Shown here piece after piece: positions 1-64,000 of a DNA stretch of 64,000 nt; position 1 is the stretch's first letter; each line of letters starts with the position of its first letter. The notes beneath the pieces are model-generated. The model was not told the origin of the DNA. It saw only the letters and a program-made list of their open reading frames with translations, and did not search any database. Source of the stretch: Octopus sinensis (taxonomy: Eukaryota); contig NC_043001.1 of assembly GCF_006345805.1 (NCBI RefSeq), positions 115,692,001 through 115,756,000 of the forward strand, given 5' to 3'. The translations under genes and the position numbers were made by a program.

Positions 1-150
1 CGGGAAGTGAGAAAGTCTTTTATGTTTCAAGCCGACGCTCTTTGACAGAAAGGAACACAGAAAAAACAGGGACCGAATATAAAAAGAGGGAGAGAAAATA
101 AAAAAGGTTTAGTGGCTCGCGATCTATCATGGCGAATGATATATATATAT
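1..150 (-). mobile_element. Probable Penelope-like pLTR fragment with a degenerate minimal hammerhead-like motif (17-52)
   Basis: Minus strand CTTT-CTGTCAAA-GAGC(gtcg)GCTT-GAAA-CAT-A-AAAG: stem I, stem II and GAAA in hammerhead order, but the core deviates from CUGANGA; abuts (TA)n. Confidence 0.4.
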
Positions 151-863
151 CCGGCAAAAAGAAAATGGAGGGGATACAAAAATTACATAGATCAGCCAGT
201 AGGCATTCTATTAAGTCTATCTATTCCAAAACAAAAGGGAGTATTATAAAAATACATACACATTCAAAGACTGTGTGCTACACAAATATATACAAGTAAA
301 ACATAAAATATCAGTTCCTTACGGCCGTTTCTGCCAAGAGGCCACAATATCCTCCATCTCTTCAGTGTTCTGTAGGGATTAGTAGATAGAGTTTGGATGC
401 TGAGTGTGCTAATGATTTTGTAAAAGTAGAACTTATTGAGAGGCTGATTGTACAAAGTGTACTTCTCTAGGATATAATCTCAGAATGTACTAACACTAAT
501 TTAATTGTCAATATTTAGTACAGTATGTACTATTTCCATCAATTCAATATTTGGTTCTGATATTAACATTAAGGGAAGCTATTCACAAATATGTTTAGAG
601 CAATAAGGGTTTTTCTAAGATAAATTTCTTGCTAGAGTTATAAATAAACAGGAGTGATTTTGGATACTGGAGGAGAACAGTTAATCACATTTACTATTGC
701 AAATTTATTCCCATTCATTGTGTCTCATGCCTTGGCAAATATCTACTGAATTCATTATTACTTAATTATTTGGATTTTTTTGTACAAATTAAGGCTTACA
801 AAATAAATTTTTATGAACTACATCATTAAGGGTAAGGATTGATAAAAAGGTAAAATATCAGAG

Positions 864-877
864 TTAAATAGGAATAT
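864..877 (-). CDS. Probable terminal coding exon (D)IPI-stop, followed by 3'UTR
   Basis: cttcttacag|ATATTCCTATTTAA in phase 1; AATAAA on the minus strand at 704-709. Very short, so weakly supported. Confidence 0.5.
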
Positions 878-3215
878 CTGTAAGAAGTTTATCGTATATG
901 CAATGGAATTTTAATATTTTGAAAGGTTTTTAGGTGTGGCTGTGAGGTAAGAAGTTTAATTTCCAAACACATGGGTCTGGGTTTCGTCATATGATGTGGC
1001 ACCTTGGGCGAGGGTATTCTGCTATAATCCTGGGCTGACCAAAATCTTGTGAATGGATTTGGTATATATATAAGGGAGTGTGTGTGCCTTTGCGTTTGAT
1101 TCCCATCACCACTTGACAATTGTGTTGGTTTGTTCACATCCACATAACTTAGCAGTTTAGCAAAAGAAACCAATAGAATAAGTAAAAGGCTTAAAAATAA
1201 TAAGTACTCGGGTGGATTTGTTGGACTGAACCCTTGAAAGTGGTGCCTTAGCATGGCTGCAGTCCAATGACTGGAACAAATGAAAGACATGCATTAAGCT
1301 GCCTCTACTACTCAAAGAAAGAGTGAACCAAAATTTTGCTAACTCTTGCTCTAATGAATGAAATTTTATTATTCGATTGCTTATATACTTACCATCAGGT
1401 TTCCTTGAAACATTAACGTAAGAAATCTTCATGTCTTTAAAAAATTAGAAATAAAAACAATAAATAGCGTTATGTTAGTATTGTGTTGATACTACAATAA
1501 TAAATGCTAATGAGACAGACTCAAACACACTCATACACACATATTAAAGATAAAAGTTAGAGAATGATACATTTCATGACTGTTAGCTTTCTGTTAATGT
1601 TTAAGATAATTTCTAAGATCATGCTGTGTACTAACAATATTGTTTATACTTACCTGCTGGTTTCAATTCTAAATAACTGGGCCCACTAGCTTCAGCATAT
1701 TGCTCTTCATTAGCTTCAAAAAATTATAGAAAGATGTGCACATTTATTGTTTGGAGAGGATAGTTTTAATATTTTGATATTGTACAAAAAGTAACTAAAA
1801 AAAATAAAATACTAGTGAGATCTGTGGAAATTCCACAGAACGAAAGAGATTAAGCAAAGCTATTTAAGAAAGAAAGGATGATTGTTATTTGTATTTTGCT
1901 AAGTGATTTCACTTCCAGTTGCAAAATAGTATATGATTTTGAAATTTCCTTCTGCTAAGCACCTTATATTTCTCTCTTTCTCTCTACCTCTTCAACAAAC
2001 ATTTTAACCATGTAATTCCCATCTTCATGTCTTTAACATTTCCCTCTTTCTCTTTCCACCCTACAGTATGTCATTAACACTTCTCTCTCTCTCCCACTTT
2101 CCTCTCATCGTATTTGTGTCTTGCTCTTTGCCTCCCCCTTCAACTAACTACGTGATGCATTTGACCTTAGTGTATTATTATACTCCTCTCTTCTTCTTGC
2201 TTCTCTACTCACATTTCTCCCTCTCTCTCTCACTTTTACTGAACCTCTCACTCATTCCATTTCCACCTCTCTAACAAACTAAAGTATAACAGGTGAACAA
2301 ACAAGCAAATTATTATATAGTGTATATTTTATATGCAACAATGTTTTCACACATGCTACCCCAAGAAACCGAACTAAATCAGCTCTTCTAAACAGTATCT
2401 TTCTCTTCTTCACATTTCCTCTTCCTGCCATTAAAAACATCTCCTAAGTATGGTTCACCTCCTATTGACATTTCTCCTTTATCCTTACCATCAATGAGCT
2501 AACCTCCACTGTTGTTATTGATTTTCCCTTTTTCCACTACTCACCACATCTTACATCTGCTGCCACTTCCAACAGACATCCATTCCAGGTTCCTACCACA
2601 AATGATCCTCCACCCTTCAAATTGGTATCCCTTTCTTAATTTCCCCACTAATCACAACTGCCAGCCCCACAACTCATGACCCTATAATGAGCCCTCCATC
2701 ATTCTCCTGTCGAAAGTGCTATGCTGCTGCTGTAAGAGACAAAAATAGAATACACCATACATTTATACCATACATATTGCCATCTCTGTACTGTGAGTTG
2801 CCACTTCCTTTCCTTTGTACTATTTCCAGTCAGCATCTATTCCTTTTTCTTACTGTGTCCCCTTCTATACGTAAATCCTTTCCCTGTTCATGATTTATTA
2901 AAACTCCTATGTTCATTTGACCTGTTTCATTCCATGGTTTGTATTCACCTCCTTTTCTCCCAAACTCTTACAACCTTACACACCAGCATCCCTGATTCTG
3001 AAGTATCATCACTATAAATACAGAATGGAAGAAGATATGAGAGTGGAGGTCAAGTAGACAGCACGAACGTGTGTGTGTGTATATATATATGTATATGTGT
3101 GTGTGTGTGTGTGTGTGCGCATGTGTATGTATGCTTCTCTGGAGGCTGTCAAAATGATGTAGATGCCTCCAATGAGTAACAGATTTTGTTGAATATTCTG
3201 CTGCTTTAAATAAAG

Positions 3216-3264
<49 letters not shown>

Positions 3265-4140
3265 ATATATATATATAAGATGTGTTTCAAAGCACAGTAA
3301 GTTCATATTTATGTGAATTTTTGTGATGAAGATGATTCAATCACTCTTCATTGAACTGAATTGGTTGACTGCTGTGTAATCCATCCTTGAGGTCAAAATT
3401 CCCATTTTTGAAGCTCAAAAACCAATGGTGGGTAGTAGTTTGAGAAATTGCTCCTTCTCAATACACAGGACAAATCTCAAAAGCAGCTTTGGCAGGATTA
3501 ACAAATTGATTAAATGAAAAAGCAAATGGTGTGGAAAATGCTAAGTTTTTTACCTCTTGAAAGTGCATTTTAATGATCTGAAAATGCACAAAAATCAATA
3601 AAATTTAAAAAATCAAAATTCATCTTGTTGAGCAGAAATTTCTCTCAAATAACATAAAAGGTTTTGCCAATGTATTTTATTTCCGTGCACATTGTTAAAT
3701 GTGAAGAAAAGACCTATGAATTATTCCTCAGCCCAATGCGTTAAGGGCTGGCCAAAATCACTGGACAGCAAATCAAAACCATTTAATTCCAAGATTTACT
3801 TATGTTTAACAACTGAATGGGTTTAATAAAAGCAACTAAATGTAAAACATCATGGAAATTGTTCAAACTGAAGACCTTCTTGAGTGACACATTTTTCCAT
3901 TTGAGTCAATACAGAATTACAGCAGAGAGTATTTATGGAAATTTGATTTGCTGTTGGGTAACTTTTCATCAAACTGTATATATATATGGTGGTAGTACTC
4001 TGTCAGTTACGACAATGAGGGTTCCATTTGATCTGATTAATGGAACCGCTGGCTCATGAAATTAACGTGCAAGTGGCTGAGCACTCCACAGACGTGACTG
4101 CAAGTATGCTGCCCTAACAACTGGGCTATTGTGCCTCCAC

Positions 4141-4209
<69 letters not shown>

Positions 4210-7200
4210 TGAAATAGAAAGATGAATAATCTTGTTGCAGATTAATCAAAAGTTTAACCGATACCTTGGTAGCAAAATCACAGCAGAAGACAGCACGGTT
4301 GGAGGTACAACCATATGGTGTTGCAACCGTGCGTTGGTGCGGATAATTGAATTTTAATATTATTAGTGAATTGAAGAAATGGAGTTGAACGAAGATTGAA
4401 CAGAAATCGTTTTATTGCATTCTACACGTGTTTCGAAAGGCACAATTTACCAAATTCCGATTGAATAATGAGACCATATTGTGTCTTTCCTTCAGGAAGA
4501 AATAGGAAATCCGTTGGAAAAAACAAAAACAGAACAGAGGCGGAGCAAAACAAATCGAACAAGGCTCCTAAGAGCCCATGGCCAAACTGTTTATCAATGT
4601 ATGTTGAAAACGGGTGGTGGGTGCGTTGAAGATTTTAACGGGTCAGGCAGCGGTCATTCCGGTGGGTGAGGGCACGGGGTGCGTAGATGTTCTTTGTGAC
4701 CGAGACTAAAGTTCTGACTATTTAAAGAATATTAGGTGTATTATATGGGGCGAGACAAAATCTACTTAGAAACATGTGTGTGTGTACTGTTCTATATATG
4801 TGCGGCCGCAAGTTGGTAAGAAGCGCTACACTCTGGTCACTGCTGAGAAATCCGTCAGGGGGTAGAAAATATTTTATGTGTACGTGTGTGCGTTTGATCG
4901 CGCGGCCGTCAGTTGGTAAACAGCTCTACACAATGGTCACTGCTGTAAAATCCGTCGGGCGGCAGAAAAATATTTTATGTGTGCGTGTGTTCGTCTAATC
5001 ATGCCTTGTCAAAGAAACCCCCCGTCGTCAAAAACAAAACACCATTCGTCTCCCAGGAGTAATTCCCCTTGCAATGGTTAATCATATTTCTCTTAAAAGC
5101 TTTTTCAGACTTTATTACCAAGGGCTATTTTCATATAAGTAGTGTAACCGGGTGCAGGTATTATTTATAAGCGTTATTTATAAGCAAGATAAGTATAACG
5201 CCGCCAATGGGGGCATCGAAAAGCCGACTGTAAAAGTCCGTTTACCATCCGGTCTCTGGCGAACAATATATGGAAGAGTTCGGAGACACAAAGGTTGCAC
5301 TTCCTTCTGCCCCTGTCAAATGGGAGGGCCACCGACAAAATTGACCATTCCAGCCTGTAGCTTGAGTTCGTATTCTTCAATCGCCATATTAGCTTGCTAA
5401 GTCCCGTGGTCTGGCGTTTATTCACGTCTCGAAAAGTTGCGTAATGGTTGGAGATTCGTAAGGCCAATCTTGACGATGAGGCCCCGACATAAGCGTAGAC
5501 ATCTGAGTCCGTGTAAACCTTGCATTGGTAGACGGCGCTTCTGATCTTGGAGTTCACCGACGTGAACCTTATTCTGTTAGGATTAGTTTCTGAAATTAGA
5601 ACTGTGTTACTGTCACTATATTTGTTGCGAGAACTGCAGCCGCTTACTACTTTATTTTCCACTACGTCACTGTTAACTAACGGAATAACCCCTGATTCTA
5701 CACTATCAATCAGAGTGCTGTCATTGCTAGTGCCCGTGGTGCTGCTATTGCCGGAAACGATGCTGGAGTTGCTATTGGGACTCTCTACCCTAACGAGCCG
5801 AGCTGCGCTCACCTCACTACTGCCATTGCTACCGTCAATGACAACACCCTTATTTATAACTATACCCCTAGCATATAATCCCTGGTTGGAGCTGAGATTA
5901 TGAGTCACTGTACTGGCTCTCATATCATTATTGCTACTATTATTATTCCTACTGAGCATTAAACCGGGAGCGGAAGAAGCTGTGCCTCCGGAAAAAGGTG
6001 ATAGGGTCTTAGTAAGCAGCCTATTATTATGGGAGGCGATTATCTAGGCGAGGTTTTTAGTGTTGGAGAAAGCTATCCTAACTTTATGCGAGTTAACCGT
6101 GGAGTAATATTTGGAATTTCTGGGGAAGTTATTGGCGATGGCTTGTCGAAACATGAGGGGGAGGTTAGTTCTAATCTGCTTACCAAAGGGAATTACAAAC
6201 CATATATGCTTATTCCTATTTATGTGGTGGGTCGGGACGCCAGCTCTCGCATTCGGGTGGGTGATTCTCGGATGAATAACGGGTTTTGGGTTAGTGTGAG
6301 ATCCCCCGGACCGATAATTATCCTTGTTCGCTAAATTAAATGCGAGAGCGACTGCCCCAGCACCCGTCGCGCTCCCGTCACTACTTAAATTGTTTATGTT
6401 ATTATAGACGGCCCTATCCTGATGACCGAATGATGGCATCGGAAGGGCCGGATCAATATAAATTACCTTCTGCCTATAACCGGCCTTGGATAGTGCGGCG
6501 TTATAAAATTCCGCTTTCTGCATAAAAATATCGGCACTAGCGGACAAGCCAGACAATCTTAGAGAGATGTTTTTAACCAAATTGTCTGTTACGGTTTTGG
6601 CATGATTGGAGAAGACACTGACATACTTCAAATTAGTAGAAGGCTTATGGTAAGGGCAGTATGAGTCGCTATTAAGGTTAAGTGTAACGTCTAGGAAATT
6701 AGCCTTGGTGAGTTCATTATCAAAAACTATATTCATGCCCATTCTATTAAAAAACCTAGCTAACCTGCTCTTAGTTTTCTGCACTATTCTGTTCGTGGTG
6801 TTTTGCAGGTAAAACAGACAATCGTCACGATACAGGCCGCCCGCGATCTCCGGGAATTGGTCAGACAATTCGTAGAGAATATATATTCCGACCAAATCGG
6901 CTATCTGCGCACTATCCGAACTACCCATAGGCACCCCATGCCCTCACACACCGGAATGACCGCTGCCTGACCCGTTAAAATCTTCAACGCACCCACCACC
7001 CGTTTTCAACATACATTGATAAACAGTTTGGCCATGGGCTCTTAGGAGCCTTGTTCGATTTGTTTTACTCCGCCTCTGTTCTGTTTTTGTTTTTTCCAAC
7101 GGATTTCCTATTTCTTCCTGAAGAGAAAGACACAATATGGTCTCATTATTCAATCGGAATTTGGTAAATTGTGCCTTTCGAAACACGTGTAGAATGCAAT

Positions 7201-7244
7201 AAAACGATTTCTATTCAATCTTCGTTCAACTCCATTTCTTCAAT

Positions 7245-7284
<40 letters not shown>

Positions 7285-7534
7285 TACACACATACACATA
7301 AAGTAAGTACAGATTGAGCAATGGGGTTGATGAAATTGATTTCTACCTCCTAAAAAATTGCTGGCCTTGTGCCAAACATTGAAACCAATGCAAAATTATT
7401 TGTCATTTGGTGTTAATTATACTTACTGAGAGCTTCATCTGGAATAGTTGCATAATTATTTTCAGTACCTTTAAGAAAAGAAATGGAAAATGCAAAACTT
7501 ATTATTTCAGTGTGTAGTGCATGGTATCTAAAAT

Positions 7535-7620
<86 letters not shown>

Positions 7621-10600
7621 CACATATACATGCACACACACACATGAAGTCCTTCTTGAGAGACACATTTTTCCATTTGAGCCAATACAGAATTACAGAT
7701 AGTATTTATGGAAATTTGATTTACTTTTGGGTGACTTTTGGTCAAATTGTGTGCGTATATATATAATATATATATATATGTATATATATATATGGTGGTG
7801 GTACTCTGTCAGTTACAACAACGAGGGTTCCAGCTGATCTGATCAATGGAACAGCTGGCTCATGAAATTAACGTGCAAGAGGCTGCTGAGCACTCCACAG
7901 ACATGTGTACCCTTAATGTAGTTCTCGGGGAGATTCAGTGCGACAGAAACAGGAAGTAAGAGTGAGAGAAAGTTGTGTTGAAAGAGTACAGCAGGGTTGC
8001 CCCTCCCCCCCTGCTGGAGCCTAATGGAGCTTTAGGTGTTTTCATTCAATAAACACTCATAAAGCCTGATCTGGGAATTGAAACTGCAATCCCATGACTG
8101 CAAGTATGCTGCCCTAACCACTGGGCTATTGCACCTCCACTATATATATATATATATATATATATTGTATGATGCATGTGTACGAACAGCCATGCTACAT
8201 GGCAGTGAAACATGGGCCGTGACTGCTGAGGATATGCGTAAGCTCGCAAGAAATGAAGCCAGTATGCTCCGATGGATGTGTAATGTCATTGTGCATACTT
8301 GACGGAGTGTAAGTACCTTGAGAGAAAAGTTGGACCTAAGAAGCATCAGTTGTGGTGTGCAAGAGAGACGTTTGCGCTGGTATGGTTATGAGGTGAGAAT
8401 GGATGAAGATAGTTGTGTGAAAAAGTGCCACACCCTAGCTGTTGAGGGAACCTGTGGAAGAGGTAGACCCAGGAAAACCTGGGACGAGGTGGTGAAGCAT
8501 GACCTTCGAATTTTAGGTCTCACTGAGGAAATGACTAGAGACCGAGACCTATGGAAGTATGCGGTGCGTGAGAAGACCCGGCAGGACAAGTGAGACCAAA
8601 ACCCATGGCCTCAGTCCACTTATGCATACCTTTCCTTCTTGGGACACAAAACTTTACTCGTGAAGACCTGTAGAGGCAAGTGAAAATCAAAATCAAAATC
8701 AAAATCAAAAATCAAAATCGATCAACATCAATGGAAATTGTAGCTGTGATACCAGTGCCAGTGGCACATAAGAGAACCATCCGAACGTGGCCGTTCCCAG
8801 CGTCACCCTGACTGGCTTCCATGCCGGTGGCACGTAAAAAGCACCATCCACTTGTGGCCGTTTGCCAGCCTCGTCTGGCACCTGTGCTGGTGGCACGTAA
8901 AAATCACCCACTACACTCATGGAGTGGTAGGCGTTAGGAAGGGCATCCAGCTTTAGAAACATTGCCAGATCAGACTGGGCCTGGTGCAGCCTTCTGGCTT
9001 CCCAGACCCCAGCTGCACCGTCCAACCCATGCCACCATGGAAACCGGATGCTAAATGATGATGATGATATATATATATATATATATATACACATACATAT
9101 ACATATATACACACACACACACACACACAAAAAGTAAGTACAAATTGAGCAATGGGGTTGATGAAATTGATTTCTCCCTCCCAAAAAATTGCTGGCCTTG
9201 TGCCAAACATTGAAACCAATACAAAATTATTTGTTATTTGGTGTTAATTATACTTACTGAGAGCTTCATCTGAAATAGTCACATAATTATCTTCAGTACC
9301 TTTAAGAAAAGAATGTGTCTGTCTGTGTGTTCCCCTAAAACTTGAGAACTACACAACCAATTTCATTCAAACTTCACACATGCCTTACTTAGGGTCCATG
9401 TACTTTCATGATCAAAAAAACGTTCGACTTCTTGTTTAAGGCGAGCCCATAGCAATATCATATCTTCTCCACTATTTCAGTATTACGTGTTAAAAGTGAA
9501 ACAAAAACTGACAATATTTTCACCATTTATACGGAAGCATTTTTGTTAGAATGCCTTCGATAGAAGAAAGTCCAAAATTGAATTTTGCTGCAGCCGTCAG
9601 CGGGTGCAAACTCTGGATCTGTAGTATGTCTGTTTGGGTGTGTACTCATTATTGTGAGGTTTCACATATCTTTCACATAATTCATGTGATACTTATGGTG
9701 TTATGGGTTCATAAGTTTGTATATAACTTGTAATGTCATGGATATGTGTGAGACCCATATATATCTGTGAGAGGAGCGCAGCATACGTTTATGAGGTCAT
9801 GTGTTTTTTCATGCATGAAGTTCATATAATGCGTATAACTGATGTTTGGAATGAAAATTTATCCAGGTTGCACGGGAGACAGAGTAGGTGGGGATATTTG
9901 CTTGAAATTTCAGAGTGTGAAATGCTGCTTATGCATGCAAGGGAAGAAGGTGTCATCCCTAATATTTAAAATATTCACTTTTGCTGTGATAATATTTAAT
10001 TTTTCAGTGATGTAAAGCTTGCATTTCCTGCCCCGTCCTCTGTACTTGTTGGCCTCAGCAATAATACTCCAGGTTATCTGGATGTTGCTCACACCTCTCT
10101 TTTTCAGTCTCTATACTTTATTGGCTAGGATTATTGTGTGTTTTTTGTTTTTGGCTCTGAACAAAGGTGTTATTTGAAGGTGTTCCCTATCATTCCAATA
10201 TATGTATTTGTTACTGTTCAAACCCATGTTATTGGTCTTATATACTAGTCCTTTTTCTGGGCACCCATTGTTCAGGAACAGCTATCTGAAGATCTAGAGG
10301 GGTTGGACAAAAGAATGGAAACACGTAGCATCATAATTTTCAAATATCTATAAAACCGTCAAACGTTTGTTTATGTTTATGTTTTTTGATTTATTATTAG
10401 TGTTGCTTAATATGTTTTGCTAAAATTGCTGTTTCTTTTCAGATATCAACAGAAAAAGTTAATTGAAATTCATTAAAATGACAGATCTATTGGACTTTCA
10501 AAGAGGTCAAATTGTGGTATGCGTATAGCAGGCGCTAGCGTAATGAAAACAGCTGAAGTGTTTGGTGCATCATGAAGTCCTGTCTCAAAAGTAATAACAG

Positions 10601-13600
10601 CCTTTGAGGAAGTGGGAAAAACCTTCTAGTCAAAACAAAACTCTGGAAGAAAACCAAAACCTTCAGATAAGGACTGTTGGACTCTTACGCAAATTGTTAG
10701 AAAGGATCACAAAAGTACAGCTCCCAAAATAACTGTAGAGCTTAATAACCATCTCAAGAACCCAGTTTCCATAAAACTGATTGCTGGGAGTTGCACAAAG
10801 CTGGATTTCATGGGAGGGCTGCAATCAGAAAACCACTACTTTCAAAAACCAACTTTGCAAAGCATTTAGAGTGGGGTAAAACCTACAAAACTGATCCCTA
10901 GAGCAGTGGAAGAATATCATTTTCTTGGACAAGTCATCTTTTACCATATTTCTGACCAGTGGCCGAGTATACATGTGGAGACATCCAAAACAAGCATTTG
11001 ACCCAGACTACCTTCTTCCAACTGTTAAACATGGAGGAGGATCTATGATGATCTGGGAGGTGAGGGCTATATCTTGGAAATCTGCCAGCCCAATGATTTC
11101 CCTTCATGGCAGACTATTTAAGCATTTTATCTGATCAAATTCATCCTATGATTGCAGAACTGTTTCTGAAGGGAAATGCAATCTTTCAGGATGATAATGC
11201 ACCAATTCATAGAGCAGCTAAAGTTGTTACTGAATGGCATGAGAAACATTCTAGAGAAGTTGAACATCTTATCTTGCCACCACAGCCTCCAGATCTCAAT
11301 ATTATTGAACATTTGTGGTGCATTTTAGGAAAACAGGAAAAGGAGTCAATATCCTCCACCATCATCACTGCAAGAATTGGGGACTCTTTTAGCTGAAGAA
11401 TGGACAAAAATTCTTTTGGAAACAACTCAAACTTTGTACAAGTTCATACCTTGTAGAATTCAAGCTGTAATTACTGCTACAGGCAGTCCTACCCCATATT
11501 AAAATAAATTTGTTTGAAATTTTAAGAACTTTCCATTATTTTGTCCAACCCCTGTATGTTTACACGATATATATATATATTATATAGCCAGAAGATGAGG
11601 TCCAGAGATTTTCAGTGTAGAAGACACTCAGTAGTGCTCAAATGATCCAAACCTAGACTCGGATATCTTTACAGGGAATCAATTCCACAGGATTTTTAAA
11701 AATCATAACCTAGGTATCTCATTCGAAAATGACACACACTGGAAACATCTTAAATCTATATCACACTTTCTAGAAACCCTATCAATCATTACAATATATC
11801 TACATCCTATCAAATTACCCTAAACTTACTCCTAATAGAATAGTCACAGACATTTTTATCAGAATCTCCAGCTTATCTACTAACAAAGATATTTTTAATA
11901 ATCATGCCCCACACTATAACCAAGCTCAGCAGATAAGTGGTTTCTGTAAAAAGAACTCTTATATCTCCAACACTAAACTTAAGGCAAAAATTGCACATTT
12001 CTTTCCTAGAGCAGGTAGGAAGACCACAGAGTAGGTAGGAAAACACAGAGCAAGTAGGAAAACTTGCAATTATTAGGTGTTTCAATTCAGCCCTCTTGGA
12101 GGTTTCTGTCAATGCAAAATTGTAGTCTACAAGTGCAGAGTAATAATACTATGCTCCCATCAAGTAAGGGTCTATAACGACAGAATGTCGATTTCAAGCA
12201 CTGCTACTGAGCACAAATGGACTCTTTCTCCAATCCAAATTCTAAATATTCTACCACCTTAGCAACTTAAATACATAACCACAAATCCCAAAACTACTCT
12301 ATCCCGATCCATCATAAGGAGGCTCCCTCGTTCAGCTCAAACCTTGGTATTTGTAAGGGATTATCTAATCATCCTTTGCAACCACAATCCCTGATTACTT
12401 AATAGATTCTCAGATGTAATACTCTCTTGTAAACACAGGTTCTACTCATCATTTACTCATTTTATTAAATCTATGTAATCTCATAACAATGATTATCATT
12501 AATTATAATTAACCTTGGGGTGCAACAAGGTTAGCGAAGCAACGCATCTTCTCCAGTAATACCATCCTTCTCATGATTACCTTTGAAAATTCTTCTTACC
12601 CACAACATACCACCTCCCTCACAAATTGTATTCTTTCCCCATTATCTCATTTCTCATCTTCAACCAAGAGCACTTGCAACTACCACAATCAATTAGCTAC
12701 TAAACAATCAACATCCACCCCTCTACCCAATTTCATACACCTTTTCAAACCTCAGTACTCCCCCTCCACCACCAATCCACCTTCATTATAGTACTAACCA
12801 CAGCTACTCTGATCACCGACTAACTCCCCACTCTATGCACCTCCATTTATCTTATCTCATATCTCTGTTCATACTTTAGTAATCTCCCTCTACTGCCTAA
12901 TTAGAGTCTTTCCCTCCCTCAAATAATTGTCATCCCTTTTCTCACTATCTCAACACTATACACAAACCCAATAATTGACTACCCTTCAATTACTACCCAT
13001 TGCATCCCTCCCACTCATCTCTAAACACTCCACATCGACTACCACTTCCTTAATACTCCCATTCTTAAGGCGCCCCCCCCTCACTCTCTTTCTGAACTAG
13101 TTTATTTATTTCCTCTCACCATTCTGTCTTAACACTCGCCATAACTCCTTCCTACCTCCTTCCTCTAATAGTGCTTGCTCTCCACATTTAATCTGTCCAC
13201 CTTTGAACTTGATGGCAGCTCAATTTATCCAATTCTGATTGCCTTCCATTATGGCCTACGTACTGTGATGAATACATCTAGCAACATTCTCCCAGAAACA
13301 GCTGTTAGACTTATATCCTCCCCTTTAATTTTCTCTGTCATTTGCACTCCGTAAGTTGGATCTACTCCTTTTCTCCTTCACTCAACTCCCTCTCTCTCTC
13401 TGTCTCTTTCGCTAAATATATAGATATATATGTATGTATGCATATATATATAGTTATGTCATCACTTCATCATTTAAAGTCTGTTTTCAATGGTTACATG
13501 CTTTGTTAGAAGCTGGTAAGTTAGAAGACTGTGCCAAGTTCAACTGTCTGTTTTGGCATGGCTTCTACAGCTGGATGCTTTTCTTAATGCTCACCACTTT

Positions 13601-14693
13601 ACACACTGTACTAGGTGCCTTTTATGTGACAGCAGCACTGGTGAGATCACAAAGTAATTTACAAGACAAAAGCCCCCAACAGAGGAGGGAGTAGTATTGA
13701 GGGAGGTAGTTTTGTGCCATGTGTGTATCTAATGGGAGACCACAAGAAGTTACATTATTAACCATGCATTGTTAGGAATCCACAGTTGGGTATGTCACAG
13801 AATATATACACATGACAAAACAAGAAAGTTTGTGTATAAACTATTTAATTCGTACCAGCTTACACATGTTTCATAAACAAAAAAGAAACTATACAACTAA
13901 ATTCTTTTTGGTATTGCTTCCAATTCTTTATATTCTGAGTTCTAATCCCACTGAAGTCAACTTGACTCATCCCCTCAATCCAAAAATTGTTGCCCTTGTG
14001 CAAAATTTGATAGACATTATAACAACAACAATAATAATAATAATTATAATTATTATTAAGGTAGTGAGGTGACAAAACTCATTAGTATGCTAGACAAAAT
14101 GCTTCGCAGCATTTTGTTCGTCTTTATGTTCTTTTAAAATTCTGTGAAGATTGACTGCCTTTGATCCTTAGAGGGAGGGGAGAAGGCTTGATAAAATAAG
14201 TATTAGTTGAACACTGGGGTCGATATAATTGATTTATCCTCCCCACTAAATTTTGCTGGCCTTATGTTTAAATTTGAGACATTTAACCTTATTATTATAA
14301 GGGCATGAGCTGTCAGGATCATTGCTGTGTTGGACAAGAAGCTTTGTGGTATTTCTTCTGGCTCTACATTCTGAATTCAAATACCACTGAACTCAGCTTT
14401 GCCTTTCATCTTTTTGGGGTCAATAATATAAAATACTAATTTAGTAGTGGGATAATGTAATCAACTTGCCCTGCCCACTAAAAGTACTAAAAGTTGAAAC
14501 TATTATCATTAAGAGCAGGATTATAAGAACATGGAAAAAATGATCGATCAGTGATACTTCTGTTCATACTTTATGTTCTGAGTTCAAATCTTGCCTGAAT
14601 CAACTTTGATTTTCATTGCTTTAAGTTTGATTAAGTACCAATTATAGGGGTGAATGTAATTTACTTTTTCTCCTCCCCTTAAAAATGCTGGCC

Positions 14694-14744
<51 letters not shown>

Positions 14745-17700
14745 CAGCAGCAGTAGTAGTAATAGAGGTAGTGGAGGTACTGGTAGTAGTAGTATTGATG
14801 GTAGAAGTAGTAGTAGTAAGAAGAGGAGTAGCAGTGGTAGTAGTAATGGTGGTGGTTTCGGTTGCAGAAATGGTCATGGTAACAGATTAGAGTTACAAGA
14901 AGAGCATGTCCTTAACACTAAATTACTGTAATTATTTTAACCAATAGAATATATGATTTTCATACAATCATTTTTGTTTTCTTTAAATTTTTTATCTGAT
15001 TCCTCTTTGAATACTGTCAATCAAACACATCATCATAGACATGAATGATCACTACTGCCATGCACCTATCAATGCTACAACCCCAACCAAAAACAGAAAA
15101 CAGTATCCACACATACATTTAGTTTTTGGATTATTCTTTAATCATCATCATCATCATCATCATTTAACGTCCGCTTTCCATGCTAGCATGGGCTGGACGG
15201 TTCAACTGGGGTCTGGGGAGCCCGAAAGCTGCACCAGTCCAGTCAGATCTGGCAGTGTTTCTACAGCTGGATGCCCTTCCTAACGCCAACCACTCCGAGA
15301 GTGTAGTGGGTGATTTTATGTGCCACCGACATAGGTGCCAGACGAGGCTGGCAAACGGCCACGCTCGGATGGTGTTTTTTATGTGCCACCGACACAGGTG
15401 CCAGACGAGGCTGGCAGACGGCCACGCTCGGATGGTGTTTTTATGTGCCACCGACACAGGTGCCAGACGAGGCTGGCAGACGGCCACGCTCGGATGGTGT
15501 TTTTATGTGCCACCGACACAGGTGCCAGATGAGGCTGGCAAACGGCCACGATCGGATGGTGCTTGTTACGTGCCCACAGCACGGAGGCCAGTCGATGCGG
15601 TACTGGCTACAGCCACGTTCGGATGGTTTTCTTATGTGCCACGTGCCACCGGCACTGGTACCACAAAGATACAAATTCCATTGATGTTCATCTATTTGAT
15701 TTGTTTTGATTTTCACTTGCCTCAACAGGTCTTCACAAGTGTCACAAGAAGGAAGGTATGCACAGGTGGACTGACTACGTCCCAGGTAGGGCCATGGGTT
15801 ATGGCCTGACTAGTCTTGCCGGGTCTTCGGATGGTGTTTTTATGTGCCACCGACACAGGTGCTAGATGAGGCTGGCGAACGGCCACGATGTTATTAACAA
15901 TAAGAAAGTGGTATCTATAATTAAATATGTTATAGAAAAGAGGAAATAATTTATGATTAATTTAAAATAATTATATATATATATCATATATGATAACACA
16001 GTGATGGCTGTGTGGCTGAGAAGATTGCTTCTCAACTACATGGTCTTGGGTTCAGTCTCATAGTGTGGCCCATAAGCTAGAGAAATAAATACTATGATAA
16101 CGATGCTAGGTAAATGGTGGAAGTCATAGAAGGATGTGATTTCACAGCTGCAGTAGGGAGATCCATCTACAAAGTGGGAAACATGAACAAACCTAACATT
16201 TAATGAAAAGATTTCTAGACTAGACATGCAAGAGGCAAGAAATTTGCAAGCTGGAACGACAACAACTTTACTAGGAGAGCAGTAAAAAGTGTTACAGTGT
16301 AGAAGAAACCAGAAAGACCAGCTTTCTAGTGTCACTGACATGATAGTATACACTATGATACAAAGTAGTTAGTGATTTGAAAGGAATGAACTCCTTAAAA
16401 ACCATACCAAAATTATGTTAATCATAAATACAATGTAAAATCCTAACCATGACATATAAGAAAGTGTGAGAGCACTTAGCTCCAGTCACTCTTGAACTTC
16501 CTTAGCCAGATTTGTAGATAACTCATGCTGACTTCTCATGCAAAGGAAAACATATATCTTGTTCAACTGAATAAAGAAATACAGACTTTGAAATGAAACA
16601 TCCTGATAATACCAGCTCTCCCCACTCTCTCTTCTTTCTTTATATAAATGTGTGTATGTGTGTGTAGCTCCATCTATTTCTGATTTGAAGTCATAGGAAG
16701 AATGGTGCATTAATTCTTTCTTTCATGGGAAAGCTACCTGCAGGAATTTATCTATTTATGAATCAGCCCTACCAATCAATGCCAAGGCTGCCTATGTATG
16801 GAATGAAATATGTAAAAACAATATATGTAGTAAAATAAGGAATAGATCCTCAAACATTAAGCATCTTCCTTATATTTCCACTAAGAATTACCTTGTATTT
16901 CAATAGTTAAGCTTTATAAAGAGAAATCGACTGAGTTTAGCTTTGGTCTTTACAAATACTTTGACAAAGGCTTTTTAAGACTGAAATATTGAAATATAAG
17001 GCAAAAGCTGAAGTGTTTTGAGTTTGCTTTTGTTTACACTCTTTTATAACAAGCTAGATCAGTGTTGGCTTTCTAAAATACTTTCAATTCAATTTCATAA
17101 TAACACATATATACTATACCACATATACATACATACATGTGTACATACATACATGCAAAGATGAGCATATATGAGCAGAAAACTATGCATGTATATGTTA
17201 GTAGAAAGCTCTGAGAGGATAGTAACATTGATCATCAAAGCAGTCTATCATTGACCAACAGCCGGGTTACGACCTTCCACCTTGAAGGGGATGCGTTTGC
17301 AATCCTGGAACAGGAAACATCAACGAAGTACCTGATGCACAAAATGGATAGAGATGTGGGAAAAGCAGTGAAATGTGACAAACCATGCAGACCTTGTGAG
17401 TTGACACCAAAGACATCACCCACATCATAAGCAGTTGTCCAAAAAAATTATCTCAGTATTATCTTCCGATAAGATATGATGTTGTAGCTAGGATATTCTC
17501 TAATAGGTAACCTGTCAGAAGGATAACCCCAAGGACAAAGAAATAAAAACCCACTGTATGGTAGAAGTCATAGCCACTCATAATAAAAAAAAGAGTACTG
17601 GTGGAATGTTCCAGTGAAAATCTCAATAAAACGTAAGCACAACAAACCTAATATAATGATCTAGGTTAGAAATCAGCTCTCTCTCTACTGGCAAGAAATC

Positions 17701-20700
17701 TTGAAATAAAACTGAATCATGACATACATACATATGGAAAACAAATGCTAAATGATGATGATGATGATGATAAAGAAACATCATCATCACCATCATTTAA
17801 CATCTGTTTTCTATAGACATTTGTGTGCGTGTGTGTGTGTGTGACAGAAAGTGTGTAAGGGATAAATTATCCAGGTGGGTACTGTAATAGCTCCCAGGTA
17901 TATTTCAGGTTATGGCTAATTGAATAAAGTAGTAATAAGCATCAATGCTCACTTAGTATGAGCAATCTTGCTTTGATTCTTTTGATGGGTGACTCTGGAT
18001 TCATTCCTCTGGATCATGAATATTATTAGGAGTGTAAATTTCAAACAATTACAAGAAATACAGAGACTGGTACATCATCAAATTTTTCTTTTCATTTTAC
18101 AGTTGGTCATCCATAATTAGTTGGTTAAAATGACCAACAGGTTTCTGCTCCACAGAGTATGTACAAATGCACATGCAACCCAGCATAATCTGCTGTGCAC
18201 CTTCATTCAGGGTCTTTCAACAAGTGTAGTTTGAAGCAAACTGAGTTTATTTATTTTTTCATGGCAAGTTTATTTCCTTATTCTTTCCTGTTTAAGATAT
18301 AAAGGGAAGTGATGAGGGATACGTTGAAATCTATAAAGTTTATCTTTAGGCTGCCGGCTAATTAACATCAGTTCCAGGAGGAAATTGGGAGTTTTATATA
18401 TATATATATATTAAATTAGGTCAAAGTATATCTTAGTGTTTTGATAGGCTTTTTCTTTATGTTACAAGAGATTGAATAGAATTAATATTAAACTTTGTTA
18501 TATTGATGGAGTTCTGTCAATATATTGTTTATGAAATCCAGAAGGAAGGTACACTTTAAAGCGAGTTTTATGTTATACATAAGTTATTGTACAATAACTT
18601 ATGTATAACTTATGTCTCTTCCTTGCATTTCCACTTCATACACTATGCTTACCTTCCACTTCCAAATCCTGTCCTCTTGGCCACTTAAAAAGCATCCAGT
18701 CTACACCGAAAAATGGTTAGCATTTCTAAGGGCATCCAAACCTTTCCAAAACTGACCTTGCCTGTGCTTGTGCCATGTAAAAATCACTAAGCCCACTCTG
18801 GTGAGTGGTTGGTGTTAGGAAGGGCATCCAGCTGTAAAAATCCTGCCCAAACAGTAAAAGAAGTCTGGTGCAGGATTCTGCCTCGCCAGCTCCTATCAAA
18901 CTGTCCTACCCTTGCCAGCATGGAAAGTGGATGTTAAACGACAACGATGATAATGATGTTATGCATGTTGTCTATACAACTGGAATATACCTGATGCATT
19001 TCTTTCCGGACATTTAGCATCCACAGAGAGAACCTCTCTGTTGTCAACAAAGGCAGTTGCTCCCTGGACTTTTATAACCTATCCTTACTCCACCTATTAT
19101 GCTTTCCCAACACTCATTTCTAATGCTGATTAAGACAGTTAAGTTATGGAAGATACCAACTATTATCAAACTTGAGAAATTTCCTTTATTTCTTGGGAGT
19201 GCTTTTATGAATGAAATCCCTTTCTCTATAAGCCTGTCTTGTACTTTTTGTGTACTTATTGTTTACATTGGTTATATAGTATAGAGTGTTTACTGGCTCC
19301 CTTTCTACATAATGAGTGTGGCTACATCCAGTTTGGAATAGTGTTTTTTTTTTATTTTCTGCAAGCTAAAAATTTCATTTTTGCCAAAGTAACCTTTAGG
19401 CCCTTTCATTCTAGGCTCTGCTTTTATGTTAGGAACTTTTCTCCAAAACCTTTACCTGAACTGATTATGAGTACCTATGGCTGCATTTATGTAGAACGAA
19501 TTGTTCTTGATGGTTGACCACTTAATATCTTACTTTTTTGCAACATGGTCTCTTAATAATTTGTCTGTCTAACTAAATTCATCTTTTCCTCATGCAAATT
19601 TCTTAAAAACAAAACTTACCTTTTGCTGATGAAGTCCTATTAAATTCACAAAATAATTATAAAATAAGATAAAATAAAATAAAATAAAATAAAATAAAAT
19701 AAAATAACAACCACCACCACAACCACCACAACCACCACAACCACCACCACCACCACCGCCACCACCATCATCATCATCATCATCATCATCATTATTATTG
19801 TATAATTGTTCAATATTTGTTAGATTGAGACAAATTTCTACTGCATCACCTGCTACACTGCTGTGTTGCTGGGGGTTGCAGCATTGTATGTTCTTTTCTG
19901 CTGTTGGGAGTGTGCATCTTCCCAGTACTGTACTGTATTACCTTTTTTCCCTTGAGATGTGGTGCTGTCTTCTGTTGCATTACTGCTTATATTATGTGTT
20001 GAGTGTGTAGTGCTTTGGTTGTTTTAGCTTGCAGGTGGAAGTATATTTCACTGGGTAAATGATGTATAGAGTGTGTCTTGTATTTGTATGTTGTTTTGTT
20101 TAGGTTGTATTATTGGATTGATAGTGTCTTGCATAGAATGTGGGCTGTTCATAGTAGGGCTATTTTTTAAAAAGTGTGTAGTGTTGAGGATCCAGGTATA
20201 GCTTCTACGCTTTTGTTCATATGTTTTTTTATCATGCCCAATGCTCCAGTTATTATTAGTATTATTTTTACCTTCATGCCCCACACTTTGAATACTTCAT
20301 TATCACCATTATCATTATTCATATACACACAACACATTAGACTGTTGGAAAAGAAAAAATCCTAACATTGGGCTACAACACGTAACCTTAGATGCCAAGA
20401 ACCCTTCTAAGTATCCTAGCTGTCCCTAATAATACTGTTTTCTGCAACTGTACTAAACTGGGTTTATACCTATTTCCTCTATTCATCTTTTCAAATATTT
20501 AGAGATATTTCCTAATGCACCTATAAGTACTGGAATACATTTTACCAGCACTTTCCATAGTCTCTGTAATTCAATGGCTAGGTTCTAATAATTTGCTGTT
20601 TTTCTATACTTCTCATATTGATTTTTTCATCATTTGGAACTGTAAAGTCAATTATCTAGCACTTTCTATTCTCTTTATCTACTACTACTAAATCAGGCCT

Positions 20701-21893
20701 TCTAACTTGCAAAATACGATTATTTGCACCTCTGAGGATTGTGAATGAAATTGTCTTTTTCTTAATGTCAGACACCAATGACCAGATGTCCAATCATCGA
20801 CCACAACTGAGATGGTGATGATGATGATGATATACATATACAACTAATCCACCATTGTTGACAATGACCAAGGGTATCTCTTGAGACTAGAAGATGGATC
20901 ACAGTGTTTGGTTGTGGCCATTCAGTCTGATACATACTCAAAAGGCTCTTCCACAAATTGGGCACTGGTAGTCTGCTGGGGCTGAAAGTAAAGAGTTGGC
21001 TCTGCATTGTATGCATTTTCACCATGTCCTCACAATCCTGTTGTTTGTAGGAGGTAGTACTTCTCTTGGTGTAGTCAGGCAGGGCAGTCTTGAGCTTGTA
21101 TTTCCCAGGTACCAGTGTTGATCTGAAAGCTCTTCAGTGAGGCTTAGAGTGTATCCTTGAAGCACTTTTTCTGTTCACCTTGCATGCACTTGCCTTCCAT
21201 CAGTTCACTGTAAACCAATCTCTAAGGGAGTTGCATGTCAGGCATTTCAACAAGATGGGTCTCACCTTCTGACTTGTCTAACTAGGTGATTTCCAACAAC
21301 TTTTGGGGGCAGTGATATCAAAGCAATTTAGCTTTTCGGTGTGACATATCTAAACCATACAAATCTCACAGGCATACAATAACATAGGCAGTAAAGCTGC
21401 TTCATACACCTTTACCTTGGTGACCAGCCTAATACCTCTCCTCACCTACAGTGATTCGGCTGCCTGGACAAATTCACCAGTATGGTGTGTCAGTTTCACA
21501 ACAACATGCTTTCTCAAGTACTGGATCAAGGAGATTCTTCCTCTGACACATTCCCAGTCACTCATGAAGTCAAGAAGGGCTGTGTACTAGCACCTATGCT
21601 ATTCAGCATGACGTACTCAGCCATGCTGTTGGATGCTTCTGCAATGATGATAAAACCAGCATCAAGATCATATTCACTACTGATGGCAGACTCTTTAATC
21701 TGGGGAGGCTACAGGCCAAAATCAAGATGGAAGAAGACTCAGTGTATGACCTTTAGGTGTCTTAGCAACCAGTGTTATGAGGGAGTCATCCCTAAGTGCT
21801 ATGCTGCAGTGACTCTGGCAAACAAATACATACATGGAATATGTGCAACCAATAATGTTTACAACATTAGAGTTGCTTTTAATTCATTACTGA

Positions 21894-21939
<46 letters not shown>

Positions 21940-24900
21940 TCAACAAAATATTTTCCTTACAAAAAGGAAGGCCATTAGCTAGATTAATTAGATATTCTCC
22001 CAGTCTTTTGGAATGTTAGTTATAATATAATCATTTAATCTATAGTATATAAATCTGTAGTATATACAGTTGCATTAAGTAAATAATCAAACAATTTATA
22101 CTTTTAAATTTCATTTCCTCACAATTTCAATAGTATTTTATTTGCATAAAGATTCACTTGCAAAAGTTTACACATATAAGGTTTTGATTTACTGTCACCT
22201 TAACAAAGATTCTATTATACTAATTGGAAAAGGCAGATAGAAGAGCCAACTAACATGTGAACTATATATGATTTTGTATTACCTTCCTACAACTTGAGTT
22301 CAACTGATAGAAATTTTCTATCTACTTTGAAATAAACAACAAATAAGAATGTTATATACTTACTCTTTATTGCATTTAAAACCTAAAAAAAAGTAAAAAG
22401 TGATGCATATAGGAATGTTATTCAATATTAAACATTTCTTGTGAAAGTAGTACAAGTAATTTTCTATATCAAATAAGACTACCATTAGTTACAGCAGTAA
22501 ATTTTGAAACAAATTTATCTCAGATTTTCCATGTTGTTAAGATTGTAAGATTTACAAACACCTCTTCCACTCTTCCTTCACACCCTCGTAAAATAGTCCT
22601 TCCTTCCATCTCCCACTCTCCTGCTACCATCTCATGAACTTACTCAGCCACTTGCCTGATCCAATCTTTGGTTCCTGTCACTCTATGTATCTTGAGTGTC
22701 ACCTTCCATCACATCTTCAACATCTCTCTTCCTCTCTCACTCCAACTGAGTTACCCAATGTATCTCCTCTACTGCAAGACACCAATTTCTGTACCTCCAT
22801 CCATACTCTAACCTCTCATTACCTGGTACAAAACCACCGCTCTCAATTCTATTCCCTACTCAGTTGAGAGTGTCTTGTCTTTCTAGTTACTTGGTGACTT
22901 CACTGCTGTTAGTACCAGGTAAAAGGCACTCAGTACACTCTGTAAAGTGGTTGGCACTTTGAAGGGCATCCAACCATAGAAAACATGTCAAAGCAGGCAT
23001 TGGGGCTTGGTACATATATCTATATTCTCTCTGTCCTACCCGAGTGTGTATGTGTGTGTGTTAATGTGATGTCTATGTGTATAGATATGTGCAAGTATAG
23101 TAGTGTATGCGTGTAATTTTTAGGTAGGTTGTGTAAAAGCATGTATGTGAGGAGATGGGAGTGTGTATAAGCATATGGAAAAATTGATGAAACAGATTGG
23201 ACAATAAGTACAAGGTGGAAGATATTATTGATGTGTGAGCAAGTTTTCACCAAAAGCATATAGAGGTTGGAGAATGCATTCAAAGGAAAGCAGATGGGAA
23301 ACACTGAGAGACAGTTTAAACTAAAATTTTAAAATGTGGTAGAAATATTTAAATTCAGTGTTGATAAAAACAAAGATATTGGTAAAAAGTCCAGAGAAAT
23401 TGAAGGTAAAAAGTTTCCAGGAAAATCATCCAATTCAAGAAGATGAAACAATATACATTAAGATGATGAAAAGCCAGATGCTAATGCACAAAAGAAATAA
23501 AATGGCAAACAGAGGTGAGAAGAGAAATAACAGAATGGAATTGATAAAGAGAAGATTTGATGCAAGGGAAAAGAAGGAGCCGGAAAAGCAGCATCTGTGG
23601 GTGTGGCTGTTGACAAACTGAAGATTGTGTAGTAGTCAAGCAGAAATGGCATGTGGAAGTAAGAGGAGAAAGAAGTAGGAGAGAGAAGGAAACATAAGGC
23701 TTAGGTGTGTAATTCTGGAACAAGAAGGAAGGAAGGCAATGTAAGTTAGGGTGAGGTGATGAATTCAGACCAAAGTTTTGAAAAGAATGTATTCCTGTTA
23801 CTTCTGGAAGAGAGGATATATATAGTAACAAAGGACCTCTACCTCAGTGTAAAAAGCAGATTGTATGATGCCTATGTGTGAACAGTCATGTTACATGGCA
23901 GTGAAACTTGGGCTGTGACTGCAGAGGACATGTGAAGACTTGAAAGAAATGAAGCTGGTATGCTCCACTGGTTGTGCATGTCAATGTGCACATACAACAA
24001 AGTGCGTCTTTAGAGAAAAATTGGGCATAAGAGGCATCAGATACAGTGTGCTAGAGAGAGGACTGCTGTATGGTCAAATGATGCATATGGATGGGGACAG
24101 CTGCATAAAGAGGTGCTGATCTCTTATTGTGGAAGGAAACTGTGGAAGAGGTCGACCCAGGAAGATGTGGGTTGAGGTGGTGAAATGTGATCTTTGGATG
24201 TTGAGTCTCATGGAGGCAGTGACAAGTGACCAGGACTTCTGGCAAATTGGTGTGCTTGGGAAGAGGCATCAAGCTAAGTGGAACTCTGATTCTGGCCTAG
24301 TGCTGGTGATGTGTGAATGGCACTTGTACCAGTGACATGTAAGATGGACCTGTGCTAGTGACACATAAAAGGCATTGAGTACACTCACTGGAGAAATTGG
24401 TGCTAGGAAGGGTATCCAGCCATAAAAACCAAACCCAAATATACTGGAGCCTCGTGTAGCTCTCCAGCTTACCATTTGCAGTTAAATTGTCAAACTCATG
24501 CCAGCATAGAAAATGGATTATTAGAAATAAGAGTTAAAATGTTCCTAATGCTATAAGAAAGGCACATAAATGTATACATATATGCTCTCAGAGGCTCAGG
24601 AATTATCCATTGTTTTGGGTGATTGCAGCCCTTGTGAGCATATATATATACATATATATGCTTTTCCTACAGTATTAGGAGCTCAAAGACCCAGCAAACA
24701 GACAAAAATTTAGAGATTTACTAATGGAAGCTTCTAAAGAAAGAGAGGAAGAGTTGGGGACACATAGCTTAGAGGACAATTGGAAGTTCTTGTGAGACAA
24801 TCTACTGAGGGCTACAGATGAAATGTGTGGTTGGTGCAGAGTCCCAGCTAGATCAAGGGTGACATGGTAGTGGAGCAAGGAAGTTGACAGTGCTATAAAA

Positions 24901-26002
24901 TCAAAAAGACAGGCCTGGAAAAACTGGAAAAACCAGAGGAAGCAGATAATTATATAAGGTAGCCAAAAGGGCAGCTAGGCGTCAGGTATGCATAGCAAAA
25001 GGAGTAGCTGAAGGTAAGAGATTAGCAAATGTTCTACAGTATGAGATGTTCAGGATTGCAAAGCAGTGTATCAGAGAGAATAGAGATTTGGTGCGTGAGA
25101 AATGTGTGCAAATGGATAATGGTATGCTTGCACTTAGCAAATCACAGAAGTAAGATGTATAGCAGTGTCACAATGAAATGTTATTAAATGTGGAATATGA
25201 ATGGGAGGAGAGTTTACCAAATATCGAACCAATTGAGGGACCAGCCATCAGAGTTGATAGAAGTAAAATAGATAAGGCAATTAAGGACATGAAAGCCCCT
25301 AAGCTATCAAGAGTCATTACCGAGATGATTAAAATTTCCAGTGGTGTAGGATACAGCTTAGTCACCTGCATAGTTAATCAGGTTATTCAGGAAAGCACCA
25401 TCCTCAATGACAAGTGTAGTAGTATAATAGTTACAAGGGTAAAAGTGATGCCTTAGATAGAAACAATTACACAGAAGTATTAAATTGCTAGACCAAGTCA
25501 TGAATGTTAGAGAGAGTTATGGCTCAATTGATTAGAAATAGAATGAAACTAGATGAGATGCAGTTTAGGTTTTGTACCTGGAAAGAATTCCACAGATGTC
25601 ATCTTTGAAGTGAGACAGCCACAAGAAAAGTATTTGGCAAAATTTCCTCATCTTTAAAATGTGGCCCACGTAGACCCGAATGAAATAGGGTTATAATTGA
25701 AACACGTAAGACAATAATAAAGCACCCACTACACTCTCGGAGTGGTTGGCGTTAGGAACGGCATCCAGCAGTAGAAACTCTGCCAGATCAGACCTGGACC
25801 CTGTGCATGGAAAGCGACCATCTGGTTCGCCAGACCTCAGTCAAATCGTCCAACCCATGCTAGCATGGAAAGCGGACATTAAACGATAATGATGATGATG
25901 ATATATATATATACGTGTATATGTATAAAGTGTATGTATTTATATATATGTGTGTGTGTAGACATGTATATATAATGCGTATATATGTACATATTTAATG
26001 CG

Positions 26003-26042
<40 letters not shown>

Positions 26043-27077
26043 GTGTGCATATCTGGTCGGATTGAGCTGAAAATATGCACACCTATGTTAAAAGTGCTAG
26101 TGAGTTTGCTCAATTGAAAGGCATGGCCTCTAGGGCAAAATTCCTCATCTCTTAAAATGTGGCCCACGTAGACCGAAATGAAATTGGGTTATAATACCAA
26201 AACAAGTAAAACAATAATAAACTATTTTAATCCTGAGCAAGGCTGGGTATATCTGCCTAATCTATAAAATGAAGAAGGCAAACATTGATACAAATTGATT
26301 TTTATGTAAAATGGGGTCTAAATGGGGCTGGAAGGGGATTAAAATTTACAGGAGAGGATAATTTGAGGTGAGAAATTGATCGGGAGACGTTTTGGGGCAC
26401 AACAGTAGTTGCTTTGGTTTAAAAACGGAGATTTTAATGATTTTTGTGGACACTTGGGGGTCTAGATTGGACATCTTTTGCCTGATTTCAATCAAATTTT
26501 CAACATGATTATGTGGAAGCAGATTTTTAATTTAAGTGTGGAAATTTAATTTTTTTATAAATGGGAGAGAGATAGATAGAGAAAGATAAAGAGTAAGAGA
26601 AAGCGAGGGAGAGTCCGAGAGAAAGGAAGAGTAAGAGAGTGGGTAAGTGAGAGAGAAAGGAGAGAGAAACAAAGAGGGAGAATGCGGCGATAAGAAACAG
26701 AAAGGAAGCAACAGAAAGTAACAACCACACCCTCACCCATGCGTAGAGCGGGTCACGTTAAACTAGTTGAATTATATTTTGTATATAATCATCTATATAT
26801 GTCTTTTGAATCCACTCTTTGATTTGAGGTTTTCTTCGGTTTTTATAATTGGATGAATTTATATTGAATTCATTTACTTTATTTATTTTGTTCATTGCTT
26901 GCTTAACACTGTTAACTGAAAGGACCAATGAAACAACTCTATTTTTAAAGGGGCATCCTTTAAGTAGTTTTTGATCATATCGTTATTTCTGTTCTATTTT
27001 AACAAAACTGTCAAACGAATGGGGACATGAAACTCTGAGTAACAGCTTTTATTAAATTTCTGCTGCTTTTCAATAAA

Positions 27078-27112
<35 letters not shown>

Positions 27113-27772
27113 CTAGCAACCATTATCTCGGCCTATGCCGCTCAGCCAAGGCTACCCAATGGACAGAAAGACCGATTCTATGACTCCCTCTTGCAGATTA
27201 CCTCGTTGACAAATGATAGGGACCTTCTATTTGTGGATGGTGACTTCAATGGACATGTTGGACAACATACAGGGGACCCTCCATGACATACATGGAGGCT
27301 ACAGTTTTGGTTCCAACAATGAGGAAGGAACCAGGATGCTGGAGTTCTGCGATGCAAATGATCTTATGGTTTGTAATACTAACTTCAGGAAAACTGCCAG
27401 TCACCTACCATTCTGGCAGACACACTAGCCAAATTGACTACATCCTCGCCAGAGTTAGAAAGACCCCTTCATGGGGACTTAACACCCACAATTTTGTCAT
27501 TTTATCTAAGCAAAGACGAATAGTTGTACTCTTGGAAGCTGTGGGATTATCCAAGCATAGATGAGCATTATTTGTAATTCAGTGGTACAACAGTGTAAGA
27601 GTTTGCTTTGACATACACTTAGATTGTGATTTCTGCAATGTGCTGCATAAATTGTCAAGTAAATGAGAGGCATCTTTGCCTCCACTGATTCAGTTGCAAA
27701 GTGTTGAGTAAAGTTATTTGATTGCAGATTTCCTTTCAGTCTTTGATATAATAAATATGAATGTACACATAT

Positions 27773-27823
<51 letters not shown>

Positions 27824-28179
27824 GTATGTGTGTGTGTGTGTATTATAATATATATAATATGTGTGTGTGTGTGTGTGTGTGTGTGTTTATATATATATAT
27901 TATATGATAGATACAACTGAGTGGGCAAACAAAAAATATGAGACACACAGCGTAGTGCTTTTTTATGTTGATAAGCCTGGTACTTATTCTATTAGTTTCT
28001 TCTTGTGAAAACAGTAAGTTATGGGGATGTAAATAAACGAACAGCAGTTGTGAAGCAGTGATGAGGGTAAACACAGAAACAAAGTCACACACATACACTT
28101 AAATATATACATACATATATATACGATTGATTTCTTAAGTTTCTGTCTACGAAATCCATATACATATTATATATATATA

Positions 28180-28221
<42 letters not shown>

Positions 28222-28224
28222 ATG

Positions 28225-28271
<47 letters not shown>

Positions 28272-29329
28272 GATAAATTGTGTGGGCAAACAAAAATATG
28301 AGATACTGCCTAGCGGATTTTTTTTTATTTTGATAAGCCTGGTACTTATTCTATCAGTTTCTTCTTGTGAAACTAGTAAGTTATGGGGATGCAACTAAAC
28401 GAACACCAGTTGTGTGGCAGTGATGAGGGAGAAACACAAAGACACACACATAGACTTACTTATATACATACATATATATATATATATACGATTGATTTCT
28501 TTCAGTTTCTGTCTACAAAATCCACTGACAAGGCTTTAGTTGGTCTGAGGCTATAGCAGAAAACACATGCCAAGTCACCACACAGTGGGACTGAACTTTG
28601 GACCATGTGTTTTGGAACGAAGGTTGTTACCCCACAGCCACACCTGCACCTATGCATGTGTGTGTGTGTGTGTGTATGTGTATATATATATGCATGTATG
28701 TATGTGAATATATATGTGTACATATTACATGTACATCTAAATATATATACATCTACACATATACATGTATACATAAACATCTATATGTATAGAAATAAAT
28801 GTATACATATACAGCTATACACACACACACACACACACACATACATAGGTGCAGGTGTGGCTGTGTGGTAACAAACTTTGTTCCAAAACACATGGTCTGG
28901 GTTTAAATTTAAATTTAAAATAATAAGGGTGAGAAATTGAATATTAATTTGATTAATATGAATTGAAAACCAGTGGTATAACATATAAGACCATAGCGGA
29001 TCTTCTTCTAGCAAAATGGATGTCCACTGTTAATGGTTCATCCCCCTTATATAATAGTTTGACTTTAATAGTTTCAGTATTAAAGTGAAAGTATCTGACA
29101 TTACAATAGAGAGATGTTTTTGTTTCACTTTTAACACGTAATACTGAAATAGGGAAGAAGATATTGATATTGCTGTGGGCTCACCCTAGGCAAAAAGTTA
29201 AAATTGTTTGCCCATGACACTCCCTGGATCCCAAGTAAGGCATGTGTAAAATTTGAATGAAATTTATTGTGTAGTTCTGAAGTTTTAGGGATTCACACAG
29301 CCAGACAGACAGTCAGATACACATTCTCA

Positions 29330-29380
<51 letters not shown>

Positions 29381-32300
29381 TATATATATATACATATATA
29401 TATGAAGAAAGTCCTATCTTTATTTTAGATCACACCTTTACTTCTTATTACAAAAGGATTGTTGGATTTACCTGTCATGCATGAGGATTTAATTGGGATT
29501 TATATTCTATTTACATTTACTGGTATCTGATTGTTGGAAATTTAACCTTATTCTTTTATACTGAATGCTTACTTGATATCTACCAGAACTTTTTAATCCC
29601 ATTTTATTCTTATCTGTCTGTCTGCATGTCTAACTGTTTGTATGTATGTATATACATACATACTAGGTTGAGGAAAAAGTTTGTGCGCCATGTTAAAATA
29701 ATGAACTGAATGAACACACACACCACAAAAATATATAAAAAAAAGTATTATTTTAACACAGTTCATGAACTGTTATGGAATATTTTGGATTTGATACAAA
29801 GTTCTGGGTTATCAGTCCATATATGAAAAGTAAAATTTCAATCCATTAAATGCTTCATAAAAAATATATGTAAAATAGATATTTTGATATGAAAGGCAAA
29901 TATACACATTGAGGCAATACATATTCAGCGATATTTAAATCACGTAAATTTGTACATACAGGATTGGTTTGTTGCATCAGAGACGCTAATATTAAAGCTC
30001 CAAGATATTGGAAAGTTCAAAGGAAGAAGTCCCAATTAAAATCCAAATGTGAAAATTAACATATACATCCCATGGCTGTTTCAGGAACAGAGTGATAAGA
30101 GTAGATATCGATTTAAAATCCATTCCAGTATCCATATTTCCTTCATCAGGATATCTATATCTTGTATGGATCACATCTGGTATTTTTGTCCATAAATGTC
30201 AAAGTTCAATTACACTATACCAGTTTGTATTTTATAAAAATCGATTGCATGAAAAATGAGTCGAATAAAATAAATAATTAAGATGAATTTAAAATATATG
30301 GTGGAGGTAAAATTAAATATAATTGTCCAGGAAATTATTCTAGAAGTGAAATGATTTTTCTCTTTTTTCATTTTTGTTTTTTATTCAAGTTACAGATTTA
30401 TTGTTATTAACGAAAAATTTAATGTGTCATATGTATTTATGTTCTACATAAGATGATCATTATTTCCCAGGAAATTATTCTAGAAGTGAAATGATTTTTC
30501 TCTTTTTCATTTTTTGTTTTTTATTCATTACAGATTTATTGTTACTTAATGAAAGAATTTAAATGTGCATAAGATGATCATTATTCCATAATTATTTTAT
30601 TGATGAGAACTTTATGGATTTTTGTTATTTAATGATTATTTGTTATTATATGTGGAGAGGTATTTATGTCTACATGAAGTGATAAGATTGGAGAATTTGC
30701 TTAGCATTATCTTCTTATTTAGACATAGTATATTGATTGATCTTTTGTACATAACCTACAGTTAGTGTACATGAATTATAAGGAGAGGTTCCAGTAACTA
30801 CTGATCATATTAATTTATAGTTATATTTTGCATTTTTAGAAGGTTAACATATGTTACTAGTGATGAGGAAAATTTAGTTTTAGGGTTAATAAATGAACTC
30901 ATGTGCACTCAGTATCTAGTTTTAAAATCAGCTGTGCTCCCGATATATGTTTTAGATTGGTTAGGGTTAGATGTTAGTACTTGGCATTTATAGACTAGGT
31001 TCTTTTGTTAAATAAGGGGCAGTATTCAGGCTTGCAGAAGTTGCATGCTTTTTGCCTCATGTGGGTTTTAAATCATTGTCCCAAATAATTTTCATTGATT
31101 TGGTTAGATTCCAAATTACTGAGAAGCTGTGTTTAGTTCATTAATCACATCCATTTGACTTGTCTGGGTAGGATTTATAGCCCCTTATTGTTGTGATTCA
31201 CCAATTATATTTCTTCTTGTATTATCATTAAGTAAAATATTATTGTTGGGCTCCAGATCAGAGGTTTCCCATAGAGAAACTTTACCTAATGAATGGTTTC
31301 TAAGCTTATATCTATTATTAGCTGCTATAATTGACCCTAGATTGTTTTTTATTATTGCCTGTTTATTTATATTGAATTTCTTAGTGGGTTTATGCCAAAG
31401 TTTATGATTTTGTCGAATTCGATGAATCTAGCATATATGGTAAGAATGTTGTTCAAATGAATCATTCAACATACCATATATGGAGTAAAATTCTCCTTAT
31501 TCATTATCCGCCCCACATACACACAGATACAGGTTGGTGAACATATAGAAAGTTGTGCTAGGAATCTTAATCCCAATTTCCTAATTTTCCCCCCCCTTCC
31601 CTCAATGTTCACAGAACACCTCAGTACAACAAAGAATGCATGAAGAGGCAACTTTCATCAATAAATATCTTCCACAACTCAATATGAACACCTAACATAA
31701 TACAGAACACTACAAACCTTTCAATTAATACCACTAACCCCCATACATCCCATACACCATTTACATTTCAGATCTATATCTACCCTAATTGCACCAAATC
31801 TAGAACTACATACCTCCCATACACATAACCGTCTAACTCAGTGACTAATAGACCTGACACCGTTCATTAATTGATTTGCATTCAAAGCAATGATTAGTAA
31901 ATTCACAAAACCCATATGCTTTTGAATCTCTTTAACAATTCACAATAATGGCTTTTATTACTTTTATTCCTACCTCAGTTCATCTGATTGTATATATCTA
32001 TCATTACTTTCCATAAAAAGCCTTTACTTTTTTGATTTCTAAAATGTGCATTTTTGCTTATTTTTCTTCTTAACTTTCCCTCTAAATATATATATATAAC
32101 ACACATGTATACACGTGCACGCACACACACACACACACATACCACATTGTTGTGATAAATAAAGCTTTATAATATGAAAAACATACAAACCTCCTCTTTT
32201 GTAGAATATATAAGTAAGAACCCATTATTATTAATAATAATACAATTCCGACAGTGCAACCAATAATTATTTCCATAGGTATTTCTTGCTTGCTTTTCTG

Positions 32301-35300
32301 AAAGATGATTAAAAGACCATGAATTATTACATCAATATATATAGTAGTATATGAAGAATTTTTCATTACTCATGTGTCTCATTTATTGGGGTACACAACT
32401 CATCTCATTATCATCATTATCGTTTACACATCCATTTTCCATTCTGGCATGGGTGGATGGTTTTGAGTGAGGTCTGGAGAGCCAGCAGCTGCACCAGGCT
32501 CCAATCTGATCTGCCATTGTTTCTACAGCAGGATGCCCTTCCTAATGCTAACCTCTCCGAGAGTGTAGGGGGGCATCAGCACAGGTGCCAGTTAGGTGGG
32601 CCTGGCATTGATCATGTTCAGATGTACTTTTTATGTGCCACCAGCACATGAAGCCAGTCAGGGGTTTCTGGCATCGGCCACATTTGGATGGGTTTTTTTA
32701 CATGCTACTAGCATAAGAGCTAGTCCAGAGTCCACTGGCGTAGACCATGTTCAGATGGTGCATTTTATGTGCTACTGGAACAGGAGCCAGTCAAGGAGGC
32801 ACAGGGCCACAGCTACAATTTTGGTTTTACCTCGACTCAACAGGACTTCTCAAGCATAGCATATCACCCCAACGCATCAAGGTACTCTTAAATGGACTGG
32901 ACATGCAAACACCGGCATCGGCCATGGTAGTGATCTCACTTCAGTTGCCAGGTTTCTCAATCACAGCATATCTCCAAAGGTCTCAGTCTCCTGTCATTGC
33001 ACTATGAGCCCAAGTGTTCAAAGGTCATGCTTCACCACCTCATCATATGTCTTCCTGAGTCTACCTCTACCACAGGTTCCTTCCACAGTTAGGGTGTGGC
33101 ACTTCCTCACACAACTGTGCTCATCCTTATGTAACACATGACCATATCACGGTGTCGTCTCTCTTGCACACCACATTTGATGCATCTTATGTCCAACTTT
33201 TCTCTCAGGGCACTTACACTCTGTCTATATGCACACTAGCATTACACATCCAGCGGACCATACAGCTTAATTTCTTTCAAGCCTACACATGTCCTCTACA
33301 TTCATAGCCCATGTTTCACTGCTGTATAGCATGGCAGTTTCACACATGCCTCATACAGTCTACCTTTCACCCTGAGTGAGAGCCCTTAGTTGCCAGCAAA
33401 AATAGGAGCTCTCTGAACTTTGCCCGCTATTCTATTCTAGCCATGACAATGTCAGAGCAACCACCCACTACAGATTGGGTTGCCTAGTTAGTGGAAGATA
33501 TCAACTACTTCTAGTATTCCTTCCTTACATGTGATGGAATATGTTTTCTGTACATCTTCAGTGTTTAATTCTTCCCAGTTACCATCCTTGATATTGCTGC
33601 ACCTTTTATGTGTCCATTGATTACATCGGGTACATCATATGGAGTTTCTACCTATGCCTTTTCTAAAGATTGAGCAGGGCCATCTACCTGAAGGGGTTTG
33701 TGATTTTTCATCCTCCCTACTTACTAAAACTTTGGTTTTTGCTAGGTTAACCCTAAGGCTCTTCAATTCTAACCTTGCTTCTACACTCTCTACACTCCCT
33801 AAACTCTGTCTCTGGTCTGGCAGTGACTTGGCTATTAGAGCATGGTCATCAGCAAAGAGGAGCTTCCTCTGTTATTGCCTGAGACTACTATAATGAATAG
33901 AGGGGACTGAGGACTGATCCCTGGTGAACCTATACTTCTACCTGGAATTATCCACTATACTTGTTGCCAACTCTCATCTACTGACTGCACTGCATCCCTG
34001 TACAGGGCTTGTACAGCTCTTATCAACCACTTGTCCATCCTCAGTTTTCACATTGACCATCAGATAAGGTATCAGGGGACCCTGTTAAAGCTTTCTCTCC
34101 AAGTCAACAAAAGCCAAGTACAGAGGTTTATATTTGGCCAGATATTTCTCCTGCAGTTACCTTACCAAAAATATAGCATCAGTGGTGCTTTTGCTTGGCA
34201 CAAAACCAAACTGCATCTTATCTAGGCTAACTCTTTCCATAATTAGTTGGGCTGTGACCCTCTCCATAACTTTCATCACCTGATCCAATAATCTGAAACT
34301 ACCTGATTTACGATGTGGATGACAAGACCATAATCCACACCACCTGATATTTCAAGCATCTCAGCAGTGATTACTGATGAGACAGTTGCTTCTCCTGTCT
34401 TCATATCCTTAATTGCTTTATCTACCAGGGTTCTATCAATTTTTATAGTGTTTCATTTTATTACACTTCTGTTTTCCTTTCCACCACACATTTAATTCAA
34501 CAAAAATGTCTTTCTATTATAATCCACTAAAAGCAATAGATTTCTCAACTCACATTAGTATTGCACATCCAACAAAAGGTATTAATCTAATGTCTACCAG
34601 TCCCCATATTATGTTTCCATGCATCATTCAAATCCACACAAAAACACCATGCAATATGCCTTTAAATAAAGCTGCAAATTTTTGAATTTTTTGTATTCAA
34701 TTGCAACCAAGTTGTTATAAAGTCACTAGACGGAAAAGCTTTTGACAAGGTCCCCTGCTCCTTAATCTGGTAGCCAATGTAGAAGCTAGTGATAGATGAG
34801 TGCTTGGTGAGAGCCATACAAGCCATGTACAGGGATGGTGTCAGTAAGGTGAAAGGGCAATGAGAAGAGTAATGGATTTTGTGTACAGTTAGGTATTCAT
34901 CAAGGATCAGTTCTTAGCTTCCTCTCTCTTCTATCATATTCTTAGCTTCCTCCATCATAGGCCTCCAGGCCATAACAGAAGAATTTAAAACTGATTGCCT
35001 TTGAGCTCCTCTATGCTGATGAGCTTGTTCTTATAGCTGAATCTCTACTAGAATTGTAAAAGAAATTTCAGGTGTGGAGACAGTCTGGAATAAAAGGGCC
35101 TCAGAATTAATTAAGCAAAGACCAAAGTCCTAGTAAGTAGGAAAGTAGACAAGTTATTAATCTCTTCAGGGAGACAGCTGTTCTTGATATGCAGAAAAGG
35201 TATAGGTAGAAATTCCATAAATTGTACTCAGTGTAACACACAAGAAATACTGCAGTATCACAGGAAGTTTAACAGAAAAACTATTCTTTGTGTGTACAGG

Positions 35301-38300
35301 TAAGTAGGTATAATAAAAACTAAGAATGTATGAAGTAGGTGGGCAGTTCTTTATAAGTGTAGATAGCTTCCATTACCTTGATGACCAAGTTAACAGTGGA
35401 GGAGAATGCTCTGAAAATGTTGCTAGAATAAGAATGTGCTGGGCAATGTTGCAGGTAACAAAGGCCTCTCTCTCAGAGTGAAAGGTAGAACGGATGCCTA
35501 TGTAAGGATATGACAGTGAACATGGCTATTACTGCAGGGTATGTGAAGCTTGAAAGAAATGAAGCCCTATTCCAGTGGATGTGCAATGTTAGTGGGCATG
35601 TACAATAGAGTGTAAGAATTTTGAGAAAAAAATTGGGTATAAGTGGCATCAGATGCAGTGTGCAAGAGAGAAGACTGTGCTAGTACAGTCATGTGATGCA
35701 TAAGGCTGAGGATAGCTGCATAAAGAAGTGCTGATCTGTAAACTTGTAAATGAGGTAAACTGAGGAAGATGCGAGACAAAGTGGTGAGAAATGATCTTCA
35801 GATGTTGAGCCTCACAGAGGAGATGACAAGGGACTGAGACTGGTGATTTGCTATGCTTGAGAAGATATGTCAAACTAAGTAAAATTGTGGCCGTCCATAC
35901 ATACAGGCATGTCCTTTATGGCCATGCCTTCCTCTCACACACACCAATGTAATCTGTCCTTTGTCAAAATTCCCCCACTACCCATCTTCCAAATACCTCC
36001 CCTTCATTCCAGCAACCATAATCCCCATTTGCTGTAGTCTCATCCACTCTATCTCAAATGCCTAACTGCACACACTACATGCCCTCACATATCAATCACA
36101 CTCCCTCCCAACCATTCCAGTTTCAATTTCTCTCACCATTACCTCCTAAAGTCACCTCTTCCTCATCTCTAAACATTTCCCCTCACACTTTTGTAAAATT
36201 CATCTTTCTATTCTCTTTCAGACTACTACTACTACTCTCTCCTCCAGACTACTACTACTACTCCCACAATTCCGATGCAACTTCAACACATCTATTTCTC
36301 TCTCTCTCTTTCTCTTGCTTTGAATGTCTCTATCTTTCTTCTACTTCTAACTTTCTCTCTCTTCTTTTTTTCCTTCTGGAGTAGCCAAGTATCTCTTCCA
36401 TAGTAAGACATTTATCTCTATTCCCCTATCATATTCTAATCTCTCACTTGGCACTAAGCTACTTCCCTCAGTTCCACTTCCTCTCCCAACTGAGAGGTCT
36501 TACAAGTTATTTGGCAACCCCACTGGTGCTGGTGCCACATGTGAAGGTGCATGGCTTAGTGGTTAGTGTATTTGGCTCATGATCATAAAACTGTTAGTTT
36601 GACTCCCAACAGTACATTGCATCCTCGAGCAAGATGCTTCATTTCATGTTGCTCCAATCACTGAGTTGACAAAAATGAGCTGTACCTGTAATTCAAAGGG
36701 CCAGCCTTGTCACATTCATTGTCACACTGAATCTCTCTGAGAACACATATCTGTGGAGTGCTTAGTCACTTGTATGGTAATTTCATGAGCAGGCTGTTCC
36801 AATGATCCAATCAACTGGAACACTCATCATCATTACCAATGGAGTGCCAGTTGGTGCCATATAAAAAAGTCATCAGTGCTGGTGTTGCATTAAAAGCACC
36901 CAGTACACTCTGTAAGGTGGCAGGCATTAGGAAGAGCAATCAGCCATAGAAACCATGGCAAATCAAACAATTGGGCCTGGTGCAGCTCTCTGGCTTGCCA
37001 GCTTTTATGAAACCATCCAACCCATGCCAACATCAAAGACAGACATCAAAATGATGATGAGGGCAATTTATATCCTTCTAATAAGGATGTGTTCATTCTG
37101 TTAATGCTTTAGAAATGTTTCTAATCATTCTTCTCTGTGACTGCACAGACATAACTGTAGTTATGTAATGTAGTGTTGAATAGTTCAGCATTTTACACAG
37201 TGACAGCACAGTAAAAACAATATGTCTGTCGGGTTACACTAATGATTTCAAACCCACACAATGATGTGGCAATCTTTTCTGGGGAAAGTGGAAGTGCATG
37301 CCGAAATTGTGTGTACTTGTAACTGCTGGCTAAGGTCCCCTAATCAGCCTCATCTAAGCATTATAATTCTTGAATTTTAACATATGATTTCAGAACTATT
37401 TTTCATAAGAAAAGTTCTTATTGCAGAATCTGTCAAAAGCTATAAATTAGGAAAAGAATAAGGAGACTAAGGCCAATATAGCATTTGCAGTTTGTTAAAT
37501 TGGATAATAAATTGAATTCCTGCCATTTCATATAGTGATATAAATTGTTTGTAACTATCCCAGAATACTTTATAAATATGGTCTACACTAGGAGTGAGGA
37601 GCTCATCACCTGATTTTAAATTTGAAATTACTCAATGAGAAAATCTATAAAGATCCATATGAAAAAATTTAAATAGTAATGTTATATATATAGCATACCT
37701 ATGAATTTGAAAGATTCATTAATTTTCTCAGTAAAAATGTACCTCAGAAATTCTTATACACCTTTCAATTTACTTTTCATACTGAACAGTTCCCCCAACT
37801 CTTCCTTATGCCATTGGTCATTGATTAATGAAAACCACAGATGAACCATCAACTTCAAGCAATCTACATGCATGGAACTGTTTCTAACTTGGTGAGGCCA
37901 ATGTTATCCTGTCTCAGACAGGTTCTGAATTTTTCTACTTAGTGCTGCTTTGTAGTAACTTGACATCATTTAACTTGCAATAACTGCATTAATTCCAAAT
38001 ATTCTGTTCTATGACAAAAAAAAAAAAGAACATTGCTGCTGTCATTTCACATCTGTTATCTATACTGGCATGGTGAACTGTTTGACAGGAGCTGGTAAGT
38101 CTGGGAGCCACATCAAGCTTTATTGTCTGTTTTCGCATGGTTTTTACAACTGGATCTCCTTCCTAGTGCCAAGTGTCCAACTGACAGATTTATTAAATAT
38201 CCATGAACATTGTATAGGGAATCATATAAATCAAAATAACTTAAGAGATTTAACCAATTTGGACCAGTAGAAAGGCCAAAAAGAGGTAATATTTCAGTAT

Positions 38301-41300
38301 TTATATGCATTCGTTCACTGTTTCCCTATTTCAGCAAAAATGCCTTACTACATTTAAAACAACTCCACTTAAACTACATAGAAAATATTTAAATAAACAC
38401 ACTAAAAATAGTTAATCAACCTGAAAACTTCACTAAAACTGAGGGAGTAGTTTCCCAATATAAGTTTTGCCATCTTCACACCCTACTCCAACAAACCAAA
38501 CTACATCTCTCCTCTTACTCACATTTCCCCTTTTATGCACTATGCTTATCTCTTGCTCCCCAGTTCTGTCCACACTGCACTGCTCACAGTATCATTACTA
38601 TCCTGTTGTCCCCTACCCACTCTATATGCCCAGGTTTTAACAGTCACTGCATACCCCACCCCCACACACCTTGCATTCACTCTCTATACATGTACCTTGG
38701 CAACTCCCTCCCTTTTATATTCTAACCCCATGTCTTTAGAGCATACTCTTCCACTTTGCTACCACTTATCTCCTCCTGGCTCTTCTCTACCATCCCATTT
38801 ATATTCTGATCCCCATTCCTTATGAGCATGCTCTGGTGCTTTACCACCATCTCTCTCCTGCTCTCTTGCACTCTCCCTCTTTCTCCTGCTCTCTTGCACT
38901 CTCCCTCTTTCTCCTGCTCTCTGACAATCTCCCTCTTTCTTTTGCTCTCTTTCACTCCCTTTCTCTATTCCTTAGACTGGTTAACTATGTATCACTTCTA
39001 CAGCAACACACCCATTACTGGTCTCAATCTTGATCACTTCTTCTCTCTCCTTCTGACTGGGTAATCATGTATCTCCTCTACAGCAACACATCTATTTGTT
39101 TCTCTGTCATACACTAACTTTTCATCATCTGGCACAAGATCACCTCCAATGCCACATCCTCTCTCAAAGGATCTTTATCTTACAAGTTATTTGGTGACTC
39201 TGTTAGTGTTGGTGCCACATAAAAAGCATCCATTCCACTCTGTATAGTGGTTGGCGTTTGGAAGAGCATCCAACTGTTAAAAAAAACATGCCAAAACTGA
39301 TCTCAGTTGTGCTGGTGTCACATAAGCATTCAGTCCATTCTTTGGAGTGGTTGATGTTAGGAAGGGCACCTAGTCATAAAAATCATGTCAAAACAGAAAG
39401 CATAGCATGGTGCAGTCTTCCGCTTAGTGACCTCTAGTCAAAATGTCCAACCCATGCCAACATGGAAAGCAGATGTTAAATGATGATGATGATGGTGATA
39501 ATGATGATTTCTGAAAGGAAAATTATTTGTACTTACAAATGTAATACTGAGCAAGAAACAAAGCTAAACTAGACGCTCTGACATTAAAACCCAGAGCTGA
39601 CTATAACACTTAAACTGAAAGTAGAACTTTAAGTACTTTATGAATATATTAATAAATTACAAACAATTCTATATAACATAAAATAACATTCTAAATGATT
39701 AAAGAAGCATGTAACAACTTACTCTTATATCTCAAAGTAAAAACAACAGTTTCTTTTCCTTCGGAGTTTTCCACTGTTAAGGTATAAGTATCTATAACAT
39801 CATCTTTGGTGTCTTCTATCTTCAAACTAGTACAGCTTCCTTTGAAAGGAAACTCATTTGGGAAATAATCAGTTATTAAATATTTGTTTGAGTCAATTGA
39901 TTCCTCATTTTTCTGCCATTTTACATCAGATTTTGGATGCGAATAAAAACACTGTTTCAAAATTACAGTTTCTCCATTGGAAACATTTCTCTGTTTTGGA
40001 CCATTTGATCCTGAACTGAACATAGGTCTCACTGGTGGAAAAAATAAGAAAATATTAAAAGAGAAAATACACATGTACTAGAAATTAAATATTTTCTGAA
40101 ACTAACAATAAATATTCTAAATTATCAATTGAAGATTATTGTAAGTTTTTGGTATAAATATGATGAAATAATGCTTTCTACTATAGGCAAAAAAGCCTGG
40201 AATTTTGAGGAAGGGGCTAGTCAATTATATCAACCCCAGTGCTTAACAGGTACTTATTTTATCAATTCCAAAAGAATGAAAGGCAAAGCAGGCCTTGGTG
40301 GAATTTGAACTCAGACTATGATGCATATGGCAGTATAACCAAGCATTTAGAGTACTGATTGGTGCAGTATAGGAGAGGGTAATGTGAATTAGCAATGGCA
40401 AAAGGCCACAAGTAGTGGGGCATGGGAAGATAAAGGTTGCAAGCCAGCCACTGTAAGGAAGAAGAATGATCGAAAATGGGGAAGTAGGAGTTTTCTGTTG
40501 ATTCTGATGGTAAATATCACTTGTCACTTTTTACCATCAAGAGACCTGAGCTTGTCATACGGTGCTAAGAAAAAAAGGTGGTAAAGCTGACAGTTCCCTA
40601 AGAAGGTAACATCGAAGATGCTCTCCTCAGGAAAGAAAATATGATAAGGTGTTTAAACTTTGGGAAAACAATGGAAGAGAGGTAATATACCTTCCTGTAG
40701 AGACAAATGTCAGAGGATTTGTTGGAATCAGGGTTCACTTGATGCTCAGGAGTTTTGGATTAGGTGCAAATGACACAAAAGATGTTACAAGAAAATTGCC
40801 AGAAGTTGTCAAGAAAGCAACTTATTATATCTTCCTGAGGAGAGAGCATGAGTGACGAAGCAAGAATTAGCAATGAGGATGGTAGAAATAACTGATCCAG
40901 AGTTGCAACATCTGATCACCAAAGCTTGTGCTGTTGCATGCTTATGTTGTTGTTTACACCAGTAGGTGGCCCTGGACAGTTCTAGTGTCATGATGGAAAG
41001 GGCTGAAACACCCACAGAGCTGCTTTACTGCCCAAAAAGAAATCAATGCCTGCATATAAGTTTTTAGCTCCTTGATTGCAATTAAACAGACACTTGCTAA
41101 TTAGACATCCAGCAACTTTGTCAAAAATTCTTTTCCATCACTTTTTAACAAACCCAGTACCATGAACATATGTTGTATTTGCTATCCACAGTGAATCCAG
41201 TTTAACCTTCTACACACAACAAAACATTCAATCAGTTACTTTTTTTCAACTCTATTCATTATTTAAGATGTCACTATTATAGCTTCTAATTTAAAACTAC

Positions 41301-44300
41301 AAGTCAAGTGAGCAACTTCAAGTGATGTATAGAAGTGGATAACTTGGTCTCCTGATTATTTTTATAGATGTGGCCAAAGACAAGACACTACTGTGTAAAA
41401 TAAAGAGGAAGGTTTTTCAAAGGATTCAAATTGATATAATCTGTACAAGATATCAATTCAGAAATTTCGAGATTTGGGTAACTTAGAATGGGATTATCAC
41501 TATGTGATATTGTCTCAGATATCACCTTGAGATTATTATTTCCAAGTGACTAATCCATTACAAAGTTTGAAATTTGTGCTCAAAGATCACTTAATCAAAA
41601 ATGAAGAAATATGCAATTATCTGCATCATCTCTAATAAAGACAATCTCTACAATGCTACTCAGAAACAGCCTATTAGTTTCACAGCCAATATTTCTAAGA
41701 TTATGATGATTCATCAGCTCCTACTTTAACTTTGATCTCAAGACATCTGAAGATATATAAAACTAGGTCTCCTAGAAACCATTACCTTTATGTTACAAAG
41801 TGGTTTTCATGAAGGTCTAAACAGGATACAAACATTTCTCTTCTTTCTAAAGCTAACAAATATAATATGATATAGAATTTAAATGAAAACTCTATGTTAC
41901 TAAAAGTTTTAGGAAGATCTTAGAAAAATAAATATTTTTTGCCAAAAAGGAAACTAACACCATATGTATCTCTTTATAATTTGAAATAACAACAAATATT
42001 TTATGCTCTTGGTCTATAATTTAATTCATATGCTTCCAATTAATGTGAAAAAACACTTTCAGTTCTTTTCTGGAAATATTGATGACAATCACTTTATTAA
42101 AACAACTGAGTTGACAACTAAGTTCCTGCCGTTTTTCTAAATTTTGGAATTTATTGCATTTTTAAATTTTGGAATCTATTTTTTTGTTTCTAGTTAATCT
42201 TAGTTAATTTTTGTTTATTTTCAGATCATTAAAATGGAATGTCAAGTTAAGAGAAACGAGCATTTCCGATACTGCCTTCATTTTGCTTTTAATCAAGGTT
42301 CTAAGGCCGAAAAAGCTGCTCGTGACATTTGTGCTGTGTATGGAGAGGGTACCATAGCTGAAAAAGCCACTCGTGATAGGTATGTGGAGTTCAAAAATGG
42401 AAATTTTGACCTCGAAGACGCACCTTGTTCTGGTCGTCCAGTTGAGTTCAATGAAGAGCAATTAAACCAACTTTTGCACAAAATTTCTCATCAAATGACA
42501 AGGGAACTGGCAGAGAAAATGGAATGCTCTCACACTGCCATAGAAAAGCATCTTCCCTCAATGGGAAAGGTTCAGAAGTATGGAGCATGGGTTTTGCATG
42601 TTCTAAGTGACAACAACAAAAATTAACAAGCCACAATCTCCACTGGTTTCCTTGCTCATCACCACTCAACTGAAAGACACAAGCAACGATTTCTTTACTG
42701 AATTGTTACTGGTGATGAGAAATAGTGCCTGTACATCAATATGAAACAGCGTAAGGAATGGCTTAGCCCCGGTAAATAAGGGACACTGCGTGTAAAACAA
42801 GATCTTCATCAGTGTAAAACGATGTTGTGTATATGGTGGGACTGGGAAGGAATTATCCATTACGAATTGCTTGAACAGAACCAAACGGTCAATGTTGAAC
42901 TCTATGTTCAACAGATGGAACAACTCAACATGGCTATTCAAGAGAAAAGACCTAATCGGCAGCATAAAGCTCTTCTGCTGCATGACAACACCCACCCTCA
43001 TATCGCCAAAATGGCCAAGGAAGTCATTCAAACGTATGGCTGAGAAGTGCTGCTACACCCACCATACTCTCCTAATTTGGCACCAATGGATTTCCACCTC
43101 TTTCTATCTCTTTCAAGTGCTATGTGTGGATTTTCGTTCAATAATGATGCAGAATTGAGAGCTTGAATCAATTTTTTGAGCCGAAATCGGGTGATTTCTA
43201 CCAACAAGGTATTGAAAATCTTGTTGAACATTGGGAAGAAGTAATAAACAACAAGGGTGAATGCATTATTGATTAATTAGTTGTTATTTTTCATTAAACC
43301 TGTTAAAAAATTTTAATTTAAAAAAACGGTAGGAACTTAGTTGCCAACCCAATACAATTCTTCAGTATTTATATCTCAAACAATTCCTGAAAATTATAAT
43401 TAAAATTATCAATTTTATTGATACACATAAAAAGAAACAAAGTCCAACAATCTTCTAATGGGATAAAATTAAATAAATACCTGAACAATTTTACCATTCC
43501 AAAAATAAAAATTGAATTGTAAATACGAGGGGCGTTCAATAAGTAATGCCCCTGACCCACTTCCCATAGCAGTAGAGCAACGAAACTTGGCACAGTTATT
43601 AGTCTTTTTCTACATAGGAACCACCCAGAGTTATGCATTTCTCCCATTGTTTGATGCAGCTCTGGAGACCGTTATTGTAGTAGACCCCCAGCTTGGTCCT
43701 CCAACCACGACATGACTTCAGAAATCAAGGCTGCATCATCTGGGAAATGCTTTCCTTTCAAAAATAACTTCATGGCTGGGAAGAGGTGAAAATCAGAGGG
43801 TGCAAGGTCAGGAGAGTAGGGGGGATTAAGGAGGAGTTCATAGCCGCACGCCTGTGCTTCTGATCTGGCAACACACGAGTTGTGGACCGGAGCGTTGTCC
43901 TGCAGAAGGAGGATACCTTTGCTGATCTTGCCCCGCCTCTTGATTTTGATAGCTTCTCTTAATTTCCTCAAAAGTGAAGCATAATAGGCTCCTGTAATTG
44001 TGGTACCATTTGCCAGGAAATCTGGCATCACTACTCCGTCCTGGTCCCAGAAGGTGGTGAGTATGACTTTGCTAGCGGAGGGCTGCACCCTTGCCTTCTT
44101 TGGAGGAGGTGAGTAACGGTGATTCCACTGCATTGACTGGGCTTTGGTCTCTGGATCATAGTGATGGACCCAGGTTTCATCCTGTGTAATCAGTCTTTTG
44201 AAAAATTTTGACTCATCTTCTTGGCACATCTCCAAATTCATCCTCGAGCAATCGACGCGTTCTTGCTTCTGGAAAGGCGTGAGCAACCTGGGAATCCATC

Positions 44301-47300
44301 TGGCAGACACCTTTTGCATATGCAAATGGTCATGAATGATAGTTTCCACAGACCCGGTACTAATCTTGACCTCATGGGCTATTTGGGAAATAGTTATGCG
44401 TCGATCTTCCAAAATGGCAGCCTCAACTTGATGGACAAATGCCTCATCAATGGCAGAAGGGGGGGGGGCGACCAGATCTGGGAGCTGTTTCCACAGAGTT
44501 CCGACCATGTTTGAATTCACGATACCAGCGTTTTACAAGGTCATATGATGGGGCATCATCACCATAAGTTACTTTCATTTCATCAAAAGTCTCCCGTGGT
44601 GTGCGTCCTTTCAAATACAAAAACGTGATCACTGCTCGACACGCAACAGGCTCCATTTCACACTTGACTCAGTTCAAACACCTGTAAATAGGAAACCACA
44701 ATTAGTTCAGAGCTGTAATTTGCCACTTAATCTATAGAGATATAAATAATTGCACATGCAAAATTTCAGCTAGATCAAACAACTGCAAGTGGGTCAGGGG
44801 CATTACTTATTGAACGTCCCTTGTATGTTTTAAAAATAACTGTGGCTTTGTAAAATACTTGCCTGGAATTTTGTAGTTTGATGACTTAATCACAAGAAAA
44901 TCATCATTGCTTACATGACACTCCCATGTACCAGTATTACTGAAGGAAGGATTTATAGATAATACTTTTATATCATAAGTATTCTTAATGGTGTTTCCCC
45001 ATTTTTGCTTCAGTTCATATTTATGATTTGCTGGATTTCCACCAGATGCAGTGCAACTAATTATTATTTTATTTGGCTCATTTGAAATATGAATGTTTAC
45101 TTGAGGAGGATCTTAAAAAAATAAAATAAAATAAAATAATCAAGGAAGGGTTTCAATTTAGAAAATAGGATTAAGATTCAAAATTTCAGTTTCATACACA
45201 TTTTAAATTCAGATTCTATGATTGTCGTTGAACATGTTTCTCATACAGGATATCAAAGTAAAATACAGTAAGCAATCTAAACCACCACAATCTTGGGACA
45301 ATTTGAGCTTGGCCCTGTGGCTAATGAAATCTTTATAAGGTTTTTAAGATTTACAGGAGGTTGCAACAGTGAGATGTACTTCCATGCAGTACTTGTATCT
45401 AGATGGGTAGATTGTCCATTGAGAAATAACTGTATTCACCAGGAAGATAGTTTACTGAGGTGTACAGTAAACAAACAATTCATGAAATTTCTACTAATAA
45501 TATTCATAAAAATTGTCAACCCATACAGATATAAGAAATTAAAATCATTTCACAATGAAATTTCTTCACATAACATGCAAAAAATGCCTCTCAATAAGAG
45601 AAATTAGAAGCGTTCTTCAGTAGATCATGGGAAAAAGGATATATCCGTTCTTCATCACAATATCAATGTAGTGTTTAAATGTATCCATTTATGGTAATAG
45701 CATGATAGGAAGAAAGTGGTAAGATGCCAGACAAATGAAACCAAAGTAATTGAAAATACTGGGTCAAAAGATTCAAATATTAAGTTTTTATGTTGTTGAA
45801 GTTGATGTAGTTTTCATTCTGAGAACAAAATATAAATAAACTGAATAAAATAAATTATTGAAGTAAATACGTATATAGTACTGAGATGAACTTTTTAAAT
45901 GAACTCTTTAAATTTAAACAGTTAGCTTTGCTTTTTTTGTCTTCCTATCATTTTTAATTAGAGCCCTCTATCCAAAGTTATGGGTTTAAAACCAAATAAA
46001 CAGTTGTATATCTTTTGGTTAGATTTGAATGGAACCTTTACTTTTGATGCCCTTATCCATAGATGCTTATGATTTTCAATTGTACATCAGACATTATGCT
46101 TTTGTCTTGTCATCCCTAATCAAAGTTTCTCAATCTCTTCTGTAATGATATTTAGGGTTTTTTCATTTCCACACTGAAAAATTTGATAAATGCATTATAA
46201 ACATAACTCTTTGATTTATCCAAACTTGAAGACTGAATGTGACATCTTTGAAATTTGTTGTATTGATTTGATTGTATAACTAATACAGAATCTTTGTATG
46301 TTTCTAGGCGACTGTTTGTTGTAAAGTGGAGCTAACAGTGATTGGGGATTTCATTGCATACATATAGAAGAATACAGGTTATTTATTGCAGAAAAATATG
46401 GTCTCCAAATGACTGCTTATATTTGAAAAAATACTTCAATAGGATAGACACATTTTCTTGATGCTTTAAATCACCTCCTTTTCCTTCTCCTTCTTCATAT
46501 CCACTCTCCATGATGGCAAGGAAGGGTAGTCACATATGGGACCTTACTGAGACCGCTGTTTTCATAGACAAGTTGGAAGACTATGCCACATTTGGCTAGG
46601 TTTTGACTATGTTTCAATAGATAGATGTGCTTCCTATGACCAACCTGTACACAGAGTGTACTAAATGTATTTTAGTGTAGTACCACCACTAGAGAAGTTG
46701 TCATATCTTTGGCTAGAGAAGACCAAATACACATCTTGACTCTATGCTTTCTCTGTTCATTTACAGCTACTTTACAGAGTGTATTGGGTGCATTTTATTG
46801 TGGAACCAGTATTAAAGACGAGGTTATGTCCTCAGCAAGAGAGAACTGAAGGGATCTCTTGACTCTATGCTTTCTCTGCTTATTTACCAACACCTTAACA
46901 GAGTGTATTGTAGATATTTTTTCTCATCACTATAAGAGTAGTGAGACTCAAAACTGCGACAGAGTCCAGTGGATGATGTTTATTTTCCTACTGTAAATGC
47001 CTCTCCCTGGCCACTCAGAAACTGGAGTTGCCCAAAAAAACATAGCTGAGCCAAAATGCACATTTTATTGCTACATTTTCAGAAATATATATATATTTAA
47101 ATTGCTTAATTACTGGCAATATAAAGTGTATCTCACATTTTATTTGGAAGTTCAATAGTCTTGTATAGGCATTTTTATAAGTTATATTAACTAGTGACAT
47201 ATTTTGCAATAACTATTCAAAATATTGATCTAGTTTGTTTCCGAAAGTAGAACTTCACCAAAAAAAGAGCCCCCCCTCCCACCAATCATTGTGAGCAAGC

Positions 47301-50300
47301 AAATCACATTAAAGTTGATGACTTGAAAACTAGATCAATATGTCCCATTTTTCATGGGTGCTGTAAAATGAACTAAAAAAAACAAACTCTTTTATTAGTT
47401 TATTGAAATGTACAGCACCCATGAAAAATGGGACACTTCAATCAGTAAGAAGGGAAATAAATTTTGCTGGTAACAACTCATAAAAGAATATGTTGAGTAT
47501 CTACAGCTGGCAACTGATCTTGACAGAATCTTGAGTAATTGTGTGTTTGTAGATTATATATGTGTGTAACAAGTTATTTTGCATTTAATTTTGGCATGCC
47601 TAAAGGTGTGATTAGTGTGTATTCTACTCTGACATTATTGAAGTTGCATTTCCTTTCACAGCAGAAATGATTATGATGCTGCTGTCATCAGGACAATTTG
47701 TGATGACATTCATTTCTTCTTAAAATATGTTTTGGTTTAAAATGTTTGCCTTGCTCAGTAAATTTTTGTCTTTCCAGGTTAGCTCATATTTTCCAGTTTT
47801 TTAACAAACATTTTACTGAAAATAATGATTTCTAGGTAGGAGATGTAATCAAAAGTTTTATTGAAAACTTAGCTTCTCTAATTTCAAAATTCAGTGAGCT
47901 ACCTTCAGTTAAGGATAATAAATAAGTTAGGTTGGGTACATCATATGCTTTGCGACATCTTCTATGTGAACTGCATTAGTCTATTCAAATTCAAAATGAG
48001 ATAATGCTTCAGTGGCATTGAATATAAAATCAAAATTTTTAGGTTTTGAATTGATCCAATCAATAATTGTTTTGACAAATTTTGAGTTCAATGTCTTATT
48101 TATCAAGTTTCTATCCTAGGGAGAGATATTTCAATTAAACAGGTCTCTGTAAAGCATAAATTTGACACCTGTCTATCCATTAATAGTGCATAAGGATACT
48201 GAAATATTACAGGAGAAATTAAATGTGCCCACTTAAAACCTAGTAAAAAGGATATCAATATTTAGAAATTGGGCAGTTGTAGATGTTTACAGAATACACC
48301 ATTTGAAGTAGGGTGGTTGTAGAGAGCAAAATATGGACTTTAGAGACCAGAAAATTTACAAACACCCATATTCATTTAAACTGGAGAAATTGATGTGATG
48401 TTTGGTCACAATAAATCCCTTAGTAAAATCAAGGATCAACAAACCCAAATTATCTTTCAGTTCTTTTGTTCATATTTACAGGTCATGCTCTTAATCTGAG
48501 GGAGTTCTTTTGAAGCTCAACAACAATATTGCACAGAATGGATGTCATTAAAATAATTCTTAAAGTAAATAGAGTGAATACAGCAGGGTCAGTGTTAGAA
48601 TAATGATTTTTTTAGAGATCAGTCAACAAAAATTATTTGCAGACATTATCTTTCACAAACTCTCTAAGAGTGGTAAGACTGATACAGCTTATGTTCAGTT
48701 GTACACATCAATATCTACAGGCAAGTCATAGGTGAGAAGGGAATTTCACATTGTTCAACTCTAAGAAGGTTTGATTATGCATAGTGGTCAATGAAATACA
48801 GCATTGACGAGAAGAATGGGAGAGATAGATGTATTGGGTGAACTTGGATGGAGGTTGTTTAAAGCTAGGAGCAGTGATCAGAGAAATAATAATAGAAGAA
48901 GCAGAGAGAAGAGAAGCACGTGTATGGGCGAGAGATGGTATGTGTTACTGAGTCATTATCAATTAGTGGGGCTTTCACTGAGCAAATCTGTCCTGGGTGT
49001 AGGAGCAGTAATTCTTTGTGGATCTTACTTGAATTTTGTAGAAAATCAGTAATTGCTCAAAAGCTGAAATATTTTCTACTTCTGAAGCGAAAAGGTAGTC
49101 TTTAGGATACTGTTTCAGTTAGGTTATGTGGGTTTTCAGGATATATTACCAGAAATTGTGAAACCTACCTTTTATAGTGACTATGACCTTAATATTAATC
49201 AGTTTTGTCCTCTTCAGTTCCACACAGGCTGACTTTATTTTTCCTTACTTTTAACTGATGAAGTAGTATTGATTTCATGACTACACTCCTTCCTTAAATA
49301 ATTAACCACTTTACTGATCAAAAAGACTGAACTCCATTGCAGAATGATTGGTGATAGGAAGGGCATTCAGCTGAAAAGCCTATCACAACCCCCTAGCATA
49401 AAAAAAATCATATACACCAGAGACAGATGATGTAAGGAATATCAGATGATGATGGACTATGACAAGTGGCAAGGGCTGAGGTGGAACAAATCCTTCTAAC
49501 TCATGCCAGCATGGAAAAATAGGCATAAGACAATGATGATAATGATGATGATCATCATCATAGTTTAACGTCCACTTTCCATGCTGGCATGCATTGGACG
49601 GTTCGACTGAGGAGTGGCAAGCCAGAAGGCTGCACCAGGTTCCAATCTGATCTGGCATGGTTTCTACAGCTGGATGCCTTTCCTAATGCCAACCACTCTG
49701 ATAGTGTAGTGGGTGCTTTTTATGTGCCACCAGTATGAGCGCCAGTCAGGCGATACTGGTATCGATCACCTCAAATGGTGCTTTTTATGTGCCACTGGCA
49801 ATGACCATGCTCAAGTGGTGTTTTTTACATGCGTGTCGCTCACAAGTGAAGATGACCCACAAGTGAAGATGATTTTAGACACTTATGCAATCACAAGGAG
49901 ACATAAATGCCCTGTCAGTGTACCCACTCTTGACCCAGTAGATCATCAAGGAGGTGTTGCTTGAAGAGAGAGAGGGCTGCACCAGCACTTAGCTGGTAGT
50001 CATTTTCAGCTGAGTAGACTAGAGCAATGTGAAGTGATGTGCTTTGCCCAAGGACACAATATGCCACTCAATCTGAGAATTTATACAAAGAAGTAAAAGA
50101 CATTTGATGATGGTGAGGATATTAGTGATAGTAGTAGTAGTAACAGTAGTAGTAGTAGTAGTAGTAGGAGGAGGAGGAGGAGGAGGAACAAATATTTATA
50201 TTTAACATACATTTCAACAGGATATTAATTTCCTTTCTATCTCGGAAATTTCCATTCTTTTCACTCTTTGCAATGGCAGAGCAGAAAACACGACTGATAT

Positions 50301-50459
50301 TTTTACGATTAAAAGTTAATATTGAATTTGAAAGGAATTTTCGATTTTCATTCTCCAACCACACTTCTGGGGTAGGGTTTCCTTTTGCATTACAGTCTAT
50401 AATGGATGCTTGATTCTCAAATAATGTCACATTCTCTGGTGCAGTAATATCAGGTGGAT
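864..50459 (-). CDS. Spliced gene (3' portion): Ig-superfamily single-pass transmembrane receptor with a tyrosine-motif cytoplasmic tail; 5' exons not found in the window
   Basis: Ten exons read by eye, each with AG acceptor and (internal exons) GT/GC donor. Phases are compatible at every junction except Ig3 to TM. Junction codons give typical Ig linkers (LLK-Y-PPQV, KIP-V-RPMF). Confidence 0.85.
930..1290 (+). mobile_element. tRNA-derived SINE (octopus-type)
   Basis: tRNA-like head ggtgtggctgtg...gggtttcgtc, body gtggcaccttgggc...caaaatcttgtgaatggatttggta; related copies at 16003-16075 and 28500-28900. Confidence 0.7.
1393..1434 (-). CDS. 42-nt cytoplasmic exon MKISYVNVSRKPD (ISYVNV: ITIM consensus and Grb2-type YxN motif)
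   Basis: ttttttaaag acceptor, G|gtaagt donor, phase 1-1. Confidence 0.82.
1654..1713 (-). CDS. 60-nt cytoplasmic exon NEEQYAEASGPSYLELKPA (two Tyr)
   Basis: ttttttgaag acceptor, CAG|gtaagt donor, phase 1-1, open. Confidence 0.82.
3305..3560 (-). mobile_element. Mariner transposase N-terminal remnant, same family as 42106-43352
   Basis: Reverse complement aligns by eye with 42330-42490 (ttcaaaaatgg-aattttgacctc...agttcaatgaagag). Confidence 0.6.
4413..4504 (-). ncRNA. Second copy of the hammerhead in the PLE 3'UTR, with a 1-nt core deletion (CTGAAG-GAAAG), probably impaired
   Basis: Same as the 7109-7201 motif except for loss of A9 (+ strand 4481-4500 reads gtgtctttccttcaggaaga). Confidence 0.7.
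4799..4995. repeat. Two diverged tandem units of about 100 bp in the PLE 3'UTR
   Basis: Both units share gcggccg..agttggtaa..gctctacac/gcgctacac..tggtcactgctg..aaatccgtc..aaatattttatgtgt. Confidence 0.8.
5174..6934 (-). pseudogene. PLE RT (C-terminal half) + GIY-YIG endonuclease, one reading frame with a single in-frame TAG at 6044-6046
   Basis: ORFs 6044..6934 and 5174..5959 are in frame (84 nt between them); read-through gives KNLA*IIASHNNRLL. Confidence 0.9.
7109..7201 (+). ncRNA. Type I hammerhead ribozyme (minimal palindromic stem III), intact core, in the inverted pLTR
   Basis: CTGAAGA 7118-7124; stem II GAAAG-A-CACAAT / ATTGTG-C-CTTTC; GAAA 7180-7183; palindrome ACACGTGT 7183-7190; GUA cleavage triplet ending at 7191; stem I TTC/GAA plus TATT/AATA. 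Confidence 0.8.
7427..7468 (-). CDS. 42-nt cytoplasmic exon TENNYATIPDEAL (YxxI motif)
   Basis: ttttcttaaag acceptor, A|gtaagt donor, phase 1-1; peptide visible at the end of ORF 7413..7745. Confidence 0.82.
7794..8140 (-). mobile_element. tRNA-derived SINE; internally deleted paralog at 3987-4140, related copy at about 62140-62440
   Basis: Minus-strand head gtggaggtgcaatagcccagtggttagggcagc...gtttcaattccc; shared body catgaaattaacgtgcaag..gctgagcactccacagac. Confidence 0.7.
8166..9066 (+). mobile_element. RTE-clade LINE 3' end (RT C-terminus + 3'UTR + (GAT)n tail), inserted in (TA)n
   Basis: LYDACVRTAMLHGSETWAV...RRLRWYG..RM...GRGRPRKTW in ORFs 8078..8302 and 8318..8593; ends atgatgatgatgat. 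Confidence 0.9.
9258..9299 (-). CDS. 42-nt cytoplasmic exon TEDNYVTISDEAL (YxxI motif)
   Basis: ttttcttaaag acceptor, A|gtaagt donor, phase 1-1; paralogous to 7427-7468. Confidence 0.82.
9315..9510 (+). repeat. Dispersed repeat (Helitron-5'-like) with an inverted paralog at about 29100-29330
   Basis: tgtctgtctgtgtg...taaaacttgagaactacac...tattacgtgttaaaagtgaaac matches the reverse complement of 29100-29330. Confidence 0.65.
9900..10290 (-). mobile_element. Second Penelope-like remnant (GIY-YIG only), truncated at the Tc1 left end
   Basis: GLVYKT..YIGM..FK...ITWSII....KCKLYITEKLNII....LNIRDD..FPCMH (ORF 9910..10092 plus upstream frames). Confidence 0.75.
10297..11554 (+). mobile_element. Full-length degenerate Tc1-superfamily DNA transposon (Incomer/DD36E-like), 1258 bp
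   Basis: TIRs (g/c)aggggttggacaaaa(g/t)aatggaaa with TA on both sides (10295-96, 11555-56); frameshifted transposase MTDLLDFQRGQIV...PTVKHGGGS...FQDDNAPIH...PDLNIIEHLW from 10478. Confidence 0.9.
11640..12460 (+). mobile_element. Third Penelope-like remnant (RT thumb + GIY-YIG C-terminus), heavily degraded
   Basis: YIYILSNYPK...IRISSLSTNKDIFNNHAPHYNQA..ISGF (about 11795-11960) aligns with the thumb of the 4207-7250 element; LLNRFSDVILSCKHRF near 12395-12445. Confidence 0.65.
14693..14880. repeat. (TAG)n and derived trinucleotide microsatellite
   Basis: Perfect tagtagtag run of about 50 bp decaying into gta/gca/gtg triplets. Confidence 0.95.
15140..15890 (-). mobile_element. RTE 3'UTR/SINE copy with an internal VNTR of four 62-63-bp units (15313-15562) and a further unit at about 15826-15890
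   Basis: atgtgccaccgac recurs at 15318, 15381, 15443 and 15505; (CAT)n tail at 15142-15160; same UTR as 8600-9066. Confidence 0.85.
17235..17675 (+). mobile_element. R4/Dong-like non-LTR retrotransposon C-terminal remnant (CCHC knuckle + restriction-like endonuclease)
   Basis: AILEQETSTKYL...CRPC..DITHIISSCPK..SQYYLPIRYDVVA...EYWWNVPVK...KHNKPNIMI. Confidence 0.65.
18572..18609. repeat. Perfect 38-bp palindrome
   Basis: gttatacataagttattgt|acaataacttatgtataac equals its own reverse complement. Confidence 0.95.
19620..19636 (-). CDS. 17-nt microexon (R)TSSAK(G) converting phase 2 to phase 1
   Basis: tttaatag|GACTTCATCAGCAAAAG|gtaagt; phases exactly bridge the TM exon and the phase-1 tail exons. 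Confidence 0.7.
19800..20400 (-). mobile_element. R4/Dong-like non-LTR 3' end remnant
   Basis: Minus strand KVWGMKVKIILIITGALGMIKK...*KIALL*TAHILCKTL; adjacent (TAA)/(TGA) repeats at 19770-19800. Confidence 0.6.
20770..21760 (-). mobile_element. RTE-BovB-like LINE remnant with an inverted 5' part (+ strand 21460-21760)
   Basis: Minus strand: TKVKVYEAALLPMLLYACE...MPD..LP.RLVYSELMEGK; plus strand: DKFTSMVCQFH...VKKGCVLAPMLFS (RT domain, ORF 21482..21982). Confidence 0.7.
23830..25635 (+). mobile_element. Two degraded RTE LINE segments (3' end 23830-24530; internal 24690-25635)
   Basis: LYDAYV..VMLHGSETW...GRGRPRKMW and EPIEGPAIRVD..KAIKDMKA...QFRFCTWK-like RT entry. Confidence 0.75.
26261..26766 (+). 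mobile_element. Non-autonomous Helitron, 506 bp
   Basis: A|TC start at 26261; 3' hairpin acccatgcgtagagcgggt then CTAG (26763-26766) followed by T. Confidence 0.6.
27110..27450 (+). mobile_element. RTE APE-endonuclease fragment
   Basis: TIISAYAAQ...GDFNGHVG...GGYSFGSNNEEGTRMLEFCDANDLMVCNT.F...SQIDYIL. Confidence 0.8.
31480..31700 (+). mobile_element. Possible Neptune/Poseidon-type Penelope C-terminal remnant
   Basis: GEHIESCARNLNPNFLIFP...E..FINKYLPQLN resembles PLE GIY-YIG C-termini; degraded. Confidence 0.45.
32191..32297 (-). CDS. Transmembrane exon: KSKQEIPMEIIIGCTVGIVLLLIIMGSYLYILQKRR
   Basis: atcatctttcag acceptor, AG|gtttgt donor; a hydrophobic stretch of about 23 residues followed by a basic stop-transfer QKRR; phase 0-2. 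Confidence 0.85.
32400..34440 (-). mobile_element. Degraded RTE LINE (RT to 3'UTR)
   Basis: Antisense of ORF 33639..33893 reads LLFADDHAL...RVNLAKTKVL; HQGSVLSP motif at about 33905-33930; 3'UTR with (GAT)n at 32405-32420. Confidence 0.75.
34720..35880 (+). mobile_element. Degraded RTE LINE (RT to C-terminus)
   Basis: KAFDKVP...HQGSVLS...LLYADELVLIAE...KTKVL. Confidence 0.75.
39723..40031 (-). CDS. Exon, membrane-proximal Ig-like domain: RPMFSSGSNGPKQRNVSNGETVILKQCFYSHPKSDVKWQKN...DTYTLTVENSEGKETVVFTLRYK
   Basis: ttttttccaccag acceptor, A|gtaagt donor, 309 nt, phase 1-1; overlaps ORF 39691..40074. Confidence 0.9.
42106..43352 (+). mobile_element. Full-length degenerate mariner (DD34D), about 1.25 kb
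   Basis: TIR ttgggttggcaactaagttcct (right end 43352 followed by TA; diverged left end at about 42106); MECQVKRNEHFR..., MLCIWWDWEGIIHYELL, HDN..HPPYSPNLAPMDF; several stops. Confidence 0.9.
43526..44823 (-). mobile_element. Full-length mariner (DD34D), 1298 bp, transposase nearly intact
   Basis: 37-bp TIRs with 2 mismatches and TA on both sides (43524-25, 44824-25); ORFs 44447..44656 and 43672..44520 joined by a frameshift at a G/C homopolymer; WIPRLL, TQDETW, QDNAPVH, YSPDLAPSDF. Confidence 0.95.
44863..45111 (-). CDS. Exon, Ig domain: PPQVNIHISNEPNKIIISCTASGGNPANHKYELKQKWGNTIK...NTGTWECHVSNDDFLVIKSSNYKIP; non-canonical GC donor
   Basis: (TTTTA)n + taag acceptor; open for 249 nt, phase 1-1; B-strand Cys and TGxWxC motif; ends CCAG|gcaagt. 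Not in the ORF track. Confidence 0.88.
47341..47435. repeat. Perfect 25-bp inverted repeat with a 45-nt spacer (Tc1-TIR-like, inside-out)
   Basis: tgtcccatttttcatgggtgctgta ... tacagcacccatgaaaaatgggaca. Confidence 0.9.
49540..49810 (-). mobile_element. RTE-related SINE / 3'UTR copy
   Basis: (CAT)n + tttaacgtccactttccatgctggcatg...ctacagctggatgcctttcctaatgccaaccactc; other family members at 18690-18960, 25725-25900, 36850-37060, 39190-39505 and 55690-55860. Confidence 0.8.
50211..50459 (-). CDS. Exon, Ig domain (I-set/C2-like): PPDITAPENVTLFENQASIIDCNAKGNPTPEVWLEN...VFCSAIAK...INILLK
   Basis: Poly-T tract + tag acceptor, gtatgt donor, 249 nt, phase 1-1, C...W...C Ig pattern; overlaps ORF 50122..50430. 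Confidence 0.9.
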
Positions 50460-51581
50460 CTATAAAATAAAAAAAAAAAATAATTAATGAAATTTTTAAA
50501 TATCACACACTGAAAAATTTTGAAGAAACATCCTGAAACACTTTGCTATAAATTATTATGAAATTTGTTTAATTCTTTGAATCCTAACATTCTGTCAGGT
50601 GTGCCACAATACCAGCCATCTACATGAAAATCACAAAAACACTGAAAAAATAAAGCAAATTCAACCGGAAAAAATGTAATAAATATAATACTTTCTACTA
50701 TAGGTGCAAAGCCTGAAATTTGGGGGGGGGGGTAGCTACTGGATTACATTAACCTCAATGTTGAACTGGTATTTATTCTATCACTCTGAAAGGATGAAAG
50801 ACTAAGTCAACCTTTGCAGAATCTGAACTTTGAATGTAAAGACAAATGAAATACTGCTAAGCATTTTGTCTGGGGTACTAACGATGTATTAAATATAAAT
50901 TATGTTTAATTTGTCAAGAGATATCTTTCACATCACTCCCTTATATCTTCTGTCTTTGATCACCAAATTTTTCAGTAGTTATTATCTACTAGTGCAAATA
51001 AACAAGAATATATTCTTATCTTTCACACCCCAATCCTGTCCTCACTACCCTGCCCCTTGTAACAATGCCATCCTGTTGTCCCTCACCTCCTCTATATACC
51101 CAAGTTTCACCAGTCACCATATTCCCCTTCCCCCTGCTCTCAGCATTCAAGTCAAGTCCATCCTTCCTGCTCATGCACCCTTGGAAATATTCTACCATCC
51201 CATTTGTATTTTGATCCCTTTAACTTGAGGTATGCCTTGGCACTTCATCATCACTCTCTCTCTCTATCTCTCTCTCACCTTTCTCACTCTCGCTCTTTCT
51301 CACCCTTTTCTCTCATGTTCTCTCACACTCTCACTCTCTTCCAGTCTCTCTCTCATTCTTGATCTTTCATCTCTCTTCTCTCTCTTGGTCTCTCCCTCTG
51401 ACTGGATAACCATGTATCTCCTCTACACCAACATACCAGTTTCTGTCCCTTTGTCACACTATAACCTCTCATCACCTGACACAAACCCACCTCCTCCAAT
51501 ACACCCTCCCCTCAGAAGATCTTTGTGTAGTGAATTACTGAATGACTCCAGCAGATCTGGTGCCAAATAAAAAGCATCCAG

Positions 51582-54500
51582 TTCACGTTGTAAAGTGGTT
51601 GGTGTTTGGAAAGGCATCCAGCTGTAAAAACCATGCCAAAACAGACCTTGCTGGTGCTGGTGTCCCGCAAAATGCACTGTCCACTTTGTAAGGTGGTTGG
51701 TGTTAGGAAGAGCATCCAGCTGTAAAAACCATGCCAAAACAGACCTTGCTGGTGCTGGTGTCCTGCAAAATGCACTGTCCACTTTGTAAGGTGGTTGGTG
51801 TTAGGAAGAGCATCCAGCTGTAAAAGCCATGCCAAAACAGACCTTGCTGGTGCTGGTGTCCTGCAAAATGCACTGTCCACTTTGTAAGGTGGTTGGTGTT
51901 AGGAAGAGCATCCAGCTATAAAGGCCATGCCAAAACAGACCTTGCTGGTGCTGGTGTCCTGCAAAATGCACTGTCCACTTTGTAAGGTGGTTGGTGTTAG
52001 GAAGAGCATCCAGCTATAAAAGCCATGCCAAAACAGACCTTGCTGGTGCTGGTGTCCCGCAAAATGCACTGTCCACTTTGTAAGGTGGTTGGTGTTAGGA
52101 AGAGCATCCAGCTGTAAAAACCATGCCAAAACAGACCTTGCTGGTGCTGGTGTCCTGCAAAATGCACTGTCCACTTTGTAAGGTGGTTGGTGTTAGGAAG
52201 AGCATCCAGCTGTAAAAACCATGCCAAAACAGACCTTGCTGGTGCTGGTGTCCTGCAAAATGCACTGTCCACTTTGTAAGGTGGTTGGTGTTAGGAAGAG
52301 CATCCAGCTGTAAAAACCATGCCAAAACAGACCTTGCTGGTGCTGGTGTCCTGCAAAATGCACTGTCCACTTTGTAAGGTGGTTGGTGTTAGGAAGAGCA
52401 TCCAGCTGTAAAAGCCATGCCAAAACAGACCTTGCTGGTGCTGGTGTCCTGCAAAATGCACTGTCCACTTTGTAAGGTGGTTGGTGTTAGGAAGAGCATC
52501 CAGCTGTAAAAACCATGCCAAAACAGACCTTGCTGGTGCTGGTGTCCTGCAAAATGCACTGTCCACTTTGTAAGGTGGTTGGTGTTAGGAAGAGCATCCA
52601 GCTGTAAAAGCCATGCCAAAACAGACCTTGCTGGTGCTGGTGTCCTGCAAAATGCACTGTCCACTTTGTAAGGTGGTTGGTGTTAGGAAGAGCATCCAGC
52701 TGTAAAAACCATGCCAAAACAGACCTTGCTGGTGCTGGTGTCCTGCAAAATGCACTGTCCACTTTGTAAGGTGGTTGGTGTTAGGAAGAGCATCCAGCTG
52801 TAAAAGCCATGCCAAAACAGACCTTGCTGGTGCTGGTGTCCTGCAAAATGCACTGTCCACTTTGTAAGGTGGTTGGTGTTAGGAAGAGCATCCAGCTGTA
52901 AAAACCATGCCAAAACAGACCTTGCTGGTGCTGGTGTCCTGCAAAATGCACTGTCCACTTTGTAAGGTGGTTGGTGTTAGGAAGAGCATCCAGCTGTAAA
53001 AACCATGCCAAAACAGACCTTGCTGGTGCTGGTGTCCTGCAAAATGCACTGTCCACTTTGTAAGGTGGTTGGTGTTAGGAAGAGCATCCAGCTGTAAAAA
53101 CCATGCCAAAACAGACCTTGCTGGTGCTGGTGTCCTGCAAAATGCACTGTCCACTTTGTAAGGTGGTTGGTGTTAGGAAGAGCATCCAGCTGTAAAAGCC
53201 ATGCCAAAACAGACCTTGCTGGTGCTGGTGTCCTGCAAAATGCACTGTCCACTTTGTAAGGTGGTTGGTGTTAGGAAGAGCATCCAGCTGTAAAAACCAT
53301 GCCAAAACAGACCTTGCTGGTGCTGGTGTCCTGCAAAATGCACTGTCCACTTTGTAAGGTGGTTGGTGTTAGGAAGAGCATCCAGCTGTAAAAACCATGC
53401 CAAAACAGACCTTGCTGGTGCTGGTGTCCTGCAAAATGCACTGTCCACTTTGTAAGGTGGTTGGTGTTAGGAAGAGCATCCAGCTGTAAAAACCATGCCA
53501 AAACAGACCTTGCTGGTGCTGGTGTCCTGCAAAATGCACTGTCCACTTTGTAAGGTGGTTGGTGTTAGGAAGAGCATCCAGCTGTAAAAACCATGCCAAA
53601 ACAGACCTTGCTGGTGCTGGTGTCCTGCAAAATGCACTGTCCACTTTGTAAGGTGGTTGGTGTTAGGAAGAGCATCCAGCTGTAAAAACCATGCCAAAAC
53701 AGACCTTGCTGGTGCTGGTGTCCTGCAAAATGCACTGTCCACTTTGTAAGGTGGTTGGTGTTAGGAAGAGCATCCAGCTGTAAAAACCATGCCAAAACAG
53801 ACCTTGCTGGTGCTGGTGTCCTGCAAAATGCACTGTCCACTTTGTAAGGTGGTTGGTGTTAGGAAGAGCATCCAGCTGTAAAAGCCATGCCAAAACAGAC
53901 CTTGCTGGTGCTGGTGTCCTGCAAAATGCACTGTCCACTTTGTAAGGTGGTTGGTGTTAGGAAGAGCATCCAGCTGTAAAAACCATGCCAAAACAGACCT
54001 TGCTGGTGCTGGTGTCCTGCAAAATGCACTGTCCACTTTGTAAGGTGGTTGGTGTTAGGAAGAGCATCCAGCTGTAAAAACCATGCCAAAACAGACCTTG
54101 CTGGTGCTGGTGTCCTGCAAAATGCACTGTCCACTTTGTAAGGTGGTTGGTGTTAGGAAGAGCATCCAGCTGTAAAAGCCATGCCAAAACAGACCTTGCT
54201 GGTGCTGGTGTCCTGCAAAATGCACTGTCCACTTTGTAAGGTGGTTGGTGTTAGGAAGAGCATCCAGCTGTAAAAACCATGCCAAAACAGACCTTGCTGG
54301 TGCTGGTGTCCTGCAAAATGCACTGTCCACTTTGTAAGGTGGTTGGTGTTAGGAAGAGCATCCAGCTGTAAAAACCATGCCAAAACAGACCTTGCTGGTG
54401 CTGGTGTCCCGCAAAATGCACTGTCCACTTTGTAAGGTGGTTGGTGTTAGGAAGAGCATCCAGCTGTAAAAGCCATGCCAAAACAGACCTTGCTGGTGCT

Positions 54501-55074
54501 GGTGTCCTGCAAAATGCACTGTCCACTTTGTAAGGTGGTTGGTGTTAGGAAGAGCATCCAGCTGTAAAAGCCATGCCAAAACAGACCTTGCTGGTGCTGG
54601 TGTCCTGCAAAATGCACTGTCCACTTTGTAAGGTGGTTGGTGTTAGGAAGAGCATCCAGCTGTAAAAACCATGCCAAAACAGACCTTGCTGGTGCTGGTG
54701 TCCTGCAAAATGCACTGTCCACTTTGTAAGGTGGTTGGTGTTAGGAAGAGCATCCAGCTGTAAAAACCATGCCAAAACAGACCTTGCTGGTGCTGGTGTC
54801 CTGCAAAATGCACTGTCCACTTTGTAAGGTGGTTGGTGTTAGGAAGAGCATCCAGCTGTAAAAGCCATGCCAAAACAGACCTTGCTGGTGCTGGTGTCCT
54901 GCAAAATGCACTGTCCACTTTGTAAGGTGGTTGGTGTTAGGAAGAGCATCCAGCTGTAAAAACCATGCCAAAACAGACCTTGCTGGTGCTGGTGTCCTGC
55001 AAAATGCACTGTCCACTTTGTAAGGTGGTTGGTGTTAGGAAGAGCATCCAGCTATAAAAGCCATGCCAAAACAG
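51582..55074 (+). repeat. 98-bp minisatellite, about 35.6 copies, expanded inside an RTE-related SINE (about 51480-55180)
   Basis: ccactttgtaagg at 51681 and 55013 is exactly 34 x 98 apart, so no net indels; unit is 47/98 GC; the SINE 3' end and (GAT)n resume at 55075-55180. Confidence 0.98.
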
Positions 55075-55903
55075 AAAGTGATGCCTGGTGCCAGCTTCTG
55101 GCTTGCTAGATCCAGTCAAACTGTCCAACTCATGCCAGCATGGAAAACGGATGTTAAATGACAATGAAGATGATGATGATATTCATTCTCACAATTATAA
55201 TCAGAATATGATGCATTTATCTTTGATATATTATCTTTTTGATAGAGAATTTCTTTGTGTTGACCAACCTCTCTTCATGTGACGTATCTATTGCTGGCAG
55301 ATCCCAAGCATTCTATCAATAGTCTCTGCACAAAAGGCTTCTTGAAGTAAATTTTACAAGAGAAACTATAAAAATAAGCTTTGAGTATTTGGCAACAATT
55401 AAATAAAACAAGAACTACACATGAATTATACATAAAGCTATTGGAGGGCCTTTATACAGTGGCTCAACCTGCCTGAAATAGAAGCTAAATTTCCTTTACA
55501 TCATTCCTTGTATTAAATACACTATGTTTGAAAAAATAGTGTAGGACAAAAGTCCCTCGGACATGTTAACTGTTGTAACTATTTTAAGTAGGCAATGATT
55601 GTAAGAGAGAAAATATATGTCATTTATTTATTTTAGTGTCATACTAAGTAAAATTACTGTCTTCCATACATAGTCTTCTTCTTTCAGGTGCAAATGACAC
55701 ATAGTAAACAACCAACACATTCTGTTAAGTGGTTGGCATTAGGAAAGGCATTCACTTGTACAAACCATGCCATAACAAACAACTGGAATCTGGCCAATTG
55801 GCAAGTTCCATGTCAAACAGTCCAACCCACAGCAAGGAAAATGTAAGTTAAATGACAATGATAGTGTATATATATATATACATATATATATGTATATATA
55901 TAT

Positions 55904-56059
55904 ATTGAAAGACTTCGCCAGGTGGTGCTATTAAGTTAGACATGGCCTGGGCCAATACTGGCCAAAACCTTTCTAAGTTATTCTAAGTTTTTGGCCAGTA
56001 TTGGCCCAGGCCATGTCTAACTTAATAGCACCACCTACCACTTGGCGAAGTCTTTCAAT
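55904..56059. repeat. Foldback inverted repeat at the CR1 3' end (arms 55904-55967 and 55989-56059, 21-nt loop)
   Basis: The left arm is the reverse complement of the right arm apart from a 7-nt gap. Confidence 0.95.
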
Positions 56060-57560
56060 TCAGGATTTGGGCACCAAGGCCCATTCGAGCAGAGAGTTAT
56101 TGTTTGCGGAGACATATCCGAGTGTGGGTGGTTTGTCCGGGACTGTTTGAAGGAATTTGTCCAAAGACTTCTTGAATTTTGTGTGGTCAGTTTCTTTTTT
56201 GACGTGTCCTGGTGTAATGTTGAAGAGAGCGGGTCCAATTGAGGTGAAATAGTTGTGCCGTATTGTCGTTATGTGATGCGATTTAGATTTTTGTTGTGGA
56301 CGGATGGCACGTGGTCCAAGCCTTGGATGTATTTTGAAGGTGATGCCAACATCATTCGGACAGTGCTGATGGAATATTTTCCACATCATACAGATAATGT
56401 AGCGTTCACGGCGTCGTTGGAGTGAATACAATTTCAGCTTCTTTAGTCTACCCCAGTAGTCAAGGTCTGACATGCCATCTATCTTTTTTGTGATTGACCT
56501 TTGGGGAGCTTCAATTCTCATAATATTTTGTTTTGTGTAGGGAGACCACAGTGGACAGCAGTATTCAAGGTGGGGTTGGGCAAAAGTGGAGAAGAGAAGG
56601 ATAATAGTGAGGGAATCTCTCGACTGGAAGGTTCTGAGAATCCAGGAACACATTCTGCGGGCCATGTCAACTTTGCTGCTTATATGTGTAGCCCAGCTTA
56701 TGTTGTTGTCCACTGTTACTCCCAAGTCTCTGATGTTGTTGGATTCCATGAGAATTTCTCCAGAAGGAAGAGAGTATGGGAGTTTCAGAGCGTCCTCCCT
56801 TCCAAAGTGGATCAGTTCGAATTTGTCTTCATTTAGCAACATGTTATTCTTTTCTGCCTATTGGACAACAGCCAGTAGGTCTGACTGAAGGTTTATTCGG
56901 TCATCCACGCCATTAATGACCTTCTGGAGCTTGGAATCATCAGCGAAGGTTCTGATGTTACTGTGTTTGATGGTGTCAGTAATATCATTTATGTAGATGA
57001 TGAAGAGAAGTGGGCCCAACACAGTGCCTTGTGGGACACCACTGCTGACTTTGGCTGGGCTGGATTTGACTCCTTCGACTACAACATGTTGGGTTCTGTT
57101 AGACAGGAAGCACTTGATCCACTGCAGCAGCTTTCCAGTGACACCAGTATTGGACAGCTTTCTCAGAAGGATCTTATGATCAACCCTGTCAAAGACCTTG
57201 CTGAAATCAAGGTAGATGACATCAGTGTTGGAACCCTCTCCCAAGGCTCTCAAAATGTCATCAAAATGATGCAGTAGCTGCGTCAGGCAATCTCTTCCAT
57301 TACGGAATCCATGCTGGTTGGGGTTCAGCATATTATGACTCTCAAGGAAGTGAGTCATACGCGATCTCAGCACTCTCTCAAATACCTTAAAGATATGAGA
57401 GGTGAGAGATTGGACGGTAATTCACGGCAAGCGATTTGTTTCCTTTTTTGAAAACTGGGACAACAGACTGGGATAGAAGGTCTTCTGGTATATATCCAGC
57501 ATCCAGTGAGTTCCGCCACAGATTGGCTAGAGGGGGTGCAAGTTGGTTTTGACACATCTT
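55970..57560 (-). mobile_element. 5'-truncated CR1-clade LINE, RT region with one nonsense codon
   Basis: QHGFRNGR..YLDFSKVFDRVDH..SGVPQGTVLGPLLFIIYIND..FADDSKL; ORFs 56858..57373 and 56060..56842 are in frame across a TAG; HLEYCCPLWSP. Confidence 0.92.
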
Positions 57561-57564
57561 CCAT

Positions 57565-57880
57565 GCAGCTCTGAAGACCGTTTTTGTAGAAGACCCCAGC
57601 TTGGTCCTCCAACCACGACGTGACTTTAGAAATCAAGGCTGCATCATCTGGGAAACGCTTTCCTTTCAAAAATAACTTCATGGCTGGGAAGAGGTGAAAA
57701 TCAGAGGGTGCAAGGTCAGGAGAGTAGGGGGGATGAGTTCATAGCCGCATGCCTGTGCTTCTGATCTGGCGACACGCGAGTTGTGGATCGGAGCGTTGTC
57801 CTGCAGGAGGAGGATGCCTTTGCTGATCTTGCCCCGCCTCTTGATTTTGATAGCTTCTCTTAATTTCCTCAAAAGTGAAG
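57565..57880 (-). mobile_element. Fragment of the same mariner family as 43526-44823
   Basis: RKLREAIKIKRRGKISKGILLLQDNAPIH...KGKRFPDDAALIS is near-identical to 43672-43980. Confidence 0.9.
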
Positions 57881-58500
57881 CACTGTGATGAACCTGGATC
57901 TTCGAAAAAAGTTCCTTATTTATTGAGTCAACTTGAGTTAAATGATTTAGTTAGAGACTTGGGTTTAACAAAAGAAAAGTCAGAACTACTGGGCTCCAGG
58001 TTGAAACAATGGAATCTTTTACACCATGTTATAAAATATTCGTACTTTCAAAACGGCGTACAGAATTGCATGTAAGATTAAAGGAGATGTATGAATCAAT
58101 GGAAAAAATTTTGCACTTGATTAAATATTCTGAACACAAGTGGAATATATGCAGGGACTTGAAAGTTATTGGTTTGCTTCTTGGGTTGCAAATGGGGTAT
58201 GTAAAGCATTAGGGGCTTTTTGTGCCTTTAGAACAGCAGAGATGACAAGCATCACTATAATCAAAAACAGTGGCCAAAGTGAAGTGAATTCACTCCAGGG
58301 AGATACAACATTAAATATATCCCTTTAGTTGACCTTCAGAAAAATTTTCCTTCATCCCTTACACATTAAATTTGGCTTGTTTAAGAATTTTGTTATGGCC
58401 ATGAATGTAGACAGTGAAGGATTCAAATATCTCAGTGAAAAATTTGTTTCTAGCATGAGTGAAGCTAAAATCAAAGCTAGTGGACAAGATATCTCAAGAA
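57880..58500 (+). mobile_element. Chapaev3 (CMC)-like transposase remnant with internal deletion
   Basis: PYLLSQLELNDLVRDLGLTKEKSELLGSRLKQWNLL; IKYSEHKWNICRDLKVIGLLLG; HPLHIKFGLFKNFV. Confidence 0.7.
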
Positions 58501-58998
58501 CAACCAGATGGATTCAGATGAAACTTTCATGGATGTTTGGCCTCATGACTGGCATAAACTGATTAGATTTTGGGATCAATCTGGTACTGGACAAGGATTC
58601 TAGATTATTTGTTATATTTACTTAAGTATTACGATCTTATGTTGAATTTTAAGTCTTTCTCTGATTATCTCCCTTGAAAGCACACCCATGGTTTCCACAT
58701 GAGTTATGACAGTGTTGTTGCTTCCAAAGTTTTATTTTGTTTCTCTAATATTAATTTTACTCGCATCTCTATTTTAGTAGAAACAGATGGACAAAGAAAT
58801 CAAACAACATAAACAAATGGCAGCAAAACTGCTCAGAAATTAAACAACACTAAAATATTTAGTAACAATAATAAATTTAATTTATCCTTGATAATTTTTA
58901 GTTTTACCTATTTTGAATATATAGCTCCTGTTCAAAACCTCTTACCTACTTGGCAATTGCATTTCTAGCTCTGCCTTGAAGGAAGCTTTACTTCTTGA

Positions 58999-59160
58999 AC
59001 TCACATTTTTGTGTGCAAAGATGTTGTTAAACCTCCGTTAACAGCACCGTATGCAGGTCCTTTCTATTTTCTTTCATACATGGATAAATTTTTCACTATA
59101 GACCTTAATGGTCATTAAGACACTATATTAGTGGATAGACTAAAAAAGGCTTTCATAGAG
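58999..59160 (+). mobile_element. Gypsy LTR-retrotransposon integrase C-terminal (GPY/F) remnant
   Basis: THIFVCKDVVKPPLTAPYAGPF...KFFTIDLNGH*DTILVDRLKKAFIE. Confidence 0.75.
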
Positions 59161-59538
59161 AAAACTGTTCCTGTTCCCACTGCAGACAACACGAATGCAG
59201 CATTACAAATATGGCCCCACACACCCACCTTCACATTCCATGACTACCATTGGGATCGATCAGGTAGTGGATAGGGATTCTGGATTAATTTTCCGTATTT
59301 TTTACTTAATTTTTGAGAGCAATCAGGTTAATTTTTAGTATTTTCGTTCGTGAGAGCAGTTGAGTTTATTTCAGATATTCTCATTTTAAAAATCCTCTCC
59401 ATTGAGAGGACGTTAGTGTTGCCTTGGTGGAGATTTGTGCTCTTGTTTAATATTCATATTTATATTTAAATTTAATAATAATGATAATAATCAATTAAAT
59501 TATATAAGAGTAAAAGTAGATGATTAAAATATATAATA

Positions 59539-60097
59539 TCTTAATATAAAAAAATACCCTGTCTGTGTGTGTCCTCAATGCATGCTCAAAGTTCTGAATC
59601 AATTTGTACCATACTTGGGGTACATGAATAATTTGACCTTGGAAAGAATAATGCAATCTTGATTTATTTTTTGTTTTTTAAAATAAATAATATTGCTCTA
59701 TAGAAAAGATTCACTTGTTCAAATCGTTTCCTCAACTTCCTGTGCTTGAACTTCCAGTCTTTGATGTCCTAACCAGATATCTACACACACATGTATGTAT
59801 ACATCATTACAGTTGTGATGATTTCTGACAAAAAGAATTTCTAAAGGTACTTTCATGTCAGAAAAATAATTTCATACGGAGACAGACACCATTTTTTCAG
59901 TTAATTAAATGAGGTACTATATACTGTACATTAATTTTCCAAAACATATTTTGGCCATTTTGGGAACAAGTGGCTTTATTAAGACTTGATATTTCACATT
60001 TAAATCCCATGTGATTATTCTTGATGCAAATCAGCTAATTAACACTTTCACTTAATTGTATTGTCAATGTCAACATAGTAACTAAGTAAACAGCTAC

Positions 60098-60155
<58 letters not shown>

Positions 60156-60276
60156 AGGCATACATCATTACAGTTGTGACGATTTCAGATAAAAAACAAA
60201 TTCTAAATTCACTTACATTTTGTATTTTCTTCTCTGGCTTTCTATTTGTGTAAGATGTATACTTATGTGAGTGTAT

Positions 60277-60360
<84 letters not shown>

Positions 60361-61997
60361 AAGAGAATATGCAAAAAATCTACTTTTAGACTTTTTAATA
60401 CACCCACTCTTTAACTTTTCAATTTTTTTCTTGAAATTTTACAACTAGGGTTAAGGGTTATATACAGGGTTAAGGGTTATATACAGGTGCACAAACGCAC
60501 AAAACGGAGAAACAGAAACAAATATGGATAACTTGTTCTGAAACATCCCCCAGTGGGGAATAGTTCACAAAAATAATCTCCAATTGTTTTCCTCCCAAAT
60601 CCTATATGGATGGAATCTACATACTTCAAGGTATATTTGTATTAAAGAATATCCATTTTCTGAAAGTTAAGACAAATTCAAGTGGATTCCGGTGAATTTT
60701 CCGAAAGTCCTCCTCCAACCCCTGCTAAAATACTTTTCCCCCAAAATTTGTATGTTGGGAATCTACGTGATATAACACATATTCATAAAACATTTCATTA
60801 AAAAATATCCATTTTTCTGAAAGTTATCATCATCCAAAGTTGGTGTGGAGGGGCAGAAAGCCTGTGGTGAGATGGTACCAACTGTCAATGATCTCATAAT
60901 GCATGTGCTCCCAAACACTGCACAAAACTTTAGCAACAGTCAATGGCTCTGTGAGCGAGCCAACTTAGTACCATGTAATGATGCTATTAACAAAATCGAC
61001 TGGGATCTCTTGTAGCTGTTGCCTGGACAATAATAGTCTTTCAAACTAAGTTCTTGAACTCTCTACAGCCATCTGGGATGCTGCCTCATCACTTAACACT
61101 TAAAAAGGAGGCCCCAATCATGCTGCTCAGGAATCTGGAATCACCTCGACTGTGCAATGGCACCTGACTGGTGGTGAAAGTGATGTGATTCCATGTCCCG
61201 GAAGCAATAATTATGACTAGGAACTATAAGGGTGAGGATGTCTTCATTCCACAGATCCTGTTAATCCCACATGACATCCCCTTTGAATGGTTCCAGCTCC
61301 CAGTGAAACTAAGTTTCACTATGTTAATAAATAAGGACAGCCTCTCTTGTTGAACTTCACCTTGCTTCTCGCATGGGCAATTATATGTAGGATGTTCGCA
61401 GGTTGGAAGTCCTCCAAATCTTTTCATTTATACACCAATTACAGGACACACTCTAAACATCATATATTTAGAAGATCTAGATAATTAAACTGTGACTGAT
61501 TGCTGGATTTGTTTCAATACATTTGTTTATACTCACATCATCACATAGAATTTTTATTAAATGTACTTATTAACAGGAGGAGAGTGCCTGCAGACTGGTT
61601 CTTCTAAAATTTATGCATTTTCAGGTTCAATGCATTTCAAATAAGTACTGATAATTGAAGGTGATTGCAAAGACAAAGAACTACCTGGTCTTTAACAGTT
61701 CTAACAGTGAAAACATTGGATAAAACATGTCATTGACATTAATAGTTTGTACCTCAGCTAATTACTGTTGAGAACTGCATAATCCAGGTTTCACTTTAGT
61801 TAGAGATTTAAAAGGCATATTTAAATTTCATTATTTCCAATAACCTGAGAAACGGCAGGCTGTTAATGTATAAAGTTGGTATCTCAGCTACTAGGAGGTA
61901 AGACCAGTGTAGTCTATGTTTCATGTTTGAGATCTGAAAGGTATTTTTAAATTTCATTATTTTCTTAAACCTGGGCAACAGTAGGTATTTCAGCTGG
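59539..61997 (+). mobile_element. Degraded Helitron with PIF1 helicase C-terminal remnant (about 60930-61470)
   Basis: WLCERANLVP..LNSLQPSGMLPHHLTLKKEAPIMLLRNL..CNGT..FSHGQLYVGCS; putative A|TC start at 59539; CTGG|T end at 61994-61998. Confidence 0.7.
60100..60358. repeat. (CA)n 60100-60152 and (TG)n 60270-60358 microsatellites, representative of many (TA)n/(CA)n tracts in the window
   Basis: Direct reading. Confidence 0.95.
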
Positions 61998-62660
61998 TAA
62001 TAAAATTAAATAAGGCAGCAGAAATAATGAATATAGAATAAATAAGATAAGAATAAAAATTAGAAATAAAGGGAAAGTTTATGTGGGAATTCATGCACAA
62101 GTATACATCTGTGTGTGTATATGCATACATGGATTACATTGAGGGGCACTCCATTGGTTATGATGACAAAAGTCCTAGCTGATATGATCGACAGGACAGC
62201 ATGCTCATGAAATTAATGTGCAAGTGGCTGAGCACTCCACAGACATGTGTACCCTTAACGTAGTTCTCAGGGAGATTCAGCATGACATACAGGTGTTACT
62301 CATTTTTGCCAGCTGAGTGAACTGGAGCAACGTGAAATAAAGTGTCTTGCTCAAGGACACAATGCGTCACCAGGAATTGAACTTATGATCTTATGATCAT
62401 GAACTGAATGCCCTAACCACTAAGCCATGTGCCTTTACTATGGATTATATAGATGGATTATATTATGTGTATATGTTTACATGGATAACATTGTTGGTAT
62501 TTATAAAATAAGGTAAATAAGTAAGCAGAAATAAGGAGTAAAGAATAAATAAAAATATAAAGGTGAAATAAATTTGCTTATGTGGTTATTTTTATTCATA
62601 ATTAATTAATTCATTCATTATTTCTGCCTACTTATTTATGTTATTTTATTATATATTTTA

Positions 62661-64000
62661 CTAGCAGTATAGCCCGGTATTGCCCGGAATTAAGTTAGGA
62701 TTATAAAGTGATCAAGTGCTTTATTTCAAACCAAAATAAGTGACACCAACATCGAATTTGAGTGAAATCCATTGAAATTGGTATACTTTTGGCTGAAAAT
62801 GGGTTGCAGGCAATTTGATTATGAAATCCCATAAGGAATTGGTTTATCGATTATTTCTATTCAGCGATTGTTTATTTATTTTTTTTGAGAACTTACAACA
62901 TTCTAAGATTCCATGGGTCCTAAGTAATGTTGGCTTCAAGTTTGGGGAAAATATGTCAAAATATGTGAAAGTTATGGTTGAAAATGGGGTGTAGCCAATT
63001 TTAGTAGGAAATCCTATAAGGAACTGGTTCATCAATTTTTTATCCTGAATGAATGGAAAACCCCAAATGGATGGCGAAGCATGATCTCACTGGGAACTGT
63101 GATCTGAGGAGGTTAAATGGCATGTCTGACCCTGAGGGATAAAGCTGCATCCTTGAAATTAAAATATTTTCACCCCACCCACACCCTGTAATAATGGTGG
63201 CCTCAGTCAAGTGGGGCGTCAGAGACTTGATTACTAAGCAGGTCCTGTTGCGCTGTTTAGGCGGAAGCAAGTTTCTAAATAGCATAATTGGGCATCCAAC
63301 CCTTAGCCTAAGAATGTGAGTGGAAGCCATGATGGCTCCAATGAGTTGAGAAACTCGATAGAGTAAATGGCAATGTCTTGGGGGTCAGAGATCTGGTCAA
63401 TTGATTTGTAGATGCACTCCTCACCTGGAATTCAGCTTATGAGCTGGTCGTTGATAGCCCTGACAGCTACGTTTTTTGGGGCCAGGATGGTTCTTTCACT
63501 GAGCCAATTGATGTCTGCATAATTACTTTCCAGATTGGGGAACACTGTTTCCGAAAGATTGGAAGGGTTGTCCACAGTGTTGCACAGTTCAGAGATGGAT
63601 ATGTCACCCCTATAATTCCTTGGGAACTTGCCTTCTCCAAGGGTTAAAATGACTTCAGTAAATGCTGCCGACGTGCTATCACCAAGCAAGTGTGCACACA
63701 TGTTTGCGCTTAGACTTAAGGTCTTAATCTGGAGCCACAACATCGATGACTTAAGGCATGCAAGCACTTCATCAGCCCGGCTCCCTTTAGGGATGACAGG
63801 AAGTGTTTGCCAGAAATCTCCTGAAAGCAATAGAGTTACACCACTCATAGAAGCTGTAGAATCCCTAATACCTTTCAGTGACCGGTCCAGTGCCTCAAGG
63901 GCAACCTTACTGGTCATTGTGCATTCGTCCCATACAATGAGATGGCACTAAGAACTTCATTTTCCTCTGAAATTTTGCCAATCTTGCAAGTAGGAACCTC
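62661..64000 (-). mobile_element. Helitron 3' part with PIF1 helicase remnant, running off the window
   Basis: LEALDRSL..GVTLLLSGDFWQTLPVIPKGS..WLSERTILAPKN (63432..63917); HILRLRVGCPIMLFRNL (63040..63330); CCGG-loop-CCGG hairpin then CTAG (62661-62664) followed by T. Confidence 0.85.

Follow-up and report, generated by a model that had tools for sequence, protein, structure and literature searches.

Does the locus described here encode a receptor whose tail is put together from separate exons, each with its own tyrosine motif, and if so, what kind of signal would such a tail pass on? The window, by which we mean the whole stretch of 64,000 nucleotides of Octopus sinensis DNA that was analysed, covers the middle of one copy of an Ig-type receptor gene on the minus strand, together with most of its 3' part. 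Our preferred reading, to which we give a probability of roughly 0.6, is that this is one copy of a multi-copy coleoid type I receptor of the immunoglobulin superfamily (IgSF), that its tail is a docking scaffold built of cassettes whose output is set by the choice and number of exons, and that this particular copy is defective in its transmembrane (TM) exon.

Table 1. Features of the receptor gene copy in the window (a slash between bases marks a splice boundary; L001 and L006 are O. sinensis loci, L003 and L004 are O. vulgaris loci).
Feature	Positions	Strand	Length (nt)	Phase	Sequence or reading	Remarks
Ig exon A	50211..50459	-	249	1 to 1	YPPDITAPENV...INILLK	matches P0001, P0002; Pfam Ig_3
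Ig exon B	44863..45111	-	249	1 to 1	GC donor CCAG/gcaagt	donor conserved in copies
Ig exon C, membrane-proximal I-set	39723..40031	-	309	1 to 1	signature CFYSHPKSDVKWQKNE	Pfam I-set E = 1e-13
Transmembrane exon	32191..32297	-	107		frame broken as assembled	homologous to L001 exon
Microexon A	22364..22382	-	19	1 to 2	GTTTTAAATGCAATAAAGA, read (G)FKCNK	same 19-nt exon in L004, L006
Microexon B	19620..19636	-	17	2 to 1	GACTTCATCAGCAAAAG, read E-TSSAK-G	identical in L006; used by RefSeq
Tail cassette type C	9258..9299	-	42	1 to 1	TEDNYVTISDEAL	L006 ortholog 1 nt different; RefSeq X1-X3
Tail cassette type C, duplicate	7427..7468	-	42	1 to 1	TENNYATIPDEAL	omitted in O. sinensis RefSeq X2, X3
Tandem duplication behind the two type-C cassettes	7249..9313	-				234-nt copies 7249-7482, 9080-9313
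Tail cassette type B	1654..1713	-	60	1 to 1	NEEQYAEASGPSYLELKPA, two tyrosines	100% identical in L003, L004, L006
Tail cassette type A	1393..1434	-	42	1 to 1	MKISYVNVSRKPD, YxN motif	omitted in O. sinensis RefSeq X3
Terminal exon as originally proposed	864..877	-			ag/ATATTCCTATTTAA	unsupported

The exons of the window stand above chance because in O. sinensis the RefSeq XP models of LOC115229375 splice the same exons in identical order. RefSeq splits this gene over two unplaced scaffolds, with the Ig exons and the TM exon in LOC115230708 and the tail in LOC115229375. Both loci align collinearly with the window (94-98% identity). They share its exon order, its phases and its three cassette types (A, B and C), and their exons for QYAEA and for ISYVNV are identical to those of the window. 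The window differs in that it unites the two RefSeq genes in one, and in that it lacks a 31-kb segment containing a degenerate AARANAISSKPN exon. The O. sinensis loci L001 and L006 adjoin each other and are both collinear with the window.

The gene extends past both ends of the window. Further Ig exons lie upstream, and the O. sinensis gene has four exons after ISYVNV, the nearest about 0.7 kb past the left edge; its complete tail terminates in ...VTNEGLCSTDEQKEPRSFQN and a stop codon. The original prediction, which let the gene end near position 864, was therefore wrong on this point. The terminal exon proposed at 877-864 is used by no RefSeq isoform and falls within an intronic block that is repeated after each YxN cassette, and its AG is missing from most paralogous copies of that block. 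It was also said that most tail exons are invisible to ORF-based annotation; this is true for ORF scans only, since RefSeq models them in the sister copies.

All three predicted phase-1 Ig exons are present, each Ig domain taking up a single exon, and in translation they match the Pfam models I-set, Ig_3 and Ig_2. The non-canonical GC donor of Ig exon B is kept in L001, L003, L004 and the paralogous locus L002, and RefSeq models use it. The signature columns of Ig exon C are invariant in the family alignment (A1). The membrane-proximal Ig domains match the family at E = 1e-183 to 1e-64, and the exon matches were recovered by tblastn. Values of pN/pS for the Ig domains range from 0.65 to about 3, which also fits relaxed constraint. 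Among solved structures, the ectodomain comes closest to titin, VEGFR2, FGFR1 and Robo1 (E = 4e-6 or weaker).

How widely is this design distributed? An exhaustive profile search of 1.84 billion proteins gave 19 representatives at E<1e-30, and in the homolog and profile searches together the family matches are confined to coleoid cephalopods (Octopus, Argonauta and cuttlefish), the named members coming from Octopus spp., Argonauta hians and Acanthosepion pharaonis. Among them are RefSeq models called 'uncharacterized protein' (O. sinensis LOC115212119 and LOC115212114; O. bimaculoides LOC106874069, LOC106874055 and LOC106880794). Thus the homolog search that had been suggested for orthologs and paralogs did recover a multi-copy coleoid family, and the literature searched yielded no paper on it or mention of its genes. 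The paralog proteins have signal-like peptides at the N-terminus and basic residues after the TM segment. Exon maps of L002, L004 and L006 display the same tail-exon architecture with shared splice flanks. The window shares with the family a homologous membrane-proximal Ig domain with its signature and the phase-1 cassettes of 42 or 60 nt of types A, B and C; what it lacks is an in-frame TM exon. In our opinion, the central claim of the original prediction, a cephalopod IgSF type I receptor gene with a non-catalytic tail of frame-neutral, one-motif-per-exon cassettes, is supported.

The four symmetric tail exons were found as described (42/42/60/42 nt, phase 1), each bounded by AG at the acceptor and GTAAGT at the donor and each matched in RefSeq. 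Together with 40 nt of flank they carry 0-1 differences where the adjacent intron would lead one to expect 4.6-7.4, a sign that the tail is under constraint, and the last two in the window (QYAEA and ISYVNV) show 100% identity to their counterparts in three other copies. Family-wide, type A reads xMDxAY(V/I)N(V/I)SKKP, type B VEEQYAE(V/I/A)SxPxYLE(M/L)KQP and type C E(D/E)xxYAT(I/L). According to the cassette profiles, type A keeps its tyrosine in 22/27 (81%) and the asparagine at +2 in 25/27 (93%). In type B the two tyrosines are kept in 68% and 88%, with E at +2 in 96% and M at +3 of the second tyrosine in 68%, while type C keeps its tyrosine in at least 82%; across the family the tyrosine is lost in about one fifth of the cassettes. 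The motifs that recur are YxN, YxxM/L and an acidic YATI. No catalytic domain was expected, and indeed the complete O. sinensis tail is without one and Pfam finds nothing in the cytoplasmic part of full-length paralogs.

The origin of these cassettes can be read from their surroundings. The two 234-nt copies that contain the type-C cassettes of the window are 92% identical and 1831 nt apart. The paralogous locus L002 has 12 separate tail exons, all of phase 1, with a common ttcttaaag/ acceptor and G/gtaagta donor, and in the cuttlefish locus L005 every NGNEPQYINxxN unit sits on its own exon of about 60 nt. The mini-exons of 42 or 60 nt arose via tandem exon duplication, in which the shared splice flanks were kept. 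The number of type-C cassettes differs between copies: two in the window and in L006, one in L003 and none in L004.

Since each cassette is symmetric in phase, skipping one should be neutral for the frame, as originally proposed, and the annotation agrees with this. RefSeq isoforms are Gnomon predictions; among those of LOC115229375, X2 is without the second NYATI cassette and X3 without that cassette and ISYVNV, and among X1-X8 of the O. bimaculoides paralog LOC106874069 single cassettes of 14 or 20 amino acids are dropped in combinations. Variation of predicted isoforms by whole cassettes supports combinatorial tails.

What would such a tail do? We suppose that the acidic tail would be unstructured, that its tyrosines would be phosphorylated once the Ig ectodomain has engaged a ligand or been clustered, and that each included cassette would add one more docking site for an SH2 protein. 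Judging from these short motifs, a Grb2/Drk-type adaptor may dock at YxN and a PI3K-p85-type or other SH2 protein at YxxM/L, and the acidic YATI cassette may be hemITAM-like; the signalling output would then be set by which exons are chosen and by the germline number of cassettes. The suggestion that YVNV is a Grb2-type site holds at the level of sequence pattern, as the pY-x-N core is present in the window and belongs to the family-wide type A. No tail matches the strict ITAM pattern Yxx[LI]-x(6-8)-Yxx[LI], and a lax x11 ITAM-like match, YVTI...YATI, bridges the two type-C cassettes of the window.

The original prediction preferred another logic, namely an inhibitory ITIM receptor of SIRP/Siglec/PECAM type that recruits SHP-type phosphatases and has a Grb2 site in addition. 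We consider this unlikely. It is true that ISYVNV fits the ITIM pattern [SIVL]xYxx[IVL], that the PECAM-1 tail is likewise made of short, alternatively spliced exons, with SHP-2 binding abolished when exon 14 is skipped (PMC5664058), and that the distant members P0014 of O. vulgaris and P0036 of Argonauta end in an ITIM-ITSM-like NYAEL/VYADL ... TIYAD(L/I). However, such an ITIM-ITSM pair is absent from the full O. sinensis tail of this gene, and so is a partner motif some 20-30 residues apart; in the window ISYVNV is the lone match. Only 1/5 of the window tyrosines fit and paralog tails contain 0-2 matches each; by our own estimate about 0.3 matches are expected by chance for five tyrosines, against one observed. 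Isoleucine at -2 occurs only in this copy lineage, the corresponding position in homologous cassettes being G, D or N, and the solved relatives and Pfam models of the ectodomain reveal no specific similarity to SIRP, Siglec or PECAM beyond generic Ig. An ITIM match at chance level, together with the recurring YxN, YxxM/L and acidic YATI motifs, makes the tail look more like a scaffold for docking multiple SH2 proteins than like a dedicated inhibitory one. A slightly better case, although still an improbable one, can be made for YxxPhi sorting signals in an endocytic, phagocytic or scavenger receptor whose cassette count would tune internalisation. Yxx[LIVMF] fits 4/5 of the window tyrosines and most in the family, and such a role would suit a multi-Ig ectodomain joined to a short tail that has no catalytic domain. 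Yet the best-kept positions other than tyrosine, N at +2 in type A (93%) and E at +2 in type B (96%), are unneeded for YxxPhi, and many tandem sorting signals would be unusual. The strongly acidic stretch upstream of each tyrosine speaks against sorting as well, such a context being typical of tyrosine-kinase substrates.

This copy has a defect in the exon for its membrane anchor. The predicted TM exon lies at 32297-32191; its 107 nt break the frame, whereas in other copies it has 102 or 105 nt, phase 1 to 1 and in frame (105 nt in O. vulgaris L004 and paralog L002). Compared with the 102-nt exon of L001, it is the same apart from GCAA inserted close to the 5' end and a single additional T. 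Because of these indels of 4 and 1 nt, no canonical splicing can join Ig domains, TM helix and tail in one frame: with the full exon set the frame is lost and a stop follows within the first cassette. The TM frame does read open through the 17-nt microexon into the cassettes, yet no in-frame junction with the phase-1 donor of Ig exon C is possible; only transcripts that skip the TM exon stay in frame. As assembled, the copy cannot encode a membrane-anchored protein with this tail. By its sequence the exon is clearly homologous, so we regard the window as a damaged or mis-assembled member of the family rather than a non-member.

The same frameshift explains why a single phase-converting microexon was originally described. 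Two exist; the one described is probably microexon B, and the single-microexon reading was a by-product of the broken TM frame. Microexon A has 2 substitutions relative to the L004/L006 exon and is spliced in LOC115229375 X1-X3 (GVKRNK).

For the window this leaves two readings, decay of the copy or haplotype and a local mis-assembly. In the latter case the true locus would be an intact receptor of the same design as L001 plus L006, which is possible but in our view somewhat doubtful. Both TM indels fall where slippage is likely (AAGC-AAGC and a T run), the exon is otherwise free of substitutions relative to L001, 3 more 1-nt indels lie within 25 nt upstream, and the remaining window exons are intact with good splice sites. 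On the other side, a 4-nt duplication is atypical of homopolymer error, and in the flanking 1.4 kb the window has 58 private substitutions against 19 in L001 and 26 in L004; this roughly threefold excess means that the region has truly diverged, more than noise would produce. Sister copies also bear independent, unambiguous lesions: the TM exon is absent from O. vulgaris L003, a type-C cassette from L004, and the donor of microexon B is changed from GT to TT, and is thus dead, in both. The sub-lineage of the window and its sister copies may be decaying as a whole. Could the locus instead act chiefly through TM-less products, so that a soluble Ig protein, with the acidic tail at its C-terminus, would serve for instance as decoy or secreted recognition factor? 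The frame is indeed kept across all cassettes when the window TM exon is skipped, and L003 is modelled without a TM exon (P0002). But P0002 is a weak model that ends by intron read-through, most copies have an intact TM exon, and conserved tyrosine cassettes of docking type have no obvious extracellular role; we find this quite improbable.

Several known systems resemble the docking scaffold that we favour. LAT, Gab/DOS, CD28 (YMNM) and nephrin (YDxV) contain unstructured, acidic stretches in which several YxN and YxxM/YxxV sites gather Grb2, PI3K and Nck-type SH2 proteins. They have no homology to the octopus family, and their sites are not known to lie each on its own skippable exon. One O. 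vulgaris protein, P0007, is auto-labelled 'synaptogenesis syg-2-like'. SYG-2 is the nematode counterpart of nephrin, a group for which eight Ig domains plus FnIII and Nck-binding YDxV sites would be expected; membership in this group was rejected, as Pfam FnIII is absent from the full-length paralogs P0016 and P0030 and the tail motif is YAE[VIA], unlike YDxV.

By analogy, the closest counterpart in design is PECAM-1 (CD31), which is non-homologous: it combines six Ig domains and a single TM segment with a non-catalytic tail on eight short, alternatively spliced exons (PMC5664058; PMC5314882), and skipping of exon 14 removes a tyrosine motif along with SHP-2 binding (PMC5664058). The likeness lies in a tail spread over short spliced exons with tyrosine motifs, on the octopus side in the predicted isoforms X1-X3 and X1-X8. 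There is no detectable sequence relationship; PECAM-1 has two ITIMs, whereas the octopus family has up to 12 or more cassettes, of three repeated types dominated by YxN and YxxM/L, and owes them to recent tandem exon duplication, with cassette number varying between copies and haplotypes.

Among invertebrates, the fester co-receptors (FcoR) of Botryllus schlosseri have tails with ITIM, hemITAM or other tyrosine motifs, and allelic variants and alternative splicing switch between them; their genes show presence/absence polymorphism among haplotypes, and a role in allorecognition has been shown (PMC11507803). They thus resemble the octopus family as invertebrate receptors with switchable tyrosine motifs in the tail. 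Lineage and gene structure are unrelated, and FcoR tails are altered by intron retention and new stop codons, whereas the octopus genes use symmetric cassette exons.

The core of the original prediction, namely three Ig exons, a transmembrane (TM) exon and four small tail exons, is real: the exon bounds were recomputed (see the table), Pfam recognizes the three Ig exons (I-set, Ig_3 and Ig_2) and all four tail exons of the window have a GTAAGT donor. The DNA is AT-rich, animal and full of repeats, and the coding signal of the receptor gene is on the minus strand throughout, according to both the reading of the sequence and the recomputed bounds. The donor of Ig-B is GC (CCAG/gcaagt), and it is kept in all other copies and in a paralog.

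Exons of the receptor gene found in the window
Feature	Position	Strand	Length	Phase and remarks
Ig-A exon	50459-50211	-	249 nt	1 to 1
Ig-B exon	45111-44863	-	249 nt	1 to 1
Ig-C exon	40031-39723	-	309 nt	1 to 1
TM exon	32297-32191	-	107 nt	frame broken
Microexon A	22382-22364	-	19 nt	1 to 2; AG acceptor, GTAAGT donor
Microexon B	19636-19620	-	17 nt	2 to 1; AG acceptor, GTAAGT donor
Cassette TEDNYVTISDEAL	9299-9258	-	42 nt	1 to 1
Cassette TENNYATIPDEAL	7468-7427	-	42 nt	1 to 1
Cassette NEEQYAEASGPSYLELKPA	1713-1654	-	60 nt	1 to 1
Cassette MKISYVNVSRKPD	1434-1393	-	42 nt	1 to 1

A single phase-converting microexon had been proposed. Instead there are two, which add up to 36 nt and are jointly frame-neutral. 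They were located through RefSeq P0049 and with RefSeq isoform X1 as a guide, the tail of which reads GVKRNK-ETSSAK-GTEDNYATISDEAL-SAENNYATIPDEAL-NAARANAISSKPN-TNEEQYAEASGPSYLELKPA-DMKISYVNVSRKPD-VVEEQCAEVSEPKYLEMGQR-NTDGTYVNVSKKPA-DGTYVNVSKNLL-VTNEGLCSTDEQKEPRSFQN-stop. A first scan of the window (AG, 3n+2 nt, GTRAG donor, strong polypyrimidine tract, phase 2 to 1 assumed) had returned none, its thresholds being too strict. Microexon A carries two substitutions relative to the exon in L006 (the scaffold of O. sinensis LOC115229375) and L004 (an O. vulgaris locus), and microexon B equals the L006 exon exactly.

Elsewhere the TM exon is 102 nt (L001, the scaffold of O. sinensis LOC115230708) or 105 nt (L004 and L002, the locus of the paralog LOC115212119), runs from phase 1 to phase 1 and encodes KKQEIPMEIIIGCTVGIVLLLIIMG(L)LTYIFYKR(G/R). 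The exon of the window differs from that of L001 by no substitution but by two insertions, GCAA near the start and a single T. When all exons are joined and translated, the frame is lost within this exon, no helix results and the first cassette contains a stop. The path originally proposed, from the TM frame through microexon B alone to the cassettes, is indeed open, but it requires a phase-0 start of the TM exon, and the Ig-C donor is phase 1. A manual check of other AG acceptors found none that joins the phase-1 Ig-C donor in frame, and keeping the TM exon with or without microexon A gives no in-frame join either; the only window products that stay in frame skip the TM exon. Therefore, the single microexon is a by-product of the frameshifted TM exon.

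The window's copy of the gene appears defective. It could be argued that the indels of the TM exon are an artefact of assembly and that the copy is not dead, since both lie in slippage-prone sequence and further 1-nt indels are clustered nearby. Against this, private substitutions in the 1.4 kb around the exon are about three times as frequent in the window as in L001 or L004, and sister copies have been damaged independently. In L003, another O. vulgaris locus, the TM exon is absent and a rearrangement has affected the region equivalent to window 21.9-32.6 kb; L004 is without a type-C cassette (the acidic YATI type); the donor of microexon B has changed from GT to TT in both; and the O. vulgaris models P0005 and P0002 leave out the damaged exons.

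A search of 5.8 billion proteins returned nine relatives only, every one from Octopus; the best of them, XP_029656702.2 (the 'partial' model of O. sinensis LOC115230708), is 94% identical. The scaffold that carries it, L001, aligns collinearly to 28.2-63.1 kb of the window (94-98% identity). The tail of the window's gene matches isoforms X1-X3 of O. sinensis LOC115229375, whose scaffold, L006, is collinear with 3-29.2 kb (95-98% identity) and starts where L001 ends. Since the two scaffolds abut and both are collinear with the window, LOC115230708 and LOC115229375 are two halves of one gene, with the join inside the window. The two RefSeq 'genes' are to be joined in annotation, and the 5' exon of one of them, a PIF1-helicase piece, is spurious. 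Collinearity with the window extends to L003 and L004 (92-97% identity). The O. sinensis scaffolds come closest to the window, but none of the four equals it, and by sequence the window is another copy, haplotype or close species.

A PIF1-like helicase fragment does occur in the window at 63432-63917 (-) (Pfam PF05970, E = 1e-19), probably as a Helitron remnant. A homologous fragment forms the 5' coding exon of XP_029656702.2, and both this exon and the UniRef name of the protein, 'ATP-dependent DNA helicase', look like annotation artefacts. Another misleading name is found in O. vulgaris: P0076 (CAJ1099246.1, 957 aa), on the same 12-Mb scaffold as L003, is called 'adhesion G-protein coupled receptor G6-like' and ends with cassettes of the window's gene (TEDNYATIPDEAL, NEEQYAEASGPSYLELKPA, MKISYVNVSRKPD and more), after which it runs into retroelement-like sequence; the model is probably a chimera in which tail exons are fused to an adhesion GPCR.

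The gene extends past the window on both sides. The signal peptide and upstream Ig exons, known from P0002 and full-length paralogs, lie outside its right edge. The expectation that the gene ends near 864 does not hold, as in L006 it continues with four further exons after ISYVNV, the first about 0.7 kb and the terminal exon about 13 kb past the window's left edge; L004 has the same additional cassette pairs. Comparison with L006, L003, L004, L007 and L002 led us to reject the proposed terminal exon at 877-864 (ag/ATATTCCTATTTAA); no use was made of the exact mapping of the model P0054 on L007, which was poor. The site sits in an intronic block recurring after every YxN cassette; most paralogous copies lack its AG, and it is used by no isoform. 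The alternative '(G/D)YQ-stop' terminal exon of the paralogs is not homologous to it, and when six paralog tails were compared with the window by permissive tblastn, only the four known cassettes and no terminal exon came up. A 31-kb indel is also present here: L006 31188-62701 is missing from the window between 3180 and 3303, and the missing segment holds a degenerate cassette, AARANAISSKPN, which has lost its tyrosine and is included in RefSeq X1-X3.

What kind of family is this? A second search, together with a profile search run exhaustively over 1.84 billion representatives, gave only 19 proteins at E<1e-30. The named members come from O. sinensis, O. vulgaris, O. bimaculoides and Argonauta hians (906 aa) and, more distantly, from the cuttlefish Acanthosepion pharaonis. 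Weaker profile matches are generic Ig proteins, and we take the elephant-shark protein P0071 (CEACAM1-like, with YAKV-type tail motifs) for one of these and not for a member. A full-length member starts with a signal-like N-terminus and about seven Ig domains; a single TM segment with basic residues behind it leads to a tail of 120-280 residues, in which no Pfam domain was found and which has no catalytic domain. Among solved structures the closest matches are titin, VEGFR2, FGFR1 and Robo1, none with an E-value below 4e-6. On these searches the family is an orphan IgSF lineage.

The cassette design is a property of the whole family. The paralog LOC115212119 has 12 tail exons after its TM exon: 42- and 60-nt cassettes (three 60-nt copies are identical), then a 57-nt exon and the terminal exon. 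Its cassettes are all phase 1 and share common flanks, a ttcttaaag acceptor and a G/gtaagta donor. The cuttlefish gene has one exon of about 60 nt per NGNEPQYINxxN unit. Cassette number varies between copies: type C is present twice in the window and in L006, once in L003 and not at all in L004, and the two window cassettes lie within a tandem duplication of 234 nt whose copies are 92% identical and 1831 nt apart.

That cassettes can be skipped in combination is borne out by whole-cassette differences among RefSeq isoforms, a support at the level of annotation, not of reads. The NCBI pipeline is not known to propose alternative isoforms without transcript-alignment support. For O. bimaculoides LOC106874069 there are eight RefSeq isoforms, of 785 to 751 aa, in which DVEDVYATISSEPS, TVEEQYAEISEPKYLEMKQQ and NMDGAYVNISKKPG are present or absent singly or in pairs, with two alternative C-termini. 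In the lineage of the window's gene, O. sinensis X2 misses the second NYATI cassette and X3 misses both this and ISYVNV.

The cassettes, drawn for each type from 7 to 10 genes or copies, fall into three types. In type A (14 aa, n=27) the tyrosine is kept in 81%, N at +2 in 93% and S at +4 in 85%. In type B (20 aa, n=25) the two tyrosines are kept in 68% and 88%, E at +2 of the first in 96%, and +3 of the second is M (68%) or L (24%). In type C (14 aa, n=11) at least 82% keep the tyrosine, 91% T at +2 and 82% I at +3, with acidic residues upstream. The tail tyrosines are therefore conserved, as predicted, at 68-88% by cassette type, about one cassette in five being 'dead'. Taken together with 40-nt flanks, the QYAEA and ISYVNV exons differ from three copies by 0-1 changes, where the adjacent intron would lead one to expect 4.6-7.4 (P = 0.001 to 0.06, the comparisons not being independent). 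It is curious that in type A across the family (window 1393-1434 and paralogs) N and S are better kept than Y; Y-x-N-x-S resembles an N-x-S sequon, for which a cytoplasmic tail has no obvious use.

In our opinion the tail would be a modular SH2-docking scaffold: lying in the cytoplasm, it would be phosphorylated on tyrosine upon clustering, and exon inclusion together with germline cassette number would fix its set of sites. By pattern, the recurrent YxN resembles a Grb2-SH2 core, the recurrent YxxM/L a PI3K-p85-type core, and the acidic E(D/E)xxYAT(I/L) resembles EDDVYAIL, called a canonical hemITAM in Botryllus (PMC11507803). Inhibition of the ITIM type, as originally predicted, finds less favour: ISYVNV does match the pattern, but it is the only match in the window, where about 0.3 is expected by chance for five tyrosines (an estimate from average residue frequencies), paralog tails have 0-2 sites, and homologous cassettes have G, D or N at -2. 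The tyrosines might instead be YxxPhi sorting signals, or the genes might make soluble products without a TM segment. The sole place in the family resembling an ITIM/ITSM-type tandem is the C-terminus of a distant branch, P0014 (O. vulgaris) and P0036 (Argonauta hians), where EC(N/V)YA(E/D)L is followed by TIYAD(L/I) about 20 residues on; P0014 also has four to five (D/E)LYAKVNKP repeats.

The family has known parallels in design. The closest is PECAM-1, which has six Ig domains and a single TM segment and whose tail is split over eight alternatively spliced exons; SHP-2 binding is lost when exon 14 is skipped (PMC5664058; for its ITIMs see PMC5314882). It has no sequence relationship to the octopus family and a different motif content. 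Botryllus FcoR switches tyrosine motifs by allele and splicing (PMC11507803), and FCRL proteins have spliced tails in which ITAM-like elements occur along with ITIM elements (PMC4950983). What is new is an undescribed, lineage-restricted family, while the principle of a cassette-exon tail is already known; here it is taken to an extreme, with entire tails made of recently duplicated, frame-neutral mini-exons. Literature searches by gene ID, and by octopus or cephalopod with ITIM, ITAM or IgSF, returned no paper in the library covered on the family or on a cephalopod ITIM/ITAM receptor, nor a described cephalopod surface receptor that signals through tyrosine motifs; this family is a candidate with clear docking motifs. 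As cassettes vary in number between copies and in inclusion between annotated isoforms, it offers a natural system in which to study how exon duplication and splicing may programme signalling.

We would give roughly one chance in five to a broader reading, in which these are coleoid-specific, multi-copy, haplotype-variable recognition receptors whose single-motif exons set signalling at two levels, by germline gain and loss of cassettes and by combinatorial skipping. They would then be a molluscan counterpart of variable immune or self/non-self receptors such as KIR/LILR or Botryllus FcoR, or a neural recognition code. The germline level draws on the 0, 1 or 2 hemITAM-like cassettes among near-identical copies and on the three identical 60-nt cassettes of the paralog. 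The Ig domains, counted as fast-evolving in this reading, fit either diversifying selection or decay: pN/pS is 0.65-0.73 in comparison with O. vulgaris, about 1.1 with a paralog and 0.65 to about 3 overall, and there are 12 non-synonymous changes and 1 synonymous change relative to L001.

Repeats and mobile elements surround the exons. Upstream of Ig-A, at 51584-55075, there is a 98-bp satellite of 35.6 copies (98% identity). Its 30-nt core is found 35 times in the window, against 12 in L001, one in L003 and none in L004, so the length of the array varies between copies. The intron between Ig-B and Ig-C holds Mariner/Mos1-type transposase remnants at 42234-42626 (+) and 43672-44520 (-). They comprise an HTH_48 domain and a 282-aa ORF of the Transposase_1/DDE_3 type, and a 93%-identical copy of the second is present in the paralog locus L002. 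A LINE-type reverse transcriptase remnant lies at 56060-57373 (-) (RVT_1, E = 3e-20, in a 171-aa ORF); after it comes an ORF of 260 aa for which Pfam gives no match. Two long ORFs at 5174-6934 (-), of 261 and 296 aa, have no Pfam match either, and the segment of about 3.8-9.3 kb that contains them does not align to the O. vulgaris copies. Given the YRDD motif of the second ORF, reminiscent of a reverse-transcriptase active site, they are probably a retroelement inserted between the NYATI and QYAEA exons.
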